Shown piece after piece: positions 1-64,000 of a stretch of DNA of 64,000 bases. Location: NCBI GenBank assembly GCA_037142615.1, contig JBAXAI010000001.1:288001-352000 (forward strand), given 5' to 3'. The notes under the pieces were generated by a model. It saw nothing but the letters and a program-made list of their open reading frames with translations. It did not search any database and was not told the origin of the DNA. Origin of the DNA: Spirochaetales bacterium. Its GTDB lineage: Bacteria; Spirochaetota; Spirochaetia; JABEVK01. The position numbers and the translations under genes are program-made. Numbering within the stretch: position 1 is the stretch's first letter; every line of letters begins with the position of its first letter.

Positions 1-1
1 C

Positions 2-526
2 CTGTTCAATGGTTATTGGGAAGACGTGGGGACCATCCATTCGTTCTGGAAAGCCAACCTCGACTTTGCCAGCAACTCGCCGCAATTCGATTTCTACAAC
101 AACCAGATTTACACCCACGCCAGGTACCTGCCTTCCAGCCGGTTCGGCGACTGCACGGTGGACGAATCGTTGGTCTGCGACGGAACAATTTTGAACAAGA
201 CCCGCCTCAAAGAAACTGTCATCGGTATACGCACCATCATCACTCACGGCGCCGACATCGAAAAGACCATCATCATGGGGGCGGACCACTACGAATCCAC
301 TGCTGACAAAGTGGCCAACAAGAAGAAGGGGATCCCTGACATCGGCATCGGGGCCGGTACCGTGATCCGCAACGCCATCGTCGACAAAAACGCCCGCATC
401 GGCAAGAACTGCACTATCCACAACAAAGACAAGGTCGATCACTTCGACGGTGGAAACTACTTCATCCGAGACGGCATTGTGATCATCCCCAAGAACGCGG
501 TCATAGCCGACAGCACGGTGATCTAG
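2..526 (+). CDS. glgC: Glucose-1-phosphate adenylyltransferase, C-terminal part (5'-truncated by window)
   Basis: Frame open from base 2: GYWEDVGTI.SF..AN motif, then IMGADHYE, IGIG...IRNAIVDKNARIG left-handed beta-helix and IRDGIVIIPKNAVI terminus typical of ADP-glucose pyrophosphorylase. Confidence 0.95.
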   Translation: MFNGYWEDVGTIHSFWKANLDFASNSPQFDFYNNQIYTHARYLPSSRFGDCTVDESLVCDGTILNKTRLKETVIGIRTIITHGADIEKTIIMGADHYESTADKVANKKKGIPDIGIGAGTVIRNAIVDKNARIGKNCTIHNKDKVDHFDGGNYFIRDGIVIIPKNAVIADSTVI

Positions 527-528
527 CC

Positions 529-1185
529 TTGTCCCCGGCTCCCGGACTTTCTCCCGTCACGATAACCAGGCGGGAGCTTTGGGGGCCGGAGACTTGGCTT
601 GTGCGTTGGACTCGCAACTGGCCGTTTCGCGCGGGGCAGGTGGTCTCGCTGGCTCTGGTCGAGGGTGGGCCTCAACGTATGTACAGCCTGGCGACCGGGT
701 CCGGGCAGGGCGAGGCCGGTATCTTGTTCAACCGCGTGGAAGCCGGAGAACTCACTCCCTCGATGGCCGAACTGGAACCTGGAGCCACAGTTTGGGTGAG
801 CGAGCCCTTTGGGAGTTTCCCCGGAAGCGCAGGTCCTGCGGTGTGGATTGCCACCGGTACCGGTGTGGCACCCTTCCTTTCGATGGTTTTGTCCGGACTC
901 GGCGCAGGCAAAACTCTCATTCACGGAGCACGAACTCTTGATTCCTTTTACGGACAGGATCTCCTGGCAGAACACTTGGGAACTGGTTATGTGCGCTGTT
1001 GCACGACAGAAGCCGCCCCAGGGGTATTCTCGGGACGCCTGACCCGCTATCTTGAAGCCCAACCGTGGACCGCCGATCGACCTTACCTCCTGTGCGGGAG
1101 CGCTCCCATGATCGTCGATGTCCGGGAAATCCTTTTTCGCAAAGGTGTTCCTTTCCGGTCAATTCTGGCGGAGGTCTTCTTTTGA
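529..1185 (+). CDS. Ferredoxin/flavodoxin-NADP+ reductase-like FAD/NAD(P)-binding oxidoreductase (paralog 1, coupled to rlmN)
   Basis: RMYSL (RxYS FAD motif), PFG, IATGTGVAPF, HGAR, LLCGS.PM, aromatic C-terminus EVFF; TTG start 2 nt after glgC stop. Confidence 0.9.
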   Translation: MSPAPGLSPVTITRRELWGPETWLVRWTRNWPFRAGQVVSLALVEGGPQRMYSLATGSGQGEAGILFNRVEAGELTPSMAELEPGATVWVSEPFGSFPGSAGPAVWIATGTGVAPFLSMVLSGLGAGKTLIHGARTLDSFYGQDLLAEHLGTGYVRCCTTEAAPGVFSGRLTRYLEAQPWTADRPYLLCGSAPMIVDVREILFRKGVPFRSILAEVFF

Positions 1186-2225
1186 GTGTTCTTCTTCCTG
1201 TGCTCTACGGAAAAACTCTGGGCGAACTGCGTGAAATTGCCAAGACTCTTGACGCGCCGGCCCATACGGGTAACCAACTGGCTTCCTGGCTCTACCAAAA
1301 GAGCGCGTCGTCGTTCGATTCCATGACCGACCTGCCCAAAGTTTTGAGGCAGCGGCTTGCCGAGAGTTATTCGTTGGGACTCGTGGCACCCTCGCGGGTC
1401 GACTCTTCCGTGGATGGCACCAAGAAGTATCTTTTTCCCGTGGCGGGAAAGTTTGTCGAAGCCGCTTACATCCCGGATTCTGACCGCAAGACTCTTTGCC
1501 TGAGTTCCCAGGTTGGTTGCAAGATGGGCTGTCTGTTTTGCATGACCGCGAGGCAGGGCTTTCAGGCCCACCTCACCGCGGCCGAGATTCTCAACCAGAT
1601 CCGCAGTCTTCCTGAACGCGAAGAACTGACGAACATCGTCTACATGGGGATGGGAGAACCTCTCGACAATCTGGAAAACACCTTGGCCAGTCTTGAGATT
1701 CTTACCTCGGACTGGGGCCTGGGGTTCGGAAACCAAAAAGTCACCGTGTCTTCAATCGGTATGCTTCCCGCGCTGCAGACTTTCTTCGAACGCACGAAAG
1801 TCCGGTTTGCTCTGTCACTTCATTCGCCGTTCGACGAGGAGCGAAGACAATTGATGCCGGTGCAGTTGGTTCACCCGTTGGCGTCGGTGCTCGAGTACCT
1901 CAAGGTCGCTCAGGAGCAGGATGCCCGGCGTCTGTCGGTAGAGTACATTTGCTTTGCCGGGGTCAACGATAGCGCCCGCCACGTCAAGGAATTGGTCCGC
2001 ATTCTTCATGGTCTGAAGATCCGAATCAACCTGATCCGGTTTCACCCGATTCCAGAGACTCCCCTGGTGGGCTCCGACGAGCGGGCCATGGTTCGCATGC
2101 GAGACGCTCTGATTGAAAAGGGCCTACAGGCGACCATCCGCAAGTCCCGTGGCCAAGATATCTACGCGGCCTGCGGCATGCTGTCGACCAAAGCCCTGCT
2201 CAAGCCGACCGCTACCGACTACTGA
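1182..2225 (+). CDS. rlmN: Dual-specificity 23S rRNA A2503/tRNA A37 C2 methyltransferase (radical SAM)
   Basis: DGTKKYLF, CLSSQVGCKMGCLFC, MGMGEP, SLH, DIYAACG; TTG at 1182 overlaps the upstream TGA (TTGA). Confidence 0.95.
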   Translation: MSVLLPVLYGKTLGELREIAKTLDAPAHTGNQLASWLYQKSASSFDSMTDLPKVLRQRLAESYSLGLVAPSRVDSSVDGTKKYLFPVAGKFVEAAYIPDSDRKTLCLSSQVGCKMGCLFCMTARQGFQAHLTAAEILNQIRSLPEREELTNIVYMGMGEPLDNLENTLASLEILTSDWGLGFGNQKVTVSSIGMLPALQTFFERTKVRFALSLHSPFDEERRQLMPVQLVHPLASVLEYLKVAQEQDARRLSVEYICFAGVNDSARHVKELVRILHGLKIRINLIRFHPIPETPLVGSDERAMVRMRDALIEKGLQATIRKSRGQDIYAACGMLSTKALLKPTATDY

Positions 2226-2857
2226 TCTCCCCAGCCACGAACCCAAAGGGGGCGTCCGTTTTCGGAGGTCCGCACGAAACCGACCCGCTTCAGGTAGGCT
2301 TCATGGGCCTTGACCCGGGTTTCGGCGACGAACTTGCCGTTCTTCTCCCAGTCCAGTTCCCGGACGCCTTCGTTGAAGAAGAACCTCGCGGTCTGAAAAT
2401 CTCTCCAGGCGGGAATCGCATAGTCCAAGAGTATCCGCTGTGTGTCGCCTTCTTTCCTGCATACAAAGAGTGACACCGGAAGTACTTCCCTGAGCAGGAA
2501 AATGACCCGGCTACCCTTGAGGTCTTCGGCGGTAAACTCGGGCTGAAACCTGAGAATATCCTGCGAATGATGGGCAAGGAATTGACCTAGCAGGGCGTCA
2601 GACTCGGGAAACTTCACCTCGAGCAGCGAGAAATTGTCCTTCTGACGGGCCAACTGCACGAGGTAGTAGGTGTTGATCACCACGATGAAGGCATTGAGGC
2701 CGAAGACCGGCCAGGACTGGATCAGCAGCCCGTAGACCGAAAAGAACAGCGCCCCGACCAAGTTGACCGTCCGCAACCAGCGGAGATTCTTCATGGTCAG
2801 AGAAATGGCCACCACGACCGAACTGAAGGTCCCGAGAATCTCGATGTAGGGGTTCAT
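2219..2857 (-). CDS. YgjV-like inner-membrane protein with soluble C-terminal domain
   Basis: N-terminal hydrophobic helices SLTMKNLRWLR.VNLVG..FF..YG; C-terminal LDY.IP..RDF motif; GGAGG upstream of ATG 2857. Confidence 0.7.
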   Translation of the reverse strand: MNPYIEILGTFSSVVVAISLTMKNLRWLRTVNLVGALFFSVYGLLIQSWPVFGLNAFIVVINTYYLVQLARQKDNFSLLEVKFPESDALLGQFLAHHSQDILRFQPEFTAEDLKGSRVIFLLREVLPVSLFVCRKEGDTQRILLDYAIPAWRDFQTARFFFNEGVRELDWEKNGKFVAETRVKAHEAYLKRVGFVRTSENGRPLWVRGWGDQ

Positions 2858-2895
2858 GGACAAGCCTCCAAAGTTTCAGTATAAGGGGAATCACA

Positions 2896-3825
2896 ATGAC
2901 CTGGACAACCTTTTTCAAGATCGTCGAACTGCGAACCAAAATCGTCAGTGTGTCAACTTTCCTCTTGGCAACCCTTTCAACTGCGTGGTTGTACGGCGAA
3001 CTTCCTTGGGTCCTGGTGGTCTTCTTGCTTCTCGCCGTCTTGGCCATCGACATGGGAACAACGGCGTTCAACTCTTTTTTTGACTTTGAAAAGGGCGTTG
3101 ACACGTCGGGAACCAACCAGGAATCGGACAAAGTTCTGGTTCATCAAAGGATTCCCACGGGCTATGCGCTACTGACCGCACTGGCACTATTTGCATTTGC
3201 CGCCGTTCTCGGACTGTTCTTGGCCTTGTGGAAGGGCTGGCCGCTGCTCGTTCTCGGCGGGCTGAGCCTGCTTGTCGGCTATCGGTATTCCGGGGGGAGG
3301 GTTCCTATCAGTTCCACTCCCTGGGGTGAGGCCTTTGCCGGCTTCTTTCTGGGCTCGGTGCTTTGGCTCGTTGTTTCCTTCACGCTGGCACCCGCCGGAA
3401 CACCCTCGCCGGTCTGGGATCCCCAATTCTGGGGGCTTCACTTTCTGCACAGCTTGCCCTCACTCCTGTTCATCGCGAGCATCCTAACTGTGAACAACTG
3501 CTGCGATCGCGAAGGGGACTCGGCAGCCGGACGAAAAACACTGTCGCTTCTTCTGGGACCACCAGCAGATCTCCTGATCGTGCTTCTACCCCTGGCGGCC
3601 TACGTGCTGACAATCGCGCTTTCGCTGGGAGGCCTTCTTCCGTTTCCGCTGGCGTTCAGTTCGCTCGCAGGCCTGCTGTTCACGGTTCCCCTTTGGCGGG
3701 GCATGTTCCAACGTGGCTTCTCGCACCAGACAAAGGGACCCAACATGGGGGCAGTCTCCCAGACCTTCCTCGCCTATACCCTATTTTCAACCCTCGGCTG
3801 GGTTGCGGGTCTGCTGCTCCGTTGA
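2896..3825 (+). CDS. menA: UbiA-family prenyltransferase, MenA-like (DHNA polyprenyltransferase)
   Basis: Multi-TM; NSFFDFEKGVD and NNCCDREGD..AGRKTL Asp-rich motifs; YSGG..P....PWGE. Confidence 0.8.
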   Translation: MTWTTFFKIVELRTKIVSVSTFLLATLSTAWLYGELPWVLVVFLLLAVLAIDMGTTAFNSFFDFEKGVDTSGTNQESDKVLVHQRIPTGYALLTALALFAFAAVLGLFLALWKGWPLLVLGGLSLLVGYRYSGGRVPISSTPWGEAFAGFFLGSVLWLVVSFTLAPAGTPSPVWDPQFWGLHFLHSLPSLLFIASILTVNNCCDREGDSAAGRKTLSLLLGPPADLLIVLLPLAAYVLTIALSLGGLLPFPLAFSSLAGLLFTVPLWRGMFQRGFSHQTKGPNMGAVSQTFLAYTLFSTLGWVAGLLLR

Positions 3826-4511
3826 AGCGGGGTTGTTTTCTTCTCAGTCTGGCGCTGGCCTTTCCGATGGCGGCCGAAGTGCCGGTGCCCGCGGCGCTTG
3901 AAACCGCTCATTTGCTCGGCAAGGGGCGTCCAGCCGGAGCACCCCCTGTGTCTCTTCAGGATGAACTGTTCGTTCTCGCGATGGGAAGCAACAACCAAAT
4001 GGGCTATCTGGAGCGAGTCTCGATGCCTGGTGAGTCCTGGCTGTTTCGGGCTCGTGTTGTCGATCTCGTCGATGACAGCTTGATTTGGGAACAAATCTGG
4101 GTCACCGACGAGGAAATTGACCGCTGGTGGCCTGAGCAGGGGGGGGGCGTCATGCGGTCACTGAAAAGCCATCACCTGGAACCGGTCGATTTTCAGATGG
4201 GTGAGTTTCCGGTGATTCTCGACGACCAATTCTATACGGCAACCTTGCGTCGTACGGCGTCTGCCTCTGACCCGGCCTTGTTCGGGCGTCTCGAGGTCGT
4301 CGTACAGTCAACTGGCCAGGGAATCAAGACCGTCTGCGACCTGTCGGGGGCCTGGCGGTGGGCTTCCGTACTCGGGTTTATCCCTTCGCCTTTCGAGAAC
4401 CGTCTGGCTATTATTCTGCTCGTTCAGCCGGAAGGTTGGAGCGGTCCACAGCAACCTCTGAGGTTCCTTGTCGCCGGGGCCAGTCTCAAGGCCGGTTTTG
4501 CCCAGCCTTGA
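3822..4511 (+). CDS. Hypothetical exported protein
   Basis: TTG overlapping menA stop (TTGA); MKRGCFLLSLALAFPMAA signal-peptide-like N-terminus. Confidence 0.7.
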   Translation: MKRGCFLLSLALAFPMAAEVPVPAALETAHLLGKGRPAGAPPVSLQDELFVLAMGSNNQMGYLERVSMPGESWLFRARVVDLVDDSLIWEQIWVTDEEIDRWWPEQGGGVMRSLKSHHLEPVDFQMGEFPVILDDQFYTATLRRTASASDPALFGRLEVVVQSTGQGIKTVCDLSGAWRWASVLGFIPSPFENRLAIILLVQPEGWSGPQQPLRFLVAGASLKAGFAQP

Positions 4512-4557
4512 CGGAAGCCCCCGATACGCCGTTTAATACGCACTAAAGAGGGTATCC

Positions 4558-6003
4558 TTGGGGCTTCTCGCCGTTTCCGAAAATCTCCAGTATAGGCGTC
4601 TCATAGAGAGCCTCGAGAATGAGCTCGCCTTGTCGCGGGGCAAGATCGACAAGTTGACCCAGAAGCTCGAGGTCAACGAAGATACCGGCTTGCCCAACGC
4701 CGTGGTCATGAACCGCGAAATGGAAGGACTTCTCAAGGCGACTCCCGATTCGAAGGCCGTTCTCTTCCTGTCGTTGACCGACCAGTACACCACGCTCAAG
4801 CGAACCTCGCCGAGCAAGCCCCAGTGGATTCTCTTCAACACCGCAATCCGCATCATGACCGTCGTCGCCGAGCACGGTCGGGTCTACCACACCCGCGAAG
4901 AAGAGTTTCTGATTCTTCTGGAAGACTTGCACGACCCCGTCGCTGTGACGCAATTGGCCTCCGAAATCGTGAAGCAGGTGAAGGAAGCCTACGTGCTCAA
5001 CGGGCAGACGATTTCTCTTGGCGTCAACATTGGGATCGCACTCTACCCCGAACAAGGTGAAAGCAAGTCCATTCTGCTGCGGCACGCCGACATCGCCCTC
5101 AGCGAGTCGATCAAGAACAAGAGCATGTACCAGCTCTTCACGCCCGAACTGCGGGACCGAATGATCGAAAAAGATGAGCTGCAGAAAAAGATCCTCAAAG
5201 CGCTCGAAGTGAACAACTCCGATGAGCGCCCCCAACTGATGTTGTACTTCCAACCCCAAGTCGAGATCCGCAACTGGAACACACCAGAAGTACAGGGCAG
5301 GGTGGTCGGCGCGGAAGTGCTCATCCGTTGGAATCACCCGACTGACGGCTTCATCCCACCCGGAAAGTTCATTCCGGTAGCCGAAGAGACGGGCTTGATT
5401 GTCCACATGGGCACCTGGATTCTGCACACGGCCATCAGCTGCCTCCAGGATCTGGCCCTGCAGGGGTATGGCACCATCACGGTTTCGGTCAACATTTCCA
5501 GCGTGCAGATGAACATGGACGACTTTATACCCCGCATGAAAGAGATCGTTCGCCGCCTCAAGACTGCCGACCATCCCATGAAACTGGAGCTCACTGAAAG
5601 CGGCATGGTGAACATCGAAGACACCATCAAGAAGATCGGTGACATGAAAGAGATGGGCTTTAAGATTCTGCTCGATGACTTCGGCACCGGTTACTCGTCG
5701 CTCAGTTACCTCAAGGATCTGCCGATCGACGTCGTCAAGATCGACAAGTCTTTTGTCGATGGGGTACCTGCCGGTGAAAAAGATACCGCCATGACTCGCA
5801 CTATCATCACTTTGGCGAAGGAACTCCGGAAAGACATCATTGTGGAGGGCACCGAACACCGAGAGCAGATCGACTGGCTCTTCGATCATGGTTGCACGGT
5901 CTATCAGGGCTACTACTTCAGCAAGCCCTTGCCCTATAGCGACTTTGTTCAGTACCTCAAGAACTTCCCTGCCATCTTTGAAGAGAAATCCCGACCCAAC
6001 TAG
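4558..6003 (+). CDS. c-di-GMP phosphodiesterase: degenerate GGDEF + EAL domain
   Basis: TGLPN, degenerate YHTREEEF in place of RxGGDEF; EAL motifs FQP, EVLIRW, SVNIS, LELTE, LDDFGTGYSS, KIDKSF, EGTE, QGYY. Confidence 0.9.
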   Translation: MGLLAVSENLQYRRLIESLENELALSRGKIDKLTQKLEVNEDTGLPNAVVMNREMEGLLKATPDSKAVLFLSLTDQYTTLKRTSPSKPQWILFNTAIRIMTVVAEHGRVYHTREEEFLILLEDLHDPVAVTQLASEIVKQVKEAYVLNGQTISLGVNIGIALYPEQGESKSILLRHADIALSESIKNKSMYQLFTPELRDRMIEKDELQKKILKALEVNNSDERPQLMLYFQPQVEIRNWNTPEVQGRVVGAEVLIRWNHPTDGFIPPGKFIPVAEETGLIVHMGTWILHTAISCLQDLALQGYGTITVSVNISSVQMNMDDFIPRMKEIVRRLKTADHPMKLELTESGMVNIEDTIKKIGDMKEMGFKILLDDFGTGYSSLSYLKDLPIDVVKIDKSFVDGVPAGEKDTAMTRTIITLAKELRKDIIVEGTEHREQIDWLFDHGCTVYQGYYFSKPLPYSDFVQYLKNFPAIFEEKSRPN

Positions 6004-6944
6004 CTTTTGATTTCGTGGCTTTCGGGTATCAATCGGTGCGCCTCGTCATGATGGCTCTGGGTTTCCAGATGAGTTGTGACTACCGCATCGGGAAAGACCG
6101 CCACCAGTTCGCCTTCAATCTTGGTGGCGATGTCATGGGCCTCGACGAGCAGGACACGGTCATCAAAAATCAGATGAAACTGAAACCAATAGCGACTGCC
6201 AGAGTTTCGTGTCCGTAATTCGTGCATTGAGACCCCATGGGTCTGACACAACTTCGCCAGGAGTGTCTCGATCTTAGTCTCTTCGGCCTCGGGAACCGTG
6301 TCCATGAGACCCCGGAACGAGCGGTTGACCAGGCTCAAGCCTTCCTTGAGGATGTTGAGCGCCGCCAGAATAGCGAAGATCGGGTCGAAGTACAGACTGC
6401 TGAACCAAGGATTCTGGGCAAACATGCAAAGGAGCAACCCGATCAGAACGCCAAGTGAAGTCACGCTGTCCGTCAGAACGTGACGGCCGTTGGCTTCTAC
6501 GATCAGCGAGGAGTTCTTTTTGCCGAAGAAGATCAACGACAGGCCCAGAGCGCCGTTGATCACAACCACCAGTGCCGAAATGGCCGTGCCGAGCCCCAGT
6601 TCCTGGATAGTGGGACCCGCAATGATCTTCTTGACTGCTTCCATGATGATATAGCCTGCAGCCAGAATGATCATGGCCCCCTCAAACCCGGCCGAAAAGA
6701 AAGTGATCCGGTCGTAGCCAAACTGATGGGACTTATCGGAGCGCTTGCGGGCCAGGCGCAGGCTCCAGGCGGCGAAGGTGACCGCCACGACATGCACAAC
6801 GGATTCTGCGGCGTCCGAAAGTATCGCGGCCGACCCGGTGATCACCGTGGCGTAGCTCTTGATCGCCAGCATGAAGAAGCCCGTAACCAGTGAAATGTTC
6901 ATCATCAGGTCGAGTTGCTTGTCTTTGGCCATTTGCGCAGTCAT
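6000..6944 (-). CDS. Cation diffusion facilitator (FieF-like) transporter
   Basis: SAAILSDAAESVVH, HQFGYDR, H.LTD, FDP motifs and His-rich tail; ATG 6944 overlaps rarA stop (ATGA). Confidence 0.9.
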   Translation of the reverse strand: MTAQMAKDKQLDLMMNISLVTGFFMLAIKSYATVITGSAAILSDAAESVVHVVAVTFAAWSLRLARKRSDKSHQFGYDRITFFSAGFEGAMIILAAGYIIMEAVKKIIAGPTIQELGLGTAISALVVVINGALGLSLIFFGKKNSSLIVEANGRHVLTDSVTSLGVLIGLLLCMFAQNPWFSSLYFDPIFAILAALNILKEGLSLVNRSFRGLMDTVPEAEETKIETLLAKLCQTHGVSMHELRTRNSGSRYWFQFHLIFDDRVLLVEAHDIATKIEGELVAVFPDAVVTTHLETQSHHDEAHRLIPESHEIKS

Positions 6945-9088
6945 CTTTTTCCTTTGCTTCGGGACCCTATCCACCAGCTTTGTGGCCATGGTACAGGAAT
7001 CGCCGGGGGCAAGTCGCTCATCGACTTAAGAACAGGGGCCCAGTTCTGTGATTTTTCGATGAGGAATTCCGGCCAGCTTCCAGGGCGGCCCAGAGTCCAC
7101 CAGGACTTCCACTGTTGGGGCGTCACCTTTCTCGTGCCCGGAACAGTAACCTCGCGGATCTCGAAACCCCAGCCACGAAGGCGCCCCAGATGGTCGCGCC
7201 GATGGAGGAACTCGTCTTCCAGCGCACTGAGTGCCTCGAAATCGTCTCGCGAAACCAAGTCTCCGGTTAGTTGCCCGAGTGCAGAACAAAGGCGAGGCCC
7301 TCCCAGATCATTGGGGTCGGCGACAACCAGCCGGCCTCCCTCCTCGATACGTGACATCAGCAACTCGGAGTCGGCCCAACCCGGCGGCAGGCTGTCGGTT
7401 CCGATCGCGAGAATACAATCGACCTTCCCGTCGAACTCTGCCACTCCCCAACCGGACGACAGAACGACGGGCCGATGCAACTCCGGCAGAAAGCTCACCG
7501 ACTCCGCCAAGTCGGCCGCGCGGTCCGGATCCGAACAGCTGACCAGCACCTGCCCTTCGGGCACCAACTTCAAAGCCGCGAAGAGCAGGCGACCACCGAT
7601 GTCGCGGGCAATCCAGACCCGATGATGCCGTGCCAGCGCCGCGATACGAAGCAACTCGTCGACAAGCGCCTGAACTTGTCCCGGATCCTCACGTTCCAAA
7701 CGCCGCAGCCACGGAGTCTCCTGCGGCTTTGTATAGGTCAGATTGCCCCCATCGTCTGCCCAGGTGCTCTGCAGAACCTGGGCTCTGCGTTCCAGAACTG
7801 TCTCACGGATCTGCCCCTCATAGCCTTGGTCGGAGGGACGATAAAACACCTGCGTGCTCATTCCCGCAGGAAGGTACTGCTGATTGACCCAATGCTGATC
7901 GTGCTCGTGAGGGTACACGTACCCTTTGCCGTGGCCCATGGCCGGGCCATCGCGGCTGGCGTCCTTGAGCGCAGAAGGAACTTCCCCTGTGCGACTGCGC
8001 TCAAGGGTCGCCAAGGCCTCGAAGTACCCCCCCACGCTGTTACTCTTGGGGCAGGTCGCCAGATACAACGCGGCATGGGCCAGGAAATACTGCCCCTCGG
8101 GCAGTCCCACCTTCCGGAAAGCCTCGGCTGCGGCCTGGGTCACCACCAGAGCTTGTGGATCGGCGAGGCCCACGTCTTCGCTCGCCAAAATGAGCATCCT
8201 GCGGAACAGGAATGCTGGGTCTTCCCCGGCCTGAACCATACGGGCCAGCCAGTAAACCGCCGCGTCGGGGTCGCTTCCCCTGAGTGACTTGATGAAGGCA
8301 GAAATCGTGTCGTAGTGGTAGTCGCCGTCCTTGTCGTAGAGCACGGCCTTCTTTTGGATGCTCTCTTCTGCCGCCGTCAAGGAAATCCAGATTCGTTCTC
8401 CCGAAGCGGGAGGAAACGGAACGCACGAACTCTCCACGGCGAGTTCCAGCGCGTTGAGTAGGCTCCGTGCGTCCCCCGAGGCCATCTTCACCAAGTGCTC
8501 CAAGGCGCCTGGTTCCCATTCCACCCGAAAGGCCCCGTAACCCCGCCGGGCGTCGTCGAGAGCCTGAGCAGCAATCTGGCCGAGTTCTTCCTCGGTCAAC
8601 GGGAGCAGGGTAAATACTCGGCTCCGGGACACCAGGGCGGCATTTACTTCAAAGAACGGGTTTTCCGTGGTCGCTCCGATCAAAATGAAGGTACCGTTTT
8701 CGACCCAGGGCAACAGGGCATCCTGCTGACTCTTGTTCCACCGATGCACCTCATCGACAAACAAGATGGTCTTCCGGCCCTGAAGTTGGCGGGTCTCCTG
8801 CGCTTTTTCGATGAGTTCTCGGATCTCTTTGACCCCGGAAAGCACGGCATTCACCGACAGGAAGGCACCTTTGGTTGCTTGGGCGACCACGCGGGCCAAG
8901 GTTGTCTTGCCGGTACCGGGCGGTCCCGAGAGAATCAAGCTGGTGAGTTTGTCGCTCTCGATGGAACGCCGCAAGAGCCGACCGGGTCCCAGAATATGGC
9001 TCTGGCCGATGTACTGGTCGAGGGATGTAGGTCGCATCCGGCTGGCGAGAGGTTCGTAGGTGCGGGAGTTCGTCTCGAAAAGGTTCAC
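6941..9088 (-). CDS. rarA: Replication-associated recombination AAA+ ATPase RarA/MgsA with long C-terminal extension
   Basis: PLASRMRP, GPPGTGKTT, DEVHRWNKSQQD, ATTENPFF, HYDTISAFIKSLRGSDPDA, PKSNS, YPH; GTG start at 9088. Confidence 0.92.
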   Translation of the reverse strand: MNLFETNSRTYEPLASRMRPTSLDQYIGQSHILGPGRLLRRSIESDKLTSLILSGPPGTGKTTLARVVAQATKGAFLSVNAVLSGVKEIRELIEKAQETRQLQGRKTILFVDEVHRWNKSQQDALLPWVENGTFILIGATTENPFFEVNAALVSRSRVFTLLPLTEEELGQIAAQALDDARRGYGAFRVEWEPGALEHLVKMASGDARSLLNALELAVESSCVPFPPASGERIWISLTAAEESIQKKAVLYDKDGDYHYDTISAFIKSLRGSDPDAAVYWLARMVQAGEDPAFLFRRMLILASEDVGLADPQALVVTQAAAEAFRKVGLPEGQYFLAHAALYLATCPKSNSVGGYFEALATLERSRTGEVPSALKDASRDGPAMGHGKGYVYPHEHDQHWVNQQYLPAGMSTQVFYRPSDQGYEGQIRETVLERRAQVLQSTWADDGGNLTYTKPQETPWLRRLEREDPGQVQALVDELLRIAALARHHRVWIARDIGGRLLFAALKLVPEGQVLVSCSDPDRAADLAESVSFLPELHRPVVLSSGWGVAEFDGKVDCILAIGTDSLPPGWADSELLMSRIEEGGRLVVADPNDLGGPRLCSALGQLTGDLVSRDDFEALSALEDEFLHRRDHLGRLRGWGFEIREVTVPGTRKVTPQQWKSWWTLGRPGSWPEFLIEKSQNWAPVLKSMSDLPPAIPVPWPQSWWIGSRSKGKR

Positions 9089-9094
9089 AAAAAA

Positions 9095-9123
9095 AGTGTA
9101 CTCGGTCTTTTCTTTTTCCACAA
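9095..9123 (-). promoter_or_regulatory. Putative sigma70 promoter of rarA (leaderless)
   Basis: TTGTGG-N17-TACACT-N6-GTG on minus strand; no Shine-Dalgarno. Confidence 0.55.
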
Positions 9124-9161
9124 ATGTCCTAGGATTAAATACGCATGCGAGGAGTGACACT

Positions 9162-11381
9162 ATGAAATCTTCCGAAGGAATCCGTTTCGGAATCGGCACG
9201 AAATTAATCTTGGGCTTGGGCGCCCTTATCGCCCTGTCGGTCTTGATTGGTACGATAGCCATGGTCAGCATGCTGTCGATCCAAACGACTTCGAATGAGC
9301 TTTCGGAGCAGTTTTTGCCTGAGGCACTGATCGCCAACGAAGTAGAGCGGCAAACCTTGACCCTGATGTACAACGTTCGGGGCTACTGGCTCAGCGGAGA
9401 AAGCAAGTACTACGATCAGGCGTTGCTAAACCAGCAGGCACTCCAAAAAGCGCTGGCGGACATTCAAGTCCTGCTAGACAAGTCGCCCAAGCTGGTCAAA
9501 CTGAAGGAAGCGCTTCCCAAGGCACAGGCCGCCTTTGCGACGTACTCGGAATTGATTAAGCAGACCAAGATTGGCACCGATGGCATCGTCAAAGCTCGCG
9601 ACGCCATGAATGCGGCCGCCGGAGATTTTGTCACTTCGATCACGAAGTATATCGACAACCAAAACGAATCCATGGCCAAAGACATTGCCGCCGGTGCCAA
9701 GGCGGCCGCACTCAGCCAGCGGGTCTCCAAGATCAATGAGGGAAATCTCATTATGGACCTCGGCAATGCCATCCGTATTGCCAACTTCAAGACTCAGGCG
9801 CTGCGCGATGTCAGCTATATCAACCAGCTGATGGGCAACTTCACAATCATCGACGACAAGGTGAAGGCGCTGCTTTCGATTACCGTCCAGCAACTCAACA
9901 AGGACCAGTTGAATGAGGTGACGAACTCAGTCGGCGCCTACAAGACAGCCGTGACCGACTGGCTTGCTCACAATGCCACCCTCGACAGTCTGGCAACCCA
10001 ACGTGCTACCGTCGCCACCGAGTTGGGCGACCTCGCTCAGGCTACCAGCCTCGCGGGCGTGACCATCAGTCAGGAAAAAGCCACCGCAAACTCGGTGATC
10101 ATCAGCGTCGCCAACTGGACCATCATTGCGGGACTGCTGATCTCGATCCTACTGGGAATTGGGGTCGCCTTCGTGTTGATCCGCGCCATCACAGTGCCGC
10201 TTTCATTGGTTACGGTGCTGTCGCGCAAGGTCACCGGCGGCGATTTCGCCATCGAGCGGACCACGGTGAAGAGCCGCGACGAACTCGGGGCCCTGATCGA
10301 GTCGTTCTACGACATGGTGGACGGTCTCAAGGCCAAGGCCGCGATTATCGAGAACATCGCCAACGGAAACCTGACCAACACCATTCCCTTGGCCAGCGAC
10401 GACGACAACTTGGGGCGTTCGTTGCAACTGATGCAGAAATCGCTCAATGAGATCCTGACCCAGGTCAATATTGCCGTGGAGCAGATCGCCAGTGGTTCGG
10501 ATCAGGTATCAACGGCAGCCCAGAGTCTCAGCCAAGGAGCCACCGAGCAGGCCTCAAGCCTCGAGGAAATCACGGCCAGTTCCAACGAGATTCACGGCCA
10601 GTCCAAGCAGAATGCCGAAAATGCCACAACAGCCAATCAACTGGCCAAGGTTGCCTCGAAGAACGCGCAGGAAGGTGATCAGCGCATGCAAGGCTTGATG
10701 GTTCTCATCGAGTCGATGACCAAGAGTTCGGAAGACACCAAGAAAATCGTCAAGACCATCGACGACATTGCCTTCCAGGTCAATCTGCTGGCCCTGAATG
10801 CGAACGTGGAAGCGGCGCGGGCCGGCAAGTACGGCAAGGGTTTTGCGGTCGTTGCCGAAGAAGTTCGAAACCTTGCCGTTCGGTCGGGCAACGCGGTGCG
10901 CGAGACGACGCAAATGGTTGAACAGCAGATCCTGAATATCCAGCAGGTCAACCAAACGGCCGAGGCCACTGGCGGACAGCTCAATGAAATCCTGACAAAT
11001 GCCAACAAGGTCGCCGACTTCCTCGAAGAAATCGCGGCCTCCAGCCATGAACAGGCCACCGCCATGGGGCAAATCAACGGCGGGCTCGACCAGATCGATC
11101 AGGTCACCCAGTCGAACACCGCCAGCGCCGAAGAAAGCGCCTCGGCAGCCGAGGAGCTCAGTGGCCAAGCTCAACAGCTCAAGGTCATGGTTTCTCGCTT
11201 CCAGTTGACGAAAGACGGAACCTCGGCCCGGCCGGTGGCGGCTCCACCGACCGCGCGTCACACTCTGGCAAAGGCGACCCCTCATTCGTCGGCGCCGAAA
11301 CCCTCAACTTCGAAGCCCTATACGCCCCCGGCGGGGAGCAAGCCAGACATCTTGCTGAACGACGACTTCGATACCTTCTGA
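9162..11381 (+). CDS. Methyl-accepting chemotaxis protein (periplasmic helical sensor, HAMP, signalling domain, C-terminal pentapeptide)
   Basis: GAGGAG RBS; two TM helices; HAMP (DELG.L); [34 protein letters not shown]; Pro/Ser linker then DFDTF. Confidence 0.95.
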   Translation: MKSSEGIRFGIGTKLILGLGALIALSVLIGTIAMVSMLSIQTTSNELSEQFLPEALIANEVERQTLTLMYNVRGYWLSGESKYYDQALLNQQALQKALADIQVLLDKSPKLVKLKEALPKAQAAFATYSELIKQTKIGTDGIVKARDAMNAAAGDFVTSITKYIDNQNESMAKDIAAGAKAAALSQRVSKINEGNLIMDLGNAIRIANFKTQALRDVSYINQLMGNFTIIDDKVKALLSITVQQLNKDQLNEVTNSVGAYKTAVTDWLAHNATLDSLATQRATVATELGDLAQATSLAGVTISQEKATANSVIISVANWTIIAGLLISILLGIGVAFVLIRAITVPLSLVTVLSRKVTGGDFAIERTTVKSRDELGALIESFYDMVDGLKAKAAIIENIANGNLTNTIPLASDDDNLGRSLQLMQKSLNEILTQVNIAVEQIASGSDQVSTAAQSLSQGATEQASSLEEITASSNEIHGQSKQNAENATTANQLAKVASKNAQEGDQRMQGLMVLIESMTKSSEDTKKIVKTIDDIAFQVNLLALNANVEAARAGKYGKGFAVVAEEVRNLAVRSGNAVRETTQMVEQQILNIQQVNQTAEATGGQLNEILTNANKVADFLEEIAASSHEQATAMGQINGGLDQIDQVTQSNTASAEESASAAEELSGQAQQLKVMVSRFQLTKDGTSARPVAAPPTARHTLAKATPHSSAPKPSTSKPYTPPAGSKPDILLNDDFDTF

Positions 11382-11383
11382 CC

Positions 11384-11417
11384 AAAACGGTCGCCTTGAC
11401 GGCGGCCGTTTTTTTTT
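11384..11417 (+). terminator. Rho-independent terminator after MCP
   Basis: AAAACGGTCGCC-ttgac-GGCGGCCGTTTT hairpin followed by T tract. Confidence 0.85.
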
Positions 11418-11432
11418 CTATTTTTGACGGCT

Positions 11433-12089
11433 ATGACCGTCAGCCAAGCAACCAACCGCGTTCTGGGCGTTGAACGACTGGCGCCCGGGATTTTTGTCCT
11501 GCGCTTTGAAAGAAAGGGCCTGAAGTTCGAGACAGGGCAATACCTGAGCTTGGGACTGCCAGGGCTGCGGAAAGAGCGCGAATACTCGATTTACTCCGGC
11601 GAAGCGGACCCTGAACTGAGCGTGCTTGTGAAAGAAGTTCCTTCCGGCGAAATATCCCCCCAACTTGCCAAGTTGAAGCCCGGCGACGCCTTGAACGTGT
11701 CGGGGCCGTTCGGCTATTTCCTGCTACGGCCCACCATCGGCCCCGGGTATCCATTGCTGTGGATCGCTACCGGAACCGGAATTTCGCCTTTCCGCTCCTT
11801 CGCAAGGTCCTTGCCCGAAACAGATTACGTGTTGTTGCACGGCACGAGAAGTCTGGAGGAAACCGTGCTTTCGTCGGGCTTTGCTCGCAGTCAAACGGTA
11901 TCCTGCGTTTCAGGCAGCCCAGGGGGTACCTACCATGGGCGGGTAACCGGGTATCTTTCGACCATGGAGCTTTCACCCCTAACCAGAGTCTTCCTCTGTG
12001 GGAACTGCGACATGATCTATGACGCCTTCGACTTGTTGCAGGCCAAAGGGATTCCGGCAGGCCAGATCTTCACCGAAGTGTATTACTAG
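11433..12089 (+). CDS. Ferredoxin/flavodoxin-NADP+ reductase-like oxidoreductase (paralog 2, coupled to miaB)
   Basis: REYSI, GPFG, IATGTGISPF, HGTR, FLCGN.DM, C-terminus EVYY. Confidence 0.9.
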   Translation: MTVSQATNRVLGVERLAPGIFVLRFERKGLKFETGQYLSLGLPGLRKEREYSIYSGEADPELSVLVKEVPSGEISPQLAKLKPGDALNVSGPFGYFLLRPTIGPGYPLLWIATGTGISPFRSFARSLPETDYVLLHGTRSLEETVLSSGFARSQTVSCVSGSPGGTYHGRVTGYLSTMELSPLTRVFLCGNCDMIYDAFDLLQAKGIPAGQIFTEVYY

Positions 12090-12096
12090 GAGCCTC

Positions 12097-13410
12097 ATGA
12101 AGTACTACATCCTGAATCTGGGCTGCCAGATGAACCAGGCCGACTCGGAGCGCATTCAGTCGGTATTGGAAACCATGGGGCTCCAGAAGACCGACGACGA
12201 GGCCCAAGCTTCCGTTCTTGGCCTGGTCGCCTGTTCCGTGCGTCAGAAAGCGATCGACCGGGTCCACACCAAGATCCACGAATGGAACGAACGCAAGGCG
12301 CAAGAAAACGTCGTGACCTTTCTTTCGGGCTGCGTACTACCAGCGGATGAAGACGCTTTTCTGAAGAAGTTCGACCTGATGTTCTCGATTGCCGACCTCG
12401 GCAAGTTGCCGGAACTCCTGAGGGGGCACGGAATCGTAACGCCCCTGAGTCAGACCTTGCCCGCTGGCAACGGTCTGGATCACTTCTGGAACGTGGTTCC
12501 CCAGTATTCCAGCACCTTCGAAGCGTATGTCCCCATTCAAAACGGGTGCGACAAGTTCTGTACGTTCTGCGCCGTTCCCTACACCCGAGGCCGTGAGGTC
12601 TCGCGGCCTTCAGCAGCCATCCTGCAAGAGGTGAGGGACCTTGTCGACAAGGGATTCAAAAGTATTACCCTGCTGGGACAAAACGTGAACAGCTATGGCC
12701 TCGACAAGCCCGGTGAAGAACTTTCGTTCGTCAATCTGCTGACCCAGATCGGCGAATACGGTCGTTCAACCGGCCGGGAGTTCTGGGTCTACTTCACTTC
12801 GCCGCATCCCCGAGATATGGGAACCGATATCCTCGAGGCCATCCGGGACTTTCCGGTACTCGCAAAACATATTCACTTGCCCTTGCAGTCGGGTGATGAC
12901 AAGGTTCTGATCCGGATGAACCGCAATCATTCGATGGACCGTTACCGATCTCTCGTCGGCACCTTGCGCGAACTACTCCCGGAGGCGACGCTGGTTACCG
13001 ACATCATCGTAGGCTTCACAGGAGAGTCAGTCGAACAGTTCGAGAATACACGGTTGGCGATGCGGGAGTTTGGCTACCAAATGGCTTTTGTCGCTGCCTA
13101 CAGCCCACGACCCGGCGCGGCCTCGGCCCGCTGGAACGACGATGTTCCTCTGGGCGAGAAGAAGCGTCGCTTGCAAGTTTTGACCGAAGAGCTTCACCTG
13201 AGCTCGCTGGAGTTTAACCGCAAGCTTTTGGGAAGAAACCTTCGGGTGCTCGTGGAACGCCAAGACAAGAAGGCCGGCTATTTGGCCGCAAGAACCGAGG
13301 GCAAGATCCCGATCCGGTTTGCTTCTTCCGATCTTTCACTCATCGGATCCTTCGTGTCGGTTGTCGTTGAGTCGGTGGTTCCCCTTTCGATAGAGGGCAG
13401 ACTCGTCTGA
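12097..13410 (+). CDS. miaB: tRNA-2-methylthio-N6-dimethylallyladenosine synthase (radical SAM methylthiotransferase)
   Basis: GCQMN, ACSVRQKA, SGC; CDKFCTFC; LLGQNVNSYG; TDIIVGF; TRAM C-terminus; AGGAG RBS overlapping the upstream TAG. Confidence 0.93.
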   Translation: MKYYILNLGCQMNQADSERIQSVLETMGLQKTDDEAQASVLGLVACSVRQKAIDRVHTKIHEWNERKAQENVVTFLSGCVLPADEDAFLKKFDLMFSIADLGKLPELLRGHGIVTPLSQTLPAGNGLDHFWNVVPQYSSTFEAYVPIQNGCDKFCTFCAVPYTRGREVSRPSAAILQEVRDLVDKGFKSITLLGQNVNSYGLDKPGEELSFVNLLTQIGEYGRSTGREFWVYFTSPHPRDMGTDILEAIRDFPVLAKHIHLPLQSGDDKVLIRMNRNHSMDRYRSLVGTLRELLPEATLVTDIIVGFTGESVEQFENTRLAMREFGYQMAFVAAYSPRPGAASARWNDDVPLGEKKRRLQVLTEELHLSSLEFNRKLLGRNLRVLVERQDKKAGYLAARTEGKIPIRFASSDLSLIGSFVSVVVESVVPLSIEGRLV

Positions 13411-13461
13411 AAACAGGGTTGTTTCCTCAACGGTTGGCACTAGAATGAAAGGGGGGACGAA

Positions 13462-14607
13462 ATGGCGGAGAACGAACATCCCAGGATTCTCGTGGTCGAT
13501 GACGTTGCTGCAAACGTGGCTATGGTGGGAGCCGTCTTGAGGGCCGAGGGCTTTCTGGTCAGCGGTGCGCAGGGAGCGGTCGAGGCGATGGAAGTCCTAC
13601 AGAGTCAGAGCGTTGATTTGATCCTGCTCGACGTGATGATGCCGGTAACGAACGGGTTCGATTTTTCTCGGCGCCTCCACGCAATGCCGGAGACCGCCGA
13701 TCTTCCTGTAATCTTCCTGTCGGCGCTGTCGAATGAGCACGAGATTGTTCAGGGCTTTGAGGCGGGCGGCGTCGACTATGTCTCCAAGCCGTTTCATAAG
13801 CAGGAACTCTTGTCGCGGGTGCGTACCCATTTGACACTTCGGAAGGCACGCCAGGACCTCAAGGAGCAGAACCTCGTGCTGGCCCGCACGTCGCGTGAAC
13901 TGAAGGAATCCAATCTGGCCCGGGACAAGTTCCTTTCGATCCTCGCACACGACCTGAGGAACCCTTTTGCTGGAATCATGTCTTTGCAAGGTGAAATCCG
14001 CGACAATCTGGAAACCTTCAGTGCCGGGGAACTTCGCTCGGCGGTAGATGCCATCCAGACCTCGACGCAGGCTATCTATAACCTACTCACTACGCTCCTT
14101 GAGTGGGGCAAGGCCCAGACCGGCGTAGCCGTCTTTCAGTTTTCTTCCTTTTCCGTCAGTTCGGCGGTCGAGCAGGCCTTGGCGCCCCTTCAGTCGATGC
14201 TGGCACTCAAGGAACTCACCCTCCGCGTGGAAGTGGGGGCAACTCAGGTGTGGGCCGAACTGGCAAGCGTGGTTTCGATCATTCGAAATCTGCTTTCCAA
14301 CGCGGTGAAGTTTACCAAACGAAGTGGGCTGATCACCGTCGTTGCCCGAACAGAGGGCGACCAAACTGTGATAGAAGTGAAGGACACGGGGTTAGGCATG
14401 ACGCCCGAAATGCAGGATCAACTCTTCCGGCTCGACGTGAAGGTATCGACTCTCGGTACCGAAAAAGAGTCCGGGACGGGCCTGGGGCTCCTGCTGTGCA
14501 GGGAGTTTGCGGACCGAAACAGCGGGAGTCTGGATGTGGAGAGCGTATCGGGAGTAGGAACGGTCTTCCGGCTGAGACTTCCCTCCAACAAGGATGGTGG
14601 AACATGA
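13462..14607 (+). CDS. Hybrid response regulator receiver-histidine kinase
   Basis: ILVVDD, LLDVMMP, KPF receiver; AHDLRNP H-box; [20 protein letters not shown]. Confidence 0.93.
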
Positions 14608-16385
14608 GATGGAAGTTGAGGATAGGTCAACGAATCTTCGGAATGGTCGGGCTGAACGCGGTGTTGTTGACCCTTTTTGCGGCACTTTCACTGGCGTTTG
14701 TTCCGCAGGTCAACGACCTCTTCGAGCATTCGAGACAAATCATGGAACAGGAGAAGCTTGTCCAGAACCTCCAACTGGAGACTTCGAACATGTGGCAGTT
14801 CCTCACCGATGCCTCGCTGACGCGGAATCTCGATGCGATAGAGATCGATGCACAGAGTGCTTACGAGCGGTGTAAAACCTACCTTGAGAAGCTGCTCTTT
14901 CTTACTCAAAGTGCCGAAGCGTTTCGCAACGACCTGACCCAATACAAGGCTCATCTTGACGAGTTCTTTTCGGCAGGGAGAGACATGTTTACCTCGTATG
15001 GCACGAACACCGCATCCGGAAATGTGGCGATGACGAAGTTCGATGCCCAAGGTGCCAAGCTGCTTGATGACTTGAGTATCATTGTCCGTGACAGCAATGC
15101 TCTGGAAACAGGCCTTGACTCCGACTTCAAGGCGGGAGTTTCCTGGTACACGCTGCAGATTCTGGGAATCTTCGCGGCCGTACTCCTGATTCTGCTGGTT
15201 ACCGGTTTTTCACTTTCCACCATGTTGCGGCGCCCACTGGCTGACCTGAAGGAGAGCCTGCGTCTGTTGTCGCGTGACGGCGCTGCCCATGCCTTTGAGC
15301 TGACTCGGACCGGAAGCGATGAGCTGGGGCAGGTGACCGGTTTCTACAACTTGTTCCTGACGGGCATCAAGGAACGTGACCGCAGCCTGACCGACGTTGC
15401 CACGGCGGCGACGATGATTTCGGAGCGCTCCGAGCGCAAGGTGATGTTCCTGGAAGAGCTTTACCGAGCCATTGCCGACAACATCGAGAAGATCTTCCAG
15501 TCTCGCACCATGTCGCAGAACATTCTCGAGAACTACGTCGATTCCTTCCGTGACATCCGCAAGACCTTGAACCAGTCCATCATGAAGACCAAGAACCAGA
15601 ACTACTCCGTTCAGCAAGGTACCCAGACGGTAGTTGGGATTGTGAAGCAACTTGCGAGCATCGAAGCCTCGACAGCGGATCATCTGGCGGAGATGATGCA
15701 GCTTCGACAGCGTTCCGAGGATGGAACCCTAATTCTGCAAGAAAGCCGCCGAACTATCGACGGGATTCGTGAATCCACCAAAGAGCTCGAAAAAATAGCC
15801 GAAATCATCAACGACGTCTCGCAGAAGACAAACCTCTTGGCGATGAATGCCGCGATCGAAGCCGCCCACGCGGGCAATTCGGGCAAGGGTTTTGCCGTTG
15901 TTGCCGACGAGATACGGCGACTGGCCGAGACGACACAACTCAATGCGGAAATCATCACCGCCAACTCGCAGGTGATCACCAAAAAACTCTTGGTGGCCTC
16001 GGGGTTGAACAGCAAGGGAGTCGACGCGTTCCAAGACCTCAGGGATGAGTTCTTCCGCCTTTCGGAAGAGTTCTCCGCAATTACCCGGGACCTGGTTTCC
16101 ACTTCGCAGGATGCGGGTTCAATAGGCAACCAACTGACGGGTCTGAGCGAATCCACACAAACCCTGGAAGACACTACCCAAGGAGTTTCCCTCGGCACGG
16201 CGGGTATCGAAACGGCTCTTGCAGGGATTGCTGACCTCCTGAAGTCAACGAACAAAGACTATCTCGAAATCGAGCGCTACCTTTTCGACTTTGGAAAGGA
16301 ACTTCAAGAACTCAAAGACGCCGTTCTCGAAGAGAGGGAGAAGCAGACCCTCATGGAAGCTCAGATCAAGGCGGTTCGAAGGTGA
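14604..16385 (+). CDS. Methyl-accepting chemotaxis protein
   Basis: Two TM segments, HAMP (DELG), [32 protein letters not shown]; ATGA overlap with kinase. Confidence 0.9.
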
Positions 16386-17302
16386 TCAAGGTTAAGTCCT
16401 CGCGTGGAGACAAGGAGTACCTGATTGCCAGAGCGCGCGACAGGATGACGCAGTTTCTGATCGCGGATGGCACAGTTCGAGGAACCTGGGTTCAGGCCAA
16501 TCTGGTGCTGGAGGAAATGGCCCTCAACCATGCACTGGGCCCCTTTGAGACGCTCATTCTCGGACAGGCTTATGTTGCAGCATTGCTGATCTCGTCGACT
16601 CTGAAAGGGGAGGACCGTTTCCACCTGAGCATTTCGGTAGACGGCCCCGTGCGTGGATTCTCCGTTGAAGCCAACGCGTTCGGCGCGGTAAGGGGCTACC
16701 TGCTCGAGAATCCGATCAGGATTCCTGCCGAGTGGGGCGAAGCCACTTTGGCGCAGGTTTTGGGAAACGGGTCACTAACGGTGACCAGATACCTCGAGAA
16801 GAACACCCAACCCATGATGGGCACTGTCGAGTACCTTCCCAACTCGCTGGCCGAAAGTCTTGCCTACTACTATCAACAGTCCGAGCAGACCTCGACTGCC
16901 TTCTTGCTAAGTCTTCCTTTTGATCGGGAAGGCCACCTGCTCGGAGCCGGCGGGTTGATGCTGCAGGCGATGCCCGGGGTGAAGGCGGAGGTTTGGGACT
17001 CCATGGTGAGCCGGTTGAGTACTTTGCCCAGCGTTGGCGAAAACGCTGCCGAAAGTCACGATCCGTCGGCCCTGCTCCAATTTTGGTTTTCGGACGCTCA
17101 CCCTCAGATCCTTGACTCGAAACGTGTCGAGTTCTTTTGTCAGTGTTCCAAGGACAGGTTCTCTCAGGTGATGAAAACCTTGCCTGCGGACGACAGGGAA
17201 GAGATCCTCTCCCAAGGGCCTTTCCCGATGGAAACTAAATGCCACCACTGCAATTCTGCTTACTGGTTCAAGAAGACTGAGCTGGAGCAACTGTGGGCCT
17301 GA
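16382..17302 (+). CDS. hslO: Hsp33 redox-regulated chaperone
   Basis: YY.QSEQ, GGLMLQ.MP, C-terminal CQC...CHHC zinc motif. Confidence 0.92.
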
Positions 17303-18288
17303 GCGCGAGGGGACTCTTTCACGTAGCTCCTCTGCAGGTAGAAGTCCGTCCCGTCGAACTTCGGCCTTTGAGCTCTGTGAGTCTGACGCTGAAGACTGAT
17401 TTCTCGGCGATCAGCTCAGGAACAGAGCGCCTTCTTTTCACGGGTCAGTTTCCCGAGGAACTCGAGCTCGATGCTGTGATCCCAGAGCTCCAAAGGGCAA
17501 TCGGCTATCCGTTTGCCTATGGTTATAGCCTTGTGGGACGTTGTGTCGAAGTCGGGACGAAGGTTGACCCGGTACTTCTGGGAAAGAGTTTCTTCGCCTT
17601 TCATCCCCATCAGGACGTCTGCCGTTTGCCGCTGGAGAGGGTCATGCCGGTTCCCGACGAGATTCCCCTGCGAAGGGCGCTGTTTTACCCCTTTCTTGAG
17701 ACCGCAATAACCCTGGTGCTCGACGCGGCGCCTCTCTGGGGTGAACGGGTTGCTGTTTTCGGTCTGGGAACGATAGGACTGCTGGTGACACGTATCTTGA
17801 GCAAGTTCCCACTGGCCAATCTCACGGCTTTTGAGCCACAATCTGCCCGCAGGACCCGTGGACTCGCAGCCGGGGCCTCGGTCTGCCTGTCAGGACCTCA
17901 CGAATCTGGCACCGACAACTTTGACGTGGTGATCGAACTGTCGGGGACACAACAAGGACTGAGCGAGGCTTTCAGGGTCGTTGGCTTTTCGGGCAGGATT
18001 GTTTCAGGGTCTTGGCACGGCCAGTCCCCGGTGGATTCCGGAGCACGAACCGCGTTTCATCGCAAACGGGTCACGCTCATTTCCAGTCAAGTCAGCACAA
18101 TCGCGCCTGCCTTGAGTGCGCGCTGGACCAAGGAACGACGGGCCGCCCAAACTTGGCAACTGCTTGCCATCACGGACTTGGAGTCCGACATCGCGGCTGA
18201 AGTCCCGTTCGAGGATTCCGCTGAAGCGTTCCGTTCACTGATCTCCGGAGCAGCTTCGGGGCAGATCGTTCTGACCTACCCCGAATGA
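17293..18288 (+). CDS. Medium-chain dehydrogenase/reductase (zinc-binding ADH-like family)
   Basis: SAISSGTE, YGYSLVG, FHPHQ, GLGTIG Rossmann motif, FHRKR..LISSQV. Confidence 0.85.
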   Translation: MGLSARGLFHVAPLQVEVRPVELRPLSSVSLTLKTDFSAISSGTERLLFTGQFPEELELDAVIPELQRAIGYPFAYGYSLVGRCVEVGTKVDPVLLGKSFFAFHPHQDVCRLPLERVMPVPDEIPLRRALFYPFLETAITLVLDAAPLWGERVAVFGLGTIGLLVTRILSKFPLANLTAFEPQSARRTRGLAAGASVCLSGPHESGTDNFDVVIELSGTQQGLSEAFRVVGFSGRIVSGSWHGQSPVDSGARTAFHRKRVTLISSQVSTIAPALSARWTKERRAAQTWQLLAITDLESDIAAEVPFEDSAEAFRSLISGAASGQIVLTYPE

Positions 18289-18292
18289 CCTG

Positions 18293-19642
18293 CTAACGGA
18301 GTTCGTTCACAACGTCGACGACCGACTTAGGCGCCAACGTTGTGGTTTTTCCAGCAACGACGGTGACCTTGGCCTCAACAGCGACGGGACCCGCTTCGAG
18401 CCGGATCTTATAGGTTCCTTGGGGGAGGCCCAGAAGTAAAGGCTTGTCTTTCTGTTCCACATCGTTCACGAAGACCCTTACCAAGCGCTGATTAGCGGCC
18501 TGGATCCAACCATCGGTCTTGATTTGGATGGTTCCAAGCTCGGGTATCAGGCCAACGCTGATCGAGGTCGGATTGGCAGGCATGTCAAACTGCTGGTTAT
18601 ACATCTGGTATCCCAATGCGGTCACAACCAGATTATGGATTCCAGGAGTAACCGAAACCGGGTTTGAAACCACCTGCTGGTTGTCGATCGTGATAAGCGC
18701 ACCAGGGACGTTCACGGCAACATTCAGGGCGAACAAGGCGGGAACCAAAGTGATGTTCAGGATGTTGGGCTGGGCCTGCATCGTGAATTGTAGCGAGTAA
18801 GGTTGGTACCCTGGGGCGGTGACGAGAAGAGTGTGGTTACCTTGGGCAAGGGCGACGGGAAATGCCGGTACCGGTGTATTATCAATCTGCACGTTGGCCC
18901 CGTTCACGTTGGTCCGCACCGTCAACGGAAAGCTGGCCGGCTGAAGCGTCACCGTCATGTTGATGCCGCGGGCACCCATCGAGATATTCTGGGTGAAGGG
19001 CTGAAAACCGGGCGCAGTGACGGTCAAAGTATGGGGCCCAGCGCTGATCATCGAGGGGATGGTGATTGCCGTGTTGTCGACGAGGATTGTGGCTCCGGGT
19101 ACGTTGACGCTGACATTGAGCGGGAATCCAGCGGCCTGCAACGTGACATTGATGGTTTGGGCGCCTGCGGGCATGTTGAACGACTGATTCCACGGGCTGA
19201 AGCCCATCGCAGTTACGGTGAGCGTGTGGTTGCCCGCCGTCAGCGCGACAGGGTTGGAGGCTATGGCCTGGTTGTCAATCAGAATCTGAGCCCCCGGAAC
19301 ATTGACGGCGATACTCAGGGGGAAGGACCTCACCACAGGGGCCGCAGGAAGCACCGGATTGTAGGGTATTGTCGTATCACCGTTGATCTTGGCGTTGACG
19401 GTATTGACCGGCTGCCCAGGGACCAGGAAGCCCAGCACGTGCTGACCAGGCTTGACGTAAACCGTGAACGGGATAGTTCCGGCATCCTGTCCGTCGATGG
19501 TGACCTGCACGTTGGCCAAATTGGATTGAAACTCAAGTTTGAAAAGGCCTAGGGCCTTCTGGGACGAAAAGGCCTGACCGGCCAAGCCAACCGAGCAGAA
19601 CAACACGGTCAGAGCGGCAAGCATCAAAACGGGTTTTTTCAT
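18293..19642 (-). CDS. Exported PEGA-repeat protein
   Basis: Signal peptide MKKPVLMLAAL...; tandem ~65-aa beta repeats FPL.V.VNVPGA.I.IDN...G.HTL.VTAPG; GGAG RBS. Confidence 0.85.
   Translation of the reverse strand: MKKPVLMLAALTVLFCSVGLAGQAFSSQKALGLFKLEFQSNLANVQVTIDGQDAGTIPFTVYVKPGQHVLGFLVPGQPVNTVNAKINGDTTIPYNPVLPAAPVVRSFPLSIAVNVPGAQILIDNQAIASNPVALTAGNHTLTVTAMGFSPWNQSFNMPAGAQTINVTLQAAGFPLNVSVNVPGATILVDNTAITIPSMISAGPHTLTVTAPGFQPFTQNISMGARGINMTVTLQPASFPLTVRTNVNGANVQIDNTPVPAFPVALAQGNHTLLVTAPGYQPYSLQFTMQAQPNILNITLVPALFALNVAVNVPGALITIDNQQVVSNPVSVTPGIHNLVVTALGYQMYNQQFDMPANPTSISVGLIPELGTIQIKTDGWIQAANQRLVRVFVNDVEQKDKPLLLGLPQGTYKIRLEAGPVAVEAKVTVVAGKTTTLAPKSVVDVVNELR
18545..19330 (-). repeat. Four tandem PEGA-like units (approximate bounds)
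   Basis: Repeated peptides FPLSIAVNVPGAQ / FPLNVSVNVPGAT / FPLTVRTNVNGAN / FALNVAVNVPGAL, each followed by GxHxLxVTAxG. Confidence 0.8.
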
Positions 19643-19698
19643 GGACACTCCTTGGACAAACAATTCAGCTTCTTATTATACCTTTGCGGCCGAGAAAA

Positions 19699-20517
19699 TC
19701 AAGGAACAGGAAGTTCAACAGGCCGCAGAGTCCCGGTACCTTTGGAGGTCCAATCAATATTGGAATACCGTGCATACGCCCATTGATCGGCTCGTTCTGT
19801 CTCGGCAGGGCCAAGGTTCGAAGGCTCAAGAAGGATTCCCAGACACAATTCGAGGTTACTGGCCAAGCGATCCCCTAGCGCGTCTGTCGCCTCACGATAG
19901 CCCAGGGAATCCAGATCGGTCACTTTTTCTGGAACCGGGAGAAACTCTGGGGCGAAGAGAGTTCCCAGGGCTGACCAATCCAGTCGGAAAGGGATCGAGC
20001 CGTGCTGGAAAACGAACCCGCGCTCGCGCCTCTGGGCGTTGCCGCCAAGTTTTCGGCCGTCCACAAGAATGTCGTACGCTTCGGTTCCCGCGAAACAGGC
20101 GGGAGTCACAGCGCCAAGACTAGGGGCAGGCCCGAGGTCCTTCGCGAAACCGGCCTCGTAGCCCAATTCCTTCCAAGTAGCGAGAAGGAAACCGCACAGG
20201 CGCTCATAAGTCGCCTTGACCCCGGAGGTGTCCAAGTCCTCGGCGCGAAACCCCAGACTATAGGTCAATTCCCGGTCGTGCCAGATGGCGCCGCCTCCGG
20301 TACTGCGCCGAACGACCGGAAACCGGTCGAGCACTCCCGGCAATAATCCCGTCGAGGTGTTCTGAAACCGCCCCAGCGAGAGGCAGGCAGGTTCCCAAGT
20401 GTAGAGGCGAAAAAAGGGTTGGAACTGCCGGGACATCGACTCGAGCAGTGTGTGATCGACCGCCATGTTCCACGCCCCGGAAGCGGAGCCGGAACGCAGG
20501 AAGCGCCATTTCGTCAT
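19699..20517 (-). CDS. Lipoate-protein ligase family, LipM-like octanoyltransferase (catalytic domain only)
   Basis: WNMAVD, RRSTGGGAIWHD, GRKLGGNAQRR, QHGSI; ATGA overlap with gcvH-like gene. Confidence 0.88.
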   Translation of the reverse strand: MTKWRFLRSGSASGAWNMAVDHTLLESMSRQFQPFFRLYTWEPACLSLGRFQNTSTGLLPGVLDRFPVVRRSTGGGAIWHDRELTYSLGFRAEDLDTSGVKATYERLCGFLLATWKELGYEAGFAKDLGPAPSLGAVTPACFAGTEAYDILVDGRKLGGNAQRRERGFVFQHGSIPFRLDWSALGTLFAPEFLPVPEKVTDLDSLGYREATDALGDRLASNLELCLGILLEPSNLGPAETERADQWAYARYSNIDWTSKGTGTLRPVELPVP

Positions 20518-20882
20518 TCCCGATGGACCTTTGCTCTCCAGGCCACCTCGGTAAGGAGGGGTTCGAGGTCTCCTGGAACAACGTTTGCCAGCTCGATGAG
20601 CCATGCCTCACCTTCGGGGTCCTGATTGAGCAGTCCAGGGTTTCCAGACACCGCGGCGTTTACCAAGCGGACGGTTCCCGAGACCGGCGGGTGAAAGTCC
20701 GTGGCTGCCTTTACGGCTTCGATGACTGCTGCGGGGGAGTCGGGAGCAACTCTGGTGCCGACGAGAGGCAACTCTATGAACGTGACGTCGCCAAGATCGC
20801 TGACATTTTCGACGGAAAGTCCGACGCGCCAGCCCGATTCCACGGCTTCGACCCATTCTCCGGAGAGCGAGAAAAGCTTCAT
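20514..20882 (-). CDS. gcvH: Glycine cleavage H-like lipoyl carrier protein (divergent)
   Basis: EWV, LGDVTFIELP, IEAVKAA lipoyl-Lys motif, PVSGTV..VN, LLNQDP...WL. Confidence 0.85.
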   Translation of the reverse strand: MKLFSLSGEWVEAVESGWRVGLSVENVSDLGDVTFIELPLVGTRVAPDSPAAVIEAVKAATDFHPPVSGTVRLVNAAVSGNPGLLNQDPEGEAWLIELANVVPGDLEPLLTEVAWRAKVHRE

Positions 20883-21757
20883 AGGTCTTGTACCTCCGAG
20901 GCACGGTAGGAGCTTCTTACCAGCGGACCCGAAGCGACGTGCCGGAAACCCAGCGAAAGGGCACTTCGCTTCAGCTGAACAAACTCCTCAGGCGTGTAGA
21001 ATTTACGCACCTCGAGGTGATGAACGGTCGGTTGCAAGTACTGCCCCAAGGTCAGGAAATCTGTGCCGACGGTGCGGAGGTCCTTCATTGCCTCCAAAAG
21101 TTCCTCCGTGGATTCACCAAGTCCCACCATCAGGCTGGACTTGGTCTTCAGACCACGGGACTTGTAAAAAGAAAGGCAAGCCAGAGTCTTTTCGTAACCG
21201 GCCCGCACGTCGCGCACAGGATGGGTCAGGCGCCGCACGGTCTCGAGATTCTGGGCGGCGATGTAGGGTTGGCTATCGGCTAGGATCGCCATTCTCGCCG
21301 GATCCGCGCCGAAGTCGGGCACCAAAGCTTCCACTTTTGTCGCAGGGTGTGCCCGGTGCACCGCGTCAATCACGTCGGCAAAATGCTGGGCACCGTGGTC
21401 GGGTAGATCGTCACGGTCGACGCTGGTGATGACCACATGCGACAATCCCATGAAAGTAACCAACTCCACCGTGGATTGCACTTCCCGGGCCTCAACGAGT
21501 CCTGCCGGGTGCCCTGTCTTGACGTGGCAGAAGCGGCAACCCCGGGTGCACGTGTCCCCCAAGATCATGATTGTGGCCGTGTGACTGCTCCAGCATTCGT
21601 TGAGGTTCGGGCATGAAGCTTCGACACAAACGGTGTGTAGTCCCTTTTCCCTCAAATTGGACCTCAGATCGTGAAACTCATCGCTGCGTCTTCCCTGAAC
21701 TTTGAGCCAGTCAGGTTTTCGAAGTTGGGCAAGTTCAGACAAAGAAGCTCTCCTCAT
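20879..21757 (-). CDS. lipA: Lipoyl synthase (radical SAM)
   Basis: KPDWLK, CVEASCPNLNEC (CX4CX5C), CTRGCRFC, TSVDRDDL, GQYLQP, RSSY. Confidence 0.96.
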   Translation of the reverse strand: MRRASLSELAQLRKPDWLKVQGRRSDEFHDLRSNLREKGLHTVCVEASCPNLNECWSSHTATIMILGDTCTRGCRFCHVKTGHPAGLVEAREVQSTVELVTFMGLSHVVITSVDRDDLPDHGAQHFADVIDAVHRAHPATKVEALVPDFGADPARMAILADSQPYIAAQNLETVRRLTHPVRDVRAGYEKTLACLSFYKSRGLKTKSSLMVGLGESTEELLEAMKDLRTVGTDFLTLGQYLQPTVHHLEVRKFYTPEEFVQLKRSALSLGFRHVASGPLVRSSYRASEVQDL

Positions 21758-22367
21758 GGATGCGTGCTGGTTCTATCCCGAGCGTAGCCAATTGCTCGCT
21801 GCAACTCTGGATCATCCGGGGGTTCCCGCAAAGATAATACTGATGACCGGGTCCAATCGGAAAGCTCTCGTTCACACGGATGTGGCGTCGAGGCTCTTCC
21901 CGTGAGAAGTACCACTGAACGTCACATCGACTTTCCAGAAACTCGCTGAAAAGGGCTTCTGCCCGACTTCTGACCCCGAAGTACAGCCTGGGCCTGAAGT
22001 TCGAGGGGCCGCGCAGGCAGGCGACAAATGGCGAAATACCAGTTCCCGTCGCCAGCCAGACCTCGGATTCGGATTGGCCAGGCGCAAACCCGCCAAAGGG
22101 TGTCCCCAAACCTACGAGGTCACCAGGCCTGCGACTAGCCAGCCAGGTACTGAACTGCCCCTCTGACGGGACGGTGGCAGGACTCCGGATCAAGAAGCGA
22201 AGCTCCGACTGCGAAGGGTGGGACGAAAAACTGTAGGGCCTCGAGTCTACCCCGTCGTCGCGAATCAGCAGGGTGCAGTCGCCCGCACGATACTCCAAAC
22301 CCTCCCGGCTCACTACCAGCTCAAAGACCTCGGTTGTCAGCCAATGGGTAGAACGGACAATCGCCAA
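21735..22367 (-). CDS. Ferredoxin/flavodoxin-NADP+ reductase-like oxidoreductase (paralog 3, coupled to lipA)
   Basis: RPYSFSS, PFG, LATGTGISPF, FGVR, YLCGNPRM, EESFFV; overlaps lipA start by 23 nt. Confidence 0.88.
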   Translation of the reverse strand: MAIVRSTHWLTTEVFELVVSREGLEYRAGDCTLLIRDDGVDSRPYSFSSHPSQSELRFLIRSPATVPSEGQFSTWLASRRPGDLVGLGTPFGGFAPGQSESEVWLATGTGISPFVACLRGPSNFRPRLYFGVRSRAEALFSEFLESRCDVQWYFSREEPRRHIRVNESFPIGPGHQYYLCGNPRMIQSCSEQLATLGIEPARIHEESFFV

Positions 22368-22373
22368 TCGGGC

Positions 22374-22652
22374 CTACTCACGCTTTCCGGTCACTTTGAT
22401 CACGTGGTAGCCGAAACTTGTCGAAACCACGTCGCTCAGGCTCCCAACGCCCAGGCGCCGAACTGCCGCCTCAAAGGCGGGCACCATTTTGCCTGCGCCA
22501 AACCAACCCAGATCGCCACCGGAAGTCCGTGAAGGGCAGGTCGAATGTTCGCGGGCCAGCGATTCAAAGGACGCGCCCTGCTTAAGCCGCTTGAGCACCT
22601 CCGTTGCGAGATTTCTATCCCTAACGAGGATATGACTGGCTTTCCACTCCAT
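22374..22652 (-). CDS. ppiC: Parvulin peptidyl-prolyl cis-trans isomerase (PpiC-like)
   Basis: ASHILV, FESLAREHSTCPS..GGDLGWF..G.MVPAFE, FGYHVI; TAATG coupling. Confidence 0.92.
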   Translation of the reverse strand: MEWKASHILVRDRNLATEVLKRLKQGASFESLAREHSTCPSRTSGGDLGWFGAGKMVPAFEAAVRRLGVGSLSDVVSTSFGYHVIKVTGKRE

Positions 22653-23917
22653 TACAGTGCCTCCAACACGCAAGTCGAAGGAACGAGGAGAAACTCGGGC
22701 CCTTCAAAGTTCTCCCAGCTCCCAATTTCGCGCGAGAACTGGGCCCGTGACAGCGCATCACGTAGGTTTCCCTTCAGAGCGAAGCCGAAGACGGGCGTCT
22801 TGTGTGAACCTGAATGAAAGTCCGCTAGTTCCACTTCCGCCACAAACTCGCCTGTGCTTTCCTCAATGTCCGCTGTCCTGAGCCGATGAACTTCGAGAAC
22901 CTCTTGGCCGGCAAGTTGCCGGAGGTCCGCTGTACCGGGGGAAACAGCGAGATTGCGGTTGAGCCCGGTGAGGGGCACGCCAAGCCAGTGGGCCGTTTCC
23001 TGATTGGTCAGGAAGTTCTGCACAACGCCGTCTTTGACGAGCGATTGGGTTTTGAGGATGGTCCCCTGATCATCAAAGAGCGCAGTTTCCGGTGAATCAT
23101 ACAAGAGCACCAGCGCGTTGAGAGTCACCAGATCCCCCGTCGATTCGCGACCCCAGAGCGTTTGAGCCCTCGTCAGGGTTGAAGCTCCGGAATAGAGGGA
23201 CGGCCCTCTTAGTTGACGCATCACATAGGCGAAAACCTGCTGTACGGCCTGCCCACGGATCACTACCGGGAACTCCTTTCGGGGTCGGGCAAAAGGAACC
23301 GCTCGCGAGGTTCCCAGCGTCAAGCGCCCTTGCTCTTTGAGGAAGTTCGAAAAAAGGGCCGGCGAAAACTCAGAAAAGTGAAGCTCCCCATGGAAAGGGT
23401 GAGCTTCCGGTTGCCCTTTCGGCAACAGGAACACCTCGAGATACCCCACATAGCGAATGTCGTCGAGCTCGTGGCCGGACGAATCTCGATACCTCAATTC
23501 CTGTCGGCTCAGGCGTATGAATTCATTCTGGAGCTCGAAATCGTTGCCGGCCACCGCCTCGAGAAGGGTCTGACGAATGGGCTCTATCCAGTCGGTCAGG
23601 GCCTGCTTTGAGAGGCTGGAGGTCTTGGAAGGCAGGGAACCCGGACGCTCCAAACTGACTGGATACCAAGGGTCACTACCCAACTCGGCCCGTTGTTCCG
23701 CCTCCGCCAATTGCTGGCCAGGAGGGAATCTCAGGTCTGATCCAGGCACTTCAAAAGAGGCCTTTCCTGTGAACTTTCTCCCGTCGCGAAAAAAATCACG
23801 ATACACCGTGAAGGTGGTGTCAACCGCCGTCTCTTCGTGGACCGACAGACCCTCCACCTTCGGGTGCGAGGCATGAACCGTCGAGGAATAGGTACTCAGG
23901 CTTTTCCAAGGATTCAT
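22652..23917 (-). CDS. TldD/PmbA family protein (PmbA/TldE-like, no HExxxH)
   Basis: FDDQG......LVKDGVV..F, N.AVSPG, GEF..E, GNL motifs; GGAGG RBS. Confidence 0.7.
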   Translation of the reverse strand: MNPWKSLSTYSSTVHASHPKVEGLSVHEETAVDTTFTVYRDFFRDGRKFTGKASFEVPGSDLRFPPGQQLAEAEQRAELGSDPWYPVSLERPGSLPSKTSSLSKQALTDWIEPIRQTLLEAVAGNDFELQNEFIRLSRQELRYRDSSGHELDDIRYVGYLEVFLLPKGQPEAHPFHGELHFSEFSPALFSNFLKEQGRLTLGTSRAVPFARPRKEFPVVIRGQAVQQVFAYVMRQLRGPSLYSGASTLTRAQTLWGRESTGDLVTLNALVLLYDSPETALFDDQGTILKTQSLVKDGVVQNFLTNQETAHWLGVPLTGLNRNLAVSPGTADLRQLAGQEVLEVHRLRTADIEESTGEFVAEVELADFHSGSHKTPVFGFALKGNLRDALSRAQFSREIGSWENFEGPEFLLVPSTCVLEAL

Positions 23918-23980
23918 GGGGGCCTCCCTTTTGAGCATGGTCCGGGTATGCGACCTTGGTCAAGAGCACCAAAATTGCGG

Positions 23981-23986
23981 TATACT
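23981..23986 (+). promoter_or_regulatory. Putative -10 element of ribD-like gene (leaderless)
   Basis: TATACT-N6-ATG; weak -35 TGGTCA 18 nt upstream; no SD. Confidence 0.55.
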
Positions 23987-23992
23987 CACCAG

Positions 23993-24658
23993 ATGCCAAC
24001 TGTCTTGCCGCGCCCCTATGTAACCGTCAGCTACGGGCAGTCCCTCGACGGTCGGATCGCCACCCGTACCGGAGACAGCCAATGGATCGGGGGAGCCCTG
24101 AGCCTTCAGTTGGCGCACGAACTACGACGCGACAATGAGGTCATTTTGGTCGGCATTGGCACGGTTCTGCGCGACAATCCGCGGCTGACCTGCCGGCTTC
24201 CCGGCGGGCGAAACCCCACCCGTGTCGTGCTTGACTCGGACTTGCGGATTCCGGTGAACAGCGCATTGGTCACAGGGATAGCCGAGGCACCGACCTGGGT
24301 CATCTGCCGAGCAGGCGCCGATGCGGATCGCCGCCGGACTCTCGAATCGCTGGGAGTGGACGTCCACGAGATGGCGGACCTGCCTGCGCTGCTGGCGTGG
24401 CTGACTTCGCGGGGGATTTCAACCGTGTTCGTGGAAGGCGGCGCCCAGGTGATAACAGCCTTTCTCGGAGCCCGTTTGGTGGACCGACTTCTTGTGGTCA
24501 CGGCCCCGTTTGTGATCGGAACAGGCATCGAAGCGATTGGAAACTTGAACTCAACCGTGCTGGCCGAGGTTGAGCGCCCCTTGCGTTGGCGGCGCTGGGA
24601 ACTCGGAGACGACCTGGCTACTGAGTTGATCTACCGGGAGTTTCCTGGAACCTCGTAG
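23993..24658 (+). CDS. Stand-alone RibD C-terminal (pyrimidine reductase/DHFR-like) domain protein
   Basis: RPYVTVSYGQSLDGRIA..G.SQWI, LVGIGTVL.DNP.L, VEGG; no deaminase domain. Confidence 0.88.
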   Translation: MPTVLPRPYVTVSYGQSLDGRIATRTGDSQWIGGALSLQLAHELRRDNEVILVGIGTVLRDNPRLTCRLPGGRNPTRVVLDSDLRIPVNSALVTGIAEAPTWVICRAGADADRRRTLESLGVDVHEMADLPALLAWLTSRGISTVFVEGGAQVITAFLGARLVDRLLVVTAPFVIGTGIEAIGNLNSTVLAEVERPLRWRRWELGDDLATELIYREFPGTS

Positions 24659-25202
24659 CGAAGAACCCGAAAAGGCTTCCCAGCACGCCTCCGACAATGT
24701 GGGCGAACTGGCTGACGTTGTCGTTCTTGAACGCGTCCATCACTTCTTTGCCAAGGTAGAGCACGATGACACCAACGAAGGTCAACGGGATTTCGCCGGC
24801 ACGGATGTTCGCAAACGAAGCCAGAATGATGAACAGGAAGACGATACCCGACGCCCCCAAGAGCGAAGTAGGAAACAAGAAGGTGTTGATCAGGCCCGTC
24901 GTTACGGCGGTAATGGCTGCCATCACGAGAATGGTGGGAGTCTGGTACTTTTCCTCGAGAATCGGTCCGAGCAAGAGCAAGAAGGCCAGGTTGCCCAGAA
25001 AGTGATCCCAGCCGGAGTGGCCCACCGAGTAGCCGACCAACCGCCAGTACGACCATACGTCATCGGCTCGGAACGAGCCTTGGCCTCCAACGGTGAAGTA
25101 GTTGGCGACCAGGTGCGGAACCAAGAACTGGTCGAGCACCAGAACGGCGGCACAGGCCAGGGAAAAGGTCAGGGTGAACGGTGCGTTATATCGGATTCTC
25201 AT
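24618..25202 (-). CDS. Rhomboid intramembrane serine protease
   Basis: H..W.H..GN, GASG catalytic Ser, AHIVGG catalytic His. Confidence 0.9.
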   Translation of the reverse strand: MRIRYNAPFTLTFSLACAAVLVLDQFLVPHLVANYFTVGGQGSFRADDVWSYWRLVGYSVGHSGWDHFLGNLAFLLLLGPILEEKYQTPTILVMAAITAVTTGLINTFLFPTSLLGASGIVFLFIILASFANIRAGEIPLTFVGVIVLYLGKEVMDAFKNDNVSQFAHIVGGVLGSLFGFFATRFQETPGRSTQ

Positions 25203-25235
25203 GGTTTCTCCTGCCTGCTGATCCTAAACAGGAAA

Positions 25236-25263
25236 TTGACAAGAATCCAGTAGCGGCTAGAAT
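25236..25263 (+). promoter_or_regulatory. Putative sigma70 promoter of plsC-parE-parC
   Basis: TTGACA-N16-TAGAAT, followed by GGAGG RBS. Confidence 0.65.
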
Positions 25264-25279
25264 GGGGTTGGGAGGGGCA

Positions 25280-26023
25280 ATGGTCTACTTTTCTTTGGTC
25301 TACTGGCTGGCGTTCTGGTTGTTCCTCTCCGTCTGCATGGCCGGGTTCATCCCCATCCACATTTTGAAACTTCTGGGTTTTCCCGAAGAGGCAAGCCGAT
25401 ACCTCGGGCGCTACGGCCGTTTTGTGACCCGCTGTATTTTGAAGGGAACAGGAGCCCGTTTGTATGTGGAAGGCTTGGAAAACGTGCCGGTCGGCAAGCC
25501 CTACTGCTACATATCCAACCATCAGGCGAATGCCGATGTCCTGTTGTTGATGGCCACGGTTCCCGAGGCAACCGGGTTTATCGCCAAGGTGGAACTCAGG
25601 AATCTTCCCCTTGTCAGGAATTGGATGCATCATATGGGTTGCTACTTCCTCAAGCGGGACAGTCTCAAGGACGGGCTCAAGGCCATCCTGTACGGTGCGG
25701 CCGAGGTCAAGAAAGGTCACCCGATGATCATATTTCCAGAAGGAACTCGAAGTCAGGGGCCCGTCATGCTTCCTTTCCGCAGGGGAGGGGTCAAACTCGC
25801 CACAAAGGCCAAGGCCCTGGCCGTCCCCGTTTCTGTGCACGGGACTTTCCGTGTCTTTGAGCAAAAGGGCTACTTCCGGCCAGCATGGATTGGGATACGC
25901 TTCCATCCTCCGCTGGACACTGCGCGACTGCGCGGGGCCGACGAGGACGCCTTTGCTGATCAAGTCCGTTCTACCATCGAGCAGGGGGTTTCCCATCTGC
26001 GATCTCTCGAGATTCCAAGGTAA
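25280..26023 (+). CDS. plsC: 1-acyl-sn-glycerol-3-phosphate acyltransferase
   Basis: NHQANAD (HX4D), FIAK.EL, FPEGTRS. Confidence 0.92.
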   Translation: MVYFSLVYWLAFWLFLSVCMAGFIPIHILKLLGFPEEASRYLGRYGRFVTRCILKGTGARLYVEGLENVPVGKPYCYISNHQANADVLLLMATVPEATGFIAKVELRNLPLVRNWMHHMGCYFLKRDSLKDGLKAILYGAAEVKKGHPMIIFPEGTRSQGPVMLPFRRGGVKLATKAKALAVPVSVHGTFRVFEQKGYFRPAWIGIRFHPPLDTARLRGADEDAFADQVRSTIEQGVSHLRSLEIPR

Positions 26024-26025
26024 CC

Positions 26026-27825
26026 ATGGCAAAAGAAGCTTCCCCTCCCATTTATGACGAAAATACCATCAAAACCCTCAGTTCGCTGGAGCACATCCGT
26101 TTGCGCTCGGGCATGTACATCGGTCGGCTCGGCGATGGCAGCAATCTTGACGACGGTATTTACATCCTGCTTAAGGAAGTGGTTGACAACTCCATTGACG
26201 AGTACATCATGGGGCACGGAAAAAGGATCGATGTTTCCCTGGACGGCGAAAAGGCCACGATCCGCGACTATGGACGCGGGATTCCGCTGGGAAAAGTGGT
26301 GGCTGCCGTATCGATCATCAACACGGGAGCAAAGTACAACGACGACGTTTTTCAGTTCTCGGTGGGTCTCAACGGGGTTGGTACAAAGGCGGTCAACGCG
26401 CTTTCAAGCCACTTCCTGGTTCGTTCCCATCGAGAGGGAGAGTTCTTTCAGGCGACCTTCAGCCAAGGGAAGCTCCTGGCCGAAGAGTCGGGTAAAAGCG
26501 AGGAGCCTAACGGAACCTACGTCGAGTTCGTCCCCGACCGTGATATCTTCCATGAGTTCAAGTTCAACACAGAGTTTATTCAGCAGCGGATGTGGAACTA
26601 CGCCTGCCTCAACTCGGGGCTTAAGCTGTATTTCAACAAAGAGAAGTTCGAGGCCAAGAACGGTTTGCTTGACCTTTTGGGTGCCGAAATCGGTGACAAG
26701 ATGGCGTACCCGATCTGCTGGTATAAGGGCCAACAAATCGAGTTTGCCTTTACCCACACCGAGAGTTACGGCGAAACGTACTTCAGCTTTGTCAACGGGC
26801 AGTACACCAGCGACGGGGGCACCCACCTGTCGGCCTTCCGGGAGGCCCAACTCAAGGGTATCAACGACTTCTACAAAGAAGCCTACAACGGGCTGGACGT
26901 TCGCGAAGGAATTGCCGCCGCCGTGTCAATCAAAGTGAAGAATCCTATCTTTGAGAGCCAAACCAAGAACAAGCTTGGCAACACGGATATTCGGGCCTGG
27001 ATACTCCAGGAAGTCCGGGAAGCCGTAGTGGACTTCTTGCATAAGGCTCCGGAAACGGCCCGCATCCTGAAGGATCGGATCATCTCGAACGAGAAACTCC
27101 GCAAGGAACTCAATTCGGTCAAGAAAGAAGCCAAGGAAGCCGCCAAGAAGATCGCGCTCAACATCCCCAAGCTCAAGGACTGCAAGTACCACGTCGAGGA
27201 CGGCGAAAAAGGCGCCAATTCGGTGATCTTCATCACCGAGGGACAATCCGCAGCCGGTTCGATGGTCACGTGCCGCGATGTCTATACTCAGGCCATTTAT
27301 GCTCTGCGCGGCAAACCCGAGAACCTTCATGGCAAGAAGCGGACCGAGATCTACAAGAACGAGGAACTCTTCAACCTCATGATGGCCTTGGGAATTGAAA
27401 ACGATGTCGAAACCCTGCGCTATGGAAAGATCATCATCGCCACCGATGCCGATACCGACGGCTTCCACATCCGCAACCTGCTGATGAGTTTCTTCCTGAA
27501 CTTTTTCGAGGAAATTGTTGTGGCCGGAAAAGTGTTCATCCTCGAAACGCCCCTGTTCCGGGTGCGCAACAAGAAGGTGACCCGCTACGCCTACAACGCA
27601 AAAGAGCGCGACGCCGCGCTTTCCGAGATTTCCAGTGCGGAAGTGACCCGCTTCAAGGGCCTTGGCGAAATCAGTCCCAGCGAGTTCGGTCAGTTCATCG
27701 GCAGCGACATCCGCCTCATCGACGTCAACATCCAAACGATCAAGACCATCGGCGAGACGCTCGACTTTTACATGGGCAAGAACACGCCCACCCGACGGCA
27801 ATTCATTATGGAGAACATGCGGTAA
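26026..27825 (+). CDS. parE: DNA topoisomerase IV subunit B
   Basis: EHIRLRSGMYIG, EVVDNSIDE, GLNGVG, ITEGQSA, LRGKP, ATDADTDG, RFKGLGE; short spirochaete/Bacteroidetes-type. Confidence 0.93.
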   Translation: MAKEASPPIYDENTIKTLSSLEHIRLRSGMYIGRLGDGSNLDDGIYILLKEVVDNSIDEYIMGHGKRIDVSLDGEKATIRDYGRGIPLGKVVAAVSIINTGAKYNDDVFQFSVGLNGVGTKAVNALSSHFLVRSHREGEFFQATFSQGKLLAEESGKSEEPNGTYVEFVPDRDIFHEFKFNTEFIQQRMWNYACLNSGLKLYFNKEKFEAKNGLLDLLGAEIGDKMAYPICWYKGQQIEFAFTHTESYGETYFSFVNGQYTSDGGTHLSAFREAQLKGINDFYKEAYNGLDVREGIAAAVSIKVKNPIFESQTKNKLGNTDIRAWILQEVREAVVDFLHKAPETARILKDRIISNEKLRKELNSVKKEAKEAAKKIALNIPKLKDCKYHVEDGEKGANSVIFITEGQSAAGSMVTCRDVYTQAIYALRGKPENLHGKKRTEIYKNEELFNLMMALGIENDVETLRYGKIIIATDADTDGFHIRNLLMSFFLNFFEEIVVAGKVFILETPLFRVRNKKVTRYAYNAKERDAALSEISSAEVTRFKGLGEISPSEFGQFIGSDIRLIDVNIQTIKTIGETLDFYMGKNTPTRRQFIMENMR

Positions 27826-29777
27826 TGGCGTACGTCCAAAAACTCTTCAACGACAACTTTCTGGAATACGCGAGCTACGTCATCAAGGAACGGGCTATTC
27901 CGCATCTGGACGACGGGTTGAAGCCGGTACAGCGGCGAATCGTGCACTCCCTGCTCGAGATGGACGACGGCAAGTTCCACAAGGTAGCCAACGTGGTGGG
28001 TCACACCATGAAGTACCATCCCCACGGCGACGCGTCGATCTACGAGGCTCTGGTGAACTTGGGTCAGAAGGACATGTTCATCGACCGGCAAGGGAACTTC
28101 GGCAACATCTTCACCGGCGACTCGGCCGCCGCAGGCCGCTACATTGAGTGTCGCTTGCTGCCGCTGGCCAAGGAAATTTTGTACAACCCCGAGATCACCG
28201 AGTTTGTCGATTCTTACGACGGTCGAAACCAGGAACCGGTGGTCTTCCCGGCTAAACTTCCGGTCGTGTTGCTTCAAGGCGTTGACGGAATCGCGGTCGG
28301 GATGTCGACGACGATTCTGCCCCATAACTTCCGCGAGGTTGTTCAGGCGCTGCAAGCGTGTCTCCGGGGTGAGAACTTTCAACTGCTGCCGGATTTTCCC
28401 ACTGGAGGCATGATGGACGCCACAGCCTACCAGGATGGCATGGGCAGCGTTCTTGTCCGGGCCAAGCTGGACACCTCCGACGAAAAACGCATCGTGGTCC
28501 GTGAGCTGCCCTTTGGCGCCACCACAGCAAGCTTGATTGATTCCATCGAGACAGCGGCCAAGAAAGGCAAACTCAAGATTGCGGGCTTGTCGGACTTCAC
28601 CACCGACAAGGTCGAGATCGAAATCAAGCTTCCCCGAGGGGTCTATACCTCCGAAGTCGTCGAGGCGTTGTACGCTTTCACTGACTGCCAGATCAACCAT
28701 CACGTCAATCTTCTGGTGATTCATGATGACCTTCCTGTTCTGATGACCGTCACCGAGGTCGTTGAGTATCACGCCAAGCATCTGGTTGAAGTGCTCAAGA
28801 AGGAGCTCGAGCTCGAACAGCGCAAACTGCTCGACAAGCTCCATCTGCGTACGCTCGAACGGATCTTCATCGAAGAGCGTATCTACAAGCGCATGGAAGA
28901 GATGAAGACGCAGGAGGCAGTTTACGAAGCGGTTCTGACCGGCTTCGAGCCCTTCGCCAAAGAGCTCATCCGCCCGGTGACCGATGACGACATCAAACAC
29001 CTACTCGAAATCCCCATCCGCCGTATTTCGCTGTACGACATCAGCAAAAATCGGCAGGAGGTCGAGGCCATCAACAAGCGGCTGAAAGAAATCAAGTACC
29101 ACTTGGCTCACCTGACCGAGTACGCCCTTGGTTTCCTCGACGAACTGCTGAAAAAGCCGGCTTCGCAAACACCCCGACTGACCAAGGCGAGCACGTTCCG
29201 AAAACTCGGTGCACGCGAAGTTGCCGCACGCGACAAGAAACTTCGATACGACAAGGCCTCCGGTTATCTGGGCTATTCACTGTCCACAGGTGATGTCAAG
29301 CTCGAAGTTTCTGACCTCGACAAGGTGCTTCTCATTCACAAAGACCTGACCTACTCGGTGATCCGTGTTCCCGAAAAGAAGTTTGCAGGCAAGGGCTTGC
29401 TGGGGATCTGGGACGCCGACAAGGATGAACTCGACAAGGTGACGTTTTCGGTGTTGTACAAAGACAACTCGACAGGAAACCTCTACCTCAAGCGCTTCAA
29501 GATCGAGGGCTACATTCTCGACAAAGTGTACGAGTTCATGCCGGAGGACTCGCAGTTTCTGAAGATGACCACCAAGGTCAACGTAAGCATCCACGTTGAC
29601 TACAAGCAGAAGCCGCTGTTGAGGGTCCTGGAAGAAGCCTTTCCCGTGAACAAGTATCTGGTAAAGGGTGTCAAGGCGTTGGGGGTGCGGATCACGAACA
29701 AGGACTTCAACAGCGCCAAGTTCGTCCGGACCGGTTCGGCAGGTTCCGAAGACGAGCCCGAAGGAGAAGAAGAATGA
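27825..29777 (+). CDS. parC: DNA topoisomerase IV subunit A
   Basis: RAIPHLDDGLKPVQRR, YHPHGD, AAGRYIE catalytic Tyr; TAATG coupling. Confidence 0.93.
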   Translation: MAYVQKLFNDNFLEYASYVIKERAIPHLDDGLKPVQRRIVHSLLEMDDGKFHKVANVVGHTMKYHPHGDASIYEALVNLGQKDMFIDRQGNFGNIFTGDSAAAGRYIECRLLPLAKEILYNPEITEFVDSYDGRNQEPVVFPAKLPVVLLQGVDGIAVGMSTTILPHNFREVVQALQACLRGENFQLLPDFPTGGMMDATAYQDGMGSVLVRAKLDTSDEKRIVVRELPFGATTASLIDSIETAAKKGKLKIAGLSDFTTDKVEIEIKLPRGVYTSEVVEALYAFTDCQINHHVNLLVIHDDLPVLMTVTEVVEYHAKHLVEVLKKELELEQRKLLDKLHLRTLERIFIEERIYKRMEEMKTQEAVYEAVLTGFEPFAKELIRPVTDDDIKHLLEIPIRRISLYDISKNRQEVEAINKRLKEIKYHLAHLTEYALGFLDELLKKPASQTPRLTKASTFRKLGAREVAARDKKLRYDKASGYLGYSLSTGDVKLEVSDLDKVLLIHKDLTYSVIRVPEKKFAGKGLLGIWDADKDELDKVTFSVLYKDNSTGNLYLKRFKIEGYILDKVYEFMPEDSQFLKMTTKVNVSIHVDYKQKPLLRVLEEAFPVNKYLVKGVKALGVRITNKDFNSAKFVRTGSAGSEDEPEGEEE

Positions 29778-30037
29778 TCTTCCGGCAACCCGAATGGCCC
29801 TGTCCGCTCGACGATTCGTCCGAGGCGGCGCTGTTCTCTGGTCTCCTTCAAGAAGAGGGCATCCCACATAAAGTGGTGCGACACGGCGACTCGCTCTGGG
29901 GTTTCTCGGAGGAACTCAGTATCGGGTGGGGGCATGTCGAAACCACGCAAGAGTTTCAGGAGAGGCTGGAAGCCCTCTATGCGGAGTTCCGCGCCGCCGA
30001 TTCCCCCCCTGCCGAAGACGTCGATCAGGAACTCTAG
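29774..30037 (+). CDS. Small hypothetical protein (DUF2007/putative signal-transducing-like)
   Basis: ATGA overlap with parC; EA.L...LL.EEGIP pattern. Confidence 0.6.
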   Translation: MIFRQPEWPCPLDDSSEAALFSGLLQEEGIPHKVVRHGDSLWGFSEELSIGWGHVETTQEFQERLEALYAEFRAADSPPAEDVDQEL

Positions 30038-30786
30038 CTTTCGGCTCTGGCTTGATCGAGGAGTTGCTCGTTGGCAACGACACGCCAGGGAGCCAGGTTC
30101 GACTCGCGGGCACGGTTTTCGCGCTGTTCCCAAAGTTCCCGGAACTTCAATTGTTGCTTGGGTAGCAGTGCTCCGGCACCCTTGACCTTTCGCCAGGGTT
30201 GATCAGTGTCGTCGTACACAAAGGCCTCGACAGCGCGCATGCGCTGGTCAAATGGCGATCTCTGTTTCTTTTCGTCGAGCGCACTCTCGAGCGCAGCACC
30301 GAGCGGCAAGAGGTAACGAACATCCTTTTCTGCGTAGGCAAGTTGTTGAGCGCGAAGGGGCCTGATATTCCAGTCGGAGGTCTGCCATTTTTCTTCCTTG
30401 ACGAGTTCGACCCCGAGCAGGCGACTGGCCAACAAAGGGAGCGAGGGTTTTGGGAATCCGGTCAGCCTCGCCGCATCGAAGAGGTCGAACAAGCCGCGCA
30501 ACGGGATGCCATAGCAGAACTTAAGGGCACGGACATCATTCTGGGCGGCCCAGATCACCTTGCGGATGCTCGGATCTTCCAAAACGCTTTGCCATTCAGC
30601 GAACTCGCTTTCGCTTTCAAAGGAATGCTCCAACGGGTCGAGCAGGACGGCAGTTCCATCTTCCAAGGACACCTGGAACAGACAGATCCGCCTGCCGTAG
30701 CGGTGCAGGTTGAAGTCACCCTCCAGGTCAAAGCCAAGTTTCCGGCTTGAGAGAATACGCTCGCGAACAACAGCCCACCTGTGCAT
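30034..30786 (-). CDS. rnd: Ribonuclease D-like 3'-5' exonuclease with HRDC domain
   Basis: GFDLEG, ICLFQ, SDW..RPL...QL.YA..DV, RE..AR..N..P..V. Confidence 0.85.
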   Translation of the reverse strand: MHRWAVVRERILSSRKLGFDLEGDFNLHRYGRRICLFQVSLEDGTAVLLDPLEHSFESESEFAEWQSVLEDPSIRKVIWAAQNDVRALKFCYGIPLRGLFDLFDAARLTGFPKPSLPLLASRLLGVELVKEEKWQTSDWNIRPLRAQQLAYAEKDVRYLLPLGAALESALDEKKQRSPFDQRMRAVEAFVYDDTDQPWRKVKGAGALLPKQQLKFRELWEQRENRARESNLAPWRVVANEQLLDQARAES

Positions 30787-31229
30787 CAACGGCCGAGCTG
30801 CTTCTTGATCTTCTGAAAGGCCTCGCCGATCTTCTGCGACTGCGCCGTAGCCTTGCGCATGTTGCCTTCGTGACCAGCGTGGCGGTCTGGATGATGCTTT
30901 TTGAGAAGGGTGCGATGGGCTGCCGTGATTTCTTCCCAGGTGGCGTCCGTCTTTACGCCCAGCACGGCGTAGGCGGCGATCAGTTCCGGGTCCAGTCCGG
31001 GTGTTGCCGGATGGGGACGGGCGTTCTGGTTCTGCTCGCGGAAGCCGTGAGTACTCTGTTGAGGGCGTGCGGGCCTTGGGCCGGAACCCTGCTTTCCCAA
31101 ACCCTCGGATTCGAGTTCTTCCCAAGCAGCCTGCAAGTCGTCGTCTTCGGGTGTCACGGGTCTTGCCGGGGCCGAATCCACACCAAAGGAACGGATCAGC
31201 CGTCCCAGACGGTCAAAAATCGGATCCAT
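30786..31229 (-). CDS. Small C-terminal J-domain protein
   Basis: AYAVLGV......EI..A...L.KKHHPDR; TGATG coupling to rnd. Confidence 0.88.
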   Translation of the reverse strand: MDPIFDRLGRLIRSFGVDSAPARPVTPEDDDLQAAWEELESEGLGKQGSGPRPARPQQSTHGFREQNQNARPHPATPGLDPELIAAYAVLGVKTDATWEEITAAHRTLLKKHHPDRHAGHEGNMRKATAQSQKIGEAFQKIKKQLGR

Positions 31230-32579
31230 TTAGGCCTCCTTGGCCGGGAAAAAAACATCGTGAATCGCAGCCACACAGTGGTCCAGGTCACCGGCGCCCA
31301 CCACAAAGGAGAGGTTGATTTCTGAGGCGCCCAGCGAGATCAGATGGACCTGGACTTCGGGAATGGCCTGAAACACGCGGGCAATCCCACGGTTGTCCTT
31401 CCAGACGTCCTGCCCGACGAGGCAGATAATGGCGCAGTCTTCCTCAACTTTCACGGTTCCCAGCTCTCCAAGCGAGGCGACGAGTTCGCGGATATCACGC
31501 TTGCCTTCGATCGTGGTCGAAACCGACACCTCTGAAGTGGCTACGAGATCTACTGAAACCTTGTGGCGGTCAAAGATTTCGAAGATTCGTTTCAGAAAAC
31601 CGTAGGCGTTCAGCATTCGGCTCGAAGTGACCGTGACCACCGTGACGCCCTTTCTTCCGGCGATTGCGCGCAGACCGCTGCCTGGGGCCTCCTGAACGAT
31701 GCGTGTCCCGGGGTGAGAAGAGTTTCGGGTGTTTTTGACTAGGACGGGAATCTGACGCTCGACAGCGGGCTGAATCGTGGCGGGGTGCACGACTTTCGCT
31801 CCGAAAAAGGCCAACTCCGCCGCTTCGGCGTAGGTTATCGCGGGAATAGACTGGGCGTGGGGGACTTTACGGGGATCGGTGGTCATGATGCCGTCGACAT
31901 CGGTCCAGATCTGAACTTCCTCGGCACCGAGCGCTGCACCGAACAACGCCGCCGAATAGTCCGAGCCGCCCCGTCCCAACACGGTTGTGACTCCTGCCAG
32001 GGTGGCCCCGACAAAGCCCTGAATGACGTGAAGCTCACCAGCTTGGGGATGAATCGAAGCCCGAACGGCGGACTCTGTGGGACCCCACAGAACGGCAGCC
32101 TCTCCGAAATTTTCGTCGGTCCGCAACAATTGGCGCGCGTCGTGCCACGTGCAACGAAGCCCCCGCTGGGTGGCTCGGGCGCAGATCAAAACGGTTGATA
32201 GCAGTTCACCGGTTCCAACCAAGGCATCCTGAACCCGAGGCGAACAGTCTTTGAGGAGAAGAGAACCCTTGACCAGTGCTTCGAGATCGCCCAAGTGGGA
32301 GTTCAAGAGAACTCTGCCTTGCTCGAGGGCGTGTCCCGACGCAAGCGCTTCCAGCGTTTCGTGGTGGCGGGTAACGATCCCGGCGACAAGCGAACTGGCG
32401 ACCTCTTGTTGGCCCGTCTCAAGGGCCGACACCAGTTCAACCAGCTCGTTCGTCACCCCGGCCATGGCCGATGAGACCAGCAAGGGGGCTCGGGAAAGTT
32501 CCCGGGCGGCGATGTCGAGGGCCCCATCGATAGCCTGCGCATTTTGCACGGAAGTTCCGCCGAATTTCAGCACGATCAT
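31230..32579 (-). CDS. lysC: Aspartate kinase (lysine-sensitive type, ACT domains)
   Basis: MIVLKFGGTSV, SAMAGVT, LGRGGSDYSA, WTDVDG, FGAKVVHP, TSEVSVS. Confidence 0.95.
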   Translation of the reverse strand: MIVLKFGGTSVQNAQAIDGALDIAARELSRAPLLVSSAMAGVTNELVELVSALETGQQEVASSLVAGIVTRHHETLEALASGHALEQGRVLLNSHLGDLEALVKGSLLLKDCSPRVQDALVGTGELLSTVLICARATQRGLRCTWHDARQLLRTDENFGEAAVLWGPTESAVRASIHPQAGELHVIQGFVGATLAGVTTVLGRGGSDYSAALFGAALGAEEVQIWTDVDGIMTTDPRKVPHAQSIPAITYAEAAELAFFGAKVVHPATIQPAVERQIPVLVKNTRNSSHPGTRIVQEAPGSGLRAIAGRKGVTVVTVTSSRMLNAYGFLKRIFEIFDRHKVSVDLVATSEVSVSTTIEGKRDIRELVASLGELGTVKVEEDCAIICLVGQDVWKDNRGIARVFQAIPEVQVHLISLGASEINLSFVVGAGDLDHCVAAIHDVFFPAKEA

Positions 32580-32585
32580 GGGCTC

Positions 32586-32615
32586 AAGGTAAAGGAAGCA
32601 CTGGCGCGGTGTCAA
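32586..32615 (-). promoter_or_regulatory. Putative sigma70 promoter of lysC (leaderless)
   Basis: TTGACA-N18-TACCTT-N6-ATG; no SD. Confidence 0.6.
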
Positions 32616-32675
32616 GAAATGCAAAGTCCTTTCCGCGCACGGGGAAACCCGTTAGGATGCTGGAAGGAGAACTCC

Positions 32676-33491
32676 ATGGACCAACAAACTTCGCTTGCCG
32701 TTGACAAGGCGCTTGCCTACCTGAAAAGTCGCTTTTCGGCTGTTCCATCGATTGGCATTGTGCTTGGCTCGGGTCTTTCGGGCATCGGTGATGCCTTTCC
32801 CGGCGAAAGCATCCCCTACAGTGATATCCCCGGGTTTCCCCAGCCTACAGTTTCGGGACACCGAGGCATTCTGAAAGTCGGCCCCAAGGCCATCATTTTT
32901 CTGGGCCGGTTTCACTTCTACGAGGGCAACTCGATGTCGACAGTGGTCTTTCCCGTCCTTCTGATGAAGAAGTGGGGAGTCAAGACGGTTGTCCTCACCA
33001 ACGCCGCAGGTGGAGTGAACCCAAGTTATGTACCGGGGCAGTTGGTCCTCATCAGCGATCACATCAACTTCATGGGCACAAACCCATTCATCGGCCCACA
33101 TGACGCCGCGCTGGGGCCGAGGTTCTTTGACATGACCACCACCTACACCCCGGCACTGCGCAAGCGGGTGCAGGGGATTGCCCGTTCCAAACTGGGTGGT
33201 GAGCTGGCCGAAGGTGTTTACATGGGCTTTACGGGCCCCTGCTACGAAACGCCCGCCGAAGTGAGAATGGCCGGTTTGCTTGGAGCCTCACTTGTCGGAA
33301 TGTCCACGGTCCCCGAGGCCATCACCGCACGTTCGTGTGGTCTGGATCTCGCGGCCATTTCCGTGTGCACCAACTTAGCGGCGGGAATCAGCGCTACGGA
33401 ACTTGACCACCAGGAAGTCATGGAAAACGGCAGAAAGGCCGAAGGGGCCCTCACGACCTTGCTGACCACTTTGGTCCAGGACCTTCCCTGA
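32676..33491 (+). CDS. punA: Purine-nucleoside phosphorylase (trimeric type)
   Basis: IVLGSGL, V.GH.G, GRFHFYEG, TNAAGG, GPCYETPAE, VGMSTVPE, TN.AAG; GGAG RBS. Confidence 0.93.
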   Translation: MDQQTSLAVDKALAYLKSRFSAVPSIGIVLGSGLSGIGDAFPGESIPYSDIPGFPQPTVSGHRGILKVGPKAIIFLGRFHFYEGNSMSTVVFPVLLMKKWGVKTVVLTNAAGGVNPSYVPGQLVLISDHINFMGTNPFIGPHDAALGPRFFDMTTTYTPALRKRVQGIARSKLGGELAEGVYMGFTGPCYETPAEVRMAGLLGASLVGMSTVPEAITARSCGLDLAAISVCTNLAAGISATELDHQEVMENGRKAEGALTTLLTTLVQDLP

Positions 33492-35935
33492 GCCGGGACA
33501 TCTCCGAACGGCTGTCAGATACCGTCGTCGCCGAACTTAGGCTTGAGATTGTCAGAGCTTCAGGCAACGAAGTGCTTTTTGTCGGGCTCGTCAATTCCGA
33601 AGGCTTTTGCCGTCAGGTCAAAGCGGTGGCTCGCGGCGACCAGAACTCAGTTCCGGCTCTGGCTCCCCACATGGAAGCAGGTGACGTGGTGCTCCACAAT
33701 CATCCTTCTGGGAATCTTCAGCCCAGTCAGCCGGATCTGGCGGTAGCTTCGGGCCTCGGGCAGCAGGGCATCGGCTTCTGGATCATCAACAACGACGTTA
33801 CCGAGTGCTATGCCGTCTGCGAACCTGTTGTCGTTCAGGAACTCAGCCTGGTATCGGTGCCTGCGGTGGCGTCGCACCTGAGTTCGGGTGGCAGTTTCTC
33901 GCGGACCCTCAGGAACTTCGAAAGCAGGGAAAGTCAGGTGGCTCTCAGTCAGCTTTTTGCCCGCGGTTTCAACGAAGATTCGGTGGTCGTGGCCGAGGCA
34001 GGGACGGGGGTAGGGAAGTCCTTCGCGTACCTCGTTCCGGCGCTGCTTTGGGCGTCACGAAACAAAGAGAGGGTCGTGGTATCGACCGCGACAATCAACC
34101 TCCAGCAGCAATTGTTTGAAAAAGACATTCCGCTCGTTCAGAAGTCCCTTGGAACGCAAGTTAAGGCCGTCCTGGTCAAGGGGCGACGAAACTACCTTTG
34201 CCCCACGCGGTTGGCCGAAGAGATCCGCGAGGTTGCACTCGACAACAATCTCCCCGCCACACAGCTCAACGCGATCGCCGAGTGGAGCGCCCAGACCAGA
34301 ACCGGTGACGTCTCGGAACTGGGGTTTGTGCCCGATGAAGGCCAGTGGAGCCGGGTTTGCAGCGATGCCGATGTGTGTTCGGGTCTGCGTTGTGCTCAAG
34401 GCGACGGTTGCTTTCTGGCTCGTTCTCGCAAGGAAGCCGCCGGCGCGGGACTCCTGGTGGCGAACCACCATTTGCTGTTTGCTGATCTTGCCCTGCGCAT
34501 GAATGGCTTTGGCACCGAGGCGACCGCTGTTTTGCCGCCTTTTCAGCGCATCATCTTCGACGAGGCACACCACATCGAGAAGAGCGCCACCAGTTACTTC
34601 TCGTCTACACTGAACAAGGTCTTCCTGTTCAAGCAGTTGGGCCGGCTTTTCCGCCGGCGGAGGGGCAGGGCAACGGGACTGGTCCTGACCCTGCAGGGCT
34701 TAGGAACCGAGAACATCGAGTTCAGTGCGTTTCCCGAGTTCATCGAAACGATCCATAACCAGTTCGACCTCTGGACGACCGAAGCCCTCGTGGTACTGGA
34801 TGGCCAGGGCAGTCTGCGCATCGCCGGCGAAGCAGGGGACCGTCTCCTTGACCGGCTGTTGCCCCGGCTGAAAGACCTGCAGAATCCTCTGGTCCAGCTT
34901 GGGGCACTCTGTCTGCGGCTTTCCGAGGTGTGGGACGACGAAACCGAAGTTCCCAGCGAGGCCCGCGAAGTGCGTTCCATAGCGAGGCGGCTGGAAGGCC
35001 TGTCACAAATCATCGACAGGGTCACCAAGTACGCCAGCGATACCGGCAATGTCTATTGGCTCGAGCGTGTGCGCGACCCCGCTGGAACCGCCCAGGTCGA
35101 CCTGACAATCTCACCGCTTGCCATCGACCAGTTGATGGTCAAGGCCGTGTTCGACCCTTACCCGACTGTGATGTTCACTTCGGCAACGCTGACCGTCAAA
35201 GGAGACTTCCAGTTTTGGGCGTCCCGCGTCGGAGTCGATCTGGTGGACCGTGACAGGAAACTGACAGGAATCTTCCCCTCTCCCTTTGACTACGCCCATC
35301 GGGTCCTCTTGGCGTGCCCTACCGATTTTCCGATGCCCGACCAGTCCGACTACCAGCCCCGGTTGGAGTCCTATCTTCCGGAACTTCTCCGCGCCGCCCG
35401 CGGAAGTGCTTTGGTCCTGTTCACTTCTTTCGAGAGCATGCGCAGCGCGTGGCAGAAGGTGCAGCCGATTCTGGCAAAAGAAAATATTTCGGTGTACCGG
35501 CAAGGCGACGAGGAGCGGACCCGACTCCTCGACCGCTTCAAGACAGAAATTACCAGTGTGCTGTTTGCCACCGATAGCTTTTGGGAAGGAGTCGATAGTC
35601 CCGGTGACACCCTACGACTGGTGGTCCTCTGCCGCTTGCCGTTCCGGGTCCCTTCCGAGCCGGTCCTTGCGGCCAGGATGGAACTCCTTCAATCGAGGGG
35701 TCTCGATCCCTTCATGAACTACAGTCTGCCCGAGGCCGTCACCCGCTTCAAACAGGGTTTCGGGCGTTTGATCCGACATACGGAAGATTCCGGTTGCGTC
35801 GTGGTTCTTGACCCGAGAATGGTTCGAAAGGCCTACGGCGCCAGTTTCACCGCTTCGGTTCCGGAAACCTTGCGCGCTCTGGAACCTGCCGAAAGACTTC
35901 TCGAAACAATTCCCGCTTTCTTGACTTCGGTCTAG
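33488..35935 (+). CDS. DinG-family Fe-S helicase with N-terminal JAB/MPN domain (probable CTG start)
   Basis: GNEV...HNHPSG.L.PS..D JAMM motif; Q motif R.SQ; EAGTGVGKS; Cys cluster; DEAHH; FWEGVD; QGFGRLIR. Frame open from CTG 33488 overlapping punA TGA. Confidence 0.88.
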   Translation: MSRDISERLSDTVVAELRLEIVRASGNEVLFVGLVNSEGFCRQVKAVARGDQNSVPALAPHMEAGDVVLHNHPSGNLQPSQPDLAVASGLGQQGIGFWIINNDVTECYAVCEPVVVQELSLVSVPAVASHLSSGGSFSRTLRNFESRESQVALSQLFARGFNEDSVVVAEAGTGVGKSFAYLVPALLWASRNKERVVVSTATINLQQQLFEKDIPLVQKSLGTQVKAVLVKGRRNYLCPTRLAEEIREVALDNNLPATQLNAIAEWSAQTRTGDVSELGFVPDEGQWSRVCSDADVCSGLRCAQGDGCFLARSRKEAAGAGLLVANHHLLFADLALRMNGFGTEATAVLPPFQRIIFDEAHHIEKSATSYFSSTLNKVFLFKQLGRLFRRRRGRATGLVLTLQGLGTENIEFSAFPEFIETIHNQFDLWTTEALVVLDGQGSLRIAGEAGDRLLDRLLPRLKDLQNPLVQLGALCLRLSEVWDDETEVPSEAREVRSIARRLEGLSQIIDRVTKYASDTGNVYWLERVRDPAGTAQVDLTISPLAIDQLMVKAVFDPYPTVMFTSATLTVKGDFQFWASRVGVDLVDRDRKLTGIFPSPFDYAHRVLLACPTDFPMPDQSDYQPRLESYLPELLRAARGSALVLFTSFESMRSAWQKVQPILAKENISVYRQGDEERTRLLDRFKTEITSVLFATDSFWEGVDSPGDTLRLVVLCRLPFRVPSEPVLAARMELLQSRGLDPFMNYSLPEAVTRFKQGFGRLIRHTEDSGCVVVLDPRMVRKAYGASFTASVPETLRALEPAERLLETIPAFLTSV

Positions 35936-35949
35936 GCAGGCTTCACACT
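35921..35949 (+). promoter_or_regulatory. Putative sigma70 promoter of sensor kinase (leaderless)
   Basis: TTGACT-N17-CACACT-N6-ATG. Confidence 0.5.
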
Positions 35950-35955
35950 ACAGCT

Positions 35956-37794
35956 ATGCTTTCGCTGACACGTGCCGAGACAGGAATGACCCGGCGCCTG
36001 GTGGTTTCCATCCTCATGGTCTCGCTGACGGTTTTGGTGCTCGCTATTGCCGGGCGTGCTTGGGAACGCCAATCTGCGCTTGCCAGCCAGAGTGCAGCGG
36101 CCAAGTCCAACACCGCAGTGCGCATTGGTGCCAGTTGCGGCGCCGCTGTCTGGCAATTTGATGACCAGGCCCTCGATACCATCCTCCGTTCTGAGCTTCT
36201 CGACAACTCGTTGATTTCGGTGCGAATCTTCCAAAACGAGTCCGACACGATCGCTTGGCTTACTCGACTTCCGACGGGCAAGGTCACCCAAGTCACCAGC
36301 GCCCCTGTGGGTAACTACGACACCCGAAACTTCCCGATCCACTATTCTGGAAACGGCGGGGCACTTTCGTTGCAGGCGACGGTTTCCCTCTGGTTCGACG
36401 ACAGCTTTTCTCTGAGCGTTCTCATCAGCGATTTGGTGTGGAACATCCTCGTTGTCGTTTTCATTGTTGTCACTCTGACGCTGCTGTTGGCCTTTTCGGT
36501 CCTGCGTCAATTGGTTCGCCCGCTCGAGTTTCTCCGCTCCGGAATGATCGAGGCTGCCGAAAGCAGCAGTCGAGGCGCGAACTCCCCTTCCATCCGTGAC
36601 AACCTTCCCAAAGCAGCTTTCCCCGAGTTGGAGAGAATGGCCAGTGACCTCGATGTTGTGTTCAGTACCATTTCATCAGCTATTTCGCAGCAGAAGTCCA
36701 CCGAAGCCAAGATCCAGAACCTCAACGAAAACCTGGAATCGCTCGTCCTGGAAAGGACCGAGGAACTGGCACACACCAACAGGGAGTTGTCCGAAACTCT
36801 GGAATCACTCAAGCGCGTGCAGGATGAACTGGTCAACTCAGCCCAGTTGGCCGTGCTCGGCCGACTCGTGGCAACCATCGCGCACGAACTCAATACCCCC
36901 TTGGGGGCGATTGTGTCGTCCAATTCATCAGTCTTGCAGGGATTGGCCGACTTGGGCACGGATCTGTTGCCGTTTTTCGCCTCCCTGGGGGGACCTGAGC
37001 GCGAGTTTCTTCAGGCTCTGGTAGCGAGTGCCGCTCATCGCACATTTCCTCTCGACACACCCGAAGACCGGCTGCTCAAGAAACGCTACGTGCACTTTTT
37101 TGAAACCCACGGAGGCGATGATCCCATCAACCTAGCCGATATTCTGGTCGAAACAGGCTACCGAACCGACGAACGCGGTCTGGACTACCTGGTTGGCCTG
37201 AAGGGCTACAGCGAGGTTATCGAGGCCGGCGGCAAACTGGGTTCGCTCTTGCTCGCGACGCGGATCGTCGGACTGGCAACCGAGAAGGCAAGCAAGTTTG
37301 TCACGGCGCTCAAGACCTACTCCCGCAGCGATGACGGCGATGATACCCAAGAGGTCGATGTTATCGCGAGCCTTGAGACGGTACTCCTGCTGTTCCAGCA
37401 CGAGATCAAGCTCGGCGTGAAGGTGGAAAAAGACTTCCAAAATGTCCCGCTGGTTCGCTGCCGTCATGAGGGGATCCAGCAAGTTTGGACGAATCTGATC
37501 GGCAACGCTTTCCACGCCATGGGCCACCGAGGCACTCTGACGCTCAAAGTTTTCGAGCAGGCGCCGTGGGTTGTCGTGAGCGTTCAGGATTCGGGCTCCG
37601 GAATCCCGGTGCCCCTGCAGGGCCGGATCTTCACCCCGTTCTTCACGACGAAAAAACCAGGCGAAGGCACGGGCTTGGGACTCGATATCGCACGGCGCAT
37701 CGTCATGGAAGGGGGAGGGAACATCAGTTTTGAAAGTTCGCCGGGCCACACCGTATTTCAGGTTCGCCTTCCAGTTTCTCCCGTGTTGCCCTAG
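35956..37794 (+). CDS. Membrane sensor histidine kinase (NtrB-like, orphan)
   Basis: Two TM segments, coiled coil, AHELNTP, QVWTNLIGNA, DSGSG, FFTTK, GTGLGL. Confidence 0.92.
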   Translation: MLSLTRAETGMTRRLVVSILMVSLTVLVLAIAGRAWERQSALASQSAAAKSNTAVRIGASCGAAVWQFDDQALDTILRSELLDNSLISVRIFQNESDTIAWLTRLPTGKVTQVTSAPVGNYDTRNFPIHYSGNGGALSLQATVSLWFDDSFSLSVLISDLVWNILVVVFIVVTLTLLLAFSVLRQLVRPLEFLRSGMIEAAESSSRGANSPSIRDNLPKAAFPELERMASDLDVVFSTISSAISQQKSTEAKIQNLNENLESLVLERTEELAHTNRELSETLESLKRVQDELVNSAQLAVLGRLVATIAHELNTPLGAIVSSNSSVLQGLADLGTDLLPFFASLGGPEREFLQALVASAAHRTFPLDTPEDRLLKKRYVHFFETHGGDDPINLADILVETGYRTDERGLDYLVGLKGYSEVIEAGGKLGSLLLATRIVGLATEKASKFVTALKTYSRSDDGDDTQEVDVIASLETVLLLFQHEIKLGVKVEKDFQNVPLVRCRHEGIQQVWTNLIGNAFHAMGHRGTLTLKVFEQAPWVVVSVQDSGSGIPVPLQGRIFTPFFTTKKPGEGTGLGLDIARRIVMEGGGNISFESSPGHTVFQVRLPVSPVLP

Positions 37795-37848
37795 TTGGAG
37801 TTTCTGAGCTATCTTTGGCATCGATTCAAGATTTCAAAAGGCGGGGCT

Positions 37849-38136
37849 ATGGGAATTCGGGGCGAGGTCTTTTCCACAAAAACATCCACTGGGAAGCGGA
37901 CCTACTTCTTCAATATCAAGGAGAACCGGCACGGCGATCTTTTCCTCAACGTCGTTGAAAGCAAGAAGCAGGTCGACAGTTCGTTCGAACGGCATTCGAT
38001 GATCGTCTTTGAAGAGGATCTAGAGGTGTTTCTCGATGGCCTGAATCAGGCGGTGGCTTTCCTCAAGAGTGACCGCAGACCCTCAACCGCTAGTCCGAAG
38101 AGTGCCAGCGAAAGCTCAGACGGTGTTCGGGGCTAA
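37849..38136 (+). CDS. PUR-domain DNA/RNA-binding protein (DUF3276, BpuR-like)
   Basis: GEVFS....GKRTYFFNIKENR.GD.FLN.VESK......FERHS..VFEED closely matches the PUR repeat. Confidence 0.9.
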   Translation: MGIRGEVFSTKTSTGKRTYFFNIKENRHGDLFLNVVESKKQVDSSFERHSMIVFEEDLEVFLDGLNQAVAFLKSDRRPSTASPKSASESSDGVRG

Positions 38137-38662
38137 GTCCATGTCGGCGCAACATCTCACGGTGGTGCACAGTCGGGTAGCCTTTGTGCAGCGCAAAGCC
38201 ATATTGGGGGTAGAGCGCATCCAGCTTAAGCATCTGCGCGTCTCTGCTCACCTTGGCAAGTATTGACGCCGCCGAGATACAGGGTTCGAGGGCGTCACCA
38301 CGGACGATGGCACGGCATGGAAACGGAACAATCGGACAGTGAAGCCCGTCAATCAGGCCGAGCTCAGGCTTGACGCCTGGAAAACGAATCCCAAGGTCGA
38401 ACCAAGCCCGTTCCATGGCCCGAAGGCTCGCTTGCAGAATGTTGAGCTCATCAATCTCCCGTGGGGTGCAGGTCGCGATTCCCCAGGCCAGGGCAGTTGA
38501 CTGGATTCGTTGCGCTTGGATCATTCGATTCTTCGGGTTCAGCACCTTGCTGTCTCCCAGGCCCTTCGGATCAAAGTCGGGCCCTAGGACTACACAGGCT
38601 GCTGTCACGGGTCCGGCCAAGGGTCCCCGTCCGGCTTCATCAAAGCCACAAGTCACAATCAT
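38090..38662 (-). CDS. rnhB: Ribonuclease HII
   Basis: GFDEAGRGPLAGPV, DSK, IDG, GD...ISAASILAKV.RD, HKGYPT..H, HRLSF. Confidence 0.95.
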   Translation of the reverse strand: MIVTCGFDEAGRGPLAGPVTAACVVLGPDFDPKGLGDSKVLNPKNRMIQAQRIQSTALAWGIATCTPREIDELNILQASLRAMERAWFDLGIRFPGVKPELGLIDGLHCPIVPFPCRAIVRGDALEPCISAASILAKVSRDAQMLKLDALYPQYGFALHKGYPTVHHREMLRRHGLSPEHRLSFRWHSSD

Positions 38663-38738
38663 TGCGCTTTTTCCTTCACGATGGTAGATTGAAGTCCAAG
38701 TCGCGTCGTCTATCAAGTCCTCTGCCCGGGAGCCTTCC

Positions 38739-41531
38739 TTGTTTTTGAAAAGTATGGAAATTTTCGGCTTCAAATCCTTTGCCGATCGGGCCCGAATCGA
38801 GTTTACCCCAGGTATTACAGCTCTGCTGGGTCCCAACGGGTGCGGCAAGAGCAATGTTGTCGATGCCATCAAATGGGTGTTGGGCGAACAAGCCAGCAGG
38901 TCGCTGCGTGCCGAAAAAATGGAAGACGTGATCTTCAATGGCACGGACCAGAGAAAAGCTCTCAACGTCGCCGAAGTCACGCTCACAGTTTCGAACGAGA
39001 CCCAGGTCCTTGCCCTTGACCTTCCCGAAATCAGCATCAAGCGCCGTCTGTATCGTTCAGGTGAGAGCGAGTACTTCATCAATAACACCGTTGTTCGGCT
39101 CAAAGAAGTCCGTGAACTGTTCTACGACACAGGCGTCGGCAAGTCCGCCTACTCGGTGATGGAACAGGGCCGCATCGACCAGATTCTCTCCAACAAACCC
39201 GAGGAACGGCGGTACCTGTTTGAAGAGGCAGCCGGCATTACCAAATACAAGGCCCGCGGGCAGGAAGCCGAAAGGCGTTTGGAAAAGACCGAGGAGAACC
39301 TCAGGCAGCTGGAAGGTATCCTTGGCGAGCTTCGTCATAGTTGGGAATCCCTGAAGAAACAAAGCGAGAGGACCTTGTCGTTTCGCGGGCTCAAGAAGGA
39401 GCTCTTCACGCTCGAGAAAGACCAGCAACTCCATCGATGGAAGGCGCTTCTCGATCAGAAAGCGCAACAGACCGAGAAGTCAGAGGCGGCGATTTCGCGA
39501 AAAATCCAGGCCAAGTTGGAACTCGACGAGCTGAACACCAGTTTGTCCTCGGGCATGCAGGATGTGAACCGTCTGGAGTCGCAGCAGTTTGAACTGCAAA
39601 AGACTCTGCTGGAGCTCGATCTCGAGCGGAAGGGCCTTCATCAGCAAGGAGACCTTCAGCGGGAACGTTTATCGGTCTACAGGCAGGACGCCCATCGGCA
39701 CGCGGCACAAGCAGAAGCTATCGGGTCCAGACTGGCTGAACTTCAGGCTGCGGCGCTCGACAAACAGGCCGAGGCCGAGTCTGTTCGGCTGGAACTGTTG
39801 GCTTGCCGTTCCAACATGGAAGAGTATTCACTTGCGCTGGAGTCGGCACGTATTGCCGTTGCCGACCATGAGTCTGCCATTCGGGCAGCTGAGCAGCAGG
39901 CCGCCGAACTGGAGTCCTTGGACTCTCAGCGCCAAGATCAATGGCGCGAACTGACCGACGTGCTGGTTCAAGAACTCGACCAGCGTCTCAAGGACGACGG
40001 GTTTGCCTGGCACCAGCTTCCAGGTCTCACGACACAAATGGAAGCCACCTTGGAGTCGCTCAAGGTTCTCCTTCGAGGTCGCTCTGATCATTTGGGCCTA
40101 CTGCTCCAGACTCCGGCCTCAGGGGCGTGGGAACAGGTGGTGACGCAGGTTCGAACATCACTTGAGGAAGCCGTTGCCCAGATCGTCGGGTTCGAGCACG
40201 ACTGGGAAACCTACAAGGGTGCTGTTCCGCAGTTTCTAGGCGAGTTTTTGGCGCCCGAGGGCATCCTTACCCAGAAACGCGACTTGGAACTCCTTCTTGC
40301 GGGCGGGCGGGCCGAATGGAAACTTCAAAAGGAAGTCATCCGGCAGCGGCAGACTGACCGCGAACTCGCCAGTCAGTTGATCGAAACCCACCGCACGACG
40401 CTCGAGAGTCTGAGGATGAATGAAGTCCGGATGGTAGCCAGAGCAACCTCTGCGACCGAAAGCCTGCAAAGGTTAACGCAGGAGTCCGCATCCCAGGAGG
40501 TCCAGCTCACTTCGACTCTTGCCGAGCAGGCCGCGATAGAGGGCAAAATCACGCTTTGCCTTGGGGACCTCTCGACCCTGGAACAACGGGTTTCCCAACT
40601 TGGTGACCGTGAGAAAACTGTCCAGACGGCCGTCGAAACCTCCCGACACGACTTGGAATCGAGAAACAAAGCCTTGGCCGGACGACAGATCGAACTGCAA
40701 CGGCAACTTGAAAAAGTCAATTCTGTTCAGGCTGACCTCGAGGCGCTTCAAATGTCCCAAGTTCGAGTCGACACCGAAGTCCAAGGTTTGCTTGATCATT
40801 TCCGGGACAAACACTCGGTTGGGCTCGACGAGTTCTCTTCCGAGCTTACGGGCCTCTCTGCCCAGGGTGACTGGAAGGACCTCGTCTCCCAGAAGAAAGA
40901 GGAACTCCGGCTCCTTGGACAGATTAACCTGCTGGCCGTCGAAGAGTTCGCCGAGATCGATCAACGGCACCAGTTTCTGCAGGGGCAGATCAACGACCTC
41001 AGAAAAGCCAAGGACGACCTTCAGAAGGTGACCACCGAGATCCGAAAAGAGTCCACCCAGCTCTTTTCGGACGCCTTCGAACAGATCCGCATCAACTTCA
41101 ACACGACTTTCAGGCGTCTATTCGGGGGGGGGCGAGCGGAACTCCGACTCACCGAACCCGAGACAGTTCTCGAGTCGGGAATTGAGATGCTCTGCCAACC
41201 CCCTGGAAAGAAGCTCGAAAGCATCAACCTCCTCTCTGGCGGCGAAAAGTCGATGACTGCGGTTGCGCTGCTATTCGCGACCTTCATGGTGCGACCCTCG
41301 CCATTCTGTATTCTCGACGAGATCGACGCGGCCCTTGACGAAGCCAATGTCAGCCGTTTCGTCGCCATGCTGACGGAGTTCTCTCATCGTTCTCAGTTTG
41401 TTGTCATCACGCACAATAAGAAAACGGTCACCGGGTCAACAACGATGATCGGGGTCACCATGGAGAGTCCTGGCGTCTCCACGATCCTTGCGGTTCGGTT
41501 GGCAAGCGATCCTGTGGAGGCTTCGGCGTGA
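38739..41531 (+). CDS. smc: Chromosome segregation protein SMC (short, 930 aa)
   Basis: GFKSF, GPNGCGKSN, Q-loop EQG, long coiled coil, LSGGEK, LDEIDAALD, ITH. Confidence 0.93.
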   Translation: MFLKSMEIFGFKSFADRARIEFTPGITALLGPNGCGKSNVVDAIKWVLGEQASRSLRAEKMEDVIFNGTDQRKALNVAEVTLTVSNETQVLALDLPEISIKRRLYRSGESEYFINNTVVRLKEVRELFYDTGVGKSAYSVMEQGRIDQILSNKPEERRYLFEEAAGITKYKARGQEAERRLEKTEENLRQLEGILGELRHSWESLKKQSERTLSFRGLKKELFTLEKDQQLHRWKALLDQKAQQTEKSEAAISRKIQAKLELDELNTSLSSGMQDVNRLESQQFELQKTLLELDLERKGLHQQGDLQRERLSVYRQDAHRHAAQAEAIGSRLAELQAAALDKQAEAESVRLELLACRSNMEEYSLALESARIAVADHESAIRAAEQQAAELESLDSQRQDQWRELTDVLVQELDQRLKDDGFAWHQLPGLTTQMEATLESLKVLLRGRSDHLGLLLQTPASGAWEQVVTQVRTSLEEAVAQIVGFEHDWETYKGAVPQFLGEFLAPEGILTQKRDLELLLAGGRAEWKLQKEVIRQRQTDRELASQLIETHRTTLESLRMNEVRMVARATSATESLQRLTQESASQEVQLTSTLAEQAAIEGKITLCLGDLSTLEQRVSQLGDREKTVQTAVETSRHDLESRNKALAGRQIELQRQLEKVNSVQADLEALQMSQVRVDTEVQGLLDHFRDKHSVGLDEFSSELTGLSAQGDWKDLVSQKKEELRLLGQINLLAVEEFAEIDQRHQFLQGQINDLRKAKDDLQKVTTEIRKESTQLFSDAFEQIRINFNTTFRRLFGGGRAELRLTEPETVLESGIEMLCQPPGKKLESINLLSGGEKSMTAVALLFATFMVRPSPFCILDEIDAALDEANVSRFVAMLTEFSHRSQFVVITHNKKTVTGSTTMIGVTMESPGVSTILAVRLASDPVEASA

Positions 41532-41923
41532 AACGGGGCACTAAGAGGCTTATCACCCGCAAAGAATGGCGACTTTTCTGGATCGTCTCTTTGGGTCTCT
41601 CGGCGCTGGCGGGTGGTGGCACGGCTACCTATCTGTTTCTCAACAAGCCCGAAGAGCCCAAAAACCAACTCCCATCGCAGTCTCCTTTCAAGCAGAACAT
41701 CGACGACACCATTCCCGATGCCCTGGGCCTGAAGGATTTTGTCTTCGCTGCACCGGGAGGTCAGTGGTTGACGCGTTCGTGGCTGTACAGCCGACAGGGG
41801 GCCCAAAAGTGGACTCCTGCCGAGATAGCGCCGTACTGGACTCCTGTCGAGCAAATCCCGCTCCTACAGTTGCCCGAAACCAATGACCAGTTGCTCGAAC
41901 GGTTCTTCGAGGATGTTCATTGA
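41528..41923 (+). CDS. Hypothetical single-TM protein
   Basis: GTGA overlap with smc; one TM helix; W..SR....KWT..EI..YW pattern resembling spirochaete smc-linked hypotheticals. Confidence 0.7.
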   Translation: MKRGTKRLITRKEWRLFWIVSLGLSALAGGGTATYLFLNKPEEPKNQLPSQSPFKQNIDDTIPDALGLKDFVFAAPGGQWLTRSWLYSRQGAQKWTPAEIAPYWTPVEQIPLLQLPETNDQLLERFFEDVH

Positions 41924-43362
41924 TGCGCACCGTTTTGCTGGCCCTAGTGCTGAGTTGTGCCTCTTGCGCAACGGTACTTCCTCGCCTGAGCCCGACCTCG
42001 CCACCGATGACGGTTGCGCCGTCCCCCTCTGAATGGCTTACCCCAGTAGTGGTGGCGCCGGTTCGCGCCTCAACCCCCGTTGCCCAACTGACTGTCATTG
42101 CGACCGGCCCCGTGTGGGTAAGGCCGACGCTTGTGCTACCGCCTCCTGTGCCGGTGATAATTCCGTTGCCATCTGTGGTCCAGCTTATTCCTGTTCAGGA
42201 AAGCCCGCCGGTCCCCAAGGTGCGCCAAGTTTCGGTGGCTCCCGCGTTGCTCCGCCCCAACCCCGTTGTGACGGTTGCAGCCCCAGCTGCCGTTGTTGTC
42301 GCCACACCCAAGACCACTTCGGCGACAACAGCGTCCACCAGTGCGACAACTTCGGCACTCGCTCCGGTAGTTGTCAAACCCTCTACCCAGCTGCCAGCGC
42401 CGGTCGATCCGTTCCAGACCCCCGGCCTACTTCCAGGTGCGGCGGCCGAGGCACAGGACTTTTCGTGGCAGGACATGAATATCAGCGTCGGTGAGACCCT
42501 GAGCTTGCACTTTCCCAAGGCCAACTGGTTGTATCTCGACTCTCCGGCCCAGCAGAAAATACTCGGCTACCAGTCGACAACCCGCGAAAAGGACGGGACA
42601 ACGTTTGCCTTCAAGCCAATGAGCATCGGCCAGTATATTCTCGAGTTTCAACGTCAGGATCTCGTGACACCGGCGACCGAGGTCAGACATGTGCGGGTGA
42701 AGGTGGCCGCCGCAGGGACAAAGACCGCGACTACTGGTACCGTGACAAACCCGCAGTCGACAACCGCCACCAACGATGCTGTCGAAGCCAGTCGCCGATT
42801 GGCCGCCGCAGGGAAGACGGCCGAGGCCGTCCAGCGCCTCCTTCAAAACTACCGGGAGCAAGATACCCGGACGAACCTCGAAATCGCCCGTCTGCTCGAA
42901 GAAGGCAATCAGACGACTGATGCACTGGACTACCTCGACAAAAACCTCACGCTTGACACCCCTGATCTCAAGGATTCGCTGGTTCTCGGCACCAGACTTG
43001 CCGTGAAGGTTCCAGCGAGCCAGAAGTTGCCAGCGTACGTGCGGCAATGGTTGACTTCGCCGGTGGCACCCCCTGAGGATGTCTACCTTTCGGTTCTGGC
43101 TTCCCTCAAAGACCAAAAGCTCACCACCCTCGCCAAGGACTGGCTGAGAGTCTACGACCTTTGGTACAAGGCACCCGTTTCCCGCGACCTGTACCTGTTT
43201 TTGACGGGGAACCTGCTCGAAGCACCGGGTGACCTGCTGAACATCAAGGAGGCCTACAAGGCCTATTCTGAGCTGGTTGCCAAGTATCCGCTCAGCGCGT
43301 ACTGGAGTGCGGCCGGTGAACGAGCTTCGTACCTCGGTCGCCATTTCCTTCAAGTACGGTGA
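41923..43362 (+). CDS. Putative lipoprotein with Pro/Thr/Val-rich linker and TPR/BamD-like C-terminus
   Basis: LLALVLSCASC lipobox-like; low-complexity linker; Y..LV.KYP.S.YW..A..R. Confidence 0.7.
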   Translation: MRTVLLALVLSCASCATVLPRLSPTSPPMTVAPSPSEWLTPVVVAPVRASTPVAQLTVIATGPVWVRPTLVLPPPVPVIIPLPSVVQLIPVQESPPVPKVRQVSVAPALLRPNPVVTVAAPAAVVVATPKTTSATTASTSATTSALAPVVVKPSTQLPAPVDPFQTPGLLPGAAAEAQDFSWQDMNISVGETLSLHFPKANWLYLDSPAQQKILGYQSTTREKDGTTFAFKPMSIGQYILEFQRQDLVTPATEVRHVRVKVAAAGTKTATTGTVTNPQSTTATNDAVEASRRLAAAGKTAEAVQRLLQNYREQDTRTNLEIARLLEEGNQTTDALDYLDKNLTLDTPDLKDSLVLGTRLAVKVPASQKLPAYVRQWLTSPVAPPEDVYLSVLASLKDQKLTTLAKDWLRVYDLWYKAPVSRDLYLFLTGNLLEAPGDLLNIKEAYKAYSELVAKYPLSAYWSAAGERASYLGRHFLQVR

Positions 43363-43407
43363 TTTGGGTTGACCTAGAGCGGTCGTTTGTACTATAAAAG
43401 TCCAGTT

Positions 43408-44742
43408 ATGTTCGACGGGCTGACGACGAAGTTTTCCGACATTTTACGATCTCTTTCCGGCAAAGGCGCCATCACTGAAAAGAACGTTCAGGACATGGTT
43501 GAGGAAATCAAGGTTGCCTTGATCGAAGCCGACGTCAACCTACGGGTTGTCAGGCGCTTCATCAACCAGACTTTGGAAGAAGCCAAGGGTTCGCTGGTCG
43601 TCCGTTCGGTCAATCCCGGTCAGCAGTTCGTCAAGATTCTGCACGACAAAATGGTCAAGCTTCTCGGTGACGTCAAGACTGACCTGACTTTGCGTGGTCC
43701 GGACACTGTCAGTACCATCTTGCTTCTGGGGCTTCAAGGGGCAGGCAAGACCACCACCGTGGCCAAGCTGGCCGCACGGCTCAAAAAGCAAGGCCGAAAG
43801 GTGCTTTTGGTTGCCGCCGACCTCCAGCGCCCCGCAGCCATCGATCAGCTTTCCATTTTGGGAACCTCCATCGAGGTTGAGGTTTACCGCGAAAGCACGA
43901 AGAATCCTGTCGATGTTGTCAAAAATGCGCTGAAGCACGCCAAGAAGAACCTTTTTGACACCGTCATCGTCGACACCGCTGGTCGGTTGCAAATCGACAC
44001 GGGGCTCATGGACGAACTGGTTCAGATCAAGAAAGCCGCTGACCCCGTAGAGTGCTTGCTGGTCGCCGACGCGATGACCGGGCAAAACGCCGTTGAGATC
44101 GCCCAAGCCTTCGACGAAAAAGTCGGCATCACCGGAATAATTCTTACCAAGTTTGACTCTGACACCCGGGGTGGTGCAGCTCTTTCGCTCAAGACGATCA
44201 CCGGCAAACCCATCGTCTTCGTCGGTATGGGCGAAAAGATCGAAAACCTCGACGTTTTCTACCCTGAGCGGTTTGCAAGCCGCATTTTGGGCATGGGTGA
44301 CGTTGTTTCGCTCGTTGAGAAGGCTCAGGAAAACTTCGATGCAACCGAGGCCCTGGGGCTCCAGCAGAAAATGGCTGGTGGCACTTTTACCCTCGAAGAC
44401 TATCTGGAACAGTTTCGAAAGGTCCGCAAAATGGGGTCGATGCAGCAGTTGGTGGCCATGGTTCCTGGACTCGCCGGGCAGGTCGATGCGGGAGCCATCG
44501 ACGAGGGGGCCATCAAGAAGGAAGAGGCCATCATCCTTTCGATGACGAAAAAAGAAAGGAAGAATCCGCTCATCTTGGGCCCGGTCCGCCGCAAGCGGAT
44601 CGCCAATGGCTCGGGAACCTCCATTTTTGATGTGAACCAGTTACTGAAGAAGTTCGAGAAGACCAAATTGATGATGAAAAAGGTCGCGCGGAACAAAGGC
44701 ATGCAGAATCAGATGATGCAACAGTTCGGCGGCATGAAGTGA
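43408..44742 (+). CDS. ffh: Signal recognition particle protein
   Basis: ALIEADV, GLQGAGKTT, DTAGR, TKFDSDTRGG, Met-rich M domain. Confidence 0.97.
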   Translation: MFDGLTTKFSDILRSLSGKGAITEKNVQDMVEEIKVALIEADVNLRVVRRFINQTLEEAKGSLVVRSVNPGQQFVKILHDKMVKLLGDVKTDLTLRGPDTVSTILLLGLQGAGKTTTVAKLAARLKKQGRKVLLVAADLQRPAAIDQLSILGTSIEVEVYRESTKNPVDVVKNALKHAKKNLFDTVIVDTAGRLQIDTGLMDELVQIKKAADPVECLLVADAMTGQNAVEIAQAFDEKVGITGIILTKFDSDTRGGAALSLKTITGKPIVFVGMGEKIENLDVFYPERFASRILGMGDVVSLVEKAQENFDATEALGLQQKMAGGTFTLEDYLEQFRKVRKMGSMQQLVAMVPGLAGQVDAGAIDEGAIKKEEAIILSMTKKERKNPLILGPVRRKRIANGSGTSIFDVNQLLKKFEKTKLMMKKVARNKGMQNQMMQQFGGMK

Positions 44743-44755
44743 ACAAGGAGGAACG

Positions 44756-45004
44756 ATGAGCGTTTCCATTCGCCTGAAGAGATTCGGCGCCAAGAAGCGT
44801 CCCTATTACCGGATCGTGGTAACCAATTCCACAGCTCCGCGGGACGGAAAGACCATTGAGGAAGTAGGCTACTACCACCCGGTGGAAAAAGAAGGTCAGG
44901 TCAGTTTCAAGGCCGACCGGATCCGGGAATGGCTTTCCAAGGGTGCGCAGTTGTCACCGACGGTCAAGAGCCTTCTCAACAAGAGCCAGTTCTTTCTCTC
45001 CTGA
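44756..45004 (+). CDS. rpsP: 30S ribosomal protein S16
   Basis: IRLKRFGAKKRPYYRIVV..S..PRDG. Confidence 0.98.
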   Translation: MSVSIRLKRFGAKKRPYYRIVVTNSTAPRDGKTIEEVGYYHPVEKEGQVSFKADRIREWLSKGAQLSPTVKSLLNKSQFFLS

Positions 45005-45032
45005 GGAAAGATTCCGGTAAGGGAGATTTCAA

Positions 45033-45266
45033 GTGGAAAAAGACCTGGTGGAGTACATTGCCAAGACACTGGTAGACGAACCTTCCGAAGTGGTTGTCAA
45101 TCAGATCGAAGGCGAAAAGTCAACGATTCTCGAACTCCGTGTTGCAGCGGACGACCTTGGCAAAGTGATCGGTAAGCATGGCCGGATTGCCAAAGCCATC
45201 CGCACCGTCCTGAGCGCGTCGTCGACCCGTACCGGGAAGCGCTTCGTGCTCGAGATTCTGGACTGA
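45033..45266 (+). CDS. khpA: KH-domain RNA-binding protein KhpA/YlqC
   Basis: LVDEP, DLGKVIGKHGRIAKAIR. Confidence 0.93.
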   Translation: MEKDLVEYIAKTLVDEPSEVVVNQIEGEKSTILELRVAADDLGKVIGKHGRIAKAIRTVLSASSTRTGKRFVLEILD

Positions 45267-45281
45267 GGGTTCTGAAAGCCC

Positions 45282-45791
45282 ATGGTACCTGAGGACTTTG
45301 TCGCCATCGGAAAGATTCGAACCGCTCACGGTCTGCTGGGTGAGGTCAAACTCGTCAGCTACTCCGGCGAATGGAAGCACTTTGAACGTCTGACCGAAGC
45401 GTTGGCGGTCAAAGGCGCGGTGGAGCGGACGCTGCTGGTAGAGTCCAGTCGCTGGGCCGGCGACAACTTGCTGATGAAGTTCCGGGGGATCGAACAACCC
45501 GAGGAAGCCAAGAGGCTGGCCGATTTGGAGCTCTGGGTTCCTAAGAACTTGGCGGCACCCTTGGCGCCAGGCGAGGTTTACCTCAAGGACCTGATCGGTT
45601 GCCAGTTGGTATTTGAGGGTAGGTCCGTCGCGACCGTCACCAGTTATCTGGAAGGCGGGCATACGGAACTGCTAGAAGTGGAAAAGTCCGAGGGGGGTGC
45701 CGCCGTGGTGCCCTACGCGGACCGGTATTTGGGAAACATCGACTTGACCGGTCGGACAATCGAACTCAAGGTGGACTGGATCCTGGAATGA
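45282..45791 (+). CDS. rimM: Ribosome maturation factor RimM
   Basis: IGKI..AHGL.GEVK, Y..DLIG, position between khpA and trmD. Confidence 0.93.
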   Translation: MVPEDFVAIGKIRTAHGLLGEVKLVSYSGEWKHFERLTEALAVKGAVERTLLVESSRWAGDNLLMKFRGIEQPEEAKRLADLELWVPKNLAAPLAPGEVYLKDLIGCQLVFEGRSVATVTSYLEGGHTELLEVEKSEGGAAVVPYADRYLGNIDLTGRTIELKVDWILE

Positions 45792-45801
45792 GGACCACCC
45801 C

Positions 45802-46470
45802 GTGAAGTTTACCGTCCTGAGTCTGTTTCCCGAGATCTTGGAAGGCTTTTTTCAGTCCTCACTGATGAAAAAGGCCGTGGAAAGAGGTTTGGTTGCCATC
45901 GAGTTCGTGAATATCCGTGACTTTGCCACGGACAAACACCGAACGTGCGATGACATCCCTTATGGTGGTGGCGCAGGTATGGTTCTGAAACCGGAACCTC
46001 TGGCAAGAGCCCTGGATTCTGTGGGGGCTGGCCAGAAAAGAACCCTCTATCCGACACCGTCCGGACGTCTGTTCAAGCAGGCGACCGCTCAGGAACTGGC
46101 TGCGGAAGAAGAACTCGTCTTCATCTGTGGCCGGTATGAAGGAATTGACCAGAGAATCATTGACGAATATGTCGATGACGAAATTTCTTTGGGGGACTAT
46201 GTGATGTCTTCCGGAGAGATCGCGACTTTGGTTATCATCGATGCGGTGTACAGGTTGCGTGAAGGGGTTATCAAGGCGCATTCGCTAGAGGAAGAGAGTT
46301 TCTCTGGCGGGTTCCTTCTTGAGTATCCGCAATACACGCGGCCGGAGTTGTTCCGCGAGCGGACGGTTCCTGAGGTGCTTCTTTCGGGGCACCACAAGAA
46401 CATTTTGCAGTGGCGCAGTACACAGAGCCTCGAAAAAACAAAACGTTTGCGACCCGACTTGTTGGGTTGA
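45802..46470 (+). CDS. trmD: tRNA (guanine-N1)-methyltransferase
   Basis: [35 protein letters not shown]. Confidence 0.97.
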
Positions 46471-46502
46471 TGTGTGACACAGAGACTGCAGAGGAGGATG
46501 AC

Positions 46503-46862
46503 ATGGACATCATCAAGGCGCTGGAATCAAGCCAGTTGCGCGAACTGACCCCTTTTTCCATCGGGGACCTGATCAAGGTGCATTTTAAGATTGTCGAAGG
46601 CAAGACTGAGCGAGTGCAGGTGTACGAAGGCACCGTCATTGCCATGAACCATGGGGGGGTCCGCAAGACTTTCACCGTGCGGAAAATTTCGTTCGGCGTG
46701 GGCGTGGAGCGTGTGTTCCCCTACCACTCACCCCGGATCGACATGGTTGAGCTTGTTCGTCCCGGGCGAGTCCGCCGTGCCAAGCTGTACTACCTGCGTG
46801 AACGCGTCGGTAAGTCGGCCAAGGTAAAGGAACTGATCAAGAAAAAGGTCGTCGCAGAATAG
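46503..46862 (+). CDS. rplS: 50S ribosomal protein L19
   Basis: [26 protein letters not shown]; GAGGAGG RBS. Confidence 0.98.
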
Positions 46863-46875
46863 AGTCGCGAGCATC

Positions 46876-47772
46876 GTGAACGAAGTTTCCGGTGTGATTT
46901 CCGTCCCCCTGGCCCCCGGTTCTCCGCGGATTCAGGGGGACGTTCTTTTGGTAAAAGTTCTTGTCCGCTTGGGCCACGATACGTGGCGAGTTGAACAGGG
47001 GTCTCTCCAACTCACCATCAAGACCTCCTCAGACCTGGTTCCCGGACAGCAGGTCAAGCTTCGTCTGGTTGGGCTCGGCTCCAGGCCGATATTGTCTGAA
47101 CCGGCACTTCCATTCGGCCAGCCTCACTTAGGTGCCGCGACAGCAACGTTTGTCGCCCAGGGACTGACCTTGCTGCCAGAAAGGCTCAGGGCACTTGAAC
47201 GATGGTGGAAAACCACGTCCTGGGTACCCGGCCCGGAAAGTGATACGTGGGGAAGGGCCTGGGAATCCCGCCGATGGCCCGAGAATGGGCCCGGTAGTGA
47301 CAATCTCTTGTCGTGGATCGTCTGGGAACAAAACCTGCTTCGTGGTCAGGCAGAACCCCCACCTTCTCAGGACGGCTTCTGGGAACTCTGGAACAGCGTT
47401 CCTACTGTGGGTTCCCAACGCTGGGTTACCTGCCCATTCCAGTGGAGCATCGGGACCGACACCGGATGGGCCCTTCTGAAAGCCGCCATTGAACCATGGC
47501 GCTCAGAGATCCACTACTGGACCGTCGTGGCTGCTCCTGCCCATCACCCGGTTCGCCTTTCCGCGCGGAAGCAGAACCCTGGCTGGATCGTGCAACTTCA
47601 ACTCTTGGGTTTAGAAGATTACCAGAAGGCGGTTTCCAGCTGGCGCGATTGGACGAAAGGAATCCTCGCCGAGTCGCCGGAATTGTCTCTCGAGCTCGCC
47701 GGCCCAACAACGCCGACCTTGGCAGCAGAGGTTGTCTTTAGGCAAACGGGTGGTGTCGATGAAGTCCGATGA
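46876..47772 (+). CDS. Hypothetical Trp-rich protein (position equivalent to YlqG/FliK-like genes)
   Basis: ORF fills the gap between rplS and the FlhB-like gene; ends GGVDEVR; function inferred from position only. Confidence 0.6.
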   Translation: MNEVSGVISVPLAPGSPRIQGDVLLVKVLVRLGHDTWRVEQGSLQLTIKTSSDLVPGQQVKLRLVGLGSRPILSEPALPFGQPHLGAATATFVAQGLTLLPERLRALERWWKTTSWVPGPESDTWGRAWESRRWPENGPGSDNLLSWIVWEQNLLRGQAEPPPSQDGFWELWNSVPTVGSQRWVTCPFQWSIGTDTGWALLKAAIEPWRSEIHYWTVVAAPAHHPVRLSARKQNPGWIVQLQLLGLEDYQKAVSSWRDWTKGILAESPELSLELAGPTTPTLAAEVVFRQTGGVDEVR

Positions 47773-48019
47773 GCTAGTAGTAGGCGTCAAGTACATTCCA
47801 TCGGAGCCGGCCCCACGGCTTCTGTTCCGGGCCAAGGGCGAGCAGGCGCGGCGGATTCTGCTCCTTGCCAAGGAGTTTGGCGTGCCCATACGTTCAGAGG
47901 AACAACTAACGCCCTTGCTGTACCAACTCCCCGAAGGATCATGGATTCCAGAACGGCACTTTGAAGTTCTTGCTCAACTGCTGGCGGCAGTCTATCATCT
48001 AAAGCAGTCTCCAAAATGA
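47759..48019 (+). CDS. FlhB C-terminal-like (EscU/YscU/YlqH-type) small protein
   Basis: Y....PAPR....KGE.A.RI...AKE.GVPI, IPE..FE..A..LA.VY. Confidence 0.85.
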   Translation: MKSDELVVGVKYIPSEPAPRLLFRAKGEQARRILLLAKEFGVPIRSEEQLTPLLYQLPEGSWIPERHFEVLAQLLAAVYHLKQSPK

Positions 48020-48981
48020 ACCCACAAAAAAACCTCGGCAACAAGCCGTCGCTCAGCCACTGGGACTTCCCAGACGATGCTGCCTCAACAAAGACTTATC
48101 TCGCTGCTCTCGAACAACTCCAGAAGCTTTTCATCGATGTCCAGCGTGATGCCTTCAGCCTTTCCGAGTTTGAGAAGTTCGTAAACTCCCTCGTCTCGAC
48201 ATTTCAAAGTCAGTCCTGGGGGCTCTTCCGCGTTTTTCTGGACCAGAAGGTATTCCAGGCCTCAACCGCCTCGACCTGCCTCAATACGGCCTTGGTTTGC
48301 TTTCTTTTCGCACGCGCTAATGCGTGGAGCGGTGAAAACACCGGGCTTCTGGTACGGGCGGCTTTGCTTCATGACATCGGAATGCTGTTTCTGCCCCCTT
48401 CCGTGCTCCTCAAGGAAGGCAAACTCAGCGAAAAAGAACGGGCAATCCTCGAGAGTCACCCCTCGGTTTCCTTCGAGCTCGTCAAGAAGTGGGGAGAAAG
48501 CTTCGAAGCTACCCAAGTAGCTCTGCAGCACCATGAAGAGTGGAATGGCACCGGCTATCCTTCCAAAGCGGTCGGTTCCAAGATTCACCCTTGGGCCGGC
48601 ACCGTTGCTGTCTGCTTGAACTTCGTGGCCCGCGTCACCCAACGAGGTTATCGAAACAGCGTAGTCGGCTACGAGGCCGTCAAGAAGTTGATACAGGATC
48701 AGAATGTCCGTTTTCAACCCTCGATCGTGAAGGACTTCGTCAAGACTACGGGACTGTACCCGCCGGGAAGTATCCTCCTTCTTAGCGACGGGAGCATCGC
48801 CCGGGTCATCGCACTGACGCACACGAACGTCATGCGACCGCAGATCCGGATCTTGATTGACCACTTCGGAAGTCCGTTCCGAGACGACCGCGGGCCCTTG
48901 TTCGAATTGTCAGAAGCCCCGAAACTCTTCATCGCTCGACCTGTCAACCTGGAAGACCTGTTCCCCAAAGATGTCAACTAA
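48016..48981 (+). CDS. HD-GYP domain protein (partly degenerate)
   Basis: LLHDIG, HHEEWNGTGYP, YP.GS...LSDG; lacks the conserved upstream His and downstream Asp. Confidence 0.85.
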   Translation: MNPQKNLGNKPSLSHWDFPDDAASTKTYLAALEQLQKLFIDVQRDAFSLSEFEKFVNSLVSTFQSQSWGLFRVFLDQKVFQASTASTCLNTALVCFLFARANAWSGENTGLLVRAALLHDIGMLFLPPSVLLKEGKLSEKERAILESHPSVSFELVKKWGESFEATQVALQHHEEWNGTGYPSKAVGSKIHPWAGTVAVCLNFVARVTQRGYRNSVVGYEAVKKLIQDQNVRFQPSIVKDFVKTTGLYPPGSILLLSDGSIARVIALTHTNVMRPQIRILIDHFGSPFRDDRGPLFELSEAPKLFIARPVNLEDLFPKDVN

Positions 48982-49333
48982 AAAGGACGGAGACCTAGGC
49001 GAAGATACTGTTGCGCTCTGGTTGTCTTCGCAGGGATACCACATCATCAAAAGAAACCTCAGGTGTCCCGAGGGAGAGGTCGATATAATAGTGTACAGGG
49101 ACGCATGTGTTGCCTTCGTCGAGGTAAAAGCCTGGAAGAAGTTCGGCATTGAGTCACTGGGACTCTCAATCCATTCAGGAAAAAGGAGAAACATCATCCG
49201 AACAGCCAGATTTTTCCTTCGTCAGTACCCGGAATGGAAGCAGTTCCGTCCTCGTTTCGACGTGGCCTTCATTGCCGCCGACAACAGCATCCATCATTTT
49301 CCAGATGCTTTTACGGAAGCAGGCTTCCAATGA
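48971..49333 (+). CDS. yraN: YraN family PD-(D/E)xK nuclease-like protein
   Basis: G..GE, GEVDII, FVEVK, RFDV, AF terminus. Confidence 0.9.
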   Translation: MSTKKDGDLGEDTVALWLSSQGYHIIKRNLRCPEGEVDIIVYRDACVAFVEVKAWKKFGIESLGLSIHSGKRRNIIRTARFFLRQYPEWKQFRPRFDVAFIAADNSIHHFPDAFTEAGFQ

Positions 49334-49485
49334 GCACCGACAACAAACCGGATGCCGAACGAATCCTTGAACTTCGGAGAAAAATCCGTGAAGAGGAATA
49401 TCTCAGCAAGGCCATCCAAGAAATGGCTTTGTTGTTGACAGAGAGCATCAATCGGAGTCATTTTCTACTTCATGAAAGAAAATAA
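49330..49485 (+). CDS. Small 51-aa helical protein, FlgM C-terminus-like
   Basis: ATGA overlap with yraN; DAERILELRRKI....Y.....A..L. Confidence 0.55.
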   Translation: MSTDNKPDAERILELRRKIREEEYLSKAIQEMALLLTESINRSHFLLHERK

Positions 49486-49843
49486 TCAGGAACGCCGCGG
49501 TTCCCGTGGTCGACGTCGCTTTCGTCACGACCACGAAAGTCCACGGGTGGTGATTCCGCCCCAGGATTGTGCGGTTTGCGGCACTCCTATCGCTGAAATG
49601 GCCAGCGCTGTGGCGTGGAGCACCGAGAAACGACCTGCTCACTTTGACTGTGTCCTCCAAGAACTGACCAAGCGAGAAACTTTGGTCGATGCTGAGAAGA
49701 TCGCCTACCTTGGTTCTGGCATGTTCGGCGTCATTGTGGAAAAAGAAAATAGCCGATTTGAGGTTCACCGGAAGATCATGGTGGATGATCCTGCGAGTGC
49801 GCCCGAATGGCGTCGGGAAATACGAACACTCTACAAAAGGTAG
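49472..49843 (+). CDS. Hypothetical protein with putative Zn finger
   Basis: Arg-rich N-terminus; CAVC and HFDC; YLG.G.FG; W near C-terminus. Confidence 0.75.
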   Translation: MKENNQERRGSRGRRRFRHDHESPRVVIPPQDCAVCGTPIAEMASAVAWSTEKRPAHFDCVLQELTKRETLVDAEKIAYLGSGMFGVIVEKENSRFEVHRKIMVDDPASAPEWRREIRTLYKR

Positions 49844-49858
49844 TGAAATGGCTCCGGC

Positions 49859-49898
49859 GCAAAAAAAAACTGACCCAGTTCGGGTCAGTTTTTTTTGC
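49859..49898. terminator. Bidirectional Rho-independent terminator
   Basis: GC-A tract-CTGACCC-agttc-GGGTCAG-T tract-GC between convergent genes. Confidence 0.9.
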
Positions 49899-49908
49899 AC
49901 TCGCTAAC

Positions 49909-50613
49909 TCAGTATTTCGTGAAGGCGGCCAAAACCGACTCTGCTTTCTTGCGAACGGGCGTAATGTAGTTGCCGTTCTGGATCTTGATCAGGGCGGCGA
50001 ACACTTCCTGGCTGACTCTCCCATTGTTCTTCTTGCCGAGCATCTCCAGCGAGGACACTGCGGCAAAAGCGAAATTGCTGTCTGGGCGGATCGCGTCTTG
50101 AGATTTGACAAGGTTGGTGATGACACTTTCCACACGAGCCGACTGGTCACCGCCTCCGATGAGGCCCAGAGAGTACACCGCCTCAGAAATCACCATGGGT
50201 TCAGGATCCTTGATCGCCATGTTGAGCAAAACTTCGCGCGCCTTGTCCCCACCTATTTGCCCTAGAAGTTCTGCGGCCTGCCGCCGAACTTCGGGATAGT
50301 CATTGATCACACGGCCGTTTTGGCGGATTTCACTTGTGGTGCCTTCGCCGCCAAGTTGATCCAAGAGTACGATCACATCCACGCTCTTGTCGTTGACTTT
50401 GCCCGTCTCTACCATTTTGGCGATGAAATCGAGCGCCTTGATCTTCTCGCTGCGCCCCTGCTCGTTAACCAAGCTACGAACGACCTGAACTTCCACGCTG
50501 CTCTGCAGATAGACGTCCTCCACGGTCTTCGGTCCGGCCTTGTCTGTCGATTGCGCGAAAAGAAAGACGGGAGCCATCAACAGCCCATAAAGGAGGGGCA
50601 AAGACTTCTTCAT
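49909..50613 (-). CDS. Exported HEAT-repeat protein
   Basis: Signal peptide; VRRQAAELLGQIG, DPEPMV..EAVYSLG. Confidence 0.85.
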   Translation of the reverse strand: MKKSLPLLYGLLMAPVFLFAQSTDKAGPKTVEDVYLQSSVEVQVVRSLVNEQGRSEKIKALDFIAKMVETGKVNDKSVDVIVLLDQLGGEGTTSEIRQNGRVINDYPEVRRQAAELLGQIGGDKAREVLLNMAIKDPEPMVISEAVYSLGLIGGGDQSARVESVITNLVKSQDAIRPDSNFAFAAVSSLEMLGKKNNGRVSQEVFAALIKIQNGNYITPVRKKAESVLAAFTKY

Positions 50614-50629
50614 ACGTTCTCCTTGTTGC

Positions 50630-51247
50630 TTACCAAAATGATATCTTCCATTCTTTTCCGTACAATTTCAACTGGTAAAGTAGAATTTTCTGGTTTTTTA
50701 TGAGTGTATACGCCTCTACACGCTCTTCGTCCACGAACCGAATCTCGTCGACCATGACCTTGGAGCGACTGGGCACCACGACCCATTCGAAGTAGTCCTT
50801 CAGGGTCTTGAGGCGGATGGAATACTGTTTGAGCACGGCACTGTCGTTGGAAACCGCCTTCAGAAACACCGCGTCACTGTATTTCTTGAGGTAGGTGGAA
50901 TCAAGGTGATTCTTCCATTCCTCGATATCCTTGCTGCTGATGGTGGCGTTGAGCCTATCGACAAGGTCGCGAATCTCCTTCAGGGAGGTGGTGTATTTCT
51001 CTTCTGAAACCTGAAACACATCGGAGGCGGGTGGGCTGGGCGGTATCACTTCAGGAATCGGCTCAGGGACTGCGGTTACTACCGGTTCAACTACGACTAC
51101 CGGTTCAACCGGTGGAGTCTCGACGACGGGGATCGCTTCCACCACAGGCTCAACTGAAGGAACAGGCGACGGAGCGACAGGAGTTGAAACACAGGATACC
51201 GCCAACAGTCCGGAGGCCAAAAGGCAACAAAAGACCTTGGTACGCAT
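50630..51247 (-). CDS. Lipoprotein with Pro/Val/Glu-rich linker
   Basis: LLAVSC lipobox; L.DYF..VVVPSR, VDEI.F, WKI terminus. Confidence 0.8.
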   Translation of the reverse strand: MRTKVFCCLLASGLLAVSCVSTPVAPSPVPSVEPVVEAIPVVETPPVEPVVVVEPVVTAVPEPIPEVIPPSPPASDVFQVSEEKYTTSLKEIRDLVDRLNATISSKDIEEWKNHLDSTYLKKYSDAVFLKAVSNDSAVLKQYSIRLKTLKDYFEWVVVPSRSKVMVDEIRFVDEERVEAYTLIKNQKILLYQLKLYGKEWKISFW

Positions 51248-51253
51248 AGAGTC

Positions 51254-51282
51254 ATACTAGGTTCTGGCGGCCTCTTTGTCAA
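51254..51282 (-). promoter_or_regulatory. Putative sigma70 promoter of lipoprotein gene (leaderless)
   Basis: TTGACA-N17-TAGTAT-N6-ATG. Confidence 0.7.
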
Positions 51283-51290
51283 AATGTTTC

Positions 51291-51320
51291 TTGACCTTAT
51301 CCCGGTTCCAAGTTTAGGGT
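51291..51320 (+). promoter_or_regulatory. Putative sigma70 promoter of coaD (leaderless)
   Basis: TTGACC-N18-TAGGGT-N7-ATG. Confidence 0.5.
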
Positions 51321-51327
51321 ATGCGAC

Positions 51328-51816
51328 ATGCAAGCTGTGTTCCCAGGCACTTTCGACCCACCAACGAACGGCCACCTCAATTTGATCGAACGCTCGAGTC
51401 GGCTCATGGAGCGGCTCCTTGTCGTGGTTTCCGACAATTCCCAAAAAAACTGCCTGTTTTCGCCAGAACAGCGTCGTCAGTTTCTCGTAGAAATGACCCG
51501 GCACCTGCCGAATGTCGAGGTCTACGTCTGGGACAAACTCATCGTGGACTTCGCGAGCCAGCACGGCATCCGCACCATACTTCGAGGGGTACGGGCCTTT
51601 ACCGACTTTGGCTACGAGTTTGAGCTCAGCATGGTCAACAAGGGCATCAACAGCCAGATCGAAACCTTCCTGATGCCAACCGATCCGCGTTACTTTGTCC
51701 TTCGTTCTTCAGCTATCAAGGAACTCGTGCGTTTGGATTGCGACGTATCAACCATGGTTCCCCCGGTGGTCGAGGCCGCTCTGAAAGAGAAGCACGCTCG
51801 TGGGGAGCTCGGCTGA
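51328..51816 (+). CDS. coaD: Phosphopantetheine adenylyltransferase
   Basis: PGTFDPPTNGH, RGVR...DF.YE, SS.IKE. Confidence 0.96.
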   Translation: MQAVFPGTFDPPTNGHLNLIERSSRLMERLLVVVSDNSQKNCLFSPEQRRQFLVEMTRHLPNVEVYVWDKLIVDFASQHGIRTILRGVRAFTDFGYEFELSMVNKGINSQIETFLMPTDPRYFVLRSSAIKELVRLDCDVSTMVPPVVEAALKEKHARGELG

Positions 51817-51832
51817 GAAGATCTCTTTCAAC

Positions 51833-51861
51833 TTGACACCCTATTGGAAATGGGATAAGTT
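51833..51861 (+). promoter_or_regulatory. Putative sigma70 promoter of rpmF-acpP-rnc
   Basis: TTGACA-N17-TAAGTT. Confidence 0.55.
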
Positions 51862-51891
51862 GATCCACGAAATTTTTCTGAGGGAAGGCGA

Positions 51892-52080
51892 ATGGCAACA
51901 CCCAAGTTTAACACTTCCAAGCACCGAAGTCGCAAACGTCGATCGGCAAACATGAAGATCACGGTTCCGAACCTGGTTTCCTGCGGCAACTGTGGAAACA
52001 AAGTTCTTCTGCATCGAGTATGCCCCAAGTGCGGTTTCTACCGCGGGAAGCAAGTTTTTGAACCCGAAGCAATGGCCTGA
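51892..52080 (+). CDS. rpmF: 50S ribosomal protein L32 (Zn-binding form)
   Basis: MATPK..TSK.R...RR, CGNCG....HRVCPKCGFY. Confidence 0.96.
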   Translation: MATPKFNTSKHRSRKRRSANMKITVPNLVSCGNCGNKVLLHRVCPKCGFYRGKQVFEPEAMA

Positions 52081-52095
52081 GCAAAGGAGTGACCA

Positions 52096-52332
52096 ATGGA
52101 CGAACTGTTTGAGAAACTGAAGAAGATCATTGTTGAGAAACTCGAAGTCGCCGAGAGCAAGGTAACCTTGGACAGCAAGATCCGCGAGGATCTCGGCGCT
52201 GACAGTCTGGATACCTATGAACTCCTCTACGCCATCGAAGAAGACATGGGAATTACTATTCCCGAGGACAAAGCTACCGAGTTTGAAAAGGTCGGTGATG
52301 TCCTGAACTATCTGCGCAGCCAACAGAAGTGA
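52096..52332 (+). CDS. acpP: Acyl carrier protein
   Basis: DLGADSLD phosphopantetheine site. Confidence 0.96.
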   Translation: MDELFEKLKKIIVEKLEVAESKVTLDSKIREDLGADSLDTYELLYAIEEDMGITIPEDKATEFEKVGDVLNYLRSQQK

Positions 52333-52338
52333 ACCTCG

Positions 52339-53115
52339 GTGGACGTGTTCGGTAAGCCGAAACCACCTCAAACTTCTGCACTGAACCCGGAAAGGAGACG
52401 GCAACTAGAGTTGTTTGTGTCGCTTTCCGGGGCCAGGTTCAAGAATCTGAGTATTCTGAACTTGGCACTCTCCCACCGTTCCTACGTCAATGAGGCCCAG
52501 GATTCCCGCGACAATAACGAGCGCTTGGAGTTTCTGGGCGATTCTGTCTTGGGGCTTGTCGTCAGTTCCTACTTGGTGCAACACCTTCCAGACCGTCCCG
52601 AAGGTGAATTGGCGAAGATCAAATCCTTTGTTGTCTCGGAAGGTATTCTTTCCGTCTTGGCCAAAGCTTGGGGACTAGACTCTCTTCTCTTGATTGGAAA
52701 GGGCGAGGAGAACTCCGGCGGGCGAAACAAAAAGGCACTTCTGGCTGATGCCCTCGAGGCGGTCTTCGGTGCTTACTATCTCGACGCTGGTTTTGAAGAA
52801 GCCGAGAAGTTGGTGTTGGGGCTCCTGAAACCGCAGATTGCCCTTGTCTTGGAAGACCGCCATCAGAAAGACTACAAAACTCTGTTGCAGGAATTGGTGC
52901 AGAAAGACTTTCGTACCTACCCCAAGTACACTTTGACCGACCGTGTCGGGCCGGATCATGACCGCACCTTCTATATGGATGTCAGCGTCGAGGGTCGGGT
53001 GCTTGGTAGCGGTTCCGGCAAAAACAAAAAAGAAGCCGAGCAAGTCGCGGCCGGGATTGCGTACGAAGCCATCACTGGGACTTCAGGAACGAAAGAAGGG
53101 CCAAGCGTTCGTTGA
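52339..53115 (+). CDS. rnc: Ribonuclease III
   Basis: ALSHRSY, NERLEFLGDSVL, ADALEA, DYKT.LQE dsRBD. Confidence 0.96.
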   Translation: MDVFGKPKPPQTSALNPERRRQLELFVSLSGARFKNLSILNLALSHRSYVNEAQDSRDNNERLEFLGDSVLGLVVSSYLVQHLPDRPEGELAKIKSFVVSEGILSVLAKAWGLDSLLLIGKGEENSGGRNKKALLADALEAVFGAYYLDAGFEEAEKLVLGLLKPQIALVLEDRHQKDYKTLLQELVQKDFRTYPKYTLTDRVGPDHDRTFYMDVSVEGRVLGSGSGKNKKEAEQVAAGIAYEAITGTSGTKEGPSVR

Positions 53116-54292
53116 GCTCTGGTCGTTCCCAGACAAGCTTCAGCAGTCTCTGGAGTGTCGTGCCCACCTCGGGACCGGGGTTCAGTCCCGCTTGAATAAG
53201 GTCGTTGCCATTGACGGCCAATTCGGCGAGAAAAACAGGGGTTCCCGGCCGTTTCAAAGCCCGCAGCTCCTCAACGGTGTCCTGCGAAGGCAAAATGGCT
53301 CCAGACCGACTTAGGCACTCCAACACCGCCGCATGGTGTTCAATGACTTCTCTGGAGTTCCAATGCGACAGGATGGTACGGGAGCGTTCCAAGAGGGTTG
53401 AGCGGGACTCCAAAATGCGGATGGCCAGCAGCGGAGCCATCACCGAAGTGACCTCCAGGCTTGAGAGCTTGAGGTTTCTCAGCGTTGGCTCCCAGGAGCT
53501 CCTTTCCATCGCTGAACCAGCGGCAAGCCAGACAGACAAGCGCTGCAGGGGGTCGAGGAGCGCCCAGCACTCGTACACCTCGGTAGCCAGCGGAATACAT
53601 GCAAGTCCAGGGAACAGGAGGCGCAGCACACCTTGTTGCTCCAATGTGGGCCAAATGCGTGACACCGCCGTTGAGCCAAGGATCTTGAGCAGTTCGTCCC
53701 GGATCCGCTCACGCGAGACACTGCTCAGGTTGGGACTGAGTTCTACGGCTGCATCGAAGGTGCGTGGATCCCAGCCGAAATCGAATTGAGCCGCAAAACG
53801 AAAGAAACGGAGAATTCGAAGTGCGTCTTCCGTGAAGCGGTGAACGGGGTTGCCTATCGCTCGCAGGATCCTTTCCGACAAGTCGCTTTGTCCCCCATGA
53901 ATATCGAGCAACTCTCCGTTACTAAGGTCGACTGCCATTGCATTGATGGTAAAGTCCCTTCGACTGAGGTCCTCTTCCAGGTTGGAAGTGTAGGTGACGC
54001 TATCGGGTCGGCGAGCGTCAGAGTAGGTTCCGTCAATGCGAAAGGTCGTTACCTCGAAGGCCTGTTTCCGGTAGAGTACGGTCACAGTCCCATGGCGGAT
54101 TCCGGTCGGAATCACTCGGGGGAAGTAGGACATCACTTCGCCCGGGGTTGCATCGGTGGCAAAGTCCAGGTCGCTCGCACCGAGCCCCATCAGAAGATTT
54201 CTGACAGCACCCCCGACGAGATAAACCGAACGGCCGTGTTGCACAAAGACCTCAGAAAAGGGATGCAGCTTACTTAGCAGTTCGTCAAACAT
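53072..54292 (-). CDS. cca: Class II CCA tRNA nucleotidyltransferase
   Basis: VGGAVR, DLDFAT, EVTTFR, RRDFTINA, EDALRILR..RF, ERI..EL. Confidence 0.88.
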   Translation of the reverse strand: MFDELLSKLHPFSEVFVQHGRSVYLVGGAVRNLLMGLGASDLDFATDATPGEVMSYFPRVIPTGIRHGTVTVLYRKQAFEVTTFRIDGTYSDARRPDSVTYTSNLEEDLSRRDFTINAMAVDLSNGELLDIHGGQSDLSERILRAIGNPVHRFTEDALRILRFFRFAAQFDFGWDPRTFDAAVELSPNLSSVSRERIRDELLKILGSTAVSRIWPTLEQQGVLRLLFPGLACIPLATEVYECWALLDPLQRLSVWLAAGSAMERSSWEPTLRNLKLSSLEVTSVMAPLLAIRILESRSTLLERSRTILSHWNSREVIEHHAAVLECLSRSGAILPSQDTVEELRALKRPGTPVFLAELAVNGNDLIQAGLNPGPEVGTTLQRLLKLVWERPELNERLALLSFLKSQ

Positions 54293-54298
54293 GCAACT

Positions 54299-54337
54299 AC
54301 GTTAGGGTTGTACAAAACGAAAAGTCAAGTTTATCTT
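54299..54337. promoter_or_regulatory. Overlapping divergent promoters of cca and thiN (both leaderless)
   Basis: Minus: TTGACT(54328-54323)-N18-TAACGT-N6-ATG; plus: TTGTAC(54308-54313)-N18-TATCTT-N6-ATG. Confidence 0.6.
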
Positions 54338-54343
54338 GGAGCC

Positions 54344-54979
54344 ATGATCACTGCCATCCTTTCTTCCGGAGAACTGCTCAGTGGGGACCGGTTCAGAGGC
54401 CTTTTGCGGCAGTGTACGACGATCATCGCCGCCGACCGAGGTTTGTTGATGTTGCAGGGTACCGGCTTTGTTGCCGATGTGGCCGTGGGAGACCTCGATT
54501 CACTGCAGGAAAGTGGGTTGCCTTGGCGAGACTTGACCAAAGAAGTCCAAGCCTATTCATCTCACAAAGACCTCACAGACACGGAATTGGCTGTCGAATT
54601 GGCTTTGGGTTCCGGTGCAGGATGTCTTTGGTTGTTCGGTGGAGGAGGGGGCCGGATGGACCACTGGCTCTCCAACTTGCGACTTTTCGAGAGCTCTCCA
54701 GCCATTGGGCGATGGTACACGCCCTTTGACATCGGATTCAGGTTGGGTGAAGGCTTGTCTTTGAGGCTTTCCGATGGCCGGGTCTCGGTATTTCCGGTCG
54801 GGCTCGGCCCCTGGCAGGCCTCCAGCCAGGGGCTCAGATGGCCGCTGGACCAGGTCGATTTTTCACGTTGGCACAGTTTGAGCAATGTCGCTCAGACGGG
54901 GGCAACAATCGAGTCTCAGCAAGGCGAGTTCCTGGTTCTTCAGGATTGGACCGGCGAATTGTTGGAGTCCCAAGCGTGA
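54344..54979 (+). CDS. thiN: Thiamine pyrophosphokinase
   Basis: IAADRG, VGDLDS, KD.TDTELA, GGRMDH..N, GL.WPL, SN. Confidence 0.9.
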   Translation: MITAILSSGELLSGDRFRGLLRQCTTIIAADRGLLMLQGTGFVADVAVGDLDSLQESGLPWRDLTKEVQAYSSHKDLTDTELAVELALGSGAGCLWLFGGGGGRMDHWLSNLRLFESSPAIGRWYTPFDIGFRLGEGLSLRLSDGRVSVFPVGLGPWQASSQGLRWPLDQVDFSRWHSLSNVAQTGATIESQQGEFLVLQDWTGELLESQA

Positions 54980-56724
54980 GCTCCACTTTTGAGGACCTTT
55001 CGGACTCCATTTCCCTTGACGAAAAGAAGGCACTGCTGGGGAAAATTCAGGCGAGTCTGAACCTGTCGGTAAAAGACACCGATAGCATCATCAGCAAGGT
55101 CGATGGCCCCGAGGAATTGCGCCACCGACTGACAAAAGAGGCCGAAAACCTGGGACTCCTTGAGCGTTTGGTCCTGCGGATCACGGGTTTCTTTCGCAGT
55201 CAGGCGGTTTACGAAGTCATGGCAGAGCGTAAACTGGCGCAGACGCGTGAGACACTGAAGACGAGGATGGGTTCCTTTGTTCATTGGGGACGAGAGGAAC
55301 TGACCCCCGAGTTTGCAAAACGAGTTTACGATTTGTACTTTGACGCCGCCGCGCTGAGACCGGTGTTCGATCAACTGTTTCAGCAACGTCTGACGCTGGA
55401 GGCCGGGGTCCTGCACCTATTGGCCGAAGAACATCCCGATGCTGCACATCAGCTCACTGATCTGTTTCCGGCGGATGAGATGGCTCGTCTTTACCGCTCG
55501 GAGCAGAAGCGGGGCGTGCTCCAGCAGCAACTCAGGAAGAAGCTTGAGGTCTACCTCATGGAGTTTCCGTCAGGAGTTCTTGAGCGCGTGAAAGGACGGC
55601 TCAAACCCGTCTACTACTTCAAACACGTTGTCAATTACCCCTTTACCTTTCTCTTGGACCTGTTTGGGCACAATCCCGACAAGTCGGACCCCGTCAAGTA
55701 TCCATACTTTGTCGGTTCGTCCTGGAAGAAGGCAGCCGGCTACCTTGAGCGCCTTTACTATGGAATCTACCTTTGCACCAAGGTGGACTGGCAGGAAGGG
55801 TCGCTCAATGTCCTTGTTCAGGGAGTCGTTGACCGCATGGGTGACTCAAAAGGTGCTCTGACCGTGGAGCAGGTCAATAAACACCTAAGTTCCCTTCACA
55901 CAACGGCTTTGGAACTTTCCACGAGGATTCCCTGGAAGGAATTGCTGCAATGGAGCTTCGGCGACCCTTATTACTCGGTGAAGTTCTACCTTCCCAAGTT
56001 CTCGCTCAAGGAGTTCTACCAAAACACGCTCGAAATGCGTTTTCTGGAGCAACTTGATGACCTGCTGCCCCAGGTAAGGCAAGAGATTCTGACTTCGGAG
56101 CGCGCAACACTGTTTCAAAACGGCAACTACCAACCACTTGAGTACTATGTGCCCGGAGTGGGAACAGCCCTCGGTGGTCAACACCAACTCAAGGGCTTCC
56201 GCTATCCGGAAGCCCTCGGAATGCTTTGGGGCTTCCTAAACCAGCATTTCCTGCGCAAACATGTGCCCTTCCTTCAAAGCATGGGACGGATGTTGTATCA
56301 GGCCAACAAGAATCTTCTGCAACCCATGACCAACCTCGCCGACGACATGGTCAATCTGCGCGAGAAGGTTGCACGCTTTGACAAATCCCTCCATCCGGAT
56401 ATGGAGGAGGGTAAGGAGTTCCAGAAACTCAAGTACGAATTGGCGACAAAACCCACCAGCTATAAGCCGTTCATTCAGCTCGTCCAGAACAAAGACGATC
56501 AGGCCCGCGAGCTTGTTGAACGGGGAATCGAGAACCTGCAGGCGATGGCAACGTTCCTGTTCAACCTGCGAGAAAAAAACATACCGGTTGTGATGAATGT
56601 CCTTGCTATGCCTTACCTACTCGAGGGGCAGCAAGAAGATATTGCTCATGGGCTCGAAAGGATGCTGGTCGTGCTCCAAAAGACAGTCTTCATACTCAAG
56701 GAAGCAATCACCCTTGAAAGTTGA
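54976..56724 (+). CDS. Conserved hypothetical helical protein (spirochaete DUF5312-like)
   Basis: GTGA overlap; long alpha-helical protein with strong coding bias; family label from recall, not searched. Confidence 0.65.
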   Translation: MSSTFEDLSDSISLDEKKALLGKIQASLNLSVKDTDSIISKVDGPEELRHRLTKEAENLGLLERLVLRITGFFRSQAVYEVMAERKLAQTRETLKTRMGSFVHWGREELTPEFAKRVYDLYFDAAALRPVFDQLFQQRLTLEAGVLHLLAEEHPDAAHQLTDLFPADEMARLYRSEQKRGVLQQQLRKKLEVYLMEFPSGVLERVKGRLKPVYYFKHVVNYPFTFLLDLFGHNPDKSDPVKYPYFVGSSWKKAAGYLERLYYGIYLCTKVDWQEGSLNVLVQGVVDRMGDSKGALTVEQVNKHLSSLHTTALELSTRIPWKELLQWSFGDPYYSVKFYLPKFSLKEFYQNTLEMRFLEQLDDLLPQVRQEILTSERATLFQNGNYQPLEYYVPGVGTALGGQHQLKGFRYPEALGMLWGFLNQHFLRKHVPFLQSMGRMLYQANKNLLQPMTNLADDMVNLREKVARFDKSLHPDMEEGKEFQKLKYELATKPTSYKPFIQLVQNKDDQARELVERGIENLQAMATFLFNLREKNIPVVMNVLAMPYLLEGQQEDIAHGLERMLVVLQKTVFILKEAITLES

Positions 56725-57034
56725 TCTGGAGTTCGTCTTCTTCCGCCTTCTGGTGTTCTTCTTCCTCATGACAATCATCCTGCTGACGATGTATCTGCTG
56801 GGTACCTACCAGAGCTTCATGGATAACACTTTGGTCACGCTTTTCTCGGCCTTCCGCTTCTTCGCCTGGCTCGGTCTGCTCATGTCCATTTTCTCGCAGG
56901 TGTTATTGTTGTCAAAGAAAGCGGTGACTGTACTTCGCCGGGTGTCAAATCTGTTGATTCTGGGCTTTTTTGGTTGCCTGTACTTCTTGGTTGAGTTCCT
57001 CAAGGCGTGGATCTACCCCGGAACACTTCCTTGA
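56714..57034 (+). CDS. Small 3-TM membrane protein
   Basis: Three hydrophobic segments; Y..G..Q.F.D motif. Confidence 0.7.
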   Translation: MKVDLEFVFFRLLVFFFLMTIILLTMYLLGTYQSFMDNTLVTLFSAFRFFAWLGLLMSIFSQVLLLSKKAVTVLRRVSNLLILGFFGCLYFLVEFLKAWIYPGTLP

Positions 57035-58584
57035 GGCGTATCTGGTTGCTTTCCCGGGAAATGGAGGGCTGGGCCGAAGCTGGGGGGATCAAGGACGTTG
57101 TTCGAGATCAGGCCGTGGCCTTTGCCCGGTTGGGCTGGGAAACAAATGTTGTCCTTCCGCTCTACGGGTTTCTGCGACCGAAGGTCTTCGCTCAGGCGGC
57201 ACTCCTCTGGCGAGGTTCGAGCCAGCACCCAGCCTTCGATGAGAACCCGATCGAGGTGTGGACCCTACACCAGGCCGAGATGACACTTCACTTTGTTCGC
57301 ATTCCCTCGTTTGAGGATAAGGACGGAATCTACACCTATTCCAGCGAGGACGCGGATCCTCAAGCCGGGAAGGTCAAAGGAACCGGGTACCTTGATACCT
57401 TCAAGATGAATCTTGAGTACCAGTGGGCCATCACCGACTATTGGTTTGCCAACCAAATAGAGCCCCAGTTCGTCTTGGGGCACGATGGTCACGCGGCGTT
57501 CTTGCCTGCGATTGCGCGGACCCACCCGGCGTATCGGGGCCACTTTCTCAGCACGAAGTTCTCCGTGCTGATTCACAACGCAGGTCTAGGGTACCGCCAG
57601 GAGATGCCCGACTCGCCGTTTCACCGCGAACTGCTCCATTTGCCACTTCCCGTCCAAAAGCAGTGCCTGCTGGAATCTTGGCTCGATCCTATGGTTTCGG
57701 CCAGTCACCATGCGAGCCTTGCAACGGTGAGCGTGAACTATGCGCTCGAGCTCACCTCAGGCAAGAATGACCATTGGTCAGGTACCTTCGGCCGCTTTCT
57801 GCGCGAGAACAGAGTTCCCCTGAAAGGGATCAACAACGGCATCGGGATGGATGACAAGGATCCTCGGAAGCAGTTGCAGCCGGGCTTCCCCCCATTTGAC
57901 CCCTCAACTGGCGACTGGAAGGGAAAAACCCTTTGTCGCAGCCTCCTGCGGGAGCGAATTCTTTTGACTCCGTCTCTCATCCATGGTCGGATTTCCAACT
58001 GGAACAAGACGTTGTACATGAACCAAGGCCGATTGACGGGACAAAAGGGGATTGCCGCGCTCTGTGATCTCATCGAGAAGGCCCTCACTGAACAACCAGA
58101 CGCTATCTTCATCGTAATGGCTCAGGGAGAACGTAAGTTCGAAGAACGACTCCTGTGGCTGGCCCGCAATCACATAGAAAAGGGCCGTATGCTGTTCATC
58201 AACAAGTACGAGGACGGCATGGCAAGGCTGCTGTTTGCCGCTGCCGATTTTCTCGTGATTCCTTCTGAGTACGAACCCTGCGGACTGACAGATCTCAAGG
58301 CCCAATTGATGGGAACGCTTCCTATTGTTCATCGCGTGGGGGGATTGGTTAAGGTCCTTGATGGGGTCACAGGGTTCTCGTATTCACGCCACACCAGACC
58401 CGGGTTGTGGGGGGTTTTTCTCAAGACTTTGGAGTTGCAGAGGTCCAACCGGACCCAACTTGACCACATGCGCCGCACCGCCTTCGCCTCGGTACTTGAG
58501 AACTCGCAGTGGACCAGGATTCTCGAAGAGCACTACATTCCATGGTTGACACAAAGCCCAGCCTTTCCTATCGTAGCTCAGTGA
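57007..58584 (+). CDS. glgA: Glycogen synthase (GT5)
   Basis: E...A.AGG..DV (canonical KxGG Lys appears as Glu), HD.H, IHN...Y, GI.NGI, RL..QKG, PS.YEPCGL. Confidence 0.85.
   Translation: MDLPRNTSLRRIWLLSREMEGWAEAGGIKDVVRDQAVAFARLGWETNVVLPLYGFLRPKVFAQAALLWRGSSQHPAFDENPIEVWTLHQAEMTLHFVRIPSFEDKDGIYTYSSEDADPQAGKVKGTGYLDTFKMNLEYQWAITDYWFANQIEPQFVLGHDGHAAFLPAIARTHPAYRGHFLSTKFSVLIHNAGLGYRQEMPDSPFHRELLHLPLPVQKQCLLESWLDPMVSASHHASLATVSVNYALELTSGKNDHWSGTFGRFLRENRVPLKGINNGIGMDDKDPRKQLQPGFPPFDPSTGDWKGKTLCRSLLRERILLTPSLIHGRISNWNKTLYMNQGRLTGQKGIAALCDLIEKALTEQPDAIFIVMAQGERKFEERLLWLARNHIEKGRMLFINKYEDGMARLLFAAADFLVIPSEYEPCGLTDLKAQLMGTLPIVHRVGGLVKVLDGVTGFSYSRHTRPGLWGVFLKTLELQRSNRTQLDHMRRTAFASVLENSQWTRILEEHYIPWLTQSPAFPIVAQ
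58546..58574 (+). promoter_or_regulatory. Putative tRNA promoter embedded in glgA 3' end
   Basis: TTGACA-N17-TATCGT, ending 11 nt before tRNA-Thr. Confidence 0.65.
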
Positions 58585-58585
58585 T

Positions 58586-58657
58586 GCCAACTTAGCTCAG
58601 GGGTAGAGCACGTGATTTGTAATCTCGTGGTCGTCGGTTCAATTCCGACAGTTGGCT
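58586..58657 (+). tRNA. tRNA-Thr(UGU)
   Basis: Acceptor GCCAACT/AGTTGGC, D arm GCTC/GAGC, anticodon loop TT-TGT-AA, GGTTCAATTCC T arm; CCA not encoded. Confidence 0.95.
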
Positions 58658-58697
58658 TGACAAAGCTTTGCTGTTCGTTTAATTTTTGTCCGTCTTC

Positions 58698-58779
58698 GGG
58701 GAGATTCCAGAGTGGCCAAATGGGGCAGACTGTAAATCTGTTGCGAATCGCTTCGTAGGTTCGAATCCTACTCTCCCCA
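58698..58779 (+). tRNA. tRNA-Tyr(GUA)
   Basis: Acceptor GGGGAGA/TCTCCCC, GCAGA-CT-GTA-AA-TCTGT, long variable arm, GGTTCGAATCC; followed by ACA, not CCA. Confidence 0.95.
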
Positions 58780-58782
58780 ACA

Positions 58783-58810
58783 AGCCTTCTTTGCGGAAGG
58801 CTTTTTTTTT
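58783..58810 (+). terminator. Rho-independent terminator after tRNAs
   Basis: AAGCCTTCT-ttgc-GGAAGGCTT followed by T tract. Confidence 0.85.
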
Positions 58811-58811
58811 G

Positions 58812-59255
58812 ATGTTGGAACCTTTTTACAAAGATGGTCTGAAGTTTGAGTGTACTCAGTGTCACGCGTGCTGTCGGCACGATCCGGGGTACGTGTTTCT
58901 TTCCCGGCCTGACCTCCAGGCACTCTGCCAGCAGTTGCATACTTCAGAAAACGACTTTGTCGAACGCTTTTGTCGCTGGGTTGACTTGGGTGACGGCCTA
59001 GTGCTGAGCTTGAGAGAAAAAAAGAACTTCGATTGCATCTTTTGGGATCAGGGTTGCACGGTGTACGCAAGCCGCCCTGTCCAGTGTCGAACATACCCGT
59101 TCTGGGAGAGTCCACTGAAATCACTCGAAAGCTGGACCTGGGAAGGACGTTACTGCCCGGGAGTCAACCGCGGTAAAGTCCATACCCAGAAAGAGATTGA
59201 GGCTGCACTGGCGAAGCGCCGCGAGTCACCGGTCATCCGGGGAGGACAACTTTGA
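58812..59255 (+). CDS. YkgJ family CxxCxxCC (Fe-S/Zn) protein
   Basis: FECTQCHACC, CIFW..GC.VY..RP.QCRTYPFW, CPG. Confidence 0.9.
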   Translation: MLEPFYKDGLKFECTQCHACCRHDPGYVFLSRPDLQALCQQLHTSENDFVERFCRWVDLGDGLVLSLREKKNFDCIFWDQGCTVYASRPVQCRTYPFWESPLKSLESWTWEGRYCPGVNRGKVHTQKEIEAALAKRRESPVIRGGQL

Positions 59256-60199
59256 CCTTCCGCTTTTGGGGAACTCGGGGTTCGGTGCCGACACCTTTGT
59301 CACCGGCTGCCGTAAGGGCCAAGATCTCCTCAGTCCTGCAGCGGGTCAAAGCCATCGATGTAGCGAGCGTCGAGGCCAAAGAACGCTTTCTCGCGGGTTT
59401 GCCTGAGGAACTGTTCGGACACGTAGGTGGGAACACGACCTGTCTGGAAGTGGTTTCCCAACAGCAAACTGATGTTGTCTTCGTAGATGCGGGTACGGGA
59501 CTGGTTGAGGCAGGCAGGTTCTATGAGACAAACTCAAAGGGACCCGTCCACTACCACATTTTTCTCACGCACTTTCACTGGGACCACATCCAGGGACTGC
59601 CCTTTTTTCCGGGGCTCAACCGAAGTGAAAACACGATCACACTCTACAGCCCGGTCGGGGGGTTCGAGCGTTTCATCCACGAACAGATGCGGGCCCCATT
59701 TTTTCCTGTGCCGCTCTCTATTTTTCCGGCCCGCGTTGAGTTTTCGGAGCTCAAGGGCAGTCGGGTGACTCTGGGTTCGCTGATCGTTACCTGGAAGACA
59801 GTGCAGCACCCCGGGAGTTGTGTCTCGTATCGGTTTGATGCTGATGACAGAGCACTTGTCTTTAGCACCGATACCGAACTCAGAGCGGCTGATTTTGTGA
59901 AAACCGGTGAAAACAACAAGTTCTACGAGGCCGTGGATGTGCTCGTGATGGATGCCCAATATACCCTCGGCGAAGCCATTGAAAAGGCAGACTGGGGTCA
60001 CAGTTCAGCAAGCCTGGCCGTAGATTTTGCCGTTGAGTTTCACGTGAGATGCTTGTATCTCTTTCACCATGAACCGTCGAATAGTGACGCCAAGATCGAG
60101 GAAATTGGCAGGCTGGCGCAATGGTACGCTGACCACAAGAAGGCTGGACATTTGGAAGTCAAGTTGGCCCGAGAAGGCCGTTCGCAGGTCATCACTTGA
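59252..60199 (+). CDS. Metallo-beta-lactamase fold hydrolase (RNase Z/phosphodiesterase-like)
   Basis: FWGTRGS.P, GGNTTC, DAGTG, THFHWDHIQG, HPG, TDTE, WGHS, FHHEP. Confidence 0.9.
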   Translation: MTFRFWGTRGSVPTPLSPAAVRAKISSVLQRVKAIDVASVEAKERFLAGLPEELFGHVGGNTTCLEVVSQQQTDVVFVDAGTGLVEAGRFYETNSKGPVHYHIFLTHFHWDHIQGLPFFPGLNRSENTITLYSPVGGFERFIHEQMRAPFFPVPLSIFPARVEFSELKGSRVTLGSLIVTWKTVQHPGSCVSYRFDADDRALVFSTDTELRAADFVKTGENNKFYEAVDVLVMDAQYTLGEAIEKADWGHSSASLAVDFAVEFHVRCLYLFHHEPSNSDAKIEEIGRLAQWYADHKKAGHLEVKLAREGRSQVIT

Positions 60200-60369
60200 G
60201 TAGCCTTGCCATTGAACTCCCAGAGACCGAAGCAAGGGCCTTGATCCGACTGCTGCATGACAGAGACCATCAGGATGCCTTTCCTGAACTGTACGGCCAA
60301 CTCCAGAAGCATTTCTTCGAAATGATGACGATCAGTGAGTTTCAGGCATTGGTTGGAGAAGATCTATGA
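60196..60369 (+). CDS. Small hypothetical protein, 57 aa (absent from ORF track)
   Basis: TTG overlaps MBL TGA and its TGA overlaps mltG ATG; MSSLAIELPETEARALIRLLHDRDHQDAFPELYGQLQKHFFEMMTISEFQALVGEDL. Confidence 0.75.
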   Translation: MSSLAIELPETEARALIRLLHDRDHQDAFPELYGQLQKHFFEMMTISEFQALVGEDL

Positions 60370-61355
60370 AACTGTGGCTGCGTTTGGTGCTGGGAGGCGC
60401 CATGATTGCCCTTCTTTCGATGGGCATAGGCCTTGGTTGGCTCTGGAACGAAAACAAACCTAGCCCCGATCGTGGAACGGTGCAAGTCACCATCCCGTCA
60501 GGAGAAGCGCTGGCAATCACCGCAGGCAGGCTGCAGGACCTACGGATCATTCGTTCCGCTGTCCTGTTCAAGTTGGTTGTTCAATTGAGCGGAGGTTCCA
60601 AAGCCTTTCCGCTGGGCACCTTTGCAGTACCCAGCGGGATGTCGGCCTTGGGGCTCGCCCAGTGGTTTCGAACCTCCACACCCATCCAAGTCAGGGTTAC
60701 CATTCCCGAAGGTTGGACTGCGACCAAAATCGCTAGACTTCTGGAGGAAAAACAGGTTGTTGGTTCCGCACAGTTCCTCGACAAAGTTCGGGCCGACTCT
60801 TTGGAGGGAACTCTGTTTCCTGACACGTATCTCTTTCCTTTGGGTGCCTCTGCCGAAGAGGTCGTTCGTGTCCTGGTACGGAACTTCGCCGAAAAGACAT
60901 CGCCCCTTACTGGGGGTCTGGACCCCCAGTCTCTCCATAACGGTATTGTGATGGCCTCGATTATCGAACGGGAATACCGGGTCACTGACGAAGCTCCGCT
61001 GATCGGTTCGGTGTTCTGGAACCGATTGCAACGAGGAATCCCGTTGGCCTCTTGCGCGACGATCGAGTACATCCTTACAGAGATTCAGGGACGTCCCCAC
61101 CCAAAACGCATCTTCTTTGTCTATACCCAGATCGAAAGCGCCTTCAACACCTATTTGCATAAAGGACTTCCCCCACAACCCATTTGCAACCCGGGCCTGA
61201 CTGCTCTCAAAGCCGCCTTTCAGCCCGCCAAGTCAGAATACCTCTACTTTGTTGTCGCGGACCCAGGGAAGGGTTCACACCGATTCTCCAGTTCTTACGC
61301 CGACCACGAAAGGGCCCGCGAGCAGTACCTGAATACCTACATCTCAAAGAGCTGA
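60366..61355 (+). CDS. mltG: Endolytic transglycosylase MltG (YceG)
   Basis: TIPEG, LEG.LFPDTY, ASIIERE, NTY...GLPP.PICNPG, YLYFV. Confidence 0.93.
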   Translation: MKLWLRLVLGGAMIALLSMGIGLGWLWNENKPSPDRGTVQVTIPSGEALAITAGRLQDLRIIRSAVLFKLVVQLSGGSKAFPLGTFAVPSGMSALGLAQWFRTSTPIQVRVTIPEGWTATKIARLLEEKQVVGSAQFLDKVRADSLEGTLFPDTYLFPLGASAEEVVRVLVRNFAEKTSPLTGGLDPQSLHNGIVMASIIEREYRVTDEAPLIGSVFWNRLQRGIPLASCATIEYILTEIQGRPHPKRIFFVYTQIESAFNTYLHKGLPPQPICNPGLTALKAAFQPAKSEYLYFVVADPGKGSHRFSSSYADHERAREQYLNTYISKS

Positions 61356-61356
61356 A

Positions 61357-63126
61357 ATGCTTTACGACGAAAAACTTCTGCAGGAGATTCTAGACAAGAC
61401 CGACTTGGTCGAACTGGTAGGACGTTCGGTCACTCTCAAGGCGAACGGAAAACGCTGGTGGGGTCTATGCCCCTTCCATGATGAGAAGTCGCCGAGTTTC
61501 ACCGTTAATGCAACCAACCAGTTCTTCTACTGCTTCGGTTGTCAAGAAAAAGGAAACGCGTTCGGCTTTGTCATGAAGCACGATCACCTCAGTTTCCCCG
61601 AAGCGGTCAAAGCGCTTGCTGCCTCGGCGGGCGTAGTGCTCGGAGAAGCCGCGGAACTCACGCAAGGGGACAAGGAAAGGATGGCCTTGCATGAGTTGCT
61701 CGGGCGCCTTACGGGAACGTTTCACCACCTTTTGAATACCCATCCGGAGGCCGGAGCCGCCCGCGAACTGCTCAATCGTCGTGGTGTATCAGCCGAAATG
61801 GTCCAGAAGTTTCAGCTAGGCTACGCACTGCGTGAGTGGGGTTGGATGAAGAACTTCCTCCTCCAGAAGAGCTATAGCGAAGAGTTTCTGGCCCGTTCAG
61901 GACTTTTTAGCTCGCAGAACCGGGATGCCTTCCTTTTCGGGGGTCGTTTGCTGTTTCCGATCCGAGTCACACCCACCGAAACCGTAGGCTTTGGTGGCAG
62001 GCTTTTGGGCGATGGTTCAGGTCCGAAATACCTCAATTCTCCCGAAACCCTCGTCTTCCTGAAACGAAGGACGCTCTATGCCTGGGATCAAGCACTACCC
62101 TCAATCCGAGAACGGCAGCAAGCTGTTCTTTGCGAAGGCTACATGGATGCTATCGCCCTGCATCAAGCCGGAATCACTTGGGCAGTGGCACCCCTCGGAA
62201 CCGCCTTTACCGAAGAGCAGGCCCAACTCCTAAAACGTTACTGCCGTTCAGTTATCTGCCTCTTTGACAGTGACGAAGCCGGCCAAAAAGCCACTACCAA
62301 GGTCATCGAAATCTGCGAACCTCTGGATCTCAACACTTTTGTCGCCCGAACCGTCGGCAGCAAGGATCCTTCGGAACTCCTCGAAAAAGAGGGGCCACAA
62401 GCGCTTCGTCAAATGCTGGAAGAACCCAAGAAAGGTTTTGATTTTCTCGTCGATTTTCGCTATACTGCGTATTCAGCGAACTCGAATGTCGACCTGCGAG
62501 GATTCCTGAGCGAGATGTTTGCCTTCTTGAGGCGCATTGCCAATGGAACCCTTCGGGAGACCTTCTTGAACACGCTTGCCGGCTACTTGGGAGTGCAACG
62601 GGAGACCTTGAAAGAAGACTTTGACAAGGGAGACGCCAAGAAGACTACCCGGGCCCTGTCAGGTACTGTTGTTTCGGTGGTTGATTCCAAGTCGGTTCGG
62701 AGCGTTGAATGGACGCTCATGATGGCGGTGATGACCCAGCCTTCGCTTTTCGGGCGTCTGCGACGGGATTTCAGTCCTGAGACACTGACCGAGTCCAGGT
62801 CGAAGGAACTTTTTGAGGTTCTCGACGGACTCGCCCTGACCGAGAATGGAGCGTTCCCATTGGAAACCGTACTTGAACGGGCTGGTGATGCAGCGTGGAA
62901 GGAAGACCTGGTTCGAAATGTGATGTCAGGCGAGTTTGAGGCAAACGCAGGTCAGGTGATCGACGATGGTCTGTTGTATTTGAAAAAGAGAAAGCTGATG
63001 CTTCAGAGGAAGCGGGTTGGTGAGAGGTTGCGACAGGTGGCGGGAGATTCTGAGGAAACCCAGAGGTTGATGCAGGAGATTCTGTTCTTGGACCGGGAAA
63101 TCACCCGCATGAAGGGGAATGTTTGA
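61357..63126 (+). CDS. dnaG: DNA primase
   Basis: CPFHDEKSPSF..CFGC zinc ribbon, KYLNSPET, EGYMD, FDSDEAG, KDP. Confidence 0.97.
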   Translation: MLYDEKLLQEILDKTDLVELVGRSVTLKANGKRWWGLCPFHDEKSPSFTVNATNQFFYCFGCQEKGNAFGFVMKHDHLSFPEAVKALAASAGVVLGEAAELTQGDKERMALHELLGRLTGTFHHLLNTHPEAGAARELLNRRGVSAEMVQKFQLGYALREWGWMKNFLLQKSYSEEFLARSGLFSSQNRDAFLFGGRLLFPIRVTPTETVGFGGRLLGDGSGPKYLNSPETLVFLKRRTLYAWDQALPSIRERQQAVLCEGYMDAIALHQAGITWAVAPLGTAFTEEQAQLLKRYCRSVICLFDSDEAGQKATTKVIEICEPLDLNTFVARTVGSKDPSELLEKEGPQALRQMLEEPKKGFDFLVDFRYTAYSANSNVDLRGFLSEMFAFLRRIANGTLRETFLNTLAGYLGVQRETLKEDFDKGDAKKTTRALSGTVVSVVDSKSVRSVEWTLMMAVMTQPSLFGRLRRDFSPETLTESRSKELFEVLDGLALTENGAFPLETVLERAGDAAWKEDLVRNVMSGEFEANAGQVIDDGLLYLKKRKLMLQRKRVGERLRQVAGDSEETQRLMQEILFLDREITRMKGNV

Positions 63127-64000
63127 TGTCTGATCTTGTGAATGATCCCGCTATGGTCAAGTTGCTCGAGTTTGCCAAGAAGAAGGGGAGCGTGACCTTT
63201 GACGAGGTCAAAGATCTGCTTCCCGAGGAACTCGTCAACGGCGAAAAGCTCGACTCCGTGTACGAGGTCTTGGCTAAACAGGGGATTCGGATCGAAGAGG
63301 AAGAACCCCTCGAATCGGTTACCGCGGAGGACGAAGAAGAGTTCTTCGAAACGGAGGAAGAACTCTTCGGTGCCGAGCCTTCACAGGCCGAAGAGGATAT
63401 CGATCCTGAGGCCGACTTCAAGAAGAAACTCAACTACAACGACAAGGACGCCACGATAGACGATCCGATCCGACTCTATCTTCGCGAGATCGGCAAGGAG
63501 AATCTGCTCTCTGCGGAAATGGAAGTAACCCTTTCGAAGCAGATGGAAGACGGCGAGAACATTATCAAGAGAATCGTCAAGAACTCGGGGATGATTATCC
63601 CGGAGTTTGCCTTTCTGGCGCAGGAGACCTTGGCCCGCGGCGAACCCCGTGACGACATGAACCGCTCCAAGAAGGAGTTGTCAGATTTCTTGGCCGAGAA
63701 ACGCCGCCTGACCCAGTTCTACAAAGAGCCTCTCAAAGTCATCAGTGGTCAACTCAGGCAGTACATGGAGCTCAAAGAACGGCTAACCACCATTGGAACC
63801 GACATTCTTGAGCACGAGGAATTGGCGACCCTGCGTTCGGAACTCCTCTTGGAAATCGAACTGATCGATATTCACCCGGACGAAATCGGAAAGTTCTCAG
63901 ACAAGTTCATCAATGCCGCACGCCGCATCAAGAAGTACCAGAAGGAACAGTCCAAGATCGAACGACGTCTGCGGGTTGCGAACATGCGGGACCTGCGGAA
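63126..64000 (+). CDS. rpoD: RNA polymerase sigma factor RpoD (3'-truncated by window)
   Basis: TGATG coupling to dnaG; region 1.1 (KKKG.VTFDEV...LP), acidic linker, DDPIRLYLREIG...LL; frame open to the window end. Confidence 0.93.
   Translation, partial: MSDLVNDPAMVKLLEFAKKKGSVTFDEVKDLLPEELVNGEKLDSVYEVLAKQGIRIEEEEPLESVTAEDEEEFFETEEELFGAEPSQAEEDIDPEADFKKKLNYNDKDATIDDPIRLYLREIGKENLLSAEMEVTLSKQMEDGENIIKRIVKNSGMIIPEFAFLAQETLARGEPRDDMNRSKKELSDFLAEKRRLTQFYKEPLKVISGQLRQYMELKERLTTIGTDILEHEELATLRSELLLEIELIDIHPDEIGKFSDKFINAARRIKKYQKEQSKIERRLRVANMRDLR

Follow-up and report, generated by a model that had tools for sequence, protein, structure and literature searches.

Small FNR-type reductases encoded beside rlmN, miaB, and lipA in a spirochete genome as candidate partner-dedicated electron donors of radical-SAM enzymes

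The window, by which we mean the whole stretch of 64,000 nucleotides that was analyzed, harbors three genes for small FNR-family reductases, each of which lies directly upstream of a different radical-SAM gene, rlmN, miaB, or lipA (Table 1). RlmN is a protein of 347 residues with a CxxxCxxC motif at C113, C117, and C120, all of which are invariant. MiaB reaches 351.2 bits on the equivalog model TIGR01574, just under the cut-off of 355.3 and well above its scores as MtaB (257) and RimO (201), with PF00919 and PF04055 above their cut-offs and TRAM at 19.6 versus 21. A gene of the lipoate ligase/octanoyltransferase family is found 3' of lipA on the same strand and is possibly part of the same operon.

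Table 1. Reductase genes, their radical-SAM partners, and one further gene of the window
Feature	Coordinates	Strand	Details
Small FNR-family reductase, RlmN-type clade	529..1185	+	218 aa, TTG start
rlmN (radical-SAM rRNA/tRNA adenine C2 methyltransferase)	1182..2225	+	TIGR00048 320.1 bits, cut-off 290
Small FNR-family reductase, MiaB-type clade	11433..12089	+	218 aa from ATG 11433
miaB (radical-SAM methylthiotransferase)	12097..13410	+	TIGR00089 372 bits, cut-off 251
Lipoate ligase/octanoyltransferase-family gene	19699..20604	-	PF21948, PF03099
lipA (lipoyl synthase)	20879..21757	-	TIGR00510 342.6 bits, cut-off 310.25
Small FNR-family reductase, LipA-type clade	21735..22367	-	210 aa, TTG start

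The TTG start of rlmN at 1182 overlaps the TGA of its reductase gene (1183-1185) as TTGA, the TAG of the second reductase gene (12087-12089) lies inside the TAGGAG ribosome-binding site of miaB (ATG at 12097), and the ATG of lipA at 21757 creates a 23-nt overlap with the third (stop at 21735-21737). The earlier note had described this coupling, had counted the three partners as the only radical-SAM genes in the window, and had seen no flavodoxin or ferredoxin gene next to them; all of this is borne out, since the window has three PF04055 matches, each of them reductase-paired, and neither carrier gene occurs among the 10 neighboring ORFs scanned, not every neighbor being annotated. Such tight spacing is not peculiar to the reductase/radical-SAM pairs, because glgC also ends only 2 nt upstream of the first reductase gene (529).

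The three reductases, of 210 to 218 residues, are paralogs sharing 29 to 34% pairwise identity (34% and 29% for the other two against the rlmN-linked copy), and R-x-Y-S, A-T-G-T-G-x-x-P-F, and L-C-G-x-x-x-M are invariant in all of them; the earlier note had the sizes and shared motifs right but gave the last as LCG..M, where in fact three residues precede the Met. Residues R50, Y52, and S53 of RxYS are invariant across the three paralogs, and among RlmN-type members (n = 22) the Arg and Ser are invariant and the Tyr nearly so, whereas the ATGTG..PF and LCG motifs are invariant in the paralogs and in the RlmN-type alignment alike. The four small paralogs of the genome end in EVFF, EVYY, ESFFV, and EIYF, and a C-terminal Phe or Tyr is kept in 22 of 22 RlmN-type members; in the FNR superfamily, the C-terminal aromatic residue stacks on the flavin. 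All three reductases match NAD_binding_1 (PF00175; 22.9 to 24.9 bits versus a cut-off of 22), while only the miaB-linked copy passes FAD_binding_6 (PF00970; 39.3 bits versus 21.1), a search in which the lipA-linked copy was sub-threshold and the rlmN-linked copy gave no match. The β-barrel is nevertheless visible in the AF2 model of the rlmN-linked reductase (pLDDT 94.1), the best fold matches of which are bacterial FNR/Fpr structures (TMq 0.84-0.87). The miaB-linked reductase, for which an alternative TTG start at 11424 would give 221 residues, is 100% identical to one 218-residue database cluster. From fold and motifs, all three are predicted to bind FAD and NAD(P)H.

In sequence and fold, the reductases are closest to bacterial FNRs, among them the flavodoxin reductase of E. 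coli, with PDB profile E-values of 5e-30 for 1krh (the best match), 5e-29 for E. coli Fpr (1fdr), and 2.8e-10 for E. coli Fre (1qfj). Assignment as Fpr orthologs was rejected, given 26.1, 58.0, and 29.6 bits on NF008178 (PRK10926) versus a cut-off of 390, as was assignment as Fre/LuxG flavin reductases (NF005963; 23.5 bits, 18.1 bits, or no match, cut-off 230). Proteins as small as these (210-220 residues) might still act like Fre as NAD(P)H:flavin reductases that release free reduced flavin and form no specific complex with metallocofactor enzymes; corrinoids can be adenosylated with free dihydroflavins as the driving reductant, and a cobalamin adenosyltransferase-linked clade described below would be in keeping with this. 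NADPH plus free FMN can also activate the radical-SAM enzyme PapB, according to the passages of PMC10470005 cited here. We nevertheless give such a role only a slim chance, because the profile matches favor Fpr over Fre by many orders of magnitude, the proteins retain the RxYS motif and C-terminal aromatic residue that typify tight FAD binding, and a diffusible reductant needs none of the partner-specific clades, fusions, or confident interface reported below.

Over the whole genome, there are 12 PF04055 genes and four small FNR paralogs, three of which abut three of the 12; the fourth, elsewhere in the genome, sits upstream of an acyltransferase gene. No small reductase adjoins the other nine radical-SAM genes, which are MoaA, RimO, HemW, NrdG, three glycyl-radical activases, a second RlmN/Cfr-like gene, and MnmL. 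The chance of three of four paralogs adjoining radical-SAM genes is ≈1e-6, a rough estimate with 12 such genes among roughly 3,800; the paralogs are not the random scatter that would have spoken against the earlier note. The genome encodes one flavodoxin, a 55-residue 2x[4Fe-4S] ferredoxin, and PFOR, so that a conventional carrier route is available; flavodoxin is also found above the Pfam cut-off in four of five other reductase-bearing genomes checked.

Small paralogs are present in all 11 genomes of the same family, and tblastn finds like-with-like pairing of reductase and partner in most of them; the pairing is broken for lipA in genera g3 and g4 and for rlmN in one genome (G009). By sequence, the reductase paralogs of these genomes form partner-specific clades: a 39-row tree gives 100/100 support to the LipA-type clade and to the RlmN-type clade alike, and seven partner-label changes are needed versus 23.3 for shuffled labels. 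We also took the best 80 loci of a species-level collection of genomes, many of these loci being close kin. In 52 of them, miaB, rlmN, or lipA lies within 300 bp of the reductase gene, and in five more another radical-SAM gene lies beside it, giving 57 of 80 in at least six phyla; the source groups include Spirochaetota, Bacteroidota, Planctomycetota, and SAR324. An RlmN-type clade (SH-aLRT 99), to which the rlmN-linked reductase of the window belongs, unites Spirochaetota, Bacteroidota, and Planctomycetota, and rlmN adjoins 23 of its 32 rows. The LipA-type reductase of the window clusters with members from Kiritimatiellota and Verrucomicrobiota (SH-aLRT 99), and lipA-linked reductases as a whole fall into two clades that lie apart in the tree and differ in gene order; the lipA link therefore arose at least twice. 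The earlier note had named clades that track the radical-SAM partner as support and a pairing lost in related genomes as refutation; the clades do track the partner, and the pairing persists among relatives and is found again in further phyla. Candidate reductases also occur in cultured bacteria (Draconibacterium, Maribellus, Sunxiuqinia, Alkaliflexus, Breznakibacter, and Pontiella), and hundreds of relatives are labeled merely "ferredoxin--NADP reductase" or "FAD-binding oxidoreductase."

The same data bear on whether adjacency reflects no functional link at all, the gene order having simply been inherited or a cassette having hitch-hiked. Many of the rows being close kin and tight spacing being general in the genome, as at the glgC junction, would suit this, and the RlmN and MiaB proteins linked to FNRs resemble subfamilies that extend across phyla, which the mere spread of a cassette may explain. 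Inheritance or hitch-hiking is already disfavored, and in our estimate barely credible, given the same linkage in three different enzyme families, the two clades and two gene orders of the lipA link, the existence of fusions, and the 57 loci with a radical-SAM neighbor.

Complex modeling, which the earlier note had proposed, was carried out for one cognate pair, with RlmN, a 4Fe-4S cluster, FAD, and the reductase as components, and favors the pair: ipSAE is 0.85, 0.85, and 0.82, versus 0.18 for the best of three controls, none of which is a non-cognate paralog. In the tool's calibration, 58 of 80 solved complexes attain the ipSAE mark, as do 2 of 110 mismatched pairs; that set-up differs from ours, in which we supplied our own alignments of 22 rows and the ligands were riding. 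The partner has a pLDDT of 92, and the runs share at least 92% of their contacts. The modeled interface comprises residues 113 to 118 and 123 to 127 of RlmN, i.e., the cluster loop, and on the reductase residue 51 (inside RxYS), residues 94 to 97, and the C-terminal residues 208 to 218 including the terminal aromatic residue; in the model, the flavin face of the reductase thus rests against the CxxxCxxC cluster loop of RlmN. Linked-group specificity is not raised at this interface of RlmN, with consensus differences at 12 of 25 interface positions versus 143 of 271 in the rest.

Radical-SAM genes are not the only partners of the reductase family, as shown by its acyltransferase, cobalamin adenosyltransferase, TrhO, and SufU neighbors. 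In seven of the best 80 loci, the reductase gene lies 3' of a cobalamin adenosyltransferase gene, and the PduO-type enzyme, a classical client of low-potential flavoprotein reductants, adjoins seven of seven members of one reductase clade. In two of the best 80 loci, trhO is 3' of the reductase gene, and some family members have no recognizable neighbor. A SufU/NifU_N scaffold gene adjoins the reductase gene at L066 and L073 and an aconitase-family gene does so at L083, neighbors that would suit reductases serving Fe-S clusters in some way other than activation of SAM cleavage, be it rebuilding of auxiliary clusters in LipA and MiaB, repair of oxidized clusters, or assembly. LipA and MiaB indeed consume an auxiliary cluster; RlmN to our knowledge has none, although no other clade is as coherent as the RlmN-type one. 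The modeled interface is moreover the radical-SAM cluster loop, although repair of that very cluster would still fit, and RimO, a close relative of MiaB, has no adjoining reductase. On balance, we regard such a service role as quite improbable. Finally, three natural fusions of 668 to 669 residues consist of a radical-SAM/SPASM enzyme followed C-terminally by a reductase part that is 40 to 43% identical to the miaB-linked copy of the window, and the precomputed Pfam lists give no carrier domain in any of them.

These fusions also bear on whether the proteins are ordinary ferredoxin/flavodoxin-NAD(P)H reductases that feed a shared carrier, with operon linkage merely co-regulating supply with demand. 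The Fpr-type fold and best sequence matches and the one flavodoxin and one small ferredoxin of the genome are consistent with this, and according to the cited passages of PMC10470005, a ferredoxin together with an FNR of the same organism activates the MiaB of T. maritima. A shared carrier gives no reason for long-lived one-client paralog clades across phyla, and it sits poorly with fusions that lack a carrier domain in those lists and with the neighboring ORFs looked at, among which there is no carrier gene. FNRs bind their carrier at the same face that the client occupies in our model. Overall, we consider supply of a shared carrier unlikely.

The most likely reading is instead one of NAD(P)H reductases that are each dedicated to a partner radical-SAM enzyme and activate it, perhaps carrier-free. 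From sequence and modeling, we hold with moderate confidence that the three reductases are Fpr-fold two-domain flavoproteins, co-expressed with and dedicated to one radical-SAM enzyme each, which they would activate. NAD(P)H would reduce the FAD bound to the reductase, the exposed flavin edge of which would dock on the surface loop holding the CxxxCxxC-ligated [4Fe-4S] cluster; single electrons could then pass to this cluster and make reductive SAM cleavage possible, with flavodoxin or ferredoxin bypassed, or at least unnecessary. Electron transfer, its direction, its acceptor, and the absence of a carrier are what we infer from the sequences and the modeled complex. Most radical-SAM clusters have a lower potential than NAD(P)H and FNR-bound FAD, and transfer would therefore be uphill, as it also is for Fpr/flavodoxin. 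The private reductase per enzyme that the earlier note envisaged thus gains from the pairing, the clades, and the model, and loses some ground to the non-radical-SAM neighbors and to the flavodoxin, ferredoxin, and PFOR of the genome. Tentatively, and with less assurance, we suggest that this widespread, unnamed, minimal FNR-type family consists of one-component, partner-specific NAD(P)H:radical-SAM reductases that dock on the cluster loop and bypass flavodoxin/ferredoxin, with sister clades that would act likewise in cob(II)alamin adenosylation and on TrhO.

The cited passages of PMC10470005 call the true biological mechanism of radical-SAM reduction in vivo "enigmatic" and question Fpr/flavodoxin as a general physiological system. 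Comparative genomics here provides named, testable candidate reductases for three universal enzymes, RlmN, MiaB, and LipA, and the pairings may show how radical-SAM enzymes get their activating electron in cells; if true, this would be a modular "private reductase" answer to a long-open question. A direct route, if true, would further offer an uncomplicated way of activating radical-SAM enzymes with NAD(P)H, in vitro and in heterologous work, a structural model for reductant docking on the cluster loop, and a functional name for hundreds of generically labeled proteins. Our full-text literature search found no description of a recurring reductase/radical-SAM pairing.

Among known systems, E. 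coli Fpr/FldA, in which electrons pass from NADPH via FAD and FMN to the radical-SAM cluster, shares superfamily and fold with the reductases (1fdr; TMq 0.87, profile E-value 5e-29) as well as the presumed purpose of supplying an activating electron from NAD(P)H. Fpr, however, is a single, shared, flavodoxin-dependent enzyme of 248 residues encoded apart from its clients, whereas here there are three to four shorter paralogs (210-222 residues) with one client each, and the model places the client itself on the flavin face. Fpr/flavodoxin is the standard in vitro reducing system for radical-SAM enzymes (PMC10470005). T. maritima ferredoxin and ferredoxin-NADP oxidoreductase support MiaB (Arcinas et al. 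2019, cited in PMC10470005), and there too an FNR-type enzyme admits NADPH electrons to MiaB in a bacterium; its carriers, unlike the arrangement proposed here, are interchangeable ferredoxins, and the passages cited from PMC10470005 make no statement on gene linkage or partner-specific paralogs. By sequence, the best match is the BenC/phthalate dioxygenase reductase type (1krh, 5e-30). BenC-type proteins fuse the FNR module to a [2Fe-2S] ferredoxin domain and pass electrons from flavin directly to the docked iron-sulfur cluster, which is the chemistry proposed here; the acceptor in BenC is a fused plant-type ferredoxin domain serving an oxygenase, whereas our reductases have no ferredoxin domain and would hand electrons to the catalytic [4Fe-4S] cluster on a different protein, the radical-SAM enzyme. 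In diphthamide synthesis, Cbr1 (NADH-cytochrome b5 reductase) acts with Dph3 and Dph1/Dph2, and an FNR-superfamily reductase thus feeds a SAM-cleaving iron-sulfur enzyme by a dedicated route, in this case a eukaryotic one in which Dph3, a small iron protein, is the carrier and the radical-SAM client is non-canonical. The flavin module of TYW1 is flavodoxin-like and binds FMN, so that TYW1 still needs an upstream reductase, whereas the module here is predicted to be the NAD(P)H-oxidizing FNR itself. Eukaryotic TYW1, in which a flavin-binding domain is fused to the radical-SAM enzyme (PMC8941971), is nonetheless a tRNA-modifying radical-SAM enzyme with its own flavoprotein electron-entry module and, as such, a parallel to the 668-residue fusions.

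The three small FNR-family reductases that the earlier note had described upstream of rlmN, miaB and lipA are all present as open reading frames (ORFs; see the table), with Pfam NAD_binding_1 above cut-off in each and FAD_binding_6 over cut-off solely in the miaB-linked copy. No NCBIfam model reaches its cut-off in a scan of the three, the best partial matches being to BenC, MmoC, Fpr and PyrK-type reductases. The second (miaB-linked) and third (lipA-linked) copies share 34% and 29% identity with the first (rlmN-linked), and RxYS, ATGTGxxPF and LCGxxxM are invariant across the three, all of which terminate in an aromatic residue. The downstream genes score 320 bits on TIGR00048 (rlmN; cut-off 290) and 343 bits on TIGR00510 (lipA; cut-off 310), and the gene downstream of the second reductase encodes a MiaB-type methylthiotransferase that falls just under the TIGR01574 cut-off (351 versus 355 bits) and obtains 372 bits on the MiaB/RimO subfamily model, for which the cut-off is 251. 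The junctions are as first described: a TTGA overlap at rlmN, a stop codon within TAGGAG 8 nt 5' of the miaB ATG and a 23-nt overlap at lipA. Matches to PF04055 in the window (3 of 12 genome-wide) are these three enzymes only, in agreement with the claim that no other radical-SAM gene is found there, and the reported lack of an adjoining carrier gene likewise holds, with no flavodoxin or ferredoxin among the 10 neighboring ORFs scanned (glgC, a UbiA-family gene, chemoreceptors, a hybrid kinase, an MgsA-type ATPase, PpiC, a PmbA/TldD-family gene, an LplA/LipB-family gene after lipA and one ORF with no Pfam match). Only 2 nt separate glgC from the first reductase gene, which it precedes, and tight spacing alone is therefore weak evidence in this genome; the glgC–reductase order recurs in one related genome (G009, locus L070), there with rlmN elsewhere. 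Metatranscriptome contigs, from four runs of one study in which only 7 to 10% of the sampled words occur, cover window positions 400 to 619 only; they span the junction between glgC and the first reductase gene and do not reach the reductase–rlmN junction.

Coordinates of the reductase genes and associated features (window positions for the first four rows; G, genome; C, contig of the window's own genome, G000; L, fetched locus)
Feature	Sequence	Position	Strand	Remark
rlmN-linked reductase	window	529-1185	+	three ORFs span 210-221 aa
miaB-linked reductase	window	11424/11433-12089	+	two start positions
lipA-linked reductase	window	21735-22367	-	three ORFs span 210-221 aa
glgC, 3' end	window	26-526	+	
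Fourth small paralog	C8 (L004/L080)	71153-71818	-	222 aa; outside window
Second RlmN/Cfr-like gene	C6 (L168/L198)	124399-125292	-	outside window
SufU/NifU_N scaffold gene	L066 (G008)	3254-3688		after fourth-type reductase
SufU/NifU_N scaffold gene	L073 (G010)	3232-3666		after fourth-type reductase
TrhO-type gene	L137	3706-4713		UPF0176 + rhodanese; after reductase
TrhO-type gene	L157	3656-4567		UPF0176 + rhodanese; after reductase
miaB in two pieces	L090	3627-5195		reductase-linked
miaB in two pieces	L121	3663-5246		reductase-linked
Reductase split over two frames	L134	3001-3644		near contig end

A profile built from the paralogs recovers one further small copy in the assembly (4.27 Mb, 76 contigs, 96.7% complete), which is 42% identical to the miaB-linked reductase; the remaining FNR-like matches lie within open frames of 225 to 736 residues and score far lower. 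The genome-wide count proposed in the earlier note thus stands at four small paralogs, three of which adjoin radical-SAM genes, and 12 PF04055 genes in total. The stop codon of the fourth paralog overlaps the beginning of a gene for a PlsC-type acyltransferase (PF01553), a pairing kept in four of five genomes of the genus, the window's own included, and not found in G001; we are aware of no redox step that an acyltransferase of this type would require. The nine unpaired radical-SAM genes encode MoaA, RimO, HemW, NrdG, three glycyl-radical activases, a second RlmN/Cfr-like protein and MnmL/YtqA, and a comparison of coordinates across G000 places no FNR match near any of them. The second RlmN/Cfr-like gene, with no reductase adjoining, obtains 283 bits on TIGR00048, just below cut-off, and 240 to 245 bits on the Cfr models. 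The same genome carries one flavodoxin, one 55-residue 2x[4Fe–4S] ferredoxin ORF and one PFOR, and the reductases therefore accompany, and do not replace, a conventional low-potential system. A role as flavodoxin replacement is ruled out by PF00258 matches above cut-off in G000 and in four other genomes with the reductase (G002, G005, G006 and G021); G015 is the sole genome among those tested in which the only PF00258 match is subthreshold.

Small paralogs are found in all 11 genomes of the same family, at two to four per genome, and in only 2 of 19 genomes from other families of the class. We fetched 38 loci from these relatives in addition to the fourth locus of the window's own genome, and by tblastn each reductase type adjoins its like partner in the four genomes of the same genus, without exception, and in most of the genus g2. 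Elsewhere there are exceptions: the LipA-type copy does not adjoin lipA in two other genera of the family, g3 and g4, where the reductase is kept and the link lost; the RlmN-type copy of G009 lies away from rlmN; G021 has a lone copy of the reductase; and in genus g2 the fourth type is followed by SufU/NifU_N (two genomes) or by an unannotated 439-residue ORF in place of the acyltransferase. A 616-residue open frame around rlmN in G006 was considered as a fusion and rejected, as nothing in its additional portion matches FNR and the gene begins at an internal ATG. In a maximum-likelihood tree of 39 family sequences (three truncated or masked reductases omitted), support is 100/100 for both the LipA-type and the RlmN-type clade, the acyltransferase type (100/99) falls inside the MiaB type, and the partner labels require 7 changes versus 23.3 when shuffled. 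The predicted conservation of the pairing in related genomes, with clades that track the partner, was thus upheld within the family, apart from the cases just listed; since kin are not independent, this tree alone establishes stable linkage in one family and no more.

A sequence-pattern scan in which a single genome stood for each species gave at least 600 matches; 549 of the matches listed were confirmed by tblastn, and the best 80 were kept. These 80 loci come from Spirochaetota, Bacteroidota (Prolixibacteraceae, Marinilabiliaceae and Bacteroidales MAGs), SAR324, Kiritimatiellota, Verrucomicrobiota, Planctomycetota, Desulfobacterales, Myxococcota, Ignavibacteriota and Pseudomonadota. Among these best 80 of at least 549 confirmed loci, miaB, rlmN or lipA lies within 300 bp in 52, and another radical-SAM gene adjoins in 5 (L108, L112 and L123, with an enzyme of ≈500 residues; L116, with one of SPASM type; and L158). 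In 7 the gene directly upstream of the reductase encodes a PduO-type cobalamin adenosyltransferase; the reductase lies upstream of trhO (UPF0176/rhodanese) in 2 and of an acyltransferase in 1, and is separated from a displaced rlmN by 0.9 to 2.2 kb in 2; the other 11 have other or unrecognized neighbors. Gene order also varies: the reductase precedes lipA in the window's family, and in Bacteroidota, where junctions of 1 to 5 nt are common, it follows lipA, or lipA is divergent from a reductase–miaB pair. In L103 (Bacteroidales) lipA–reductase is divergent from reductase–miaB, and in L100 (Prolixibacteraceae) reductase–rlmN takes that place.

Several of these loci have individual features. An ORF of 236 to 252 residues with a signal peptide-like start follows the RlmN-type reductase in L126, L132, L133, L139, L143, L144 and L147, all from Prolixibacteraceae and Bacteroidales MAGs, and the L126 copy, the one that was annotated, has a weak, subthreshold LolA_like match. 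In L139, rlmN is found 0.9 kb downstream, which suggests insertion into an ancestral reductase–rlmN pair, and in L138 it lies 2.2 kb downstream, beyond opposite-strand ORFs. In two Spirochaetia MAGs (L090 and L121), the pieces of the reductase-linked miaB are 180 to 380 nt apart, which may reflect an insertion, a frameshift or an assembly error. The two TrhO-type genes belong to Kiritimatiellales/Pontiellaceae; TrhO is an oxygen-dependent tRNA U34 hydroxylase, and we know of no established electron source for it.

A cross-phylum tree of 116 sequences (six omitted for a length outside 190 to 260 residues or for X in the sequence) bears out the expectation that clades follow their partner genes across phyla. 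The RlmN-type clade (SH-aLRT 99) unites three phyla, and rlmN adjoins 23 of its 32 members. The window's LipA-type clade groups with members from Kiritimatiellota and Verrucomicrobiota, and the lipA-linked reductases of Bacteroidota fall within the MiaB-type super-clade, far from it; these two separate placements imply that the lipA link arose at least twice. The adenosyltransferase-linked reductases (L135, L146, L148, L153, L155, L156 and L159, from Desulfobacterales, Myxococcota and others) form a distinct clade (SH-aLRT 99), with the PduO-type gene directly upstream in 7 of 7 members among the best 80 loci, and are candidate cob(II)alamin reductases. FNR-linked RlmNs across phyla are 50 to 73% identical to that of the window versus 30 to 37% for 14 of 17 RlmNs of its class that lack the link, and linked MiaBs are 51 to 79% identical (the three at 51 to 53% being from Spirochaetales MAGs) versus 32 to 36% for the best matches in most of the class; LipA has no such gap. 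Given these gaps, the rlmN and miaB pairs look, from sequence, like cassettes inherited or transferred together.

The rlmN-linked reductase, as modeled by AF2 (pLDDT 94.1, pTM 0.90), most closely matches the bacterial FNR/Fpr structures 1a8p, 6rr3, 3fpk and 1fdr (TMq 0.84 to 0.87, 23 to 25% identity), and a profile search ranks BenC reductase (5e-30) and E. coli flavodoxin reductase (5e-29) well ahead of E. coli Fre (only 2.8e-10). PDB entries 8QQ1, 8QQ5 and 8QT6, the dehydrogenase domain of a bacterial NADPH oxidase, were set aside as irrelevant to the pairing. We then modeled the cognate pair only, as RlmN with its 4Fe–4S cluster and the reductase with FAD, using 22-row alignments matched by genome. 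This gave ipSAE values of 0.85, 0.85 and 0.82 versus 0.18 for the best of three controls, a mark that 58 of 80 solved complexes attain, as do 2 of 110 mismatched pairs, in a calibration that fits only roughly, since our own alignments and accompanying ligands were used. Partner pLDDT is 92, contacts agree at ≥92% between runs, and we know of no solved FNR–radical-SAM complex that the model could have memorized. The modeled interface comprises RlmN residues 113 to 118 and 123 to 127 (the loop with C113, C117 and C120), 218 to 232 and 292 to 295, and reductase residues 51 (inside RxYS), 94 to 97, 157 to 159, 170 to 172, 191 to 216 and the C-terminal residue 218. The corresponding face of FNRs is where ferredoxin or flavodoxin binds, and the predicted interface is chemically sensible. 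A comparison of 22 FNR-linked RlmNs with 17 from the same class that lack the link reveals no enrichment of coevolution at this interface, with the consensus differing at 12 of 25 interface versus 143 of 271 other positions; the RlmN interface residues K114, L118, D162 and L295 are among those that show invariance solely in the linked group, a pattern confounded by the closer kinship within that subfamily.

Three proteins of 668 to 669 residues (P0129–P0131) emerged from a search for longer relatives; in each, an N-terminal radical-SAM/SPASM part with CxxxCxxC is followed by a C-terminal reductase 40 to 43% identical to the window's miaB-linked copy; precomputed Pfam lists contain no carrier domain in them. 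The same two parts are adjacent genes in L116, followed by a 369-residue ORF. No RlmN–reductase fusion is present among the longer relatives searched with P0001 as query, which is weak evidence. Taken with the partner-specific clades and the single complex model, these fusions make direct electron transfer an even prospect, the competing route being one that runs through a carrier.

That the reductase family and the radical-SAM enzymes are functional partners is, in our judgment, very likely. Each SAM cleavage by a radical-SAM enzyme takes one low-potential electron, and because an NAD(P)H:flavin module here adjoins such enzymes, the natural reading is that the reductase supplies the activating electron, which we consider probable. 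The cobalamin adenosyltransferase clade supports electron supply, as that enzyme is another classical flavodoxin/Fpr client. Two rival roles are cluster repair or regeneration and the reduction of free flavin.

The only database names for these proteins are "ferredoxin--NADP reductase," "FAD-binding oxidoreductase" and "hypothetical," and a search of open-access and bioRxiv full text turned up neither the pairing nor the fusion, which subscription journals or supplements might describe. The in vivo reduction of radical-SAM enzymes is called enigmatic in a passage of one source (PMC10470005). An FNR-type reductase feeding an iron–sulfur enzyme is known; what we rate as new is a module of this type that is probably dedicated to individual radical-SAM partners.
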